DNA of 64,000 nt from Leucoraja ocellata (taxonomy: Eukaryota): assembly GCA_036785375.1 (NCBI GenBank), contig JAWMAR010000008.1, forward strand, positions 17,174,001 to 17,238,000, given 5' to 3'. The position numbers were made by a program, and so were the translations under genes. Shown piece by piece: positions 1-64,000 of this stretch (its first letter is position 1; every line of letters begins with the position of its first letter). The notes below the pieces were generated by a model. It saw only the letters and a list, made by a program, of their open reading frames with translations, searched no databases and had not been told where the DNA came from.

Positions 1-75
1 TTAACACTATCCTACACCCACCGGGGACAATTTTTTACATTTACTAAGCCAATTAACCTACAAACCTGTATGTTA
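1..75 (-). mobile_element. HE1-like V-SINE fragment
   Basis: reverse complement of the aggttaattggct...gtgtaggatagtgttaa segment seen in full copies in this window. Confidence 0.7.
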
Positions 76-1612
76 GACATTAGAAAATAGTTATCTTAGT
101 TGCATGTTTGGTACGTTCAGCCAGGGAGGAGCTTAGTTTTCCTGCAGCACTGAATGACATTCACTTCAGCAATAATGGGAAACCTCTAAATTAATGAAAT
201 GATGTCAAATGAGGTTGCATTCACAGTAATGTGGGGCAGATGAAATATAACTTTGTGTAGTTATTTATTATGCATTAGATCAGCTGTACAAACTTTTTTT
301 GTTCCTGATTAATTTGTAAAGAAAGAAGGAAGTCAATGTATATATGTATTTGATGCGTGTTTTTACAGTGAAAACAAAATGTGTGAAACCCATTTTTCCT
401 GGCTTAAGCTGAAGGGTGTGATGTTATTGTGCCTGTTTAAGCAGGTTTGATGAGTTCACAGTTACATGGTTACTGAGATCCTCTGGCTAACTTGGTCGCT
501 TGCTTGGTTGCAGTTCTTTGAACTGAATCACTGGAAACAACAGATCAGTTGGCTACTTTGCTCCAAATTAATAGCATGATTCTCATGAGACTGCTCCTGG
601 CCCTTACAATGCTTGTAGTTGAGTTTGAAGCTTCAAGTCTAGCCATGGACAATTATGACATCCATTTTGAACCTGCGTTGAGCTTTTGATATACATCCCG
701 CCCATCATAAAAGCTATGAACTAGGTATCATTGCCTGCCTTAGCCCTTGCTTCAGTACTTTGTGCTGAACCCCTTGTCGATATCATTGTGAAGGTGATTA
801 CTTGAATTATCTGCTAGCTAGCTTCCCATTCTCCACACTCTATGTTTGAAATTCTCCCTTGCATATAAATGTTCTTCAACTCTCATTTACTCATCGCTCC
901 TTGACTTGTTATCTTCATTGGTGTCTGGCCTAGCTGTCTTAAATTTAAAATTCACATCCTTCAAATCTAGTCACAGTTTCATTCTTCTCTAACTAACAGA
1001 GTAACTTTATTCCCACACACACCCTCCTGCAAAGCCACCAACAACTTTCCAAAATCTCTCGCCCTACCTCCCTCCCAAATGATGGTCCCTAGTGCTTCTC
1101 TGATATTGCTCAGACGCTTCAAATATAACTCTTTCTACTTCCTCCTCCTTTAAAATTATGCTTAAAAATCTACTTTACCTATGCCCTAATAATTAGATTT
1201 GTTGATAATGCCCCTGAAGTTCTGGGGATGTTTTATACAGTGAAGGCAGTTTTATGATTATTATGTTCTGTAAAATAACCACATTAAACAATCACATTTT
1301 AATTTTTCTTAATTTGAGTGTTTTGAATGAACTAATTTTAACGTAATTTATGTTTAGTAATTCCAGTTCTACATTCCTCGACGACTATGTTATTTCAGTT
1401 ATTGTGTGAATGCTGCTGAAAGCTCAGGAGTGGTTAACAACATTCTGTATGTGTTCAGTGAGATCTAACTGCATTGTTAATTAATGCTGTCCAGTCTTTT
1501 TATATTAGTATTGACGTAAAGAGCATTAATATTGTGCAAGTCTACCTGTTGGAATATGATACTCCGTTTTGATGTACAGGTTTAAATTTCATCTCATTTG
1601 TCTTTTTCTTAG

Positions 1613-1708
<96 letters not shown>

Positions 1709-2394
1709 TGACCTCTTGTGTTTGAGATGTCAGCAGATGGTAAAGTCAATACTTGCATTTTGGTTTTCTCTAATGTAATCACTCGAGGTGTTTGTCAATT
1801 CCATTCCACTCAAACTATACAGTGAGCACACAAGCAAGTTTGTAATGTGATATGCTTTTCATAGAGTAATCCATCATGAAAACAGGCCCTCTGGCCTAAA
1901 GTGTCCATTCTGGCCAACATGCACCTTTTTCCTCATCTACGCTCGTGGCAGTTTACAATAGTCATTAATCCTACCAATTCGTTCATCTTTGACATGTTGC
2001 AGGCGCCCTGGGGGCAACCTAAGTGGTCCCAAATAAAATGTGCAAAGCCCACGCCGCACCCAAGGTCAGGATTGAACGTGTGTTTCTGGAGGTGATGGGG
2101 AAGTAGCATTACTTGTTACATTGCTGTCCTACTGACAGTTAAATCTGGATGTCGCTCTGACATTCAGATACAAATATCAGGAGTCGCGCAATTGATTTTG
2201 TCAGTTCATTTATATTGGAAAGTGATTTGATTTATTATCCAAGTTTCTATTGATACAATGTGAATGTTCATTGCCAGTTTCAATATTTAGTTATATATTG
2301 CTGGCATTTGAAGGTAGTTCAATTTAGTGCTACAAAAGTTCATACTTGAAGACAGCATGGCTTGTGGTTTGCCTTCTTTTAATTTCCTGTTCCC

Positions 2395-3105
2395 AACATA
2401 GAACAGTACAGGACAAGAATAGGCCTTTCAGCCCATAATGTCTGTGCCCAACGTGCCAAGACCAACTCTTAACTGCCTGCACATAATCTGTATCCTCCGT
2501 TCTGCATATCCATATGCGTATCCAAAAGTTTCTTAAATATCACTATCATATTTGTGTCACTCACAGTACGTTCCAGACACTCACCTGCCTCTGTTTAAAA
2601 AAAATAAAAACACATCTCCTTTAAACTTTGCCCCTCTCACCTTAAACCTGTTCCATCCTGGAAAAAAGTTTCTGACTGTCTACCCTATCTATACCTCTCA
2701 TAATTTTACATACATGTATCAAGTCTACCCGCAACATCCAGTATTCTAGAAAAAACAATCCAAGTCTGTCCAACCTCTCCCTGTCGCTAATAATCCCAGA
2801 TCCAGGCATAATTGTGATAAACCTCACCGACGCCCTTTCTAAAGCCTCTAAATCTTTCCTGCAAAGGGGTGACCAGAACTGCATGTAAAATACACCCAAT
2901 GCGACCCTCAATGCTTTGACCAATGAAGGCAAGCATACCATATGCCTTTATCACTCTATCTAGTTGTGTTTCAGGGATTAGTGACACTAAGACTCCTATG
3001 TACATCAACGTTACCAAGGGTCATGCCATTAGTTTTTTCCCCTTGCATTCAACCTCCTAAAGTGTAACCCTCACACTTGTTCAGATTAAACTCTGTCTAC
3101 CATTT
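2395..3105 (-). mobile_element. CR1/HER1-like LINE 3' fragment
   Basis: ORF 2642..2941(-) QFWSP...RLDRLGLFFLE...DLIHVCKIMRGIDRVD; CR1-type 3' tail; ends approximate. Confidence 0.85.
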
Positions 3106-4021
3106 CTACTTTAACAGCCTTTCCCGTGACCCCAGCAATCCCATTTTAATAAGCTCTAAGCTGATCCTTTCGATGCATTTTTAATAATAATTTAATTTCT
3201 AACGCCTTGTTCAAATCCACAGTTGCAAACATGGCAATAAATTGACAAATAATTATACTGAAAATAAAGGTACAACTGTGCACTTGGTGATTAATCTTTC
3301 TCATTGGTGCCTTTTGCTATACTGATGCCCAGTATCTAATTAATAGCAACATTGATCTTATTCCACCTAAATTAGATTTTTTTTTAAATCCAGAAGTAGC
3401 CTATAAGTGTGGTTGATAAACCCAAGTTGTATAATGTCAAATTCAGTAGCGATGTAGGGCCAGATTACTTTACTTTCATTGCCACAATAACCACTTCCCA
3501 TTGCAGTCTTGGTCAAATGTGTTTTGAGCTGGAGTTATTGGACACTGAGCATTCTTGATGTTTAGCCACTTTTATTATCATTTAATAATGTTCTTCATAG
3601 CTTTTCTTAAAATAATTGTTGCAGTATATCTTAAATATAATGTCATAATTGGCATTAATCAAAATATATTTTACATCCTAATTTTTGAAAGCAATTAATA
3701 TTTATAGCATACAATGAAAGTGAATTGTTAATTGTTTTTTTTTACCCAATTTCCACATTAGTCGTGCGCAGTGCAAGAAGACTAAGCAAATCGGATTTCT
3801 TTCCGATGTCTTCTGCGCCTGTTGATTTATTTATAAATGTTTGAAACGTGGTAACTAGAAACCATCAGCACTGTTTTATAGCGTTTTCCATCATGTCTGA
3901 TGCATAACTTTATTGTGGTAAAGATAAAGGTCCAACTATGCCTGTATCGACAGCTGAAGGACAAATCTATTGACAGCGATGTAGCATTATAATTTGAAAG
4001 ATTTTGTGATCTTCATTTTAG

Positions 4022-4063
4022 GAGCTTCAACATGAAAACATCGTTGCACTTTATGATGTTCAG
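4022..4063 (+). CDS. ULK2: ULK2 exon 3: ELQHENIVALYDVQ
   Basis: ttttag| ... cag|gtaaga, 42 nt; matches the recalled human ULK2 peptide. Confidence 0.96.
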
Positions 4064-5522
4064 GTAAGAATCTGTTTTTATTTTTACTCATTCATTCTTT
4101 CAAAGTGAAATTATCATAACTATTAATGCCAGAGCTAGCTAAATATGACAATTCTTAATCAGAGAATGCCTAAAAATTATCATGAGTTTCTGTACTATGA
4201 AGTATTAAGAAAATTATAAAGAAATTAACCTCCTTCAGTTTCTATCTGAAGGATTTGTTTTCTTTAAAATCGGGACCCCAATCTTAATTGGTATTGTTTA
4301 TTATTGTCTCATGTACTACGAAACGTTGAAAAGGTTTGTGTGGCTATCTAGGCAATCATATCATACATGAGCACAATCATATCATTGGACAATCAATATA
4401 ACAGGTAGTGCAAAAAAAGAGGGCAAACAGTGCAGAATATCTGTTACAGCTACAAAGAAATTGCAGATTTTTTTTTAAGTGCAAGGGGCCACATCGAAGT
4501 AGATTGGGATATCAAGAATAATACATCCTCGGCAAATGAGAAGTCCATTCAAGAGTCCGAAAACAGAAATGAAAAATGTGTGTGTTCTGTTAACAAGGTT
4601 ATGTCGATGTTTTATGAGCAGTTCATGGTTTAAAGATAAAGTCAGGTGCTCAGCTATAAACGTTTGCATGTAATTATTGTCTAATTGTGTTTTGTCCAAT
4701 GTTACCATTGATCATTGACCTGGATTATATAATTTAGCTCCACTTATAAACAATTTCTTGTACTTAAATATATTTCTTATAAATTGCACTACCTGAAAGA
4801 AATCCTTAGAGAAGCACAGCATATGTCTTCCTAAAGAAGTGGCCATCAGCAAGCTGAATGCTACAAACCTCAATGACGAAAGTGGAAAATGGAGAGCAAC
4901 AGGGAATATTTATTAGGTGAACAGTGGGCAATTCCATAAAACTGAAAGTGGAATGTGATCTTAACACGTCTTTCCCATATGCAGCAGTGCTTTATGAGAC
5001 TTGCAATCTTGCAAAAGGGAGTTGTCAAACTTATGAATAGATTTGGGTTACTAAGACTGTCAGTGGCCAAGAACTGCTGATATCAGCTGGTTGCTGGATG
5101 GAGTTTTTCATACCATCTGTTAACAGGCAGAGATGTTTACAAATGATCCAGAACATTACCTGCTGTTGTGTGGTTACACAAAGTACGAAATGAACTGCTG
5201 AGGTGCTTTGTCCTGACAGCAGGCAACGGTAGTCAAGATCTAAGGGAAATAAGTAATGTGTGATTATTATATGTCTTGCTTGTTGGAAGTTATATTTTGA
5301 GGATATTAGGAGATATAATTGGAAAATGAATTTTCCTTTTTATTTCGTCCCTAACCCCTACTCATATTTCTTCAGGTCATCTGTTTAAAACAAATTGCAG
5401 TATGTGTTACATTAAAAAAAATCATACTGAACAATGGAACAAAAACTGCTTTTATAGTTTTTCCTTGTTACTTCCCCAGCCAGAATACCAGGAATTGGTA
5501 AAACAACACAAGGATTATAGTA

Positions 5523-5667
5523 AGATAGGCACGAAAAGCTGGAGTAACACAGCGGGATGGGCCGCATCTCTGGAGAGAAGGAATCGGTGATGTTTCAGGT
5601 CCCGCTGAGTTACTCCAGCTTTTTGGGTCTATCTTTGGTTTAAACCAGCATCTGCAGTTCCGTCCTG
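5523..5667. mobile_element. Palindromic Penelope-derived short element
   Basis: inverted arms gctggagtaac.cagcggga / cccgctgagttactccagc; flanking direct repeat CACAAG(G/A)AT(T/C)ATAGTA at 5507-5522 and 5668-5683. Confidence 0.75.
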
Positions 5668-5744
5668 CACAAGAATCATAGTACTTATTTTGAAGTTGAT
5701 CCACTATGTATATGTTCCATTGTACTTCAGTTTGACTTTATCAA

Positions 5745-5925
5745 GAGACAGTTAGATTTAGCTCTTAGTGCTAAGGGAATCAAGGGGTATGGGGAAAAGG
5801 CCGGAACCGGGTAACAGGAACTGCAGATGTTGGTTTTGGATAATCAGCCATGATCATATTGAATGACGGTGCTGGCTCGAAGGGCCGAATGGCCTACTCC
5901 TGCACCTATTTTCTATGTTTCTATC
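5745..5925 (+). mobile_element. CR1 3' end
   Basis: gatcatattgaatg...gaagggccgaatggcctactcctgcacct...ttctatgtttcta; near-identical to 34468-34715. Confidence 0.8.
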
Positions 5926-6444
5926 ACTCTGTCACATGCATTTCATGCTGAACGATTACCAAATGATATGGCATCCTTGTTTCTTTTAACCCCAAGAGGT
6001 TCTTGTTGAGGCATGTAATTTACACACTGCTATGTTAAATAGTAAATAATGGATACTGAGGAATTATTCTAAACTTTCAACCTAAGTAAATCTTGGTGAG
6101 ACCCGACCCTCAAGTGGTTTGAAAATACACAGATGACTCGTATCTTTCTTTCTGTCAAGGAACCTTTTTGATTTTATTTGAAGTATAAATGGCATGTAAC
6201 ACATCTCTTGGGCAAACAGAAACTTGAAGCATTGTTGTAAATGTTTAGTTGCGAGCCTGTTCCTTTCAAGACATTGCTATTGTACTCCCTGTCAAGTAAT
6301 AGTTTAAATGGATCTCATGGTCAACTAAAGGCTATTGTTTGGAAGTAGCAACCGTTTGAGTCCTTGGTTTGTTATCATAACTTTTCTGTTATCTGAAGTT
6401 CAGACAGATGCTAAATCTAATTTATTATTCACTTGGTATCACAA

Positions 6445-7345
6445 GGTCCTAAATGAGTATTTCTCCTCTATATTTACCAAGGAGTAAGACAGTAGAACGG
6501 AGGAAATTGGAGCAGTCACTGGAAGTGTCTTGAGAACAGTCAGAGTTACCGTCGAAGAAGTACTGAAGGTACTGTCGTGTTTGTAGGTAGAAAAATCTCC
6601 AGGGCCTGATCTGATATATCCGAGGACATTGTGGCGAACTAGAGAAGAAATTGCAGGGGCCCTGATTGAAATTACAAGTCGTCCTTAAATACAGGAGAGG
6701 TGCCGGAAGACCTGAGGGTGGCAAATGTTATGCCTCTTTTCAAGAAGGGCTGTAGGAAAAATGCTGGGAACTATAGGCTGGTGAGCTTAACATCTGTAGT
6801 TGGTAAGTTACTGGAGAGTATTCTGAGGGATAGGTTATACAGGCATTTGGATGGGCAAAGGCTGATTAGGGATAGTCAGCATGGTTTTGTACGTGGGAGG
6901 TCGTGTTTCACAAATCTGATTAATTTCTTTGAAGACGTGACCAAAAAGGTTGATGAGGGCAGAGATGTAGATGTTGTGTACATGGACTTCAGCAATGCAT
7001 CCGACAAGGTTCCGCATGGTAGGCTGCTCTGGAAGGGTAGATCGCATGGGATCCAAGGAGAGATAGCAAATTGGCCTCATGGAAGGAAGGAGAGGGTAAT
7101 GATGGAAGGTTGCTTCTCAGACTGGAGGCCTGTGACTAGTGGTGTGCCTCAGGGTTCGGTGCTGGGCCCGTTACCGTTTGTCATCTACATCAATGATTAG
7201 GATGAGAACATACAGGACAAGATTAGCAAGTATGCAGATGATACAAAAGTTAGTGGTTTTGCAGATAGTGAAGATGGTTGTGAAAGATTGCAACAGGATT
7301 GGAGGGGTAACTTTTTCACACAAAGGGTGGTGGGTGTATGGCCGT
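6445..7345 (+). mobile_element. CR1 LINE reverse-transcriptase fragment (degenerate, internally deleted)
   Basis: ORF 6700..7200 [42 protein letters not shown], followed by YADDTK. Confidence 0.93.
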
Positions 7346-9329
7346 GAGCCATAAATTACAACGGTTAGTTGTAATTTATACCAGTTTATGAAATTCATGG
7401 TATGCATATTTATCATTATAGATACCAATAAGATTCTTGTGGCACTTAAGTGGGACGGGCCCTTTATGCTGTTGATCTTTGGTGTTTTTCAAATGCATTC
7501 TTTGTGCATTGGGTCTTTGGTTTCTTTGTGATGTTGTATTGCTTTTACCAGTTTTTTAAATGAATCTATGCCATTGCTGGCATGAAAAATTACAATTAAA
7601 GGTAAAGGAATTTTGTTTCCAGCATTTCTGATCAATGCTAACCATTTTGTTTTGATGTGGCTTTCAGCCTGAAAGATGAACTATCCAGTTTGTGTTAAAG
7701 GACAAATACAATTTCACTTACTTGAAGAACTCACTTAACCCATGTGGGAGAATTTTTGAAATGGAAATATAATACTGGAAAACCTTAAGCAGGCCAGTCA
7801 ATGCAGAAACTGGTTAGGAGCACAGTTTATTGCTAGTGCTTGGCTATCTGTACTGGTTGTTGATTTACTTGCTAAGTGTGATCTTAACTCTCGCCTGAGC
7901 CTGTGAGTGATAATGGCAAGGGAGGGGTGTGGGATGGTGACAACTGAATAAATATCAATAGAGTAGTTGAAAACTTCAATCACCTTGACTTCATTCCCTG
8001 ACTAAACCTGTTGTTAACACCATCTCTGACTTTCAGAAATGTACAAAACAATCACAAACCAACAGTCAAAACATAATAACAATTTTAAAAGTACAAAATG
8101 ACAATAGTTAACTCTCTAAATATATCTAACTACATTTATATTAAAAAAATAAATTGCCCTAATACTGGCATCCCTGCTGGGGTTTATCTCTATCCAAATA
8201 AATTGATGCTGCTTGCATGCCAAGTTAGGCCTGTGTCAATTCAAGGGCAGATTTCCTAGAATAGCTGTTGGGGAATTGTGGCAGGTTTGGCATCTGGTCC
8301 TGGAAACCATCAGGTATTAGGAAGTTTGCCAACAAAGTGTAACCAGCAAGTTCAGGAATTTAACATTTGTGGCACCATCTGAATTTAAAGTAACTTGTGT
8401 GGAGAATTAAGCACATTTTCTTTCAGAACGATTGACATTTCCCCATTATAAACAGGACCATTCAACTTGTAAAAGGAAAGATTGGAGATCTGTATCCTTT
8501 AATTAGTGTGTTTTCATTTCTGTTCATGCTGCCAGGGAGGGTCTGCAACATTTTCTGTAATTTAGCTTCCAGCATCTGCAATGCTAGCATTTGTCCACGG
8601 TCTTTTATCAGGTTTTGGAACACATTTACATAGCTGTTGTTCGCAATCCGTTGTGCTTGTAGATAGCCAAGGAAGATGTTTTTAATAGCTGTGTTTAATA
8701 ACCAAAATGAACAAAATGTTTGCGAAAGCTGAAATAAAACCTTCAAAGTGAACAGTAATTAATTTTTGATTAATTCAGTAATGCCCCGTTTAAACTTTTG
8801 TTTCTCTAGTATAAACATTTGCAGCCTCTCACAATGATTTTTGTACCTTATTGAGGTAGTAATATTTGTTCTAGCTACTTTTCAATGCTCAGGTTAATTT
8901 CTGATGGTATAGTTATAAATAGTGTACATAGTATTTTAATGAGAACAGATAGTACAGCCTATGAACTCAAAATCAATTCATTATCAGCACTCTATTCATC
9001 TCTCTGTCATTCATATTAGTCCTTTTCTGCTGGAGTACTCTGTGCTAATGGCTTCATTGATCTATTGTCCCGTGTCCTCAAACCATCTCTTTGTTTAGTA
9101 CCATCAAATCCTACGAGTCAGCTTATTATTATCACCAGTTATTACCCTTTCCCCAGTCTCCTGATTTTTGTATTTGTTCAAAGTGTTTTACGTGACATTT
9201 CCTTTCCAGCTCAGCAAAAGCAAGAATTTCAATACTAAGCCCTGGATAACCCTGCTTTTGATCTTTTTGCAGCATGAAAATATTTCAGATATGGTTGTGC
9301 TCTGTTTTAAACTACTGTCCCATATATGT

Positions 9330-9512
9330 TTGAAGATAGATACAAAATACTGGAGTAACTCAGCAGGACAGGCAGTATTTCTGGAGAGGAGTGGGTGATG
9401 TTTCGGGTCGAGACCAGTCTTGAGAAGGGTCTCAACCCGAAATGTCACTGAGTTACTCCAGCATTTTGTGTCTACCTTCGGTTTAAACCAGCATCTGAAG
9501 TTCCTTCCTACA
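9330..9512. mobile_element. Palindromic Penelope-derived short element
   Basis: inverted arms around a degenerate gagaagggtctcaacccgaaatgtc core. Confidence 0.75.
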
Positions 9513-10814
9513 TTTGTTCCATGTCCTACATAATGCTAGATTTTTGTGGCCTGTTTCATAATCACTGATGTGGAACTTTGTCAGGAACTTTGTAAATCCA
9601 AGCACATTACAGTAACCTGTTGTTGAATATATTTAAAAAAAACTGCAGATACTGGAAATGTAAAATGCTGCTAATACTCAGGGCAGGTTGCATCTGTGGG
9701 AAGAAAGTCAACATTTCAGGTCAGGGATCCTTTGTCAGAACATGTAGCTTATTCCTGTTGTGACACACAAGTAATAATTCAAGAAAGCTTCCAGTCAATA
9801 AATGAACGTCATTGGTTTTGCAATTGTTCATTTATTCTTCCCTTGAACTGTTGTTGAACTATATTGTTCATAATATGCTTCTTAACTCCCTTTTTTCAAG
9901 TTATACAAATGTACTCAGATAGGAATTGTAAAGTGGAGTTTAGCTGCTGGGGACCTTGTCACTCATCTGGAATACTTGACCCAATATATAACCTGTGAAA
10001 TTTGAATTTGTTTTAACATGGAGGGCATTTTATTGAGTAATACTGAAATGACAGGATGTCCGTTCCCAGCATTTTTAATGTTTTTTTAAACCGAGTTACT
10101 TTGGCATCTTTGTAAATTTTGGTCATATTATAACTTTGACATTTAAATATTACCAAGGTGGTATATACACATTTCAAACAATGGAATACTGACTTGTCTT
10201 GTTTCATGCAATCCAGACATTTGTATTACTCGTCAGTAGTCTGCCAAACTATCATTGTGATAGAAAGTTGAGTTCAAGTTCTTGAGCACAAAATTGCAGG
10301 CTCTTTTATTGTTATGAGGTTGCATTAAATTTCAGCCAAACATTTACAGTCGTTCACGCACTCAGTAAGTTAAAACAATAATCATGAGATTTTGAAGCAA
10401 AGCCAATAAATTTGTTCTAATACCTTGAGTCAACATTTATCCTTCAACCTCTGCTACTAAAAGTAGATTACTGTGCATACTTGTCTTGTTTTGCAGCTTA
10501 CAGCAGTGGCTGTGTTTTGTAAATACTTCATTAGCTCCAAATTACTCCAGAAAGGTGCAAAATACCTCATTTCCCCATTATTCCTCGACTGATAACCACA
10601 ACAGCTTTGTTCCACATCATGTTCAGCCCAGACATTGTGGGCCGATGGGCCTGTTTCTACGTTGTACCGCATTGCTCTATAGATGGTCCTTTCAGTGAAT
10701 CAATTATTACTCTTCTGAACAGTCTCTTGGAGATCTCATCCAAATCTGAAGTGGAGCAATTCAATTTTATCTTCCAAGCTACGTTAAAATATTTTTGTCT
10801 CTTTTTTGGTAAAT

Positions 10815-10950
10815 TGGTGCTTCCCTGGGGTCATCGGGTGTTTCGGGTCTCACAACATCAGACACCCTCGCCCAGACGACCCAGCCAGGGTTGATCAGGC
10901 CCCGACTTGCGTCCCAGCAGCAACCGCCCACGGATCAGCCATCTTAATAA
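10815..10950 (-). mobile_element. Hero-like (R2-group) non-LTR retrotransposon 3' end
   Basis: minus strand reads IKMADPWAVAAGTQVGA* then tcaaccctggctgggtcgtctgggcgagggtgtctgatgttgtgagacccgaaacacccgatgaccccagg, resembling the Hero ORF end and 3'UTR as I recall them. Confidence 0.6.
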
Positions 10951-11214
10951 CTACTCTGCAGGGGTTGGGAGACTTTAGTGCGTGGAGGGACTGGGCTCTG
11001 TGGATAGGTTACATGAGTTGAGATTTGTGACATTTAGAATAATAGAATGTGAATACTCCAATTCCCAAAGATTCAGTGGTCACTCAAATAGTGAGCTTAT
11101 GGAGATTTTGCGAGAGGGTGTAAAAAGTTACTGAGAAGTTACTGAAAGGGGAAAATAGATCAGCCATGATTGAATGACCCTATCAAGGCTATTGATCAAA
11201 TAAAACAACATTTC

Positions 11215-11754
11215 TGTTGTACGAGAATTTTGCCCGTTTAAAGTCCATAACGCTGCGGCCGACAGCACTCTTGTTTAAACGTTTGCGCGGCAAGTCTGTA
11301 GCCTGTGTGTATTATTTTTGCGCGACAAGTCTAGCGCTTTGTGTATTGCTTTGCACGCCAGTCTGCGGCCGGTAGTGCTTTGTTTCCAAAGGGTGGCGGG
11401 GGGGGTCTTGCTCGGATGAAGTCCCCTGCCATTGGGTGCAGTTTGAATTTGAGAGCAGCGCCATTGGCCAGGACTTGCCTGCGGTTATTTCAACGGCTGA
11501 TTTCTTCCTGTATAAAGGCATAAGGTGAGCCATAAGGTAGTTCATGTACGAGAGGGGTTCACTGACGGGTTGAATCGGGATCAGTGCTGCGGACAGAGGC
11601 AGGGAGAGAAAGAGGTGTGCCGCTGTAAAACAGACCCCGCGCATACAAAGACCAAGTATCGTTTTTGTCCTCTTGCCAATAAATTGATTTGTAACAAAAA
11701 CAGGCAAGTGAGCCTTTTTCTGTTCTACTAGTCAGATCCTGTTCCCTTGTAACA
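11215..11754 (+). mobile_element. Solo LTR, 540 bp
   Basis: TGTT...AACA termini, 5-bp TSD ATTTC (11210-11214 and 11755-11759), GC box, two inverted CCAAT (11431, 11463), TATAAA 11511, AATAAA 11678. Confidence 0.88.
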
Positions 11755-12291
11755 ATTTCCCAGTCCAAAAGAAATATATTTTCCTAATGAATGCCAACTG
11801 ATGTTTGTTTAAAAGCACTCGGTAGGAATATTAATGAGACACTGCAGCAATTAAATCAGAGCCTAGGTTATCTCTGATATAGTACATTTATTATTTTAAT
11901 TTGATTCTCAATAGATAGACAATGAAATGGTGTGTGTTAATTAAGAGTTAGATGGGTTTTCTGGGATGTGGAGTTGTTTGTATGGATTCGGTAATTATAA
12001 GATGTTATAATTTATTGCTTGGTGAATTGAATATAAAAGTTGGGAAGTTATGCTTAAGTTATATAGGACAATTGAACTTATTTAAGAAAATGTTAATATA
12101 TTGAAAACAGTTCAAAAAAGGTTTGAAGACTAATAACTGGAAAGGGTGGGTTGCCTTGTGAAGAAAGTTTAGTTTAGCGATACAGCAAGGAAGCAGGCCC
12201 TTCAGTTGACCAAGTCTGCGTCAACCAGTAATCTACGCACACTAGCACTATCCTACACACACTGGGGTCAAGTTACAATTTTACCAAACCA

Positions 12292-12393
12292 TCAGTCTGA
12301 AGAAGGGTCTCGACCCGAAACGTCATTCATTCCTTCTCTCCAGAGATGCTGCCTGTCCTGCTGAGTTACTCCAGCATTTTGTGTCTACCTTCG
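12292..12393 (+). mobile_element. Single-arm Penelope terminal element with intact hammerhead core (12297-12324)
   Basis: CTGAAGA-A-GGGT CTCG ACCC-GAAA-CGTC; TSD ATTTTACCAA(A/G)CCA at 12278-12291 and 12394-12407. Confidence 0.8.
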
Positions 12394-12410
12394 ATTTTAC
12401 CAAGCCAATT

Positions 12411-14029
12411 GGGTGGCACGGTGGTGCAGCAGTAGAGTTGCTGGCCTTACAGCGCCAGTGACCCGGGTTCGATCCTGACTATGGATGCTGTATGTACAGA
12501 GTTCGTACGTTCTCCCCATGACCACATGGGTTTTTTCCGAGATCTTCGGTTTCCTTCCACACTTCAAAGATGTACAGGTTTTTAGACTCATAGGCTTGGT
12601 ATCAATGTAAAATTGTCCCTTGTCAAGTCAAGTCACATTTATTTATATAGCACATTTAAAAAACAACTCTCGTTGGCCAAAGTGCTTTACATTTGTTATA
12701 GGAATAGCACAACAAAACAAACTATATACATGTAGCCCTCACTCAGTGGACGTCAGGAAAGGCTTGGGAGTATAGACAAGTCTTTAGCCTTGACTTAAAA
12801 GAGTCGATGCAGTTCTGATGGGAAAGGGGATGCTGTTCCGCAGTCTAGGGGCTGCAACCGCAAAGGCGCGGTCACCCCTGAGCTTATGCCTAGACCACGG
12901 GATATTCAGCAGCCCCAAGTCGGCCGATCTGAGGGGCCTGGAGGTGGAGTGGTGGGTGAGAAGACTTTTTATATAGGTGGGGGTAAGCCCATTGAGGGCT
13001 TTGTAGACATGGAGGAGAATCTTGAAGTTTATACGAAACCGCACAGGGAGCCAGTGGAGAGAGGCCAGGATCGGGGTGATGTGGTCCCTTTTTCGGGTGC
13101 CCGTCAGGAGTCTCGCTGCAGCGTTTTGGACCAGTTGCAGGCGGGACAGGGAAGATTGGCTGATGCCAGTGTAAAGGGAGTTGCAGTAATCTAGGCGGGA
13201 GGAGATGAATGTGTGGATGATCTTTTCCAGGTCATCAAACTGGAGGATTTTTTATTTATTTTGGCTATCGTCCGAAGCTGAAAGAAGCTAGCTTTTACCA
13301 CGGCATAGACTTGTTTGTCAAATTTCAGTGCTGAGTCAAATATCACGCCAAGGTTTTTGACGTGAGGTTTGAGTAGTGGGGTAAGGCTTCCAAGGCTGCC
13401 TGCTATCATTTTGATTGAGTCCGAGGGGCCGAGAAGGATGACCTCAGACTTACTCTCGTTTAGTTTCAGGAAGTTCTGGGCCATCCAACACTTTATATCC
13501 TCGAGGCAATGGGTAAGGTTAAACAGATTTGATTGGTTTTTGGGCTTCAGGGGGAGATAGAGTTGGGTGTCGTCTGTGTAGCAATGGAAGGAAATGCCGT
13601 GCCTTTCAATGACTTGTCCTATGGGGAGCATATACAGGGAGAAGAGAATGGGGCCAGGGATGAAACCTTGTGGAACCCCACAGCAGAGATTAGCTGGGGA
13701 GGAGAATGAGTTGCCTATGTTAGTCGAGAAACTCCTACCTTTGAGCTAGGAGATGAACCAGCTCAGGGCAGTGCCATCAATACCAACCCCAACCCGGAGA
13801 CGGTCAATTAGGATGGTGTGGTCGACAGTATCAAATGCTGCACTGAGGTCAAGAAGGAGCAGAATTACACAGTCGCCGGAGTCAACGGTGAGCAGTAGAT
13901 CATTGTGTACCTTCAACAAGGCAGACTCTGTGCTATGGTGAGCATGTACATGTAGGATAGTGTTAGTGTGTGGGTATTGCTGGTTGGTGCAAACTCGGTG
14001 TGCCGAAGGGTCTGTTTCCGTGCTGTAAA
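12411..14029 (+). mobile_element. HE1-like SINE interrupted by an L2 LINE
   Basis: tRNA-like head (tggtgcagcagtagag, ggttcgatcc), V-domain; resumes at ~13945; CAATT on both flanks. Confidence 0.8.
12622..13943 (-). mobile_element. L2-clade LINE, 5'-truncated (RT C-terminal half plus 3' tail)
   Basis: HHSTESALLKVHNDLL, GVPQG, FHCYTDDTQLY, ORFs 13191..13631 and 12784..13044; tail tgtaaagcactttg...tgctatataaataaa(gactt)n. Confidence 0.9.
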
Positions 14030-15302
14030 CAATTCACTTACAACCTGCATATCTTTGGAATGTGAGAGGAAACCGGAACACCCGGAGAAGCCCCACGCAT
14101 GTCACGGGGCTTCTGGCGTGGTAGGCAGCAACTCTACCGCTGTACCTCCGTTGAAAAGCATTAGAAAGCAAAGCTTGTATCCCCTGGAATCTAGAATAAA
14201 GTACTTGTTCAAATGTATAAGATTGTGAAGAGCGTCTGTGGAGGGTGTGTTTTCTCTTGTGTGAGAATGCTGAACCAGGAGGTCACTGATTAAAAATAAG
14301 ACATTGCCCATTTCCGAAAAATATGAGTGTTTTTTTTGTCTGAAAGTTGTGAAACTTTCCAAAATGTGGCGGAATAATGGTCATTGAATATATTTTCAGG
14401 TCAGAGGAGAGTGGATTTTTGTTAAGCAGCAAGGTGAAAGGTTACTACAGGTTGTCAGGAATACAGAGGTGAAGCTACAATCAGATTTTCATAGTTCCCT
14501 CCATATCAGCCCCCAGCAGAACAATCCCATTAGCATCTACTTGCACTTGTGAGTTATTAACAGTAGCTTTTTTAACCTGCCAGCACAGGTTTGAGATGTG
14601 GGAGGAAACCGGAGCATCAGGTTGTTCAGGGAGAATGTACAAACTCCACATTGACAGCACCCAAATTCAGGATTGAACTACATGAAAGTCCTGTAGTATT
14701 TGAGGCTTTGCTCGTTATTTTCCTTGGATTGCTCACCTGCCTTGTTACTTCTGATCCGCATCTTCAAGCTTGCAATAATATTTTCCAATCTTATTTTATT
14801 CATAAAATAGTTTTGCTGAAAGGAGCTGGAGAAATTTGCATTTTGCAAAACAAATCATTCTAAAGTGACAAATTTAGAAAACTAAGGCTCTTCTGGATGA
14901 GAAATTTAACTGGCACAAGCATATAAATATTTTGCTGACATTGTAATAATCTCTTGCAAAGATGTGCATTTATTTTTTCTCCCATCAGTAAAGATGTTCT
15001 TCCCCTTTAAAAATGAATTTCTTTATACATTGAAACTAGTTAAAAAATGGGGAGGTATAATTTTAGATCAACTGATTCTCACCAGGCCAATTAATAGTAT
15101 TTTGCACATTTTTGCATATTTAGTCCTGTATTGTCCTATGTAATTAGATAGGAATTGCGAGCTTCCTCTGATGGAAACCTTGAACTCATGCTTTGCTCTA
15201 GTCTTGCGGTGAAATGCCATAATAGTTAAGAAATTAGTCGTATTGGTATTAGTATTGGTAATGATCATCAATCCGTTTCAAGATTACAGAGTTCATTAAA
15301 AG

Positions 15303-15396
15303 TCTGAAGAAGGGTTTCGACCCAAAACGTTTCCTATTTCCTTTGCTCCATAGATGCTGCCTCATCCACTGAGTTTCTCCAGCATTTTTGTTTACC
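15303..15396 (+). mobile_element. Single-arm Penelope terminal element
   Basis: 11-bp TSD TTCATTAAAAG (15292-15302 and 15397-15407); degenerate hammerhead core. Confidence 0.75.
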
Positions 15397-15598
15397 TTCA
15401 TTAAAAGCAGGTATTTGTTGCAAACTCTAAATTGCTTATTAATTATAACGTCCCTGAAAATGAGTAAATACATCATCCATGTCTTGTTTCATCCATTCTT
15501 CCTTTATCTTTGCTATACTCTGCACATTTAATCATGGAGGAAGCCAATGCTTTCTGCGGGAGATATATATAATTACAGACAAGCTATAAAAATTGAGC

Positions 15599-15804
15599 GT
15601 ACACAGAAAAGCTGGAGAAACTCAGCGGGTACAGCAGCATCTATGGAGCGAAGGAAATAGGCAACGTTTCAGTCTGAAGAAGGGTTTCGGCCCGAAACGT
15701 TGCCTATTTCCTTCGCTCCATAGATGCTGCTGCACCCGCTGAGTTTCTCCAGCTTTTTTGTGTAATTCGATTCTCCAGCATCTGCAGTTCCTTCTTAAAC
15801 ACTG
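15599..15804. mobile_element. Palindromic Penelope-derived element with intact hammerhead core (15674-15701, +)
   Basis: ~70-bp near-perfect inverted arms; perfect 14-bp TSD TATAAAAATTGAGC (15585-15598 and 15805-15818). Confidence 0.85.
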
Positions 15805-18689
15805 TATAAAAATTGAGCCTCTGGCTCAAATCTAACAGTCTGATTTAGCTTAGAACATTGCTTAAGATAAACCTCCCCAGCCCATTGAATACTTTTATGA
15901 CTCCATATTGTATGAGATCAGTGGATTTCAAATGGAACTTTGGAAATATAATTTTCTACATTTGTTCTCCTACATTAACTTGGACCTCAGTACCAATGTT
16001 GATGAGAGTCCTGCAAGGTTGCTGGCAATCAATTTGTCCAAGGGTGATTGTATGACATTGTTCTAATGTCCTTCTTGTTTGACTTTGCAAATATGTTTAG
16101 TTATCTGGAAAAGTGCAGTTGAGAAATATTACGTCACACATGAAAACCTTGGATGGGTGAAACCGATGATCCACTGGGATACTTCAGCACAAAATAAATG
16201 GACCAGAATGTATTACAATCAGTCTAATCGAGAAACACTGGAGGATGAAAGAAAATAAATAATGGTTAGATATTCTTGTTCGTAATTTACAGTTACTTGG
16301 CAGCTGATATGAGAGTTTTTGGCAGATATTTGGGTGCTGGTAGAAATAGCTTTAAAGACAAATACAAAAGTACTTTGTTTCCCAATTATGGCACATATAT
16401 TATCGTTTCTCAAAAAATGCAATCTGTACATTTGGCACAGTTATCAAGGTTTTTTAATTGTGCTCCCAATTCCCTTTGTCAGTCTGGTAATATCTATAAC
16501 ATTAGAATTGGAAGATCAAATAATTGACTCACAAAAGAGGTATTTGGAGAACATGCACATTAAGACAGAGAAGTCAAAATATAATTTTGAAAGCGACTAG
16601 TAAGTTTAACCAATGAAGCCAATAGTAGGTCCCGTTCTCCCATAATACAGGAGGCCATTCGGTCTGTCAAGTCTTTGCCAACTTCTCGGCAATTCAGTCA
16701 ATATTTTTTTCCCCCACTTATTTCCCCGTGATCCATTCTTTTCAATTGCCCATCATCTCCACCTTGATTTTCATACCTTCTCGAGGGAAAGTTTACAGTC
16801 ACCCATTAACCTACCAACCCATACATCTTGGTGATGTGGACTGAAACTAGAGCATCTGGAGCAAGCCCACATGGTCATAGGGAGTACAGTCTCCACAGTG
16901 AGAGCATTAATTCCTGGGTTGAACCTTGCTATAGATGCAAGACACCTACTCTGCCTGCTGCACCACTGTGTTGCCTCGCTAGAGGATGGGTATCGTGGCA
17001 TGCATGCTTGGAACAGGGTGCGATGCTAGCAACTACGTTTTGAAAAGGTTGGAATTTGGATGAAGGACGATCAACCAGGTGAAGATTGGAATAAATACAC
17101 ATTTTCAACAGCTGGGTACAAGCTATTGAGGTGCATGTGGAAGACAACATTTTTGAAAAATTAATGCATTTAATGTTTGACCCCTGTTAATCAATGCATT
17201 GGCTTTCTGAATTCAGTGCTAAGGACAAGGATGCATTTATGGCAGCTTAGTGAAAACCTTGTAATGTGTTTACTCCTTGAAATGTTAGATTCTCTGCTTC
17301 CACGAAGATAGTAGGTAAAGAATTACAGAATATTTAATCTCCTGCCGTAAATGGATGGCAATGTATGATGTATTTGGATGGTGTGTAATTGGGATTAGTA
17401 TAGTGATGTTATTTCTTTATTTTTGTGCTTTTTGTCCCCCTCCTCCATTAGTGGTCGAGATTGCTAGAGAGTTTTTAAAGTAATCAGCATTGATGGAATT
17501 CATATAAATTGCCTGCACTTCAACCTGGTATGTTGGTGATCAAGGAGGGTAGAATATAACATAGAACAGTACAGTACAAGAACAGGTCATTTGGCACACA
17601 ATGTCTGTGCCATATATTATGCGAAGACCAACTCTAAACCGCCTGCATGTTCCTCTGTTTGGGGGAAAAGTACTTGCCCTGCACATCTCCTTTAAAGTTT
17701 GCCCCTCGCCTTAAAGCTGTGCCCTCTGGTATTTGATTTTTCCATCCTGGGAGAACGGTCCTGTATTCTCCATCTATGTCTCTCATAATTTTGTATGCAC
17801 GTCTCAGGCCCCCCCCCCCCGCTACCTCCGGTATGAAGATTTCAAAATCGTCTCAGGCAGCCAATTGTTGGTTTCAGAAATGTATCAAGCCTCATCTGTT
17901 TTAACAACTACATCTTTTATGGAATTGGGAAGTATTCCAGCACATTCCCGATGTGAGCAGGGGAAGATCAGTGTGAAGAGCCAGGATTTTGCTGCTTGTT
18001 ACTGAGCACCGAGGCCTTTGCCATATTTTTGATACCACGATATTTATCAGACAGATCTGTTCATGTTTCTGGACATGGGCAATACCCAAGATGCTGATAG
18101 TTAAGAACTTGACAATGGTTATTTTACTCAAAGTCAGCTTGCTGGCCTTTTCTCATTTGACACAGTTGTTATCTGGTGCATTCACGCTGCTGTTATTCAC
18201 AGCTAGTTTTCAGACCCAACCTAAAGGTATTTTATAATTTTAGCATGAATAAGTAACTTTAATCTGTTATGAATTGATCTAGTTTTGTTTTATTATCGAG
18301 GTACAGTGAAAAGCTTTGTGTTACATGCTAACCAGTCAAAGGAAAGACTATGCATGATTACATCGAGTCGTTCACTGTGGACAGATACATGATCAAGGGA
18401 ATAATGATTCTGCTGTTGGAGTAGAGGTTTAAAAGAGTGGAGCGATTGCAATGAGTGATTGTTTACTGGAAATGTCAATCAGAACTTTTCTGCACAACTT
18501 ATGATTTGAGGAAAAGTAATTGATGCTGAAGAATGAAGTTGAAGAATATTGTGTTGACAATGCTTCCTTGAGCAGAAATGCAGCCATTATGGGCTGTGGA
18601 TGCTGGAACCCTGAGCAAAACACAAAGTGCTGGAGGAATTGAGGGTCAGGCGGCATCTGGGAGAGAACAGACAGGAGACAATCTTTTTA

Positions 18690-19423
18690 TGTGTGGGGGG
18701 TGGTGGGGGGAAACTGCTTTTCCAAGTCCCTACCTGGTCGGAGGGGTTGCCTTCCTCCGAGCAGCGTCTTCGACCCGTCCTCGCGGCCTACCAGCGGGTC
18801 CTGGAGCGACGTTTTCCTGAGGGGCCCTGCCCAGAACATCGGCTTTGGTGCCGGCGCAGAACATCGGCTTTGGCGGCGGCGCCGCGCTGGAGCGCTGTTG
18901 TGGAGCGGGCGATGCCTTCCCTGGGTCGCCGCGCTGGAACTCCAGTATGCAGGGACTGCCGAAAACATCATCGGTGAGCCACGGTTCTGCGGAGCGGCCA
19001 GCTGCGACGCTGAACTTTACATCCCGGAGCCTGGGATCTCTCGTCGAGATCGCCAGTGTGTGGAGCTCCGTTCGGCGCGGTCAGTTTGGCTTGGAAGCCG
19101 CGGGCTCCGTCGGGAAGGCGGCCGTTCCTGGCACCTCAAGCCGCTGGGGGTTCTCCCGACGCCGGAGTACCATCACCCGGCGCGAACATCGGGCGCCGTG
19201 GCGGCGACTGTGGAGGCCTCAATAGGCCCGACTTTGGGTCGACAAGAGGATGGGGACTGAACTTTGTGCCTTCCCCCACAGTGGGAATCACTGTGGGGGG
19301 ATGTTTTATGTTTGGTGTTGAATTTCTTCATGAATACTTTGTTGTATTTTTATTAATGTGCTGCAAGGACATCTGAATTTCCCCTGAATAAGGGGATTAA
19401 TAAAGTTTATTCTATTCTATTCT
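18690..19423 (+). mobile_element. GC/CpG-rich non-autonomous retroelement with LINE-type (Rex1/L2-like) tail
   Basis: tail tcccct-gaata-agggga hairpin, AATAAA, (ttcta)n; interrupts an old Penelope arm. Confidence 0.6.
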
Positions 19424-19769
19424 AACATTTTGGATCGGTTTATAAATGTTGAAGTCCTCCCATGGTGAAGATACTGCTATGGGGAGGGAGTTGCAGGAAT
19501 TTGTACCCAGCCTGCCCCCTTGTCCTTGGAGGTAAAGGTCGTGGGTTTGGGAGGTGCTGTCAAGTAACCCAGGCAAACAACTGCTATGCATTTTATAGAT
19601 GGTACAGATTGCAGCCATTGGGTGATGGAGAGAATAAATGATTAGTGTGGTAGATGGGTTGCCAATATTGCAAGGTGCTTGGTCCTGGATGTTATTGAGT
19701 GTTGGAACTGCTCACCTGAGCCAGTATGAGCCAATTTCCTTGAAATTGTACAACCCTGGGAGAACGGTC

Positions 19770-20335
19770 AGTTGTACAAGACGTTGGTGAGGGCACATTT
19801 AGAGTATTGTGTTCAGTTTGGTCACACTGTTATAGGAACTATGTTGTTAAGCTGGAAAGGGAGCAGAGAAGATTTACAAGGATGATGCCAGGACTCGAGG
19901 GCCTGAGCTATATGGAGAGGTTGAGCAGGCTAGGACTCTATTCCTTGGAGCACAGGAGGATGAGGGGTGATCTTATAGAGGTATATACAATAATGGGTGG
20001 AATAGATAGGGTGAATGCACAGTATTTTACCCAGAGGGGAGGCATCAAGAACCAGAGGACATAGGTTGATGGTAAGGGGCAAAGATTTCATAGTAACCTG
20101 AAGGGCAACATTTTAACACAGAGTGGTAGGGATATGGAACAAACTGTTGGAGGTGGTAGTTGAGGCAGGCACTATCGCAAAGTTTAAAAAAACATTTGGA
20201 CAGGTACGTGAAAAGTATAGGTTTAGAGGGATATGGACCAAATGTAGGCAGGTGGGACTAGTGTGGATGGGTCACGTTGGCCCATTTGGGCAAGTTGGCT
20301 GAAAGGCCTATTTTCACGCTGCATGACCCTATGGA
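19770..20335 (+). mobile_element. CR1 LINE 3' fragment
   Basis: ORF 19807..20064 ...LEREQRRFTRMMPGLEGLSYMERLSRLGLYSLEHRRMRGDLIEVY. Confidence 0.9.
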
Positions 20336-20626
20336 ACAATATATTATGTTTTAATTTCATTTGTTCAGTAATTTTACAAGAAAAGCATTTAGTTTATTTG
20401 TTTTTATTCATTTGTTTCTAACAGATTCATTAACTTTGTCTATCTAGTAGTTACAATTAGGGATGCAGACTTCAAATGAACACATTACAATCTGAAGAAG
20501 AGTCCCAACCCGAAACATTACCTCTCCAATTTCTCCACCGATTCTGCCTGACCCACTGAGTTACTTCAACACTTTCTCAAGATTCTTGCATCTGCAGTTC
20601 CTTGTGTCTCTAAATAACATAAGTGT

Positions 20627-20844
20627 GTAGGAAAGAACTGCAGATGCTAGTTTAAATCGAAGGTAGACACAAAATGCTGGAGGAATTCAGCGGGACAGGC
20701 AGCATCTCTGGAGAGAAGGAGTGGGTGACGTTTCAGGTCGAGACCCTTCAGTCTGAAAAAGGGTCTTGACCCGAAAAGTCACCCATTCCTTCTCTCCAGA
20801 GATGCTGCCTGTCCCGCTGAATTACTAACAGTTTGTGTCTACCT
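20627..20844. mobile_element. Palindromic Penelope-derived element
   Basis: inverted arms; TSD TAAATAACATA(A/G)GTGT at 20611-20626 and 20845-20860. Confidence 0.82.
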
Positions 20845-22186
20845 TAAATAACATAGGTGTTCTGTTTGCTGGCATTTGATCTGAATGGATTTAGTTTCAA
20901 TACTAGGAAGAACTTTGTGCTTTCTGCCATGTGACTAATCATGTGCATGCACACTGGGAATATTTATAGTTGGTTGCCAGCTGCTGGTTTTTGGTATTTT
21001 GCCCACTTCTCCGACTGAGGCTTTGCTGCAGGCCATTAATGCTTGTAAACAGAAAAAAATAATGTGCTCCTGCTTTATAAGAATTTTAAACATGACAAAG
21101 TTTCGTAACAAAATTTAATAGTATTCAATTTTGCACTAGAAGGTTATATTTACAGAAAATAAAATGAGCACTTTGTCTTTTAGTTGTTCTTAGTACAAAC
21201 AAATGGAAACAATATTTTCCTATCCATTCCCAAGGCTGAAGCCAAATAGAATTTTTGCTGTTGCAAATTTCACGAATAGAACAAATTGGTGTTCTGGTTA
21301 AATGTTTGAGATTCAAACATTCTGGAATTTAACTTTTAAAATTGTTAGATCATTTTTTATCCTTTCCAGAAGGAGGACTCATTGAGAAACAATAACACAT
21401 TCTCTTTTTTTCCCATTTGCTGATGCTCAAGATTTGGTTGAGGAATATCACCTGCCATAATGCAATCCTGAGTTTCTACTGCTTCTAGCGTCATTTATAA
21501 CCACATTTATTTACAGACTAATAAAGGCAGTGATGTGCAAAGTGGCAGAGATGTGAATGGTTTGCATTTAAACAAATATTTGTGACAAAGACATCAATTT
21601 AATGTTGCACCTTTTAAAATAATTGCATTTTTTAAGCACGCATTTAACATATGGCTGTATCTTCTTGCTCACTCTGTATTTGAGGCGTTCTGCACTATTT
21701 ATTTTGATGCATTAGACAGTTTCTGACAGAACATTTGAACAGAAGAAGTATGTTGTTAGTTTCTTGTTAGAATTCCAGAGAGCACAATGACTGCAAGATT
21801 GGTGTCTCATGTTTTGAATTAAGGGAGGCAGTCTGGGACATACTGCTGGCAAAATTAACAGCTATTATCAATTTGCCTATTCAGCAGCTTGCCTTGCAAA
21901 AATAATTTCATCTAAATGTGCAAGGGCAAGTCCAACTAACACATGTCAGGGCAAATCCTTGTGCAGTATTGTTAGTGGGCCTTAATACAAATACTTATCC
22001 TTTAGATGTTTTTGGAGTTGGCTTGGCAGTACTCGGATGTGGTTTAAAATATTTAATCAACTGAAGTAAGCTACTTTCCCGTGGCATTTGTTCCTCTGCT
22101 GTGTATTCAGGAGTAAGCATTTTCCACCCCTTCAGGGGAAAACTGCTACACATGTCAATAATTACTTTTTTTTTAAATCATTTCAG

Positions 22187-22219
22187 GAGACTCCAAACTC
22201 TGTTCATTTGGTGATGGAG
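22187..22219 (+). CDS. ULK2: ULK2 exon 4: ETPNSVHLVME (gatekeeper Met)
   Basis: tttcag| ... gag|gtaagt, 33 nt; follows an 18.1-kb intron. Confidence 0.95.
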
Positions 22220-23803
22220 GTAAGTGGTGAAAAAAAACTTTAATGGCTAAAGATTTGTAATTGCAGTACAATGTAATAGTCTGCAGTCCGATACAAAATT
22301 TTAGATTTGTCCATACTGCTTCCCTTCCCAAACACATCATCCACAAGGTTGTCTATCTGGTGAGCATAATTATCCACTCAGACATCTTTGCTGCTATATT
22401 AGTTCTGGTCATCCACTTTAGCTAGTCCCATTTTAACTGCACAATTTACATTTTCAGGATTAGCCTGTTAATTAACCAATGTCTGCATTATATACGTAAT
22501 GTGTCATGGCATTTGCAGTAGAGAAAGAAATGGGAAGGAATTCCACCATCACCATTAGTCATCAATGTCTGCTACTTTGCAAGTAAATATTGTTAACAGT
22601 TTCACGTCGGAGAAGGGGCATCACATACGCTTGGACACAGGCCACCTACTTTCTTTCAGGCGGAGTAGAAAATTGAGAGGCTTTTAGTGCTTTGCAAACT
22701 GACACAACTTGATTTTGAAGTAATTCAAAATATATACCATTACATTCAAATCAGCAAGAAAAAAACAATAATTCTAAGGCTATTGCTCATGACGATGGCC
22801 ACAATATGAATTTTGCACATATCAACTGTTTCTTTTTCTTTCATTAGCATGGTCAATGCAAAAACATTTAAGGCATTTCTTAAATCCATTATTATATACA
22901 GCTGCTTTTTAAATCATTCTAGGGAGCTTTTTGTTTGCTTCGACATCTGTAATTCATATAAATATGTCAAATATTATATTCTGTACTTGGAATATTATTT
23001 TATTCCATTGTATTGATACTGATGTTAACTAAAATAGAAAATACTAAAAATACACAACAGGTCAGGCAGCATCAGTGGAGAGAGAAACAGGATCGTTCAT
23101 AAGAACAATTGTGATCTATGGTCATTGATCTAATGGGTTAACTTTCTTATTTTCTCTCCACCCGAGCTGCTGAACTTTGCCAACGTTTTGTTTTTATTTC
23201 TGATTTCCAGCTTATATAGGGATTTGCTTCCAAGTACATTTGAATTAGATAGTATTTTCCAAGGTAATAATAGTGGTATATATTAATGTGAAACATGCAA
23301 TTTCCCATGCTAAAGTGAAGGTGGAGATTTATCTGTAGTCACCTCTGGTGTTCCATTTTACATTCGATACGCCATTCAACCAAGAAATATTATTTGGTCC
23401 AGAACACATAATGCAAAATTACCTATGTGATTTAAAGATAAACAAAGACACAAAATGCTGGAATAACTCAGCAGGTCATGCAACATCTCAGGCGAACACG
23501 ATTAGGTGACGTTTCAGATTGGGACCTAACAAGGGTTCTGACCCAAAAGGTCACTTATTTGTGTTTTCTTTGATAAACCAGCATCTGAAGTTTAAAAATA
23601 TATATTATTTAAATATAATTTCTAGTTAGAATATAGTGATCATTGAAGTTGGGGGGGGGGGGGGGGGGGAATCTATAACTGGTAATTAAATTAAAGGGAA
23701 AACTGTAAATGAAGCAATAATAAAATATATTTTAATTTTAAGTTCGTGAAGAATTGTGGCTTGACTATATAATGTTGCTTTTTGTTTTTAATTTCCCACA
23801 TAG

Positions 23804-23840
23804 TACTGCAATGGTGGTGACCTGGCAGATTATCTGCAAG
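23804..23840 (+). CDS. ULK2: ULK2 exon 5: YCNGGDLADYLQ (hinge)
   Basis: catag| ... caag|gtaagt, 37 nt, phase 0-1. Confidence 0.96.
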
Positions 23841-25221
23841 GTAAGTTAAAACCGTCTTGATTATAAAAGGTGTATGTATTAGTTCCTGTCCCTGTGTGGT
23901 GTTCAAAGAATTCCTGTTCTAAACTGCGATTGGATGATAGCTACTGCTCTCATCAGAATGCAAGTTGTAAATTCAGCATTGCCCTGTTTGTACATTTGTG
24001 TATGTGATGCTGTTTAGAAGTTGATTATTAGAAACTTGAGAAGCTAGGGGATCAGTGACGTTGAAATGTAACGTTTTCCGAGTTAGAGGAAAACCACCTG
24101 ACCAGTTTCCCTTTTACCATTTTGTCGGTAACACTGGGTTCTCTTTATCCTATGGCACAGTTGGTGTCAAGATGCTGCAGCCAGTCTTTTACTTTGAGAG
24201 AAAGCAGAGGTCACCAAAATTGGGAGAATTCAATTTGGGCGATACACCAACTTTCATGTTATGCCAGTTAGGTCCCAACATATGATCAGTAAATTAATCT
24301 GAGTCTGCAGCCTCAAGTGTTAGTTTTACAAATGTGAGACTGGAGAAAAAGTGCCCTAAAAATATAACAGGTTGTAATTGTTGTGACAGTTTTTTTTTGT
24401 TGTGACAGCACTTTTGAGGACTTTTGGGGGATTTTGTTTGCTTTCTTGTCACAATATTGCGAAAATGAATGCCATGATGCGAGAGCATATATATTCTTAA
24501 AGTAATCTTATCGGTTGAAAGAAAGTAACAACAGAGTAAATAAGCCACAGGGCACCATTTTGCCCAATTCGTAAGCTCTAAAGTATCAAATTTTTACTGG
24601 TTTTATCTTCCTTTCACAGCTGATCGCTGTGCCATAAATCAATATTGCATAACTATTAGGACAGGCCATTCGGTCACCAGGACAAATGCATTTTCAGGTT
24701 AAGAAGTTAACCTATAAATCATGCATTATTGTGTTGAGTTAAAGGTGCTGTCTTCACAAATTTATTTACTCTTTGCGATCAGAAACACATGTCCTGCAGA
24801 ATGGGAAATACTTCTTCAGTCTTACCCTGCATTAAGTACACTACTTGTCACAAATTGTGCTAAATGATACATTTACTATGAAAAATCTGAAATGCTGCAA
24901 TCATTGAGCAAGTCATGCTGCACATGTGAAGAGAATAGGAAAGTTAATGTTTCAAATTTGTCCCCATCTTCGAGACAGGTGGTTCGTACTGAAAACATTA
25001 CCTCTGATATTTCCATGGGCGTTGACTGACACGTGTATCGCTTATTTTATTTTTGGATTTGTGATAATTTGAGGTTTTTGCTTTTGAGATTTTTATTTGT
25101 TTCAGCCAGTTTAATATATACACTACTGTAAGTGGCACTGAAGCCATAGTGTCTTCAATAACATATTTTATGAGAACACAGTACCTTATTGTTTGTATTA
25201 AAACTTTTTTATTTCAAACAG

Positions 25222-25395
25222 TCAAAGGAACACTTAGTGAAGACACCATTAGAATCTTCCTCCAGCAGATTGCAGCTGCTATGCGAATACTTCACAACAA
25301 GGGAATAATCCATCGCGATTTGAAACCACAGAATATTCTACTTTCTTACATTAATCGGAAAAAATCTAATTTGAATGGCATTCGTGTCAAAATAG
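25222..25395 (+). CDS. ULK2: ULK2 exon 6: (V)[57 protein letters not shown]; catalytic loop
   Basis: aacag| ... atag|gtaaag, 174 nt, HRDLKPQN motif; inside ORF 25149..25427. Confidence 0.97.
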
Positions 25396-25808
25396 GTAAA
25401 GCTGAAAGATTACTACCTTTTTTGTAAAGTCGCTCTGTGCAAAGGGTTGTTCCCCTGTACATCCTTTCCGAAGAATTGTACTATTTATGCTTTACCAGAA
25501 TATTTTAAATGTATCCTTTGCAGTTTTGCACGAGAATGCCCTTTGGAGCATGAAGTACTTTGGAAGAATGATTCTAGAGGCAATAATAATAATATTAACT
25601 ATGAGAGGCATACATATAGTAGACAGTCAGAATCTTTTTCCCAAGATGGAGAAATTGAATACTATAAGATATAGCTTTAAGGTGAGAGGGGCAAAGTGTA
25701 AAGGAGACGTGTGGTGCAATTATTTTACACAGTGGGCGCATGGAACTTGCTGCCGGAGGTGGTGGTTTTAAGCAGATATGTTAGCGCCATTAAAAGGTTT
25801 TTGGATAT

Positions 25809-27043
25809 GGGTGATTCCGTAAATAAGTGTACTGACCTGTGACATGAGTGACCAAATTTGAAAGTTATTGAATTATAACGAATTACCATATCATTAAAAA
25901 TGGGCCTACCTATGATCATTTTGTGCAAATTTGTGATCAAAATTTGAGGGGGGGGGGGGACGAGAGAAAAATTATTTATGATTTTTTTTTTTTTACTATA
26001 CATAAATGAGAAAGAATACAGTAACCTTTCATCGAATTCAATGTTAATTTACTCGAAATTTGCCCAGAACCAATAACATGTGTAGATGTTTCGATACAGT
26101 GCACATACTTTACAACAACAAAGCAACAAGCAATGAAAGCTTAACGGAATTTAATCATTCCTATCGTAAACTCGAAACAACATTTACGAGAAAAGAACGA
26201 AAAAGTGAAAAAAGATTTTTACTAACCAATGATTCCAAACAAATAAAAAGTGAACACAGCGTTCTTCAGAGCTCAAAGTGCCCACAACCTGAGAACTTGG
26301 ATACTATCTCTTATACTGATTTCTAAGCTCCCTTGCAAAATGTCGGCATGCAACCTACCATAAGGCCCATACTTCAGGTCAGGGTCATTTTAAATCGCGA
26401 TTTTAAAAAAAAGCGTTATCGCATTGACCAGATCAGAAAACAGGAGGGACAACAGAATTAGTCATCGATAAAATAGGTGAGCAAACTAGATTTTTATTTC
26501 ATGATTTCAAGTTCTATTCATTATTAAGTATTTCCATAGAAAGCTTAAACACAAAATATAAAAAATTAAAAAGAAACAATATATATACAAACGGTTACAC
26601 TGCTTTTAAATCACACATTTCACACGTGACCAAATGTGAGCTACTTACGTTTTGCTGCAAAAATTTTAGGCATCGGAAAACCAGATAAATTATAAAAATC
26701 ATGAACAAAGCTGGCTTATGGCTTATATAGAGTTATTTGATTGCAAAATTAATGTGATCTTTCTGGTAAAAATTAGCCTAAGGATTTGATGAAATCCTGC
26801 TTGAAAAATGGTGCAAATAAAGGCAAGAAACCATTTTCTTTGTAAAAACAGATGTATTTATTTTTTCTTCATCTCATTATTTTGGATACACGCCATGATC
26901 TATACTATTTAAAATACAGGATATGAAACAATGGGATTACTACATTAAAAAAACGGCATTTCTCCAGCCTTTTTGTCTACCTAGGTAAATAACCTAGAAG
27001 TTTGGAGACCTTCAGTTTCACTGTTGTATTTACGGAAACACCC
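25809..27043. mobile_element. Non-autonomous TIR DNA transposon, Sola-like, inserted in a CR1 fragment
   Basis: 17-bp TIRs GGGTGATTCCGTAAATA / TATTTACGGAAACACCC (1 mismatch), ATAT on both sides; CR1 sequence is continuous across the site. Confidence 0.8.
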
Positions 27044-27179
27044 ATATGTATATGGATACGCAGTGAATGGAGCGATATGAGTTATGTGCGGGTAGATAAG
27101 TGGTGGTCTTGGCATCGTGTTCGGCACAGACATTGTGGGCCAAAGGCCTGATCATGTGCCATATTGTTCTGACTGAAAT

Positions 27180-27475
27180 GATTGAAAGATACAGTGTGGA
27201 AACAGGCCCTTTCACCCACTGAGTCCACACCGAGCATCGATCAAACATTCACACTAGTTTTATGTGATCGCATTTTTTCGCATTCAGTCCCCTCACATTG
27301 GGTGTAATTTAGAGAGGCCTACAAACGTGCACGTCTTTGGGATGTGGGAGGAAACCCACGGGGTCACGGAGAACCTGCAAACAACACACAGACAGCACTG
27401 AGGTCAGGATCAAACCCGGGTCTCGGGCACTGTGAGGCAGCAACTGTACCCGCTGCGCCACAGTGCCGCCCAGCT
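27180..27475 (-). mobile_element. HE1-like SINE
   Basis: full minus-strand copy ending ...ccgctgcgccacagtgccgccc. Confidence 0.8.
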
Positions 27476-28539
27476 GGCTGTTCTATGTAGCGAGAAGGCG
27501 CCAAATTCATTTTACTTGCATTTTATGTGCAATGTGACGAATAAAACTGATTGTGATTGTGAAATGCTTACGACCCATGGATGAGGAGGAATAGACTTGA
27601 ACCTCGCTCTTGTTTCGTGTCGAATTGCTGTTGCTGGAAAGCCTTGGCATTATCTGCTGATTCAGCAAGATTGCTGGTCCAACAACTTTGTGACATTGCT
27701 TTCCAGGCTGTCTCCCATGACAAATGGTTCTGGGGGAAAGTTATGAATACCGTATTGCTGGCCCCCATGAGTACTCAAGATATTTAAGAGGATTAACTCG
27801 TTTTGTTAAAATCACAAAATAGGAACACATGGTTTGACATTAATGTGAGTGAGGGAGGGATTTGATCCAGATCTACTGTGAGAACTTGGCACAAGCATTT
27901 TAATTATTTATTCTTTGCTGCACCATACATTCCCATGGAATGTTCCAAAAATTCATCCATCAGGCTGAACAATTCCAAGCATGTTATTTTCAACTTTTGC
28001 TGAACGGCAAGTGTGAATGTGTTGGTGGTATAAGCACCCTGATGGAAAGAACACACTCATCCAATACTAAGCAATGTCATGCTCCACTTATGGCAATCAT
28101 TTGGTAAACAGACTAATTCGGTCCATATTAGATTCACTAAAATACCAGACTGTATTTTAAGTCTCCATTTTAACACAGCTCCAAGTCACTTGCCAAAGAT
28201 ACTCACTTGTCCTCTTGGACAGGCTTTGCATTTCCAGTATTTTTTCTGTTTTTATTCAAATTGAGTTTTTTTTAATCTGGCTTCATGATGTTTATTTCCT
28301 GGCACCGTCCAATAACTCAAGACCGATTTCTTAAAAGGGTAATGCTTACTGAGCAGATTTGAATAAAGCTGCTTTAAATGTGCAGCTTTGTTATTGCTTT
28401 ATTTTTTTTAATGCAGCGATCATTATTTTTTCATCATTTTTATGTATTTGTTCACATTTCCATTGTACTTGAAATGCTGATGTTAAATATTAACTGAACT
28501 AAAATGCAAGGGTTTTTATTTAATATATCTCTAGTCTTA

Positions 28540-28960
28540 TATGGGTGGAGCTGAGAACAAGTAAAGGATGATCACCTTGTTGGGGGTGTACTACAGACCC
28601 CCAAAAAGTCAACGGGAATTAGAAGAATAAATGTGCAGGTCAAATAAGGTTGTTGTAGTAGGGGATTTTAGAGGACATACGTTCAAGGTGAAGGGGAAAA
28701 GATTTAATAAGAATCCCAAGGGGTAACTTCTTCACACAAAGGGTGGTGGGTGTATGGAACAAGCTGCCAGAGAAGGTAGTTGAGGCTGGGACTATCCCTT
28801 CGTTTAAGAAATAGTTGGACAGGTACATGGATAGGACAGGTTTGGAGGGATATGGACCAAGCGCAGGCAAGTGGGACTAGGGTCGCTGGGACATTGTTGG
28901 CCAGTGTGGGCGAGTTGGGCCGAAGGACCTGTTTCCACACTGTATCACTCTATGACTATG
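28540..28960 (+). mobile_element. CR1 fragments: endonuclease piece joined to the 3' end
   Basis: WVELR..TLLGVYYRPPKSQRELEE..VVVVGDF followed directly by FFTQRVVGVWNKLPEKVVEAG and a (ctatga)n tail. Confidence 0.8.
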
Positions 28961-29005
28961 AATACAGTTATTGTTGTTTTAAAAAAAATGCTCAAATCAG
29001 TTTAA

Positions 29006-29131
<126 letters not shown>

Positions 29132-29889
29132 TAAGCAGATGGAGATTGCATAATATCATGTACCACTCTACCTTATGATTAAGCAATTCTGTGCACTTGA
29201 TTTTACATTCAGGTGCTTCTGTGCTTGTATATATTTTCCAGCCTCCTTATCCCCTTTGGGTATCAAGAAATCTGTGAGAAGGTGTTACGCACTCATTGTA
29301 TACCTTTGCTCATTTGGTTCCAGAGAGTTAAACATCATGTACCGAAGATTATTCATTCTTGCAGAGCATGTGTAATGTTTCTCGGGGCAGTAGAGAATTA
29401 TAAAAATGACAGAAATGGTGAGGATATGAATTAGCCAGTTTATTGCAGGGGATCCTGGCAATTGATTGAGCATATGTGGAAGCAGCTGGAGTAAGCCATA
29501 TGGCCTTTTAGTCTTGCTCTTTGATTCAGTAAGATCAGAGATAATCCTGTACCCCTGGTTCACCTTCTCATCTGATCTACAATTTCCACTATATTTTTTG
29601 ATATAAGGAATTAATCAGCCTTGAATCTACAGGGCGATCAAGCATTCAGAGTCCTATAGTGGAATTTTAAAGAATCCGAACGCAATGAGTAAAGGACTTT
29701 CTGCTTGTCCCAGCCTGAGATAATTGCCCAGTGATCATGTAGTTACTCCAGATTCTTCAGTGTGAATACACTGTCTCCGGGCACTTATCCCGTCTGTCAT
29801 TCTGTGAACCTTCTTGGTTAGAACTCTCATCCTTCCAAACCCCAATGAGTGCAGGCCAGGCATGCGCAATAACTCGTTCTAGATTAAAC

Positions 29890-31165
29890 CTCCTGCACCC
29901 ACACACAACTGACTGACTTCATCCACTTCACCACCAACTTCCATCCGGCACTCCAATACACCTGGACCATTTCTGACACTTCCCTACCATTCCTTGACCT
30001 CACCATCTCCATCGCAGTGGACAGACTTCTGACCGACATACACTACAAACCCACTGACTCACATGGCTATCTGGACTACACGTCTTCCCACCCTGCCCCC
30101 TGTAAAGACTCCATCCCCTACTCCCAATTCCTCCGCCTACGCCACATCTGTTCCCAGGATGAGACGTTCCACACCAGGGCATCGGAAATGTCCTCGCTCT
30201 CAGGGAACGGGGATTCCCCTCCTCCACCATAGATGAGGCTCGCACCAGGGTCTCTTTCATACCCCGCAACACTGCTCTCTCTCTCTCCATCCCCACACTC
30301 GCAACAAGGGCAGAGTCCCCCTAGTCCTCACCTTTCACCCCACCAGCCGGCAAATACACCAAATAATCCTCCGCCATTTCCGCCACCTCCAACGTGACCC
30401 CACCACTCGCCACATCTTCCCATCTCCCCCATGTCTGCCTTCCGCAAAGACCACTCCCTCCGCAACTCCCTTGTCAATTCTTCCCTTCCCTCCCGTACCA
30501 CCCCCTCCCCAGGCACTTTCCGTTGCAACCGCAAGAAATGCAACACCTGTCCCTTCACCTCCCCCCTCGACTCCATTCAAGGACCCAAGCAGTCATTCCA
30601 GGTGCGACAAAGGTTCACCTGTATCTCCTCCAACCTCATCTACTGCATCCGCTGCTCTAGATGTCAGCTGATTTACATCGGTGAGACTAAGCAGAGGTTG
30701 GGCGATCGTTTCGCCGAACACCTCCGCTCAGTCCGCAATAACCTACCTGAACTCCCGGTGGCTCAGCACTTCAACTCCCCCTCCCATTCCCAATCCGACC
30801 TCTCTGTCCTGGGTCTCCTCCATTGCCAGAGTGAGCAACACCAGAAATTGGAGGAACAGCACCTCATATTCCGCCTCGGTTGCTTGCGTCCGGATGGCAT
30901 GAACATTGAATTCTCCCAATTTTGCTAGCCCTTGCTGTTTCCTCCCCTTCCTTAAACCTTGAGCTGTCTCCTCCCATCCCCCCCGCCCTCGGGCTCCTCC
31001 TCCTCCCTTTTTCCTTCCTTCTCCCCCCTACTCAGTCTGAAGAAGGGTTTCGGCCCGAAACGTCGCCTATTTCTTTCGCTCCATAGATGCTGCTGCACCC
31101 GCTGAGTTTCTACAGCATTTTTGTGTACCTTCGATCTTCCAGCATCTGCCGTTCCTTCTTGAATA
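29890..31165 (+). mobile_element. Penelope-like element (Neptune-type): RT C-terminus, Cys linker, GIY-YIG endonuclease, 3' terminal region with hammerhead (31037-31064)
   Basis: FLDLTI..YKPTDSHGYLDYTSSHP..SIPYSQFLRL; CNRKKCNTC; LIYCIRC..YIGETKQRLGDRFAEH..HF..GMN (ORF 30431..30928); frameshifted. Confidence 0.92.
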
Positions 31166-32003
31166 CTTTTTTTGAACTGTGCACTTCACTTTACTTTTTT
31201 TTGCCCACTTAACATGCCATGCCTCTTTGAAGACTCTTTGCTTGCTGCTCACAACGGCACCAGGCTTTGCTGGCATCAGCAAACTTTGCATTTAAGTGAT
31301 TCATTCAGATTCTGAATGAACGAGGGCCTTAGTAACAGCTTGCCAGTGTGAATAAGACTCTTTATTCCCCGTCTCTGTGCTTCAACCAATCCTCACTCTC
31401 CTTTCAGCATTTTACTCTATTTTGCCTAGCAACCTTCTATGAGGTACAAAATGCCCTTTAAAATGCCCAGAGCATCCATGAATTCCAATTAATCTTCCAT
31501 CTTCTTTACATCCTCAAAACAAAACCTCTTGCATTTGTTGACCACAGTTCAAAAAAGTGTTGATCTTGTTAGTGATATTATTTTCATATATGTTTGTGAT
31601 AAGGTTATCACATCCATAATAGTTTTCAGTGTATTAACTGGAATTAGGCAAACTTGGCTACAGATCCCTACTTTCCTTTGGTAAAACATTGCTACATTTT
31701 CTATTTTCCAATGTATGTGGGACTATTCCTGAATCTGAGGGATGATGAACAAAAGGTTTTTTTTCTCTAAGTTGCAATAGATATTCCACAAGATTATTAG
31801 ATGATTAGAATATGAAAGGGGAATCTGCGAATCTTTGACCATTAACTATGTATTCTTGACATGAAAGTAATTTCCGATTGGAAAACATACTATACCTGAT
31901 GCAAGGTTTTTCAGGTGTTCGTAATTGAGGATAAGTTGGTGACTGTAATAATGTTTAAGAACTCGTTCTTCTTTGCTACTATTGTTCTTTTGGTTTGTTT
32001 CAG

Positions 32004-32105
32004 GCACCTGAGGTTATCATGTCACAGCACTACGATGCCAAGGCAGACCTCTGGAGTATAGGCACTGTGGTATTTCAGTGTCTTGTTGGCAAGCCTCCTT
32101 TCCAG
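32004..32105 (+). CDS. ULK2: ULK2 exon 8: [34 protein letters not shown]
   Basis: tttcag| ... cag|gtacgt, 102 nt; DAKADLW and LVGKPPF are ULK2-type. Confidence 0.97.
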
Positions 32106-32211
32106 GTACGTACCAAGAAGATGAATGGATTATACCATTTACTGATTTGGACTTTTTTTTAAGTGATCTGGGCTAGTTGGTGGGAAACAGTTTCAAAATC
32201 CCATTATCTGT

Positions 32212-32520
32212 GGGGAGGTACGGTGGTGCAGCGGTAGAGTTGCTGTCTTACAGCACCAGAGACCAGGGTTCGATCATGACCGCGGGTGCTGTCTGTATGG
32301 AGTTTGTACATTCTCCCAGTGACCCGCGTGGATTTTCTCCGGGTGCTACGGTTTCCTCCCAAACTCCAAAGACGTACAGGTGTGTAAGTTAATTGGCTTT
32401 GGTAATATTGTAAATTGGCCCTAGTGTGTGTAGGGTAGTGTGCGGGGATCGCCGGTCAGCGTGGACTGAGTGGGCCAAAGAACCTGTTGCCATGCTGTAT
32501 CTCAAAACAAAACTAAATTT
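32212..32520 (+). mobile_element. HE1-like SINE
   Basis: A/B-box head, V-domain, CR1-like tail. Confidence 0.82.
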
Positions 32521-33284
32521 GTCTTGTTGGGAGGTACTTCCAGATACTTTGGGAATATTGGAAATAGTATAACTTAAAATGACCACATTTTTATATTTGA
32601 ATTCATGGGGACAAAGAAAAACAATACAAATGTAGAGCAGAGCAATATTTGTTGTTAAAAAAGACATGATATTTTGCATAAGAGAAATGGCCCCTTCAAG
32701 CGCAACTAAAAAGTGACTGTTACCGTTGTGCCAGTTATGCAAATTAATCTTGTGTTTTTGGCAGGCAGCTTTGCTTCTGGAGGTAATTAACTAAAAAAAC
32801 TGACATAAGTTGAGAACACCTTCCTGAGAAGATGCAGATACTCTCAAGGCAGGGAGTGAGAAAGGATTAATATTACAGAGCATCAGTAGCTGAAGATATA
32901 CTTGGTTTAGTGAGGTGCATTGGTGTGCAGGGGAGATGCTATCCTGCTCATCAGTAAGGTGGAATGACAGTACATATTTTGATAAGTGTATCAACTTTTA
33001 TGTCAGCTAAAAAATATTTGGATGACATTTTTATATTGCCATGTGCACCGCAGAAAAAGGAATAAAATAACCTTTTAATAATATTTTTGCACACTTCTTC
33101 AGGATAAAGCAAATTAACATCAACTGACTGACATCAGAAGTGGGTCGTGTAACCAGACTATGAATATAGCTATTCGTGCATCATTGGATAAACTGATCAG
33201 TGTTTTAGGTTGTAGAATATGTGACGCATCTTCACGGTATTGTGGACACAAGGAGAGACTCAGTGGGTCAAGCAGCATCCTTTT

Positions 33285-33615
33285 TCATTTAGAGATACAG
33301 CATGGAAACATGCCCTTCAGCCACCAAGTCCACACAACCTCTGTTCAGACCAGTTCTATGTTAGCCCACTGTCTCATCTACTCCCTACGCCAATTAACCT
33401 GTAAACCCGCACGTCCTTGGGATGTGAGAGGAAACCGTAGCACCTGGAGCAAACCCTCTGTCACAGGGTGAACATGCAAACTCCCTACACCACACACACT
33501 GAGCGCACGCACACACACACACACACTCCCCCCCCCCCCCCCCCCCCCCCCCAAACCCCCGGGTCGCTGGCACTGTGAAGCATCAGCTCCACCAGCTGCG
33601 CCATTGTGCCGCCCC
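33285..33615 (-). mobile_element. HE1-like SINE with internal (CA)n and poly-C expansion
   Basis: minus-strand head at 33555-33615; ~26-nt C run at 33527-33552. Confidence 0.75.
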
Positions 33616-33791
33616 ATACTTAGTATAAGGGAGGGCTCCCATACAAAGTATCGCCTGTCCATCCCCTTCCACAGATGCTGCCAGACCCACTGAGCTCCTC
33701 CAGAACTTCGTGTTTTGCTTTTCATGGTATTGTCCTCTTGAGTTACCTAAATCATAATTTACCTTCTGACACTGGAATCTCTTTCTTGCAG

Positions 33792-33850
33792 GCAAACAGC
33801 CCACAGGATTTAAGGCTCTTCTATGAGAAGAACAAGAGTCTAGTCCCCAA
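33792..33850 (+). CDS. ULK2: ULK2 exon 9: ANSPQDLRLFYEKNKSLVP
   Basis: ttgcag| ... caa|gtgagt, 59 nt, phase 0-2. Confidence 0.96.
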
Positions 33851-34467
33851 GTGAGTGGGTGCCTACTTTATCATTCCTTCTTTTATCAATAATGTTAACC
33901 TAGGCGTTGGCGAAGGACCATTTCGTTTTTCTCACAAATGCGATTGGGGAACAGTACAAGTTGGGTCTCTATGGAAAATACCAGACCAGCTCTGGATTTT
34001 AATAATGGGACGTCGAACAATTTTATGTTATGGTTTTGGAAGAATTGTCTGCGGGTTTGTTTACAGAACTTGAATGAACAAAAAATATTGATCTTGATTT
34101 TGCGTCCAGTGGCAAAACAACTCGCCAGCCGACCTCCAGGCATCTTTCCAACACCGATCTAGCCATCATCGCCCTTGAGAGTGAAGCTCACCCATTCTGG
34201 TGTCTCTTGCTGCAATGATGCAGTTCATCGGTATCCCATCAATGAGCAAAAAACATCTGCAAGTTAGCTGGATAGCCAGTCATATTGGGAAATGCTCAGT
34301 TACTCCAATGTTAGCCCACGAATTAACATTATGTTGCTGTCGTTTATCCTTTGTTAAAAATGTTAAACTTGTCAAATTCTCTAACTCCAAGATATTACAG
34401 TTTGAAACATCTCCATTGAGCAGGCAGATTGTAAATGCTCACACCACTCCAGCATTTTTCTTTCTTG

Positions 34468-34715
34468 AAACTTTTTTCACACAGAGAGTGGTGAATCTCT
34501 GGAACTCTCTGCCACAGAGGGTAGTTGAGGCCAGTTCATTGGCTATATTTAAGAGGGAGTTAGATGTGGTCCTTGTGGCTAAGGGGATCAGGGGGTATGG
34601 AGAGAAGGCAGGTACGGGATACTGAGTTGGATGATCAGCCATGATCATATTGAATGGCGGTGCAGGCTCGAAGGGCCGAATGGCCTACTCCTGCACCTAA
34701 TTTCTATGTTTCTAT
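34468..34715 (+). mobile_element. CR1 3' end, little diverged
   Basis: FFTQRVVNLWNSLPQRVVEASSLAIFKRELD in ORF 34200..34625 plus tail. Confidence 0.88.
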
Positions 34716-35177
34716 TATGCCCTAACTTTCATTTAAGTAGCACTCTCCAAACTGCAACATTTGAGTTTTTCCAATACTTTGCATCTTCTACCTTTGAGAT
34801 CTTTCTACGTGATTTTGTTCATTTGAATCAAATTGTGTGGAGTTCTTTACCACAAACCAGAATTTCCATACTCTACATAAAACTGTTAAATCTAAAGGCA
34901 GAAGCTTTGCTATCATCAGCCTTTATTGATCCATTTAATTGGAGAACGCTAATCAGGTGCTGATGTCCTTTCTAAAATGGGGAGAAAGCATATTTTGATT
35001 GACTGAGAGATTAACCAATAATTGTTGCATAGTGATAACTTGTGGTGACTCTTAGTTAGAACATTAATTTGCCCCACAGTTATATTAAAGTGCCCACGTG
35101 CTTTTTTTTTTTACTTTCTGGTCTGGAGTAATTAATTTTTGTTTTCAATTGGTGATGTTGATTCATTTCTCAAACAG

Positions 35178-35260
35178 CATCCCCAGTGAAACTTCTGCTC
35201 ATCTGGGTGGGCTACTACTCAGTTTGCTTCAGAGAAACCAGAAGGACAGAATGGATTTTG
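35178..35260 (+). CDS. ULK2: ULK2 exon 10: (N)[27 protein letters not shown]
   Basis: aacag| ... ttg|gtgagt, 83 nt. Confidence 0.96.
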
Positions 35261-36543
35261 GTGAGTTGTTAGTTTTTTTAAAACTCATCTGTTATTATTA
35301 GCTGCAGTGTTGTGGGTTCAGCAGATGTCAATTCAACCTGTATGTTTCTGTATTTTGCCCTTGGATCTTCAGTTGTTAAACCTACCTGCTTGGCTTGATT
35401 GGCTTCAGGTCATCTGGTATGAAGAACTTTTTCAAGATCTTCAAAGTCAAGAATATTTTCATATGCACAAGTATTTTGAAGCACAGATACAGTGAAAACC
35501 TTGCTTGCAACTGCATATAGAATCTCAAAATATTTCACTGGTCACTCCTGTACTCTCAGGATCAATGCTGCCCTTCTGTCCATTGATATCTTCATTTTAA
35601 CATTATTGACTTTGTTTTCCAACTCCTTGACCTTAAACCTCCTCCAACTTTCCAATCCTCCAAGGTCTTTATGGTCCCACAATTCTGGGCTTGTGCATCT
35701 TCCATTGTCTTCACTTGATCATGGAGACCATGCTTTCAGCTGTCTGAACTACATGATCTGGAATCTCCTTCCTAAACCTCTTGAAGACGTGAAAGGTCAC
35801 ATTGGATCAAACTTTGTTATCAACCAGTTTTAACTTGGGAAAACCTCTGAAGGCATTCCAAAGCAACACTATGGAGTAAAGTTTGACACCAAACCACATT
35901 TTGGGACAAGTAACCAAAAGGTTGGTCAATGGGTAGTTGTTGAGGAGCATCTTAAAGTAGGAGTGGCTTGATTTTTTTGCAATGTTATAATTGCTACATA
36001 AAAGTTAGCGCCTATATTGTAACGTACTGACAAATTAGTTTATATGCCATCATTACGATTTACATAATTATTGAGAAGAAACAGATTTTCACCCACATCC
36101 ATAGATTTTATTCTTGTCTTGGGTTGGGATAAGTCCTATCGGGACCCTTACTGCTTGCATGTTAACTTGTATGCAGGCACATTTAGGCCATGCATAGTGG
36201 GAACCCACCTGAATGAATAACGTTGCTTTCTTTGAGAATCCTGCCTACCAGTATCAGAGCTCATATATTCTTAATTGAAATTAACTTGGTAGTTAAAATG
36301 GAAGTTCTTACAATTTCTATATAAGAAAAAGTAATTTTAAACTTAATTCTTTAATCCTTTCCAACTTCATTGGAAAGTAAATATTTTATCAGCACCCTTT
36401 TGCCAAATGTTTAAGAACTCATTTATAGTTTGCAGCATTTATTCACTGAAATCTGCTCACAGGAATGGGAGACTATTGTAAACTTCCAGAATTACAGAAC
36501 GTCAAGGAAGAAATATTGACAAACCTTTTTTTTGGTTTTGTAG

Positions 36544-36594
36544 AAATGTTCTTTAACCATCCTTTCATGGATCAGGCATCATCGGTGAAAAAAT
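36544..36594 (+). CDS. ULK2: ULK2 exon 11: (E)MFFNHPFMDQASSVKK; end of kinase domain
   Basis: ttgtag| ... aaat|gtaagt, 51 nt. Confidence 0.95.
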
Positions 36595-37654
36595 GTAAGT
36601 CTTACTTTATTTATCAAAATTTGTAAGCAGCTTTTACTATAATCTAGAAAAGTAATCACTGTTCTGACACCTTTGGTCAAAAAGGACAGATAATACCACA
36701 GCTAAATGCTAAATTCCATTACGCAATGAAGAATGACCTGTGCTTCTTTCATTTAGTTTAATGAAAATTAGTGCACTGTATCGATTGAACTTTGTATCTC
36801 AGTCTGAAATGGCAAGTGTTTATCCCAGATCACATTATCCTTCAACCTTATCTGATTTCTATCCAAATTCTTAGAATATATGTTGTGACCTTGTACCTCC
36901 GGCATTGCTGCTTCATCTATCAAAATCAATAGCAATCATTCAAAAACAGCCACCTTATCTTGATACTGACTTGGGTGTTCTGTGAGAGGCTCTCTTCAGA
37001 TTGAGGAAGTGGGGTGGTTGGTTGGATGATAAAATAGGTTATAGATTAAATATACTGATGGTGACAATCTGAGATTCACCGTAGTTTACATCTAATTATA
37101 TGAGAAATTAATCAAGAATAATATTTCAGGCTTTTGCCAGTTGTTCATTGGTGTTTAATTATATTTATTTGTTTTTCTCTTGGCTCACATTGGGCAATTC
37201 ACTGGCTACGGTTTAACTAAACTTTGTTTTCAGCCAATAAAATTGTAGCAGCTATGAATGGAAGTTGGTTAGTGTAGTTTAGTTTATTGTTGTCACGTGT
37301 ACTGAAGTACAGTGAAAAGCTATTGTTTGCCTGCTATACAGTCAAGGAAAAGACTACACATGATTATAATCAAGTCGTCCACAGTGCACAGATAAAGGAT
37401 AAAGTGTACAACATTTAGTGCAAGAAAATGTCTGATTAAAGATAGTTCAAAAGTTAATGCTGCTGTTGAAATAAAGATTTAAAAGCGTGAAACGATTGTA
37501 ATGGATAATAGCAGAACCTCTTCTGGCGAGCAAGGAGTTTGCCACGCTCCAGCTTGGGTGTTTTTTGTTGGTTAGCTTTGAAGCCCTAAACTGTACTAAA
37601 GTCAGAGGTTACTGGCCTGATGAGAACTTGGATAATCAATCAGTACCTGAAGCT

Positions 37655-37749
37655 AGACACAAAATGCTGGAGTAACTCAGCGGGACAGGCAGCATCTCTG
37701 GAGGGAAGGAATGGGTGACATTTCGGGTCGAGGCCCTTCTTCAGACTTC
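37655..37749 (-). mobile_element. Single-arm Penelope terminal element
   Basis: perfect 14-bp TSD CAGTACCTGAAGCT (37641-37654 and 37750-37763); minus-strand CTGAAGAAGGGCCTCGACCCGAAATGTC. Confidence 0.85.
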
Positions 37750-37763
37750 CAGTACCTGAAGCT

Positions 37764-38270
37764 CTCCTGGCGGGCCGTGGGTGGCGAGGTGGCTTCCCGG
37801 CGAGCTGCAGCTTTATCCAAACAGCAAGCCTGGCTTACCAGCCACAGACCCAGGAACCCACCCAGACAGGGAAGCCCGGTGAATCCCTGAAGACCGTGAA
37901 TCGGAGAGAAGGATGGAGGGAATCGGCAACAGCGGCGGACACTGGACAAAAGTAAGAAGAACCGGGGACGCCAACAATCCGCACCCTGGAGGTCGGCTGC
38001 AGGAAGCAGTCCCTGGTGAACAAGGGCTGAAGAGGGAGGACGATTCACAGGATGACCCGAATGGAGGCGACGGCTGCAACGGGCCTTTGTGGCCAGCTGC
38101 AGCTGGGACTGTAAAATGGCAACACTTGCATATAGAATCTGGGTTGTTCTGTTCATTCTGTACTTACCGGGAGACTGTGCTTATGTATGGTCATAGTCTT
38201 GCTGATCTATATGCAAAAAAAGTATTTCACTGTACCTTGGTGCACGTGATAATGAAGAAACCTTTGAACC
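37764..38270 (+). mobile_element. GC-rich non-autonomous retroelement with tttcactgtacc(t/c)ggtac-type tail
   Basis: tail shared with minus-strand fragments at ~4295, 18290, 37280 and 62750; 5' boundary uncertain. Confidence 0.5.
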
Positions 38271-38857
38271 ACTAGTGAAAGAAACTGGATGAGTAAATCT
38301 CGTACCCACCTGAATGTTGCTTCCACCTGACCTGCTGTGTTCCTCTAGCACTTTGTATTATGTTAGAGTAATCTTTTCTATAGCCTGGAGAAGTTAATCA
38401 AATACTTAAACTATAGCTTCTGCTGCTAATATTAATTAGCATTCTAACTTTGTTAAAGTAGATGCAAAATTATCAAATCCGATAATTAAATGATGGAGAA
38501 AGCAGGTAGCGAAGGGCTTATTTCACAATTACTTTCATTTTCATAATGTGCGTGATGGTCTAATGTTGCAGAGAAAAAATATCGGTCAGTTGTTATCCTC
38601 CAGCTATCAATTTTATTCATACTTCCCTTTAATTCCTTGTAAGTGACTTCAAAAGAAATAGAAGCTTTATATAATGAAAATTGTCTTTGTTTGCTCTGTC
38701 AGGATTGTCCATTTATCTTGCCCTGCTGAAGTTAGGGTGCAGTTTAATAATGTGTATGCTTCAAATCCATTTGATCAATTAAATTAGATATTCACATGCA
38801 GAGCTGTAATAGAATATAGTACTTGCATCTAATGGATTTGGATCATTCTCTCTCCAG

Positions 38858-38952
38858 CGTGTCCTGTCCCTGTTCCTGTGCCCACGTGCCCTGGTTCCGT
38901 GTCTGGTAGTTCTTGTGGCAGCTCTCCATCTTGTCATTTTGCCTCTCCTCCA
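38858..38952 (+). CDS. ULK2: ULK2 exon 12: (S)[31 protein letters not shown]
   Basis: ctccag| ... cca|gtaagt, 95 nt. Confidence 0.95.
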
Positions 38953-39474
38953 GTAAGTAGCATTATTTATTGATGCGATATTCCCCCAAGATCCTATCAG
39001 ATGAACATTTTGTCATTAATGTCAAACAATAAATTAATGTGACCTCGTCGTACTTCATTAAGCGAACCATTCGAAACAATGTAAGTGTTACTGGCTTTCG
39101 TGCACAATTAATTCTAACAAAACAAGATTGATATTTATTTCAGTTTAAAATAAAATCACTACTTAATCCTTGGGGAATACAAAATCTCCATTGAATAGTG
39201 ATATTTAACAAATGATTAACTTTAAGTTGCAGAATCAAAAATTGAACCAGGCTACAAGGCAATAATTAGCAAAATATTGGCAATAACTTTTGTAGCCCAC
39301 CAAATTGTAATACCACTTTTTGGCAATATTAATTTATGTTCTAGCTAAATTTAATTTAATTACAAGTTGTGACACTGAATTCAAACTTTACTGGACCGAA
39401 CAAGAGAGGGTCTGTTATTGGTGTTCCATTCAGCAAACACAAGCAAATTGGTCACACCATGTGGTATCCCAAAA

Positions 39475-40030
39475 CAACATAGAACAGTCCAGCACAAGAA
39501 CAGGCCCTTCAGTCCACAATGTCTGTGCCGAACATGATGCCAAGGCCAACTCTTATCTACTTGCACATAATCCATATCTCTCCATTCCCCGTGTATACTT
39601 ATGCCTATCCAAAAGGCTCTAAAATGTCTTATCAGCCTTAATCACCACTGCAGTGCATTCCGAGCACTCACCACCCACTGTGTGTAAAAAAAAAAAACTT
39701 GCCCTTCACTTATCCTTTAAACTTTGCCATTTTCATCTTAAAACCTACGCCCTCTTTTGATTTTTCCATCCTCGGGGGGAGGTTCTAACTATTTATGCCA
39801 CTCATAATTTTATATGCTTCAATCTGGTGTCCCAGCAATCTCCATTTGTTCCATAGAAAACAATCCCAAGTCTGTCCTACCTCTGCGTAGCTAATAGACC
39901 CCCTCCCCATCCAGGTATCATTCTGGTAAAACTCCTCTGCACCCTTTCCAAAGCCTCCACATGCTTCCTGTAATGAGGTAACCAGAACAGCACGCAATAT
40001 TCCAAAAGTGACCTAACCAAAGTCCTCTAA
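39475..40030 (-). mobile_element. CR1 LINE 3' fragment
   Basis: same segment as 2395-2900. Confidence 0.8.
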
Positions 40031-40515
40031 AACCTAATTCCTTTTGTTAATGCCGGCTGTGTCTGCAAGCTTAGCTACGTGTTTGAACGACGGAGTTCTG
40101 ACAATTCTACTCACAAATCTAAATTCTGAGCTGGATACATAATCTTCCCATTCACTTTAATATAATTAATTGCCAATTAAAGTCAGATCTATACAGCACG
40201 GAAACACAATCTTTGTCCCAATATGTCCATGTCGACCAAGTTGCTTAACCTTAATCTTTCAAGGATTGCCCCAATATTGGATTATACTGCTGTGAACAGA
40301 GAAAATATGAACAAGATACACTATTCAAATTTTGCTGCATGTTTTATAACGTGATCTAAATATGCAACTGAAATCAACAAAAGATAATGGACAAAAGTTA
40401 AGATCCAAATTTGTTTTTTGCCCAAAAAGAGACTTTGCAGATAAGCTGAAATATTATTAGTGGGATTTCATGATTGTATGGTTAATATCTTGTAACTTTT
40501 TTTCCCCTCCTTCAG

Positions 40516-40687
40516 TCATTACCTGACATGCAACGGATACAGGAGGACACTTTGTCTTCCCCACCTTTGGGTCCTCCGAACTATCTGCAGGTTTCCAAAG
40601 ATTCTGCAAGTAGTGGCAGCAAGAACTCTTCGTGTGACACGGATGACTTTGTTCTTGTTCCACATAGCATCTCTTCTGATCAGTCAT
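40516..40687 (+). CDS. ULK2: ULK2 exon 13: [57 protein letters not shown]; LIR motif DDFVLV at 40642-40659
   Basis: ttcag| ... cat|gtaagc, 172 nt; ULK2-diagnostic sequence. Confidence 0.97.
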
Positions 40688-42035
40688 GTAAGCAACTACT
40701 CTTCATTTTGTTGCTTTTGTTTCATTCGTTTCAAATCTTTAGAGACGAGGAGGGAAATCTAAGAATCCTCGAGCAGGTTGACTGCACTTCTGTTCATACT
40801 TTTTGTTTTTTATCCTCTGATCCTTTTGCAAATTTATTTTGCATTCAAGGCTAAAATGCATGGCTGCATTGAATTTAAAATACTTTATTCTAACGAGTCA
40901 GAATGTCCAAAATAGAGATCTTGCACTCTTGAATAATCAAATAATTCCCTGCAAACGCAAAGTCTACCATTACTATAAATATATTGAATATCTTCATATT
41001 TGCATTCATTTTTCTGCAACGATTCGCCTCCTCCTTGCCCTTTCTGAATTTGCCATGAGTCATTTGTGCAATGACTGAATAATTCAAATGTTTTAAAATT
41101 CAGTAGGATTTCAAAATTTTTATCATTGGATAACCAATTGGTTATCGATTGGATTTTACCAATTGGATTTGAGGATGCCATTCAATTATTTGAGCATTTG
41201 GTTTTAAGGTAACTAAAATAATCCAAATTGTGATTTCTGTTGTGTTGGATTGGTAATGTCTAATAGCAGTTTGAGGATTGAACTCGATTCATTCTTAAAT
41301 GCAAGCTGCAGCTTGGTGCCCTTGGTCATGGGAATGTAGGGGTAACAGCTAATCTTTCTATGAATGAATCACTGATGAATAAAAACACAATAAATGACAA
41401 GTGGATGTTTATGTTATCTTGCTGATTTATCCAGTTTAGCATGTTCATACGTAATTGTGACATTTTGTGCTATTATGTACACTGGCTGTAGTATCATCAT
41501 ACTGGAGGTTCCCATGGGACTAGGTTCCAATTTATACTTTTAAACAAATCACAGGCTGCTTTCAGAAGCTCCTCGAGGTATACAAAGGGTCCCAACTCAA
41601 AAGGCCACTTATCCATGTTCTCCAGAGATGCTGCCTGATCTGCTGAGTATCTCTGGCATTTGTGTCCATTTATGTAAACAAGCATTTGCAGTTCCTTGTT
41701 TCTCCAAAATGTATACTTCTGTTGCACGAATTATAGCTTATCCACATCAATTACTAGTTCCTAATGAATTATGTACACAATATATATTATAAATCTTTCT
41801 TCCTTAGCAACCATTGTTTATTTAGGATAAATACTGGATCAGAAAATATATTTAGATTGTTGACACAATTGCATCATCCTTTTCCGAATCCAACTTCCTT
41901 CAACAGTTACGGCACTCATTTGAAGCAATATTTGTAACTATTTAGATTATCTTAACCAGTTTGTGTTTATTGGAAAAGTTTTTGGTGTTCCCAACAAAGT
42001 TTATGCCTCTCAATCTGTTTTGAAACTTTGTACAG

Positions 42036-42096
42036 ATGACATGCCATTGGGAACGGTGGGCAGACGAGCTTCCAGTGAATTTTTGATGTGTGGCGG
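42036..42096 (+). CDS. ULK2: ULK2 exon 14: (Y)DMPLGTVGRRASSEFLMCG
   Basis: tacag| ... cgg|gtgcgt, 61 nt, phase 1-2. Confidence 0.93.
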
Positions 42097-44590
42097 GTGC
42101 GTATAAATTTTTATATTTTATACTTTAGCATTGTTGTATAGAGGGAGGAAAGACTTGCAGTAATACTTCATCATTAGAACACGAAGAAAAACTAACTTCA
42201 CGGATATGTTCTGTTTGTTTTAGAATTAAATATATTATCAATTGAAGTAAATTAAGTTGGTATCACTTAAATAGTGACTTCTTTAAGACTGACAGTGACC
42301 ATGTTCAAGATTCATAATGCTTGAACAAGTCTGTGGGTAAGAATTTGTCCATCCTTCACCCTTCCTCAAATAAATCAGAGCTTGTTTGGTTTTCTTCCCC
42401 CCCCCCCCCCCCAGGAGATGGTACCAGGAATTTAAATATATCAAGTAGAAACAAGGAACAACAGGGCTTTTTTTCTTAAAGCACACAAAGTGCTGGTGTA
42501 ACTCAGCTGGTCGGGCAGCATCTCTGGGGAATGTGGATAGGTAACATTTTGGGTCAAGACCTTTCTTCCTGATCTGAAACGTCACCTATCCATGTTCTCC
42601 AGAGATGCTGCCTTTTTTTTAAAGTATAGACAGTATTCCTAACAATATTATTCAAAGAGCCCTTATTGTTTTTCCCGTTCTGCTGTTATAACAAAAGTGT
42701 TAGCCTAATTACAATGTATGCATGTTCCATAAAATTATGCAACTGGGTGCGTTAATAATTAATTCATAATTAATGGTCCATTAATAATTCCAGCAATTTC
42801 AGAACTTTACTTCTTTACCGATTCAGTTGTGTGGGTGGAGGAGAAGGGAGGATGATGGTTATGGGGAGAATAATGTTCGTGTGGCCCGTGTCAGATGAGT
42901 CAGTGGACTTTTTTTTTAAATCTTGGATTTTGTTTCTTAGTGTTCAGTGTCTAACTTCAAAATTAAATCTGTACCTAAACAAATGTATCTATATCAGACT
43001 GTTTGAAAACCATTTCACAGAGTATTTGCTATGAAGATACTGCAGCTTTATTGACTATTTTGGGGAGCGAGCATCATTGAATATGCAATGTCTTGTGTAA
43101 CTGTGACAATGGGGCATGTGGAACAGGCAGGGTCTTGTGATCAGACATGATTACATTTGGACATGATTTCCTGACATTTGGGTGAGGTACATTTAATTAC
43201 TCCAGGTAATATAAGCTTAGAGGGTGGGAAATGAAAGTAGTTGTTTACCTTGCCTTGATGCAAGCATATAGCTTGTATGATGCAACATGTGTTGCTTGTG
43301 TGAACTACGCTGGAGATGTCTAGACATGTTCATTAACAATATTGATTTCCGTAAATAACTGTCCTTTTTTTTGCAAACTCCTGCAAATAGTAGAAGGCAG
43401 CATTAAATGACTGCTTGATCAAATTACATATATATGGTAAACCAGTGAAAACATCCCACGGTTCTGAAGAGCATTATCTTATTTTTTAACGATGCGATTT
43501 AAGATGTCATTAGGGCAGATGTCTAAGTACTTGATGGGAAAAAAAGTAGATTTTATATTTGAAGATGTAAAGGAAAGGGGGAGTGGCTTTAGTGACAATT
43601 CAATTGCTGAGACAATTCAATTGTTGAAGGCATAGTCCCTCACCATGGGACAGTTTACATTTGGGTATAGTCAAGATGGAGGGGGCACAGGTATTTCAGA
43701 GGATTGCTTGTTTTTTAAAAATTGGAACATTTAATGTATTTTTGGGGAGAAGAGTGATGATGACAAAGTAGGGGTTACAGCTGTTCCCGAGGAGAAAACA
43801 GTAAAAGGTTGAAAACAAAGAACTGCAGGTGCTGGTTTATACCAAAGATAGACACAAAGTGCTGAAGTAACTCAACTGGTCAGACAACATCTCTGCAGAA
43901 CATGGATAGGTGATGTTGTGTTTTACAGACTGGAGGAAATGTTGGTGGTTTATTGGGAATAGAGTAGAGTAGAACATGGAGGTGGTTCTTCTGGACTGAT
44001 GAGTTTGCAGCGAGCGCGAGGAGAGAGGGAGTGAAACTGAAGAAACGTGTATGTTTGAGACCAGGGCAAGATGGACTTGTTTAACCTGTTAAGCTAGAAG
44101 TGTCTTTGACACTTTTTCAAATAGCCTCTTGGTGGAGATGATGGGAGAGGAATGAAGGAACCTGTTTGCAGTTGAAAAAGGAGTGTGCTCCGATCCAAGG
44201 TAACCCTTAAATAGTGGGCAGTTCTTTCTGTACTCTTCCAATAATTTAATTACTATCGACCCAATTTATAATGTGTATCTATTTTTAATAAATATTTAAT
44301 AGTTGACACCTGAGATTGGCCAACCCACAAAAGTACATTATTTCCCCAAATTCACCTCCTTTCAGCATGACTCATAAAATAAAAAGTAAATTGGTGGAAA
44401 AATAAAAATCAATGTTCCTTCCTCCAGGTACTGTCTAAAATCCTAAGGAAAATTATGCCACATATTAGAACTCAGTCAGCCAAAAAGAAGGGGTGTTGGG
44501 TTGGAAAGACTCCTATAGTTATGATGAATTGATTATCAGAATAGCAAAGTAAATACCTACTCTCATTTTGTTTCTTCACAAACCTGTTAG

Positions 44591-44683
44591 GCAGTCACCT
44601 TTAACCTCTTCAGGGGGCTCAGTAGCACTGCAGAGACCTTCCTCGGCCTCATCCAGGTCCAGCTCTTCTAGCTCAGCCAACAG
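44591..44683 (+). CDS. ULK2: Additional symmetric ULK2 exon: (G)QSPLTSSGGSVALQRPSSASSRSSSSSSAN(R)
   Basis: pyrimidine tract + gttag| acceptor, cag|gtagga donor, 93 nt, phase 2-2, stop-free, Ser/Pro-rich, GC-richer than flanks; positioned like the extra ULK1 exon. Confidence 0.78.
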
Positions 44684-47600
44684 GTAGGATCTTCATGTAG
44701 ATTTTATAATGGAATAAAACAGTATGGGGCAGAGTTTCCATGTAGGCCACAATCAAGAGATTATATCTAAAATCTGCTTGAATTTGCATTGCTTAAGTTA
44801 CTCTAAGTCACTGCACAATTGCAAACATTAAATTTTCCATGAGCTACCATAGTAGGCTTTGTAAAGTTTATTAATATAGATATTAATGAGTGGTAACCTG
44901 GTGTAGTTTTGCTAATGTAGTTGCAAAGGCATTCATCAGCAAAATTAAACCTCTAAAGACAAACTTATCTCTGTGGACAAGCCGTTGATTGGAAATGTCT
45001 GTTCTATGAAAAAAAAAGTTATACTGATCATTTAATAGCTACGTTGTCATACACTAGTTGTTTTCTTAACAAACTGAAATGCATTTTGATGTGAAAAATA
45101 TTTTTTAATGAGGGCAGTTTGAAGTGCATTCTTTAATCAGCAGTATCTCTACTTTAAACCAGGAAACGCTCAGTTTATTTCTAGTCAGGAGCCTGACCTG
45201 GTGAATTTTATCTTGAATCCACTGTAAAAGATTATGGAAAACGCAATACGAATTTTTTTTGGACAGAACTTGCAGAACATTTCCCTCGGTTTAATTATAT
45301 CTAAGATCCTGAAGTCTTGTGAGAGTAGATTTGAAGAAACAAAATGAAACTTGTTTTTGACATTGATACACGGGTATTGTTAAATTCGTGATGGCTGTGG
45401 TTTAAAAATTCCTGTTAGCATTGTAACTATTAGCATTTCAGATTAGCAGACTTCAGATTTTTGACCATCTGTGAAGAAATTTAACATCTTTTGGGTAGGA
45501 AAGGAACTTGGGCGAATGAGCCAAGATACACTGCACTCTCTAGAAAGCAACAAAACCGACGTGTTAAATGAAGCATGAAGAAATGCTTTCATGTAAAGTT
45601 CCAAATAACCCGTGTACTTGTCATCTGATATCACTGTTGTTAAAGATTATCTGTACTGATCATATTTGCAAACTTTTATGTAAGACAAGTGAGTGCAGGA
45701 GCAGCCTCCAATAATTATTTGACCTTTTTCCAGTGTCTTATAACATATAACATTTTTAAAGTTGTTTTTCTACAAATATATCATCATTTTATATCTACTC
45801 AATTTATCCAAAGCTGCAGACATTTTTTTTGCAGTATAAAACTTTCTTCTAATCCATTTTGCCTGATCCGTTGCCAAATGATGAATGGTCCAAGAGGGAT
45901 ATGGGCCAAATGCAGGAAAATTGGACTAGCTCAAGGGAGACATTTTGGTTGGAATAGACGAGTTGGGCTGAAGAACCTGTTTCCATGTTGTGAAACTCCA
46001 TGACTCAAAGTTTATTACTTGATGAAACAAATGTTTCATCATGGTAACGTGTCATCTCAAAGATGGTACCTCCTAGTTCCAGCAGATAAAACCCAGAACG
46101 AGACTCAAACTTAAACTCAATTTAAATGTGGGACAAAAGTATTACCATGCAGGATAATAACATGTGACTCATCAATTGCATCTTAATTGAACAGACAGTA
46201 TTTTTGTTTTGAAGTAAGTTGTGCGATTTTTCTGGGAATTGCATCCTGTTTCTTTGTATCGTCTGCATTGGAATACTTTGCACGAGTGGTGTCAGAAAAA
46301 ATTTCCTCCTCAATCTTGGATAATGAAGGGTCAAGATCTGGCCTTTCAAGCCTGCTTCACCATTCAATGTGATCGTGACTGACCAATTCTGCTGTCAGCT
46401 CCTGTTTTCTGCCAGTTCCCCATAACCATTTCCTTGATCTTTCAAACATTTGGATATCTGCACCTTAAATATATCTGATGATTTGGCCCACACCACCAAT
46501 GGGAAGAGAATCCTGGAGATTTACTTCCCATTGAGAAAATACATTTCAATGCATCTGTTTTTTCTTCTGATTTTCTGCACTTTTGCTTCTTGATTATGAG
46601 CAACCCAATTGCTTTTTAACCAGTTTGTCGCAGAAATGTTTATTTGAAGTTGAGCTGTAGTTTTTATAGAATGGAATGTACCTTAGGGGAAAAACTATAC
46701 ACCAAGTGCTGGAGTGATTCAGTGGGTCAGGCAGAATCTCTGGAGAACATGAGGAGGTGGCGTTTTGGGTTGAGGCCCTTGTTCAGACTGATTGTGGTGA
46801 TGGCAGGGAAGAAAACTGGAAGAAATGAAAGCTGAGCAGAATGAAGCCTAGCAAGTAATAGGTAGAGGCAGGTAAGGGGAGGTTTTGGTAGGCAGATGTT
46901 TGGAGAAAGGCAGGAGATAAAAAGACAGACGTTGAGACGAAGATTGAAGAGGAAGAGGGAGGGTAAAAACAGGTATGAGTCCAGGTAGGGCACAGGGGAG
47001 AGGGGGAGAAGAAGAAAAGGGGGGGGGGTAAGTTATGTATATCTTGAACCTATTGTTGCTTTTACTTATACATTTTATTTAACGTGCTAGTTTCAATCAA
47101 GAACATCAGACGGGGAGTAGTTAATAGTTGATGCAGAATAAATATTGGAATATTGGAATTAAAAAACGGCAATAAAAATGATTTACTGTAATTGTGTTAT
47201 AATGGTTTTAAATACAATAGTCAAATAATTGATTATTTCAATTCTACTTTTATGTGGGAGAAAAGATTTGGATTATTACTCGTTTTATTAATTCACATTT
47301 CAATTAAAAAAAATACATTTGATGTTTATCATATTGAGCAGTACAGATGTATTTTTAAAATCGCTTTTAACATTGATTCAAGGGATATAGCCTTTTCTCG
47401 GCTGGGCCAGCATTGAATATCCCACCCCTAGTTTGCCTCAAGAAGGTACTCCAGCCTTCTTGAATCACTGCCGTTCTGAAGTATGAGTAAAGCCACAATA
47501 CTGTTAGGGAGGGTATTTCAGAGTTTGACCCAGTGACGGTGAAAAAATACTGAATTTCCAAGTCGGGATAGTGTGTGGCTTGGTGGGCAATATCTAACGG

Positions 47601-48195
47601 GTGGTATTCCCCTGCTTTTGTTGCCCTCGTCCTTGTAGCTGGTAGAGGTGGGGTTTGGAAGGTACTGTCTAAAGAGTCTCGGTGAGTTGCTGCAGTGCAT
47701 CATGTAGATGGTACAATGCATGTCAGTCTGAAGAAAGATCCCAGTCTGAACCGTCGCCTGTCTAATCTCTTCACAGACGTTGGCTGAACTGAGTTCCTCC
47801 AGCACTTTGTGTTTAACTGAAACTGGAAGACTTGTTGTCTGTCTTGCTCCGTATCATACCACTTAAAGCATACAACCACTGCATCACCTCAGGAGTCCTG
47901 TTTTCAAAAGCTTCTTGTTTAACTGTGCTTTAAATACATTTTACTGTCTGGCATATTGCCTTCAATTTGTTCAGACTAATACACGCAGCTCAATAACTTG
48001 GTGCTTTTCACATAATGTGTAATTTTCTGAGATGTAGTTCAAGTCCACTGCAATTGATTTCTTATTCCTAGACAGGATGTGATCGGGGATAGTGAATCTG
48101 TATTACTACTGTGTACCCCTGAAATTTCGTTTGATTGGCGTCTGGGGGAAAACTGTTCAGGATGAATTTGAACTGTAAGATATGGTTGGAGAGAT

Positions 48196-48438
48196 GTGTG
48201 TAGGAAGGAACTGCAGATGCTGGCTTAAACCGGAAAATAGACACAAAAAGCTGGAGTAACTCAGCAGGGCCGGCAGCATCTCTGGAGAGAAGGAATGGGT
48301 AAAGTTTCGGCTCGAGTACCCTCTTCAGACTGAAGGAGGGTCTGAAGAAGGGTCTCGACCCGAAACATCGCCCATTCCTTCTCTCCAGAGATGCTGCCTG
48401 TTCCACTGATTTGCTCCAGCTTTTTGTGTCTATCTTTA
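48196..48438. mobile_element. Palindromic Penelope-derived element, hammerhead-like core 48342-48369
   Basis: inverted arms; 11-bp TSD GTTGGAGAGAT (48185-48195 and 48439-48449). Confidence 0.83.
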
Positions 48439-50095
48439 GTTGGAGAGATATACAACACAGAAACGGGCCTTGCTGACATCCGACACCTGTTTGTTACTTC
48501 TACATGAATCCCATAATTTTATACTTTCCACTTTCCCGTCAACTTCCTCAAGTTTGTACCACGCACCAACATACTACGGGCAATTTACAATAAACAATTC
48601 ACCTAGCGATCAATCTCATAGAGTCATACATATGGCCTAACTTGCCCACACTGACCGTATAAGTCTGGGATGTGACAACAAACTAAAGCACCTGGAGGGA
48701 TCCCCACATGGTCACTGGGAGAATGTACAGACTCCACACAAGGCTCTAAGTTGCATAACGTTGCCTTTAATAAAATCCTTTATGATTGAATAACATTTAA
48801 CAATTACTTAAGTGATTAAAAATTGCATTTATTTGGGTAGAAGTGCTATTTAATTTTGTTGACAATTGCTATGCTTTTCTTCATCCAGCTGCATAAAATA
48901 AAAGCAGAAGAATTTAAGTATTTTGCACCTCCCAAACTACCACCTACTCTCCCCCATCCCCTTCCACCACCACTCCTCTGCAGACATCACCAGAGGGAGG
49001 TTGCCGGCCATTTAGAGGCTTGAAAGCCTGTTTGATCATAACTTGGCAAGCAGAACGTTCTGTATGGAGCAACCGGTGTTCTGTACAGTTCAGATGCCGC
49101 AAACAGAATGTTAAAGACTTCAAAACATTTCTGAGAAATGTTTGAGGTCTGCATAACTTAGAGCCCAGGGGGTGATCAATGACCCTGAACAAAAAACAGG
49201 AAATGCTGAAAATGCTCAGCTGATCAGGCAGCATCTGTGGAGAGAGAATGTTTTGGGTCGATGACCTCTCATCAGAACTGCACAATGAGGTGACGTTTGT
49301 GTTTTCCAACAGTGTTTACCAGCAGCACTAAATTTAATCATCACCATTCGGAAAATACAAGGAATGCTTTGTTTCCATCTGGCCAGGGAAGGGTTAACTT
49401 TTTTTAAACAAATCCAGCTTGTGTTTTCATTAGGCTGAAGTTCTTGGAAATTCAATTCAGAAAGATGACTCGACAAATAGTTTGAAGCAGGAGTGTCTTT
49501 TGCAGCCGTCATTAGCTTAAACTAAATACGGGATACTGAACGTCAGGCGGTATGAGATACATTTGTCAGCATGTGCTGCTGACCTGCTCTTGAACTATTC
49601 CTTGTTTTGATTTTTTTCCCCCCCTCTTGTGACTCACTTCCGTTGTTATGTTGATTGCCACCTTTTAACTTCTAGAATGCCATCGCTGCTGCTTTGGGAC
49701 AAAGTGTTCCTAGCTGTGTTCCCTCAATTTGTTTTCTTGGAACTTCTAGATCTTATGTAATTGATGGGGAAAGAAAGGTGGTGTGAAACACATCATGTGC
49801 ATAGCTTTGTTATTCTGTTGACAACAAACCTTCACTGAAGTAAAGCTTATTTGGTTAACCCAGACAAAGTTGAAAGCAGGCTTGTGAAGAGCTTTGTGCA
49901 GTAGGCAGTCATATTTCAAGTGGGATGTTGTTTACAAGACAGAAACAGTTAGCAGCTTGCCAGCTTTATGTCGAATAACAGCTACTCACTCGCTCCTTTC
50001 TATCTGACACCTGATGTATTAGTTATTTAATGGTTCAGTTGCATCGAGCAGCCAAAATACTTGCCTCCTGACCGATTGTTGTGTTTTGACTCCAG

Positions 50096-50233
50096 GCAGT
50101 GCCCACCTCCAGTGTCTCCCCGTACTGAGTCAGCTCCAATTCCTGTCCCTACTCAGATCAGAAACTACCAGCGGATTGAGCAGAACCTGCATGTCATTTC
50201 CAGCCACAACGCTAACCCCTATGGATCACCCAG
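50096..50233 (+). CDS. ULK2: ULK2 exon (human 15): [45 protein letters not shown](R)
   Basis: ctccag| ... cag|gtatgt, 138 nt; [15 protein letters not shown] motif. Confidence 0.96.
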
Positions 50234-50394
50234 GTATGTGATTTCTTGCTTTTCTATGTTTTTTACCAGGTCACCCTAAAATGCTTGTGTGTGTTGTTCC
50301 TGTACAAAGAATCTACAAGTGGTTCACCATCGCATAACGTGACTTCTCTTCTAAAATACAAGTACTAGTTTCATTGAGATATCCGCTAGAGCTT

Positions 50395-50645
50395 TCACCA
50401 GCATCTGTGCTGTGAACAAATGCTATCTGTATGGAGATTGCTCATTCTCCCTGTGACCACGTGTGTTTTCTCTGAATGCATCGGTTTTCTCCCACACTCC
50501 ACAGATTTGCATGTAATTGGCTTCAGTAAAAATTGTGATTTGTCCCTAGTGTGTAGGATAGTCCTATTGTATGGGGTGATCACTGGTTGGCATGGAGTTG
50601 GTGGGCCGAAGGGCCTGTTTTCGCACTGTGTCTCTAAAGTAAAGC
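50395..50645 (+). mobile_element. HE1-like SINE, 5' degenerate
   Basis: V-domain and tail gggccgaagggcctgtttcgcactgtgtctctaaagtaaa. Confidence 0.75.
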
Positions 50646-51679
50646 CTTAAAAGCTTTCATTCCTATTTGCAAGAAAAAATGTAAAATATACAATAAACTC
50701 CCACAGCCTTTTCAAAAAAGGTTGAGATTATTAATTGTTAGTGACTTATTTATTCAGGAAAGAAATTATATTTGCTCCATATTCACCTGAATATTTCAGC
50801 TAACTACATTAAATTACAGAAGGAAATGGATTTTATGTTAATGTGTTTCAGCAGATCAGTGTGATGTTGCTGACAGTGACATTGCTGGGATAATTGAGTA
50901 CAGGAGCTGTCAACTGTTGCACAGGCTTGTATAATATGGGATGGGCACATCAAGTAATATGCAGGAAGTTGATCTTGGAGTTTTTGCTGATGGCAGAAGC
51001 CTGCAGGTCATTTGTATTGGCAACCAAGATAAGCAACAATGGTGTCCTGTAGAAGCTGGTGGGAAGCAGTCTGCAAATGGGGTAACAAAAGAGAATGGGT
51101 CAGGCATTGACAAGGCTCGAAGCTGGCAGGAAATGGATTGAAAATATGTGGGTAGTGAGAGCGATAGCATGCAGTTAGTCTAGTCTTTGTGTAACACGTA
51201 CCTGTGTGGTTCTCTCTAACTAAGTTTCAAATTACACAGCAGACACTTAAATCCTGTCTGATTTGAATACTTTTTCCCACGTCACAATTTATCATCTTGG
51301 CAACTGAACTCAAGATGAACAAAAAATATTGGCCTTTCTAGGAAGTCCGTTTCCCAAAATCTAAAGCGTAAATTTTACTCTGTATTTTAAAACATGAAGT
51401 TTCTATCAGAAGTTCACAGCATGTGAGGTTGTTGCAGTCGTAGCTAGTTGAGATGAAGATACCCCACTGAGTTTGGACCTTTATGACTCCACCAGTGACG
51501 TTGTTATGCAAGTACACCATCAGAACCTCAGTTGGGATTGAAAATAAATCATTTACTTTTCCGTATGTTAATGTGCATCCTGTAGCTTAAAATGCATTTG
51601 TGGTCCAAAGTCTGCACAATAGTAATGTGTTGAAATAAAATGTTGAAATACTCAATATGATGATTTGAGGCACTTGTAT

Positions 51680-51945
51680 ATAGAGCATAGAACATTACAG
51701 CATAGGAACAGGCCCTTTGGCCCACAATATCTGTGCTAAACATGATGCCAAGATAAACTAGTCTCATCTGCCTGCTCCTGATTCGTATCCCTCCATATCA
51801 TGTGTCTGTTTAAAAGCTTCTTAAACATCATTATCATACCTGCCTCCACCACCACTCCTGGCAGTGCATGTTCCAGGCACACACCACTTTGTGTTCTAAA
51901 AAAAATCCTTGCTCCACACATCTCCTTTAAATTCTGCCCCTCCAA
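51680..51945 (-). mobile_element. CR1 3' fragment
   Basis: catagaaca...caggccctttggcccacaat tail; minus-strand LPGVVVEAG..FKKLL. Confidence 0.75.
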
Positions 51946-53849
51946 AAAAATGAAAATTATAAGTGTGTTTGAGTATCAATATAATAATGCTTGTAAGAAT
52001 GGCATCAAACAGTCTGTAAAATCCGCTGGCCCAGTACCACTGAAGTCCAATGCCTACTGGATTAATGGAGTCTTACTGTCTACAGCAAGTCCCCAGAATA
52101 GCAATGAGCAGATAAAGCGATTTTGCAATGTTGCATATTTGTTCAATAATGGCACATGATATCATTTGGTAAAATGAGTTTTAAAAACTTAGTTTCCTTT
52201 ATTAGTTTTAAGGCACCCTTGAACAAGTCTCAGTATGTTGTTAAACCGTTTGTTTTTTGCTTTGCTTAGTTCAAATTGCAGTCAGAAATATCAATGGGAT
52301 ATATTGAGCATTTACATTCTATTTCTCTAGTTTTATACAGTTCAACTATTTCCATTCAATGAAGTTTTTTCCACCTTGGGGGTTCTCCAATTATTTAATT
52401 ATTTGGTCCTTTTTATAATGTTTAAGGTGCCACGAGAAGAGGCTTGTTCATGACAAAGTAAAGCAATCTGAATGGTAGCAAGGCATTGCAGTGACTTGGG
52501 AGTGTGTGACAAGTCAGTGATCTTTCTCACAATGGGTGGGTGCGTTGCTGGGGGGGGTCCAGAATAAAGATAGAAAATATTTTATATATATATGTGAAAG
52601 AGAAAAACCGCGTCAACATGGACTTCCCTATACGAAAATTTAATACATGTTTCTAAGTTTACTAAATAGATTTTGTGTCAAATCTATTAAACCCAGCAAC
52701 TGTAAATCCTAAAGGGCGGCAGCATTGATAGAGACAGAACTTGTGTGTTGTGCCACCTGGAAGTAGGATCTGAGGTCTGCTTTTACCACAAACCCACGTT
52801 AAAAACCAGTTGCCAATCTGCAAAAGAATGTAGTATACACAGACAAATCATCCGTTAGCTAGAAATTTAGCGACAAGATAATTGCACAAAATTCAGGAAG
52901 ACTTTTCTAACGGCAGGGGAATATATATATATATATATATAACGCAAGTGGTAGAGTAAGAGGCCGTCGATGTCAAGAAGGAGATTGACTTGCCTGCAGA
53001 TGCTACTTCAGTCATTAGAAATGCACCGTGAAAACTTGTCTACATGGGTTATTAAGCTGATGTTCTCCTTGTCCACAAGAATGTTCAATTCGTGTTCTTT
53101 GCTAATTTCTTCTGTGTTGTAATGTCAGTGGAATCTGGTGCTTCCAAGTCATGGTATAAAACTGCCAAACAAACCCTCCGTCTTCCCCACCCCGCACTCG
53201 CCTGTATCACCAGGTTTTTATCCCATCTCCCACCCCTCTGCCAGCGTTCTCCACCTACTACAATCAGTCTGAAGAAGGGTCCCGACTCAAAATGTCACCT
53301 ATCCATATTCTCCATAAATACTGCCTGACCAGCTGAGTTACTCCAGCACCATGTACCTTTTTTTAAAATTTAAAACCAGATTCTACTCCTGTATTGCCAT
53401 TGCTTTTGTAAACTAGACTTCTATAAGACCACATTAAGATGTATTAAAGAGCTCAAAAAGCCAAGAATGTTGTGAGATAACTTGCCATTTCAAGCACGTG
53501 AAACTCTAGAAATAATTGCCCCCTTTTCCAAAAAAGGCTGGATTAATGGAGAATACAGAGGAAAGTTTCACGCTGTAGATAGGAGCTAACCAAGGCTTTG
53601 ATGCTTGGATTTTGATGCTCTGACGATTTACCTGTTCATGCACCATCCTAGCGCTGGTGGATCATCAATGGATCATCTGTCTGGTAAAGGTTCACTTTTA
53701 AAGTTCATCTCCAGTTTCAGCTCCTCCATGTCCTTACCCCATGGTATCTCTACAACCACCTATGATCCTGCAAGACCTTTCCACCACTCCATTTCTGGGA
53801 CCCCTGAGAGTTGTTGAGGGAATTTGGTGGTCAGGTGAGTTCAGAGATG

Positions 53850-54110
53850 CAGTAGGAAACAAGCCCATCGATTCCATGCATCTGTTCACTCTAGTTCTAT
53901 GCCATCCTAGTTTCACATCTACTTCCTGTAATCTCAGGGGCAATATACAGAGGCCAAATAACCTACAAACCCGAACGTCTTTGGGATGTGGGAGGAACCC
54001 CGGAGAAACCAGAGGAAACCCATGTGTGTCACAGGGAGAACATGCAAACTCCACACGGACAATTCCTTAGGTCAGGATCAAGCCAGAGTCTCTGGGGCTG
54101 TGAGGGAGCA
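53850..54110 (-). mobile_element. HE1-like SINE
   Basis: tttgggatgtgggagga...ggagaacatgcaaactccacacggac V-domain. Confidence 0.75.
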
Positions 54111-54454
54111 AGTCTATGGGGGGGGGGGGAGGGAGGGAGGGTAGAGTTCTCTCCCTACCTCTTCATTCCTATCCCCACCCTTTTTATCCCAGCTACTTCC
54201 CCTCTATTCTTTCTGACTAGATGAAGGGTCCCAACCAGACCATCACCTATTCCTCCTTGGCTTTCTTTTTTTTTTGCTTCAGATTTCATCATTTGCAGTC
54301 TATTGTGTGCCTGGCCCCTGATGGTTTTCATTCATCATCAGTGGTAATCCATTCTGTGTAGCCCCCTCCCTAAACCCGTGCATTCCTTTTTTTAAAGATA
54401 TTTTTTGCCCTCATGAAACGCGTGTGCCACAGTGACACACCAGTGGGGTTGAGT

Positions 54455-54730
54455 CACTACCTTACAGCACAAGAGACCCATGTTTGGTCCTGACTATGGG
54501 TGCTGTCTGTACGGAGTTTGTACGTTCTCCCTGTGACCTCCAGGTGCTCCGGTTTCCTCCCACACTCCGAAGACGTACAGGTTTGTAGGTTAATTGGCTT
54601 CTGTATAATAAAAAACAATTGTAAATTGTCGCTCGTGTGTAGGATAGTGCTAGTGTGTGGGGTGATCGCTGGGTGGCCATGGATTCAGTGGGCCGAAGGG
54701 CCTGTTTCCACGCTGTATCTCTAAAGTCTA
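54455..54730 (+). mobile_element. HE1-like SINE
   Basis: V-domain ctccggtttcctcccacactcc.aagacgtacagg and tail. Confidence 0.82.
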
Positions 54731-54826
54731 AATGTAATCAGTGTTTGTGTGAAGGAGCCTGAGATGTACAGCATGATGCAAATCGATGTTGTTCTGCGTT
54801 CATTGTTATCTTCTTGAATTTCTCAG

Positions 54827-54972
54827 GTCGGGAATGGTAAAGAGATCTAACACAAGCCCAATGGGTTTCATGAAGCCAACAGGAGGGTCACCAGCCGCAG
54901 CTGATGCACCACAAAACCCCAATCGCAGACTCTCCACCGGATCGTCCAGGCCCTATTCCCCTTCACCATTAG
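54827..54972 (+). CDS. ULK2: ULK2 exon (human 16): [48 protein letters not shown]
   Basis: tctcag| ... ttag|gtgggt, 146 nt. Confidence 0.96.
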
Positions 54973-55901
54973 GTGGGTAAATGGAATGCGTTCAGTATTG
55001 TATTAGAGGTTTTCTATGTCAGATTTCTATTGCAAGTTGCAGCAAAAACCATGTAGAAGACAGTATGTCCTACATTTGCCCTGCGTATTTGCAAGGCTAA
55101 TTCATATTGTAGAGCATGTTATTTACAAGGAACTATAGATATTTGTTTAAAACAACTGTAATCGCAGAGGGGAAGAGAAGGGTTCCTACCTGAAACATCA
55201 CCTGTCCATGTTCTCCAGAGATGCCGCCTGACAACGCTGAGTTACTCCAACACTTTAGCTCTCTTTTTATTTTTAAATCATCATATTTGTCCTCAAACAT
55301 GTTGTGTTTGTCACTCATCCATGCTGATTCTATCGAATCAATTCATACCTCCTCAATGTTTCTCCCATCTCTGTAAATAGATACCAGTAATTCCCTGCAG
55401 TTACTGCTGACCTTAGAATTATTTAGTTTAAGATTTTAGGCTTGTGGAATCTAGTTTTTCTTCTTTCCCTGATCAAATGATTTAATGCCATTTGTAATTT
55501 TCCAATCCTGAGGAGAAATATCTGGAAACTGAGCCTTTTGAACATTATATTTAATTAATCTTCAACTTTATTATTTTTAATATATTGGAAAAGTAAGTTC
55601 AGGTAGAGATTTAATTATCTAAGTCCCTTTATTTTCTCCACTGTCTTCGTGTTAGTCTAAATATTCACAAAGCTCTTCGACATAGCTTATTTTGTTTCTC
55701 TTACAACACAATTACCTTCACTGTGAAAAGTTATTCAAAGCGCTAGTTTTGGAGGGTTTTACTTTAATGGATCCACAGTTACCGCACTCTTCATTTGTAA
55801 AAATAAGTCGCAGTTCGCTTTAAAAAGTCTTCAAGTTAATTTAAATTTTTAGGTGATGGTGTTAGAATAAATGCATCTTATTAATGGTTGCATCTCCACA
55901 G

Positions 55902-55982
55902 TTGGCACCATCCCTGAACAGCTAAGCCACTGCTGCTGTGGTCTGCCCCAGGGACACGAATCAAGATCCAGAACACCATCAG
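55902..55982 (+). CDS. ULK2: ULK2 exon (human 17): (V)[26 protein letters not shown]
   Basis: ccacag| ... cag|gtgagt, 81 nt; ULK2-type CCCG motif. Confidence 0.96.
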
Positions 55983-57692
55983 GTGAGTATTATAAGAAAT
56001 AAGAATCAAATTATTGCATACCAGTTGCTCTGTGAAATGCGAATTAACAGGTATAAAATGTATTGGATTAAACATCCATTCTCAACCCGTTCAGCATGAG
56101 AGTACTTGATTTCATTTATATGATCATAGCATCAAGGTGACGAACCGTTTCCATATTCAATAGCATTATTTCAAACAGTTCATGCATTCATTGGGCACTG
56201 TTGTTTCTATCTAATGAGAGATCCCTGCACGATAAGTGGACAAGCTCTGCATTAGTTCATTCCATCACAGTACATCCAATATTTTGACTTGTCGAACAAA
56301 TTCTTGAGTCAAATGTGTGAGATTTTGGATGTTATTGAGGACAACGATTAAGAACCAATATTTGTGAAGGCGCTGGGACAGTAGGGAAACTGGAATTTTC
56401 TGGAAAGTTAAACATTAATGAGCCTTGAAGATGCAAGGAACTGCAGATGTCAGTTTACCCAAAAAAAACAAAATGCTGGTGTAACTCGGTGTGTCAGGCA
56501 GCATCACTGGAAAACATGGATAGGTGACATTTCAGGTTGGGTCAGTCTGAGGAAGGACCCCAACCCAAAGTGTCACCCATCTACATATTCCAGGGATGCT
56601 GCCTAACCCACTGAGTTACTTTGTCCCTTTGTGTCTATTAATGAACTTTGCTACTCTCTTTGCAAAGTATTATAATGCATAAAATCAACTGACTGTCCAG
56701 GCCCAGAGGACATTGGATCTGGTGTCTTTTCCTAGTAGGGCTGTTCACTGAAGCCATGACAATGGAGAGAGTTTCAATATATTTGACTATTCCATGGGTC
56801 ATTGTTAACACTGGAGAGGTCGTTAGTTGGCAAATTACAGAGATTTGACAAAGAGGGAGGTCACCGATTCCATCTTCTGTTGATATCTGCTGCAGAGATG
56901 GGTGATGTGCTGTAGCAAGGACACGAGTGAGGTAGCAGCATGAGGGTTGCATGGAGAGATTGGATATTAACCTTGTTGCTCAGTGTGAGTGGGATTTGAA
57001 GCTGCAAAATAGGGAGTTGGGCCAATATTGGCACTGTTGCACTGTGACGGGGTGGGAAATGGAGGAGGAGAAATATGACATTATTAGTCACGCCAAATAT
57101 CTCTAAGCGGCAATTTGTGGCTTATGTTCAAATGAATATTTGATTTCTCTTTGAGCAAAAATTGTAGACAATAAAATATTATTGCCTTTCATTTGCAAAC
57201 AATCAAGGAAAGACACTAAAGTGCCTCCTCTGCCCACCACCTGCCCTCTGGCATTCCCTGGGGGGTCAAAAATGGCAGACCATGGAAGAGGCACATTCTG
57301 AAAATGAATTATTGTTTACAATAAGCTAGGACCCCTTATTCTTATGAACGTATAATGATGTATGGATTGGTGATTTATAGGGGGGAAAAACTTAAACTAG
57401 GATGCAAGGAACATGTCAATTAATAATTTAATATAATTAATGCTCTCTTTTTAATTTCCTTGTAATCTGACAATATTACAACATTTTTGGCATTAACTTG
57501 GGAGAAGGGAAAAGTGAGCCTTGAAAGGGAAATTTAAACTGGGGACAAGCGGACACGTTCTGTGCAGATGTTCACAGGCTGACTATAAATCTGCACAGTG
57601 GTCAGGGTAAAGTCTGATATAATTACATCAGAAAACTCATTGATGTACAAATGGCAACATTGGATTAAGTGGGTAGGACACGACAATACAAA

Positions 57693-57821
57693 ACGTGTAG
57701 GAAGGAGCTGCATGCAGATGGTGGTTTAAACCGAAGATAGACACAAAAAGCTGGTAACTCAGCGGGTCAGACAAAGATGTTAACTGACCCGCAGAGTTAC
57801 TCCAGCTTTTTTTGTGTCGCT
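57693..57821. mobile_element. Centre-deleted palindromic Penelope-derived element
   Basis: inverted arms; TSD ACAC(G/A)ACAATACAAA at 57678-57692 and 57822-57836. Confidence 0.75.
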
Positions 57822-58187
57822 ACACAACAATACAAAGCCAATTAATGCAGGTAGGAAGATTGTAGGAAAATTTAAGATTATTGTAAGAAACAGATTACCT
57901 GCCACTTCATGTTTGTGTCTTCAAATCTCCTGTAAATTTAGAGTAATACAGGATGGAAATCAGCCCTTCGGCTCCACTCATCCATGCCAACCAAGGTGCT
58001 TTCCTGAGCTTGTTCCATTTGGTTGCATTTAGTGCATGTCCCTCTAAACCTTTATTATCCTTGAACCTGTCTAAATGCCTTTAAAATGTTGAACCTGTAG
58101 CCATCTCCCTCACTTCCTCTGGTAGTTCTTTTCATATATACGTAATGATCACAGCAATGTGCATCTGTGCAGAATGTTAATGGAGTA

Positions 58188-58645
58188 AGGGCAGCACGGT
58201 GGTTCAGCAGTAGATTTGCTTCCTTAAGGGCCTGTCCCACTTAGGCGACCTTATTTGCGAGTTGAGGAGACTGCCTGCGCTCGTCACATGTTCGTAGGTG
58301 TTCTCTGGTGAGTCTCCTTCATGGTCGGGAGAAGTTCCCGCAGGGTGGTAACTATTCGCGGCCTCAGTATGGTTTTTCAACATGTTGGTCGCCATGGAGA
58401 AAATCGATACTTTTAAAGTCGTAGTGCAATGGTAGTGGGGTTGCCATGTCATTGTGGGTCATCGAGGTATCCGTAGGAAATCTCCTTTGCTGACCGGGCA
58501 TTTTTTTAATTGGCTCATTGCGGGGGGGGGGGGGGGGGGGGGTGGAGGAACGTAAGCACTAGTTTTCAGAACCAAGAAAAACAGACCGGTAATGTTAAAT
58601 GCCCGCTAAACTTCACAGCTGTGTATCTCTGGCTTCTTAAAAGTC

Positions 58646-58685
<40 letters not shown>

Positions 58686-58990
58686 CCCCCCTTCTCTCTC
58701 CGTAAGTGGGACAAGCCCTTTACAGCACGAGAGACCCAGGTTCGAAACTAATCACGGGTGCTGACTGTACGGAGTTAGTACGTTCTCCCCATAACGTAGG
58801 TAGATTTTCTCCGGGTGCTTCGGTTTCCTCACAATTTCCAAAAACGTGCAGGGTTGTAGGTTAATTGGCTTCGGTAAAATTATAAATTGTAGTGTCTGTG
58901 GGATAGTGTTAGTGTGCGGGTATCACTAGTCGGCGCGGACTTGTGGGCCAAAGGGCCTAATTCCGTGCGGTATCTCTAAACTAAACTAAA
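58188..58990 (+). mobile_element. HE1-like SINE interrupted in its tRNA head by a Harbinger MITE
   Basis: gggcagcacggtggttcagcagtag...cc|TTA|cagcacgagagacccaggttcga; (ctaaa)n tail. Confidence 0.82.
58227..58719. mobile_element. PIF/Harbinger-type MITE, 493 bp
   Basis: 17-bp TIRs AGGGCCTGTCCCACTTA / TAAGTGGGACAAGCCCT (1 mismatch), TTA TSD at 58224-58226 and 58720-58722. Confidence 0.88.
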
Positions 58991-58999
58991 ATATACACC

Positions 59000-59560
59000 A
59001 CCTTCTGCATGGTAAACTGGCCTCTAAAGTCATTTAAATCTTTCCTCGTTTATCTTATGCTTTCTAGTTTTAGACTCCGTTACCCTGGGAGAAAGTCTAT
59101 GACCATTCACCTTATCTATGCCTTTTGTGATTTTATAAACCTCTCTAAGGCCCACCACTCAGCCTCTTTCACTCAAGGGAAAACCTATCCCAGTCTCTTC
59201 TCACACCTCAAGCTTAATCACATTCTTCCCATGGTCTGTAACCAGAACAGCACACTATATTCCATGCGCTGTCTCACCAATGTCCTGTACAGCTAAAACA
59301 TGGCGTCCCAACTCTTGTACTTGTACCTTCTCCAATAAATGTAAGCTTGCCATGCGCCTCCTTCACTGCCTTATCTGACTATGTTGCCCCTTTCAGGCAA
59401 CCATTGTATCCCGAGGTTTATCTGTTCTACAACATTCCCCAGGGCCCTGTTATTTAGTCCTGCCCTGGTTTAACATACCAAAATACATCACTAAATTCCA
59501 TCTGCTATTCCTTTGCCCACATCCCCATCTGATCTGGATCTTTCCATCTCATAAAAAAAA
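59000..59560 (-). mobile_element. Old CR1 fragment
   Basis: accagaacagcacac.atattcca...ctcaccaatgtcctgtacagct (reverse of LYRTLVR..LEY..FW). Confidence 0.65.
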
Positions 59561-60522
59561 ATTATTTGTCCTGGTTTCTGGTCACCTACCCTTTGATCAC
59601 TGACAGATCTTGCCTGAAAACACTTCTTCAATGTGAATACCAAAGAGATTGTAACCTTGGTTGCCACGTCAAAAATATCAATCGCAAGACTGGAATAAAT
59701 CCGGTTTTGGGGACACCACCTTATTTTATTAGTTCCCTTGACATTGTACTGAACTGAATAAGTTTAAATCCCATTTAAAAACAAAACTGCCCACAGTTAA
59801 CATGAAAATGTATCCTTGATGATGTCATTCAGGGAAGTGGGTGTTTTTTGAGAATGTTGCTGCATTCTGATAAGCTAAAAATAATGATGTTTCCAAAACA
59901 ATAATTTCATGAATCGCCTATATGTTTTTTGCTATCTTGCATATGAAAGTAAACTAGTTCAAGATGAAATGTGAAAAGCAAAGTGAAATTTGTAAATAAA
60001 GCATCATTTACATCAAACATCTTGCAATCTTTCTAGATAAATTTTATTTCAAAGTGCAATTACTGACATTTTAGTATCAGTTGAGGATGAAATGTTCAGA
60101 ACTTTTTATAAACTGCTTATAATTAACTTTGTATTTTCAACATTAAGTGAAAAGCAGTGTAATTTATAGAACTTCTCAAGTACTATCTGTAAGAGCTACA
60201 GACTTGGAATATTAAGATCTCTCAAAAAGATGTTCAGAGTTTTGATCCATGGATATAATTCTTCAAATATACCCCGTCCACCCAAACAAAACGTGCACTA
60301 CCTCCCCTTCATCACACAGACACCTAATAAATAACAATAATAAACCACGCAATAGCTTTGAATTCCTGTTTGTTATTCTTGTGTGTACATTCATGACTCA
60401 GTTGATTAGGTTTAAATAATTAACATTGAAAGTTCTCACTGTGATGTCACATTTGTGGAGATTTAAGCTGCTATTTGTTTTCCTTCCATTTTATGAGACT
60501 AAATAAAGAATATTGTTTCCAG

Positions 60523-60794
60523 GTTCACCATCTCCTCAATCACACTTACTGGGCGCAAGACTCCAAAGTGCCCCAACTCTTACTGATATCTACCAGAGCA
60601 AACAAAAACTCCGTAAGCAGCACTCGGAGCCAGTCTATCCTCCGTCTACAGGGTATGGCTGTAGCCATTCTCCACAGCCTGGTAGACCAGTCAGCCTCGG
60701 CACCTCCCCAACAAAACACATGGGAACATCTCCGCGAAGTTCTGACTGGCTGCATAAAACTCCCTTGCCCACTATCATTGGATCGCCAACAAAG
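60523..60794 (+). CDS. ULK2: ULK2 exon (human 18): (G)[24 protein letters not shown]...[13 protein letters not shown]; includes the AMPK-type RLQSAP site
   Basis: ttccag| ... aag|gtgagt, 272 nt; inside ORF 60513..60809. Confidence 0.97.
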
Positions 60795-60903
60795 GTGAGT
60801 GAACGTTAATGGTTATGCTGTTTGCTTCCATGGAAGCGAGTTCGGATAGGTGTTCCAATGCCTTTCAGATGAATTTCAGTTTAACATATGTGTGCTACCA
60901 TAG

Positions 60904-61097
60904 ACTACTGCTCCACTCAAGCTACCTAAAACTCAAGCGTCTTCCAATTTGCTTGCCTTGGCTGCACAGCAAGAATTAACTGAGAGTCCACCAATACAGT
61001 CGCGAGCCATGCTGGAGGCCAGAGAGTTCTGCATCTGTCACCCACAAGCAAGTTCTAAACGTACAGCTTCTGAGGAGAACAAAACTACTTTTGGCAG
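60904..61097 (+). CDS. ULK2: ULK2 exon (human 19): TTAPLKLPKTQASSNLLALAAQQELTESPP...EENKTTFG(R)
   Basis: catag| ... cag|gtacca, 194 nt; follows a 109-nt intron. Confidence 0.94.
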
Positions 61098-61379
61098 GTA
61101 CCATTTTCTTTACTTGTCTCTGGAAATGATGTTAAGCCATGTTCTGTTGTATTAACAAAAAAAACATATACCTTCTGGGCAAGAAGAACACTGCTTCTAG
61201 AGGCTTGATGGGTTGGATCCAATCTTGTATTAACTATTGGGAGAGAGCGCAAAAGGAATTTTATTGTCCATGTGGTCCAAGCTATAACTGACTTGAGGAT
61301 GAGACAAGAAACTGAGGATGCTGACTTGAAGGTGCTTCGTCCTGATGAGAGAGCCGCAAGACATTGTGGTATCCATCGG

Positions 61380-61590
61380 GGAAACACAAAGTGCTGGAGT
61401 AACTCAGCGGGTCAGGCAGCATCTGTGGAGCGAATGGACGGGCTCCATTTCAGGTTGGGATCCTCCTTCAGATTGGAGCCGAAACATCGCCTGTCCATTC
61501 CCTCCCCACCTGCTGCCTGACCCACTGAGTTAGCTCAGCACTTTGTGTTTATCTCAAGCTTCCAGCATCTGCAGTTCCTTATGTCTCCAC
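61380..61590. mobile_element. Palindromic Penelope-derived element (older subfamily)
   Basis: aaacacaaagtgctggagtaactcagcgggtcaggcagca ... tgctgcctgacccactgagttagctcagcactttgtgttt. Confidence 0.75.
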
Positions 61591-62040
61591 TTCTTCAAAT
61601 AAAGTCCTGCCAGCTCTGGTTCAGAGCTGAAGAAATCCTCACAGCTGAGGAGCTGCTGCACAAACCCAGGAACCAGCTGTTATTGTCACCCTGGGACCAT
61701 TCACTCCGATCAAAGGAAACCAGTGACATTCTCCCTACCATTGCTGAAATAAGTTATCAGTCACATATCTCATGGTGGGGCTATGGTGTATAAATGGCTG
61801 GTTTGGGGGGTTCTTTACCATCGTGTCTACATTCAAAAGTGCTTCATTGGTTGTAAATGCCTTAACAACATCCTGAGATTTGGACTGAATCGATGTAAAG
61901 GCTTGTTATTGTTATTAAAAAAAAAATGCTCCCCTCAAATAACCCCAATATTCTGGCAAATATATGCTCAAAATTCTTTAATCAACAGAGGAAAGACCAC
62001 ATTAAACCTGGTTTAAAAATAAATTTGAATCTTTTTGCAG

Positions 62041-62150
62041 ATCTGTAAGTACTGGAAAATTATCTGATCAAGTGACAAAGACCACATTTGGAGGCCATAC
62101 CTATCAGGGCAGCAACGACAGTCTGAATACCGAGCGTCCAATGGATATAG
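62041..62150 (+). CDS. ULK2: ULK2 exon (human 20): [36 protein letters not shown]; gene continues beyond the window
   Basis: ttgcag| ... atag|gtaaag, 110 nt. Confidence 0.96.
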
Positions 62151-62864
62151 GTAAAGATAATTGCTCCTCATTTTGCTGTGATAATATCTCTTCAATTCTA
62201 GCCTTGTGGCAATGATGTCCATTTGGCTTTTGATACCCTGTCTCTGCTCCATAAAAAGATTTTATAAATACCTTCCTGCCCTTTTGTTTAAGGCTGTTCA
62301 TATTTCTATTTTTAGTCTTACTCGACCAACAGAGCAGTCAGGTGATCTTCTCCGTATTCACTCTGGAGCTGCTGCTTCAAACCTTTGATTTATTTTACAA
62401 AGGCTGTCGTTAGAGGATTGTTCATTGCATGGATGTTTTGGTGTGGAGGCTATCCAACACTGATGGTCAGTGTGCTGTCAAGGCGCCTTTTCACCCAGCT
62501 GTGGCACAGCTCCCTATTGTGCATTAAATCAGCTGATTTTAAACTGGCTTGTAAATAAGGAGTTTTACAGTTAACGCAGACCTTCATATTGTTATACGTG
62601 CATGCAGAAATGGCTCAATGAGACAGTATCGGAGGGCTGCAGCTTTCCTGCACTATAAGTTCATGTCAACTACTGCAGGAGAGGGGAGCACTGAAACGAG
62701 CTTTAAAAAAGCAAAGAAAAAAATGTGGCACCCTGTGAAGAAATGGTTGAGTTTAGTTTATTGTCACATGTACCGAGGTACAGTGAAAAGCTTTTGTTGT
62801 GTGCTAACCAGAGAGCAAAAAGACATTACATGATTACAATCGAGCCGTCCACAATGTACAGATA

Positions 62865-64000
62865 CAGGTGCACAACCTTTTATCCGACAGCCTTGGGACC
62901 AGACACTTTTCGTAATTTGGAATTTGTCGGTCTTCGGAATGGAAATTTTTTAGCGTAGATTTTAATGGCTGGCTCAGTGGTAGAGTGCTCGGCTCATATC
63001 CGCAAGGTCGCGAGTTTGCGCCTTGATCCCGGCAGTTCCTCGGTCGCGAGTTTGAGTCTTCGGTGTAGTTTTTTTCTTGCAGAATAAATGTCTGTATGAA
63101 ATGCAGTGTGTTGAATGAATTCCTGAATTTGTAAATGTGACCGCAGCATTGAATCACCTCCCGCACTCATGTCACCCTAGCGGGGCTACATGCCCTTAGG
63201 CGGCCTAAGGCGACATTTTCACACTCTTATATCCGTGTGCAGCAGAGGCGCCAAACGTGAGCTTTGGTGTGCAGACGACATCCTGGAAAAAATGTCTGGT
63301 TTCTTCCAGGTAGGCGATATACCCTCCCGCGCAATATACCCTCCACTTCTCTTTTTAGTTCCCCTTTCTTCCAGGACCGACCCGAGGTTCCGCTGTCACC
63401 TCTGCGGGCCACCCTCGGTGAACGCTCACTCAACTTTGTCTTGGGATTCCTACTCTCCCGCGCAATATACCCTCACCTTCTCTTTTATGAATGGGGATTT
63501 AGTTCCCCTTTCGTCGAGGACCGACCGGAGGTTCCACTGTCACCTCTGCGGGCCGCCCGCGGTGAACGTCCTGTCTCCCTGTCCCTGGGATAGCAGGGGG
63601 CGATCAAACAGCGCAATACCCCCCTCCCCCTCCCCCCCACCCCCAACTCCAGAGGAATCCGCTCCCCGATGGGCCGCTACGGCGACGCGCTGCGCGACCT
63701 CAAGAACAAGACGCACCTTGCGCACCATCAGTTTCTGCTCCTCTGGAGTTGGAGCGGGGCTGGGCTGGAGTTGCTGATCTGGGATCTCCGTGCTTGCAGT
63801 GGGCCTGGGGGTCGGTGTCCCGATGAGGGGGCACAGCTCGGGCTGTGGGCGAACTGCCACTTGTCGCCGTAGCGGCCCATCGGGGAGCGGCTCCTGGTGG
63901 TCCCGATGTCTCCCGCTAGTTTGCAGTTTTCCTCTGGAGTTGGAACGGGGCTGGGCTGCTGCTGGCTGTGGGTCTCTGGGATCTCCGTGCTTGCAGTGGG
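62865..64000 (+). mobile_element. Tigger/pogo-like non-autonomous DNA transposon (left end; runs off the window)
   Basis: TA|CAGGTGCACAACCTTTTATCCGACAGCCTTGGGACCAGA resembles the Tigger4/Zombi end as I recall it; CpG-rich interior with internal duplications; right TIR not visible. Confidence 0.65.
62967..63025 (+). pseudogene. Degenerate tRNA-Met(CAT)-like sequence inside the DNA transposon
   Basis: A-box tggctcagtggtagag, anticodon arm cgg-ctCATat-ccg, aggtc, T-arm gcgagtttgcgcct; no acceptor stem. Confidence 0.5.

Follow-up and report, generated by a model that had tools for sequence, protein, structure and literature searches.

Hammerhead cores at the ULK2 locus

The window analyzed here, a 64-kb stretch of the Leucoraja ocellata genome, carries ULK2 on its + strand, as an earlier model reading of the letters (the sequence-only reading) had proposed. 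Intron numbers given below presume one coding exon upstream of the window. Inspection of the window reveals 36 arms of a Penelope family, 18 per strand, with 9 head-to-head fold-backs among them. All arms are single or head-to-head, and the head-to-tail tandem arrangement of non-LTR retrozymes was not observed in the window. Intron 3 (4064..22186, + strand, 18.1 kb) holds six antisense Penelope arms together with two sense cores, at 12297 and 15674, which had been correctly placed there.

A renewed motif search recovered the three intact minimal hammerhead cores reported for the ULK2 sense strand. The core at 12297..12324 (+) is of the subfamily A type and sits in an arm (12291-12407, +) with a predicted cut after position 12324. 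The core at 15674..15701 (+) belongs to the young subfamily B and is predicted to be buried in its own fold-back insertion (15589..15795), where an inverted arm (15589-15673) and a direct arm (15669-15795) pair over 79 bp with 94% complementarity, spanning the 3' box, the palindrome and the cut site. The core at 31037..31064 (+) lies in intron 7, at the 3' end of a coding Penelope copy that is 5'-truncated to 1.25 kb; the description of all carriers as mini-elements does not hold for this one.

Of two cores described as near-intact, that at 48342..48369 (+) keeps its catalytic boxes with a broken palindrome (ACAU) and lies within a fold-back (48203-48449) whose partner core is on the minus strand (48301-48328). 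The other, antisense to ULK2, is present at 37717..37744 (-), one base from the claimed 37718-37745, and has AUGU in place of ACGU. All seven copies listed as decayed were found in place. Three are fold-backs: 9319..9508, with G5 and A6 changed in the core at 9420 and an antisense arm complementary to the 12297 arm; 20631..20863, with G8 to A in the core at 20753; and 56435..56650, with G12 and A15.1 altered in the core at 56547. The remaining four are + strand cores with G12 to A (15304..15331 and 53269..53296), an altered A15.1 (47728..47755), or kept boxes with the palindrome and one helix II pair broken (20492..20519).

Anatomy, abundance and decay

The anatomy put forward for these cores, that of a minimal type I hammerhead in which an additional A follows A9 and ACGU forms a palindrome, agrees with the traits described in PMC4209133. 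The C3-A9 and G12-A15.1 boxes, U16.1 and H17 are present in order, an unpaired nucleotide lies between 9 and 10.1, and G10.1 pairs with C11.1. The palindrome at 15.2-16.2 is ACGU in 8 of 8 consensuses and leaves no real helix III. Helix I, described earlier as 2-4 bp, has 2 bp in most copies, the third pair being an A-C mismatch; a 2-bp helix I is known for a D. virilis variant (PMC4209133). In helix II, 92% of cells are paired, with no covariation above shuffles among 12 copies. Subfamily changes in helices I and II are one-sided, from U-A to U-G, and preserve pairing. The helix II loops CUCG and UUCG stand as reported, while CCCA is a CpG-decayed form of CCCG, the third subfamily consensus loop.

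Exact matches to the motif number 64,678 genome-wide (one per 53 kb), as against none in a reversed control, which shows that the motif is not a product of chance. Given this abundance, ULK2 is not special in carrying hammerhead cores: three exact matches per 64 kb have P=0.12 against the genome mean, and P=0.023 if all three are to fall on one particular strand. In an Rfam scan of the window, none of the 26 matches at E<=10 was to a hammerhead family, as expected for a motif so reduced; its miRNA-like matches were dismissed as fold-backs and poly-G/C runs.

The earlier proposal would have fallen had the core been no more conserved than its flanks. Across subfamily consensuses, 0 of 11 box columns vary, compared with 21 of 55 tail columns (p=0.012). 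Among individual copies, non-CpG divergence is 0.083 in the core on both strands and 0.084 and 0.090 in the tail, and this similarity suggests that decay after insertion is neutral on average.

The source element

A Penelope origin of the cores is borne out by the domains of the source element and by the position of the core, which in 30 of 30 loci lies 88-123 nt (mostly 113-114) downstream of the GIY-YIG stop. The long element frames join RVT_1 with a C-terminal GIY-YIG domain in one frame, as in EN+ Penelope-like elements, with YIDD and DKG motifs and a CX4CxxC linker that separates RT from EN (at residue 514 in the L043 frame). GIY-YIG scores fall slightly below the curated cut-off in the long frames and above it in the window frame. 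Two loci (L041 and L042) carry inverted, 5'-truncated copies of 240 nt, and the hammerhead lies in the 3' end repeat. This layout of RVT_1, GIY-YIG, linker and inverted copies matches the description in PMC8557442 and was counted in favor of a Penelope origin. A complete element with an intact N-terminus was not recovered, as the 751-aa frames start inside an inverted copy. The element is Penelope-like with a Neptune-type linker, its clade being assigned by motif.

In the window, the element at 29888..31158 (+) is 5'-truncated and frameshifted and comprises the RT C-terminus, linker, GIY-YIG, a 3' UTR with hammerhead, and a tail; positions 29888-31129 match L042 at 95.5% over 1250 nt. Its endonuclease frame (30398..30925, +; PF01541, E=8.6e-5) has 150 scored relatives at 91-100% identity.

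Predicted folding and the proposed ULK2 dimer

The sequence-only reading proposed that the 12297 and 15674 cores could form an active double hammerhead by pairing at ACGU and thereby cut ULK2 intron 3 as it is transcribed. In its favor, both are intact copies in sense orientation within a single intron, separated by 3.4 kb, and dimer cleavage of minimal hammerheads is documented, though low (PMC4209133). Structure prediction argues strongly against the proposal. The ACGU and cleavage site of 15674 are fully paired in its own fold-back in every context folded, at a predicted -136 kcal/mol versus -1.7 for an ACGU duplex, and the left arm of that fold-back is transcribed just ahead of the core. 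Predicted stability favors the two free monomer ensembles (-6.9 and -8.9) over the drawn dimer (-13.0), the four antisense arms of intron 3 that were folded with 12297 are predicted to bind it at -96 to -191 kcal/mol (the latter for the antisense arm of 20631..20863 with the 12297 arm), and cores of this type have only 2 bp of helix I. We therefore regard the dimer as extremely unlikely.

Across the five copies tested, predicted helix II probability is at most 0.03 in 15 of 15 contexts, far from the favorable native fold of a domesticated ribozyme, and opening the core is predicted to cost 4.8-27.9 kcal/mol. The 12297 core lacks a local fold-back and, given flanks of 150-300 nt, is predicted to leave its ACGU unpaired, which counts against a passenger role. 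These are equilibrium predictions, and proteins, co-transcriptional kinetics and tertiary contacts lie outside the model.

By published accounts, relatives of these motifs cleave slowly or depend on the protein of the element. In the account of PMC4209133, minimal monomers are inactive and dimers weak; dimer cleavage is also the subject of Lunse et al. 2016 (summarized in PMC6765202). A Poseidon hammerhead is described as cutting only with the element's protein, and RNA-seq showed no ends at the site where it cuts (PMC11167929). Splicing is reported to be unaffected by slow ribozymes within introns (Fong 2009, as cited in PMC10919898). No RNA record was listed for positions 10500-17500 of the window. 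In raw poly(A) reads of a related species (~6% of the run), no pile-up of molecule starts or ends was seen; depth in unique intron was ~0 and repeats cross-mapped, hence these reads are uninformative on ULK2. Among the listed contigs of the related species, none spans the ULK2 core insertions.

Intact cores lean toward the sense strand in 25 other genes

Orientation was analyzed in 1.8 Mb from 25 genes other than ULK2. The 825 arms recovered there are strand-balanced (417 sense, 408 antisense), in contrast to exact-match cores, which number 30 sense to 8 antisense. Boxes are intact in 97 of 195 sense versus 54 of 169 antisense arms; these counts leave out a cluster made up of one sequence (1 of the 365 arms that span the core). 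After stratification by family and age, the box-integrity skew has a Mantel-Haenszel OR of 2.0 (p=0.007), and gene-flip permutation gives p=0.017 and 0.029. A small second sample lacks the skew, with exact matches at 0:3 and boxes intact in 3 of 12 sense versus 5 of 16 antisense arms. Intact cores in the 25 genes tend to share the orientation of the host gene, which we present as a modest lead. Our literature search found no paper on orientation bias of Penelope copies in introns.

Several causes of the skew were discarded. Purines on the gene-sense strand mutate more, an asymmetry in the wrong direction. Local copying within genes was rejected, intact copies of the same gene being no more alike (0.152 vs 0.158, p=0.63), and a strand mix-up was excluded by translating exons on their assigned strands. 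A fold-back tail comparison (382 vs 458) was set aside, family having been assigned from the sense arm.

Discussion

We favor, at a probability of roughly 0.75, the reading that the cores come from the 3' end repeat of a Penelope-like element, that the ribozyme serves the RNA of that element, and that the ULK2 copies are passengers too slow to matter. The origin, abundance, truncation, fold-backs and box conservation among subfamilies are matters of observation: the Penelope-like element has left tens of thousands of 5'-truncated copies in the skate genome. In the tandem transcript of the element, two cores may fold and cut after GUH; alternatively, one core held by the element's RT-endonuclease protein may do so. 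An intronic core would instead misfold or pair with an antisense arm, and would then decay through ordinary mutation. The 25-gene sample holds no sign of purging of active sense copies, which is ruled out by a skew running the opposite way; nor is the sense excess of intact cores predicted for pure passengers.

It is improbable that the conserved boxes are instead promoter or protein-binding signals of the element. The lack of covariation above shuffles in 12 copies fits such signals, as do 5' ends that are not piled at the cut site (2 arms, versus >100 at each of the first columns), a scarcity that also led us to reject cleaved RNA as the insertion template. Cleavage is likewise described as dispensable for insertion in vitro (PMC11167929). 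Against this, all 11 catalytic positions occur in the order published for minimal hammerheads (PMC4209133), as do H17, G10.1-C11.1, the additional base that follows A9 and the palindrome, and a Poseidon homologue is reported to cleave with dependence on G8 and C3 (PMC11167929).

For the skew itself, we put at slightly under even odds that it reflects sampling fluctuation or orientation-biased insertion of young copies, with the core unselected. The reversal in the second sample, a split of 16:6 among genes (p=0.052) and the overall sense bias of the youngest family (42:20) point this way, and adjacent exact matches on contig 1 form no clear same-strand runs (50 of 96), although this clustering test is uninformative. 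The persistence of the skew across family-by-age strata and on leaving out any one gene (p 0.0005-0.009) argues the contrary, as do its limitation to the core window and control repeats with no significant bias (SINE 182:155, PLE ORF 27:31). A more tentative possibility, compatible with the passenger reading, is that intact copies in antisense orientation do mild harm, for instance by acting as cryptic 3' splice sites or antisense internal promoters, and are purged. The antisense strand of the core is a pyrimidine run followed by CAG that ranks in the 84th-92nd percentile of intronic AGs, a score found at the lower end of the range of genuine ULK2 acceptors. The bases that form the AG are preserved in 91% of sense versus 82% of antisense arms (p=0.02), the figures under a splice-type definition are 61% versus 44% (p=0.002), and core-spanning arms of the youngest family number 24 sense versus 5 antisense. 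An internal promoter is also described in Drosophila Penelope (PMC2377424). These features were nevertheless picked after the fact and exonization is a supposition; acceptor-score distributions show no difference between strands (p=0.68, with a crude 20-site matrix), and an initiator-like motif upstream is alike on both in this respect, with no strand difference.

Host selection that maintains a functional core in a minority (about a quarter) of the intronic copies in sense orientation, with these copies cutting or tuning pre-mRNAs, perhaps with the element's protein, strikes us as unlikely. Beyond the surplus of intact boxes on the sense strand, integrity of the 5' box is positively linked to that of the 3' box in sense arms (OR 3.0, p=0.001) and not in antisense arms (OR 0.7), and fully competent cores number 35 of 195 sense versus 15 of 169 antisense. 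Same-age fold-back pairs lean sense at 11:4, which is not significant, and amniotes are reported to have domesticated intronic hammerheads (PMC6155905). Measured against tail-column controls, however, the sense linkage is no outlier (7.7%); the outlier is the antisense deficit (0.13%), as antisense harm would have it. Pairing in helices I and II shows no strand difference, mean core mismatches are equal in fold-back pairs (230:230), the second sample runs the other way, and purifying selection over thousands of dispersed copies would be hard to picture. The full claim, with thousands of skate intronic cores under strand-specific host selection and sense cores cutting or tuning pre-mRNAs, possibly only when chaperoned by the element's protein, is very doubtful.

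Comparison with known systems places the skate cores among the minimal hammerheads of metazoan Penelope-like elements (Cervera and De la Pena 2014, PMC4209133), with which they share CUGANGA and GAAA boxes, an unpaired base 9/10.1, G10.1-C11.1, a palindrome for helix III, an end-repeat location, and mostly dispersed single truncated copies with some close opposite-strand pairs. They differ in number, with 64,678 exact matches in a duplicated-haplotype assembly versus the about 4,000-9,000 given for coelacanth and Xenopus, and in stem length, helix II having 4 bp and helix I 2 bp versus 7-8 and 4-5 bp in Schistosoma (PMC4209133). Shark and skate terms are absent from the two supplements of PMC4209133 searched, and our literature search found no paper on hammerheads of cartilaginous-fish retrotransposons; a shark or skate motif may be listed elsewhere in the supplementary files of PMC4209133 or in those of the bioRxiv preprint cited below. 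The element resembles Neptune-clade EN+ PLEs as described in PMC8557442 in its RT followed by C-terminal GIY-YIG, CX2-5CxxC linker, CCHH-type motif and DKG, and in its 5' truncation, inverted 5'-truncated copy and optional tail. It shares with Poseidon PAc of Anolis (Frangieh et al. 2024, PMC11167929) a hammerhead in the pLTR and a downstream tail of two lengths; PAc belongs to another clade, its ORF begins inside the ribozyme, and protein dependence of cleavage is reported for PAc, whereas the skate motif is known here from sequence.

Like CPEB3 (PMC10919898) and the RECK, CTCL and DTNB hammerheads (PMC6155905), the skate cores are sense-strand ribozyme motifs within introns. Those ribozymes are single-locus and conserved across species according to these sources, the published drawings of RECK-type hammerheads show conserved tertiary contacts (PMC6155905), and a half-life of 2-3 min was measured for CPEB3 (PMC10919898); the skate cores are young, high-copy, minimal and predicted to be misfolded. 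Non-LTR retrozymes (bioRxiv 10.64898/2026.07.22.740005) are likewise PLE-derived type I hammerheads of vertebrates, including a chondrichthyan. Unlike the single or head-to-head skate copies, they form head-to-tail tandem arrays and are described as depleted in introns. Their genic distribution was analyzed in Xenopus, and the passages of that preprint consulted contain no strand analysis.

Taken as a locus, ULK2 is of minor importance, being one more gene bearing the ends of an abundant known element. What PLE hammerheads do in vivo is described as unsettled in PMC4209133 and PMC8557442, and a genome with tens of thousands of copies amounts to a natural experiment in which counts by themselves can be used to ask if the catalytic core is visible to the host. 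Were active ribozymes purged, one would expect the reverse of the sense excess. Strand-specific selection with chaperoning, if true, would make a retrotransposon protein a genome-wide switch of intron cleavage. Should the skew replicate, it would point to selection for cores, hidden antisense harm or transcription-coupled insertion, each of which would be new for Penelope-like elements.

Hammerhead cores and family copies in ULK2

A direct motif scan of the window bore out the intact hammerhead motifs that the sequence-only reading had placed at 12297, 15674 and 31037 (cores are named by their first position), all on the + strand, and confirmed its near-intact copies at 48342 (+) and 37717-37744 (-) and decayed copies at the remaining sites it had named. 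Profile searching reveals 36 arms, each a single copy of the family's end repeat, with 18 on each strand and nine head-to-head fold-backs. The host gene is ULK2: ULK2 of rays and sharks is among the best named full-length matches of one exon, at 88-93%, and mapping of a Mobula protein onto the window gives 20 exons, all on the + strand. By this mapping intron 3 spans 4064-22186 (+), and core 31037 lies in intron 7.

Intron 3 also contains two LINE reverse-transcriptase fragments (PF00078), at 6670-7197 (+) and 12787-13745 (-, with the match on 13194-13745). A second, tRNA-SINE-like repeat family, putatively HE1, is present at 12432-12612, 32233-32414, 54447-54615 and 58705-58886; one copy adjoins the 12297 arm. 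Long poly-G and poly-C runs oppose each other at 58521-58690 and produce spurious Rfam miRNA matches.

By sequence comparison, the skate core has all the traits given for minimal type I hammerheads in the available portion of PMC4209133. Among eight tail-defined subfamily consensuses, the 11 catalytic box positions are invariant versus 21 variable columns of 55 in the tail (p=0.012), in support of the claimed conservation of the core. Changes in helices I and II between subfamilies retain pairing, as U-G, and covariation in the helices shows no excess over shuffles. Helix I is 2 bp long. The same portion of PMC4209133 describes weak activity for such motifs, with monomers inactive and dimers low, and the part of PMC11167929 available to us describes an Anolis Poseidon ribozyme that cleaves only with the element's protein and whose RNA-seq ends are absent.

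Throughout the 3.44-Gb assembly, the exact pattern occurs 31,963 (+) and 32,715 (-) times, compared with zero for the reversed control. This count is inflated because the assembly carries unpurged haplotypes, which leaves the density of one exact match per 53 kb unaffected; the same exons are duplicated on two contigs for C73/C466, C95/C402, C63/C329, C141/C1111 and C346/C932. Three exact copies in 64 kb have a probability of 0.12.

The core derives from a Penelope-like element

The proposed Penelope origin is supported by the position of the core, 88-123 nt past the endonuclease stop in 30/30 loci with GIY-YIG. Core 31037 itself lies downstream of a GIY-YIG frame and terminates a 1.25-kb truncated coding copy. 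Long frames of the element carry RT and GIY-YIG domains with a CX4CxxC linker, a type that PMC8557442, in the portion available, assigns to Neptune/Nematis and describes as missing from Poseidon; the element is putatively Neptune-type, a placement made by linker motif. Two loci with long copies, L041 and L042, each carry a 240-nt inverted 5'-truncated copy, and because their 751-aa frames begin inside it, neither demonstrates a complete element.

Short copies are 5'-truncated element ends, most of which begin a few bases upstream of C3 (12291-12297, 15669-15674 and 20747-20753 in the window, and likewise in the genome sample). A small inverted repeat, TCAG-T-CTGA, sits at this usual start, fold-back junctions cluster there, and head-to-head pairs contain 294 of the 753 sampled arms. 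Among core-bearing arms of the youngest family, 18/32 end no more than 6 nt upstream of C3 and 12/32 extend at least 15 nt. Cleaved RNA as the usual insertion template is disfavoured, since only two arms begin at the predicted cut site.

Predicted folding of the cores

Pairing of 12297 with 15674 into a dimer that cuts intron 3, as the sequence-only reading had proposed, is unlikely, because the palindrome and cut site of 15674 are predicted to be fully paired within its own fold-back (-136 kcal/mol), the left arm of which is transcribed first. With flanks of 40, 150 and 300 nt, the folds of five copies give helix II a probability of at most 0.03, and 4.8-27.9 kcal/mol would be needed to free the core. 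Pairing of the 12297 arm to four antisense arms in intron 3 is predicted at -96 to -191 kcal/mol, versus -1.7 for the ACGU duplex, and the drawn dimer (-13.0 kcal/mol) is weaker than the two monomer ensembles combined (-15.8). All of these energies are equilibrium, protein-free predictions. Splicing is reported to be unaffected by slow intronic ribozymes (Fong 2009, as cited in the available part of PMC10919898).

Strand distribution of intact cores in host genes

If sense copies did cut the pre-mRNA, a count by strand would be expected to show them purged. The first set comprised 160 stretches of 10 kb in 18 genes, with strand fixed by Pfam exon matches and then checked; 20 further 10-kb stretches in 7 genes brought the total to 25 genes and 1.8 Mb (L046-L225). 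Arms as a whole are balanced (417 sense vs 408 antisense), as is mean non-CpG core decay, at 0.083 for each strand. Exact matches number 30 sense vs 5 antisense in the first set and 0 vs 3 in the second (30:8 combined), and all catalytic boxes are kept in 97/195 sense vs 54/169 antisense arms. This box-intact excess has an odds ratio of 2.0 with family-by-age strata (p=0.007) and 2.3 by gene; intact boxes favour the sense strand in 16 genes and the antisense strand in 6 (p=0.052). In permutations that reverse the strand labels of whole genes, p is 0.017 for boxes (24 genes) and 0.029 for exact matches (25 genes). The second set alone, a small sample, did not repeat the skew (3/12 sense vs 5/16 antisense box-intact). 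The skew is limited to the core window, with random tail columns equalling it in 1.5% of draws, and control repeats show no strand bias, the tRNA-SINE-like family serving as orientation control (182:155). Our literature search, which covered few subscription journals, found nothing on strand bias of Penelope copies.

In these repeats, G>A changes outside CpG sites are more frequent than C>T changes on the gene-sense strand (0.064 vs 0.054, p=0.002; L046-L225), an imbalance that is a transcription-associated asymmetry.

Compared with tail controls, it is the antisense arms that stand out (0.13% vs 7.7% for sense), a result more in line with intact antisense copies being lost than with sense ones being retained. 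In sense arms an intact 5' box tends to go with an intact 3' box; antisense arms show no such link. Read on its reverse strand, the core is a pyrimidine run followed by CAG (37717-37760, and antisense copies in general); it scores at the 84th-92nd percentile among intronic AGs and is a possible cryptic 3' splice site of moderate strength. AG-forming bases show the largest strand difference among the features compared; acceptor scores do not differ by strand (p=0.68). Orientation-biased insertion may also contribute, because the youngest family is sense-biased over all its arms (42 vs 20). Several of these comparisons were picked with the data already in view, and the second sample does not agree; we regard it as close to an even call whether the skew is real.

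A core that probably works for the element and becomes a passenger

Penelope end repeats are already known to carry hammerheads, with dispersed copies and copies on opposite strands among them; the same search, with few subscription journals covered, found no literature on the skate family. The core likely serves the element itself, in tandem transcripts or with the element's protein. Following 5'-truncated insertion it would likely be a passenger that decays, either misfolded or paired with antisense arms. We give a probability of roughly three in four to this reading, in which the core works for the element and subsequently decays as a passenger in host introns.
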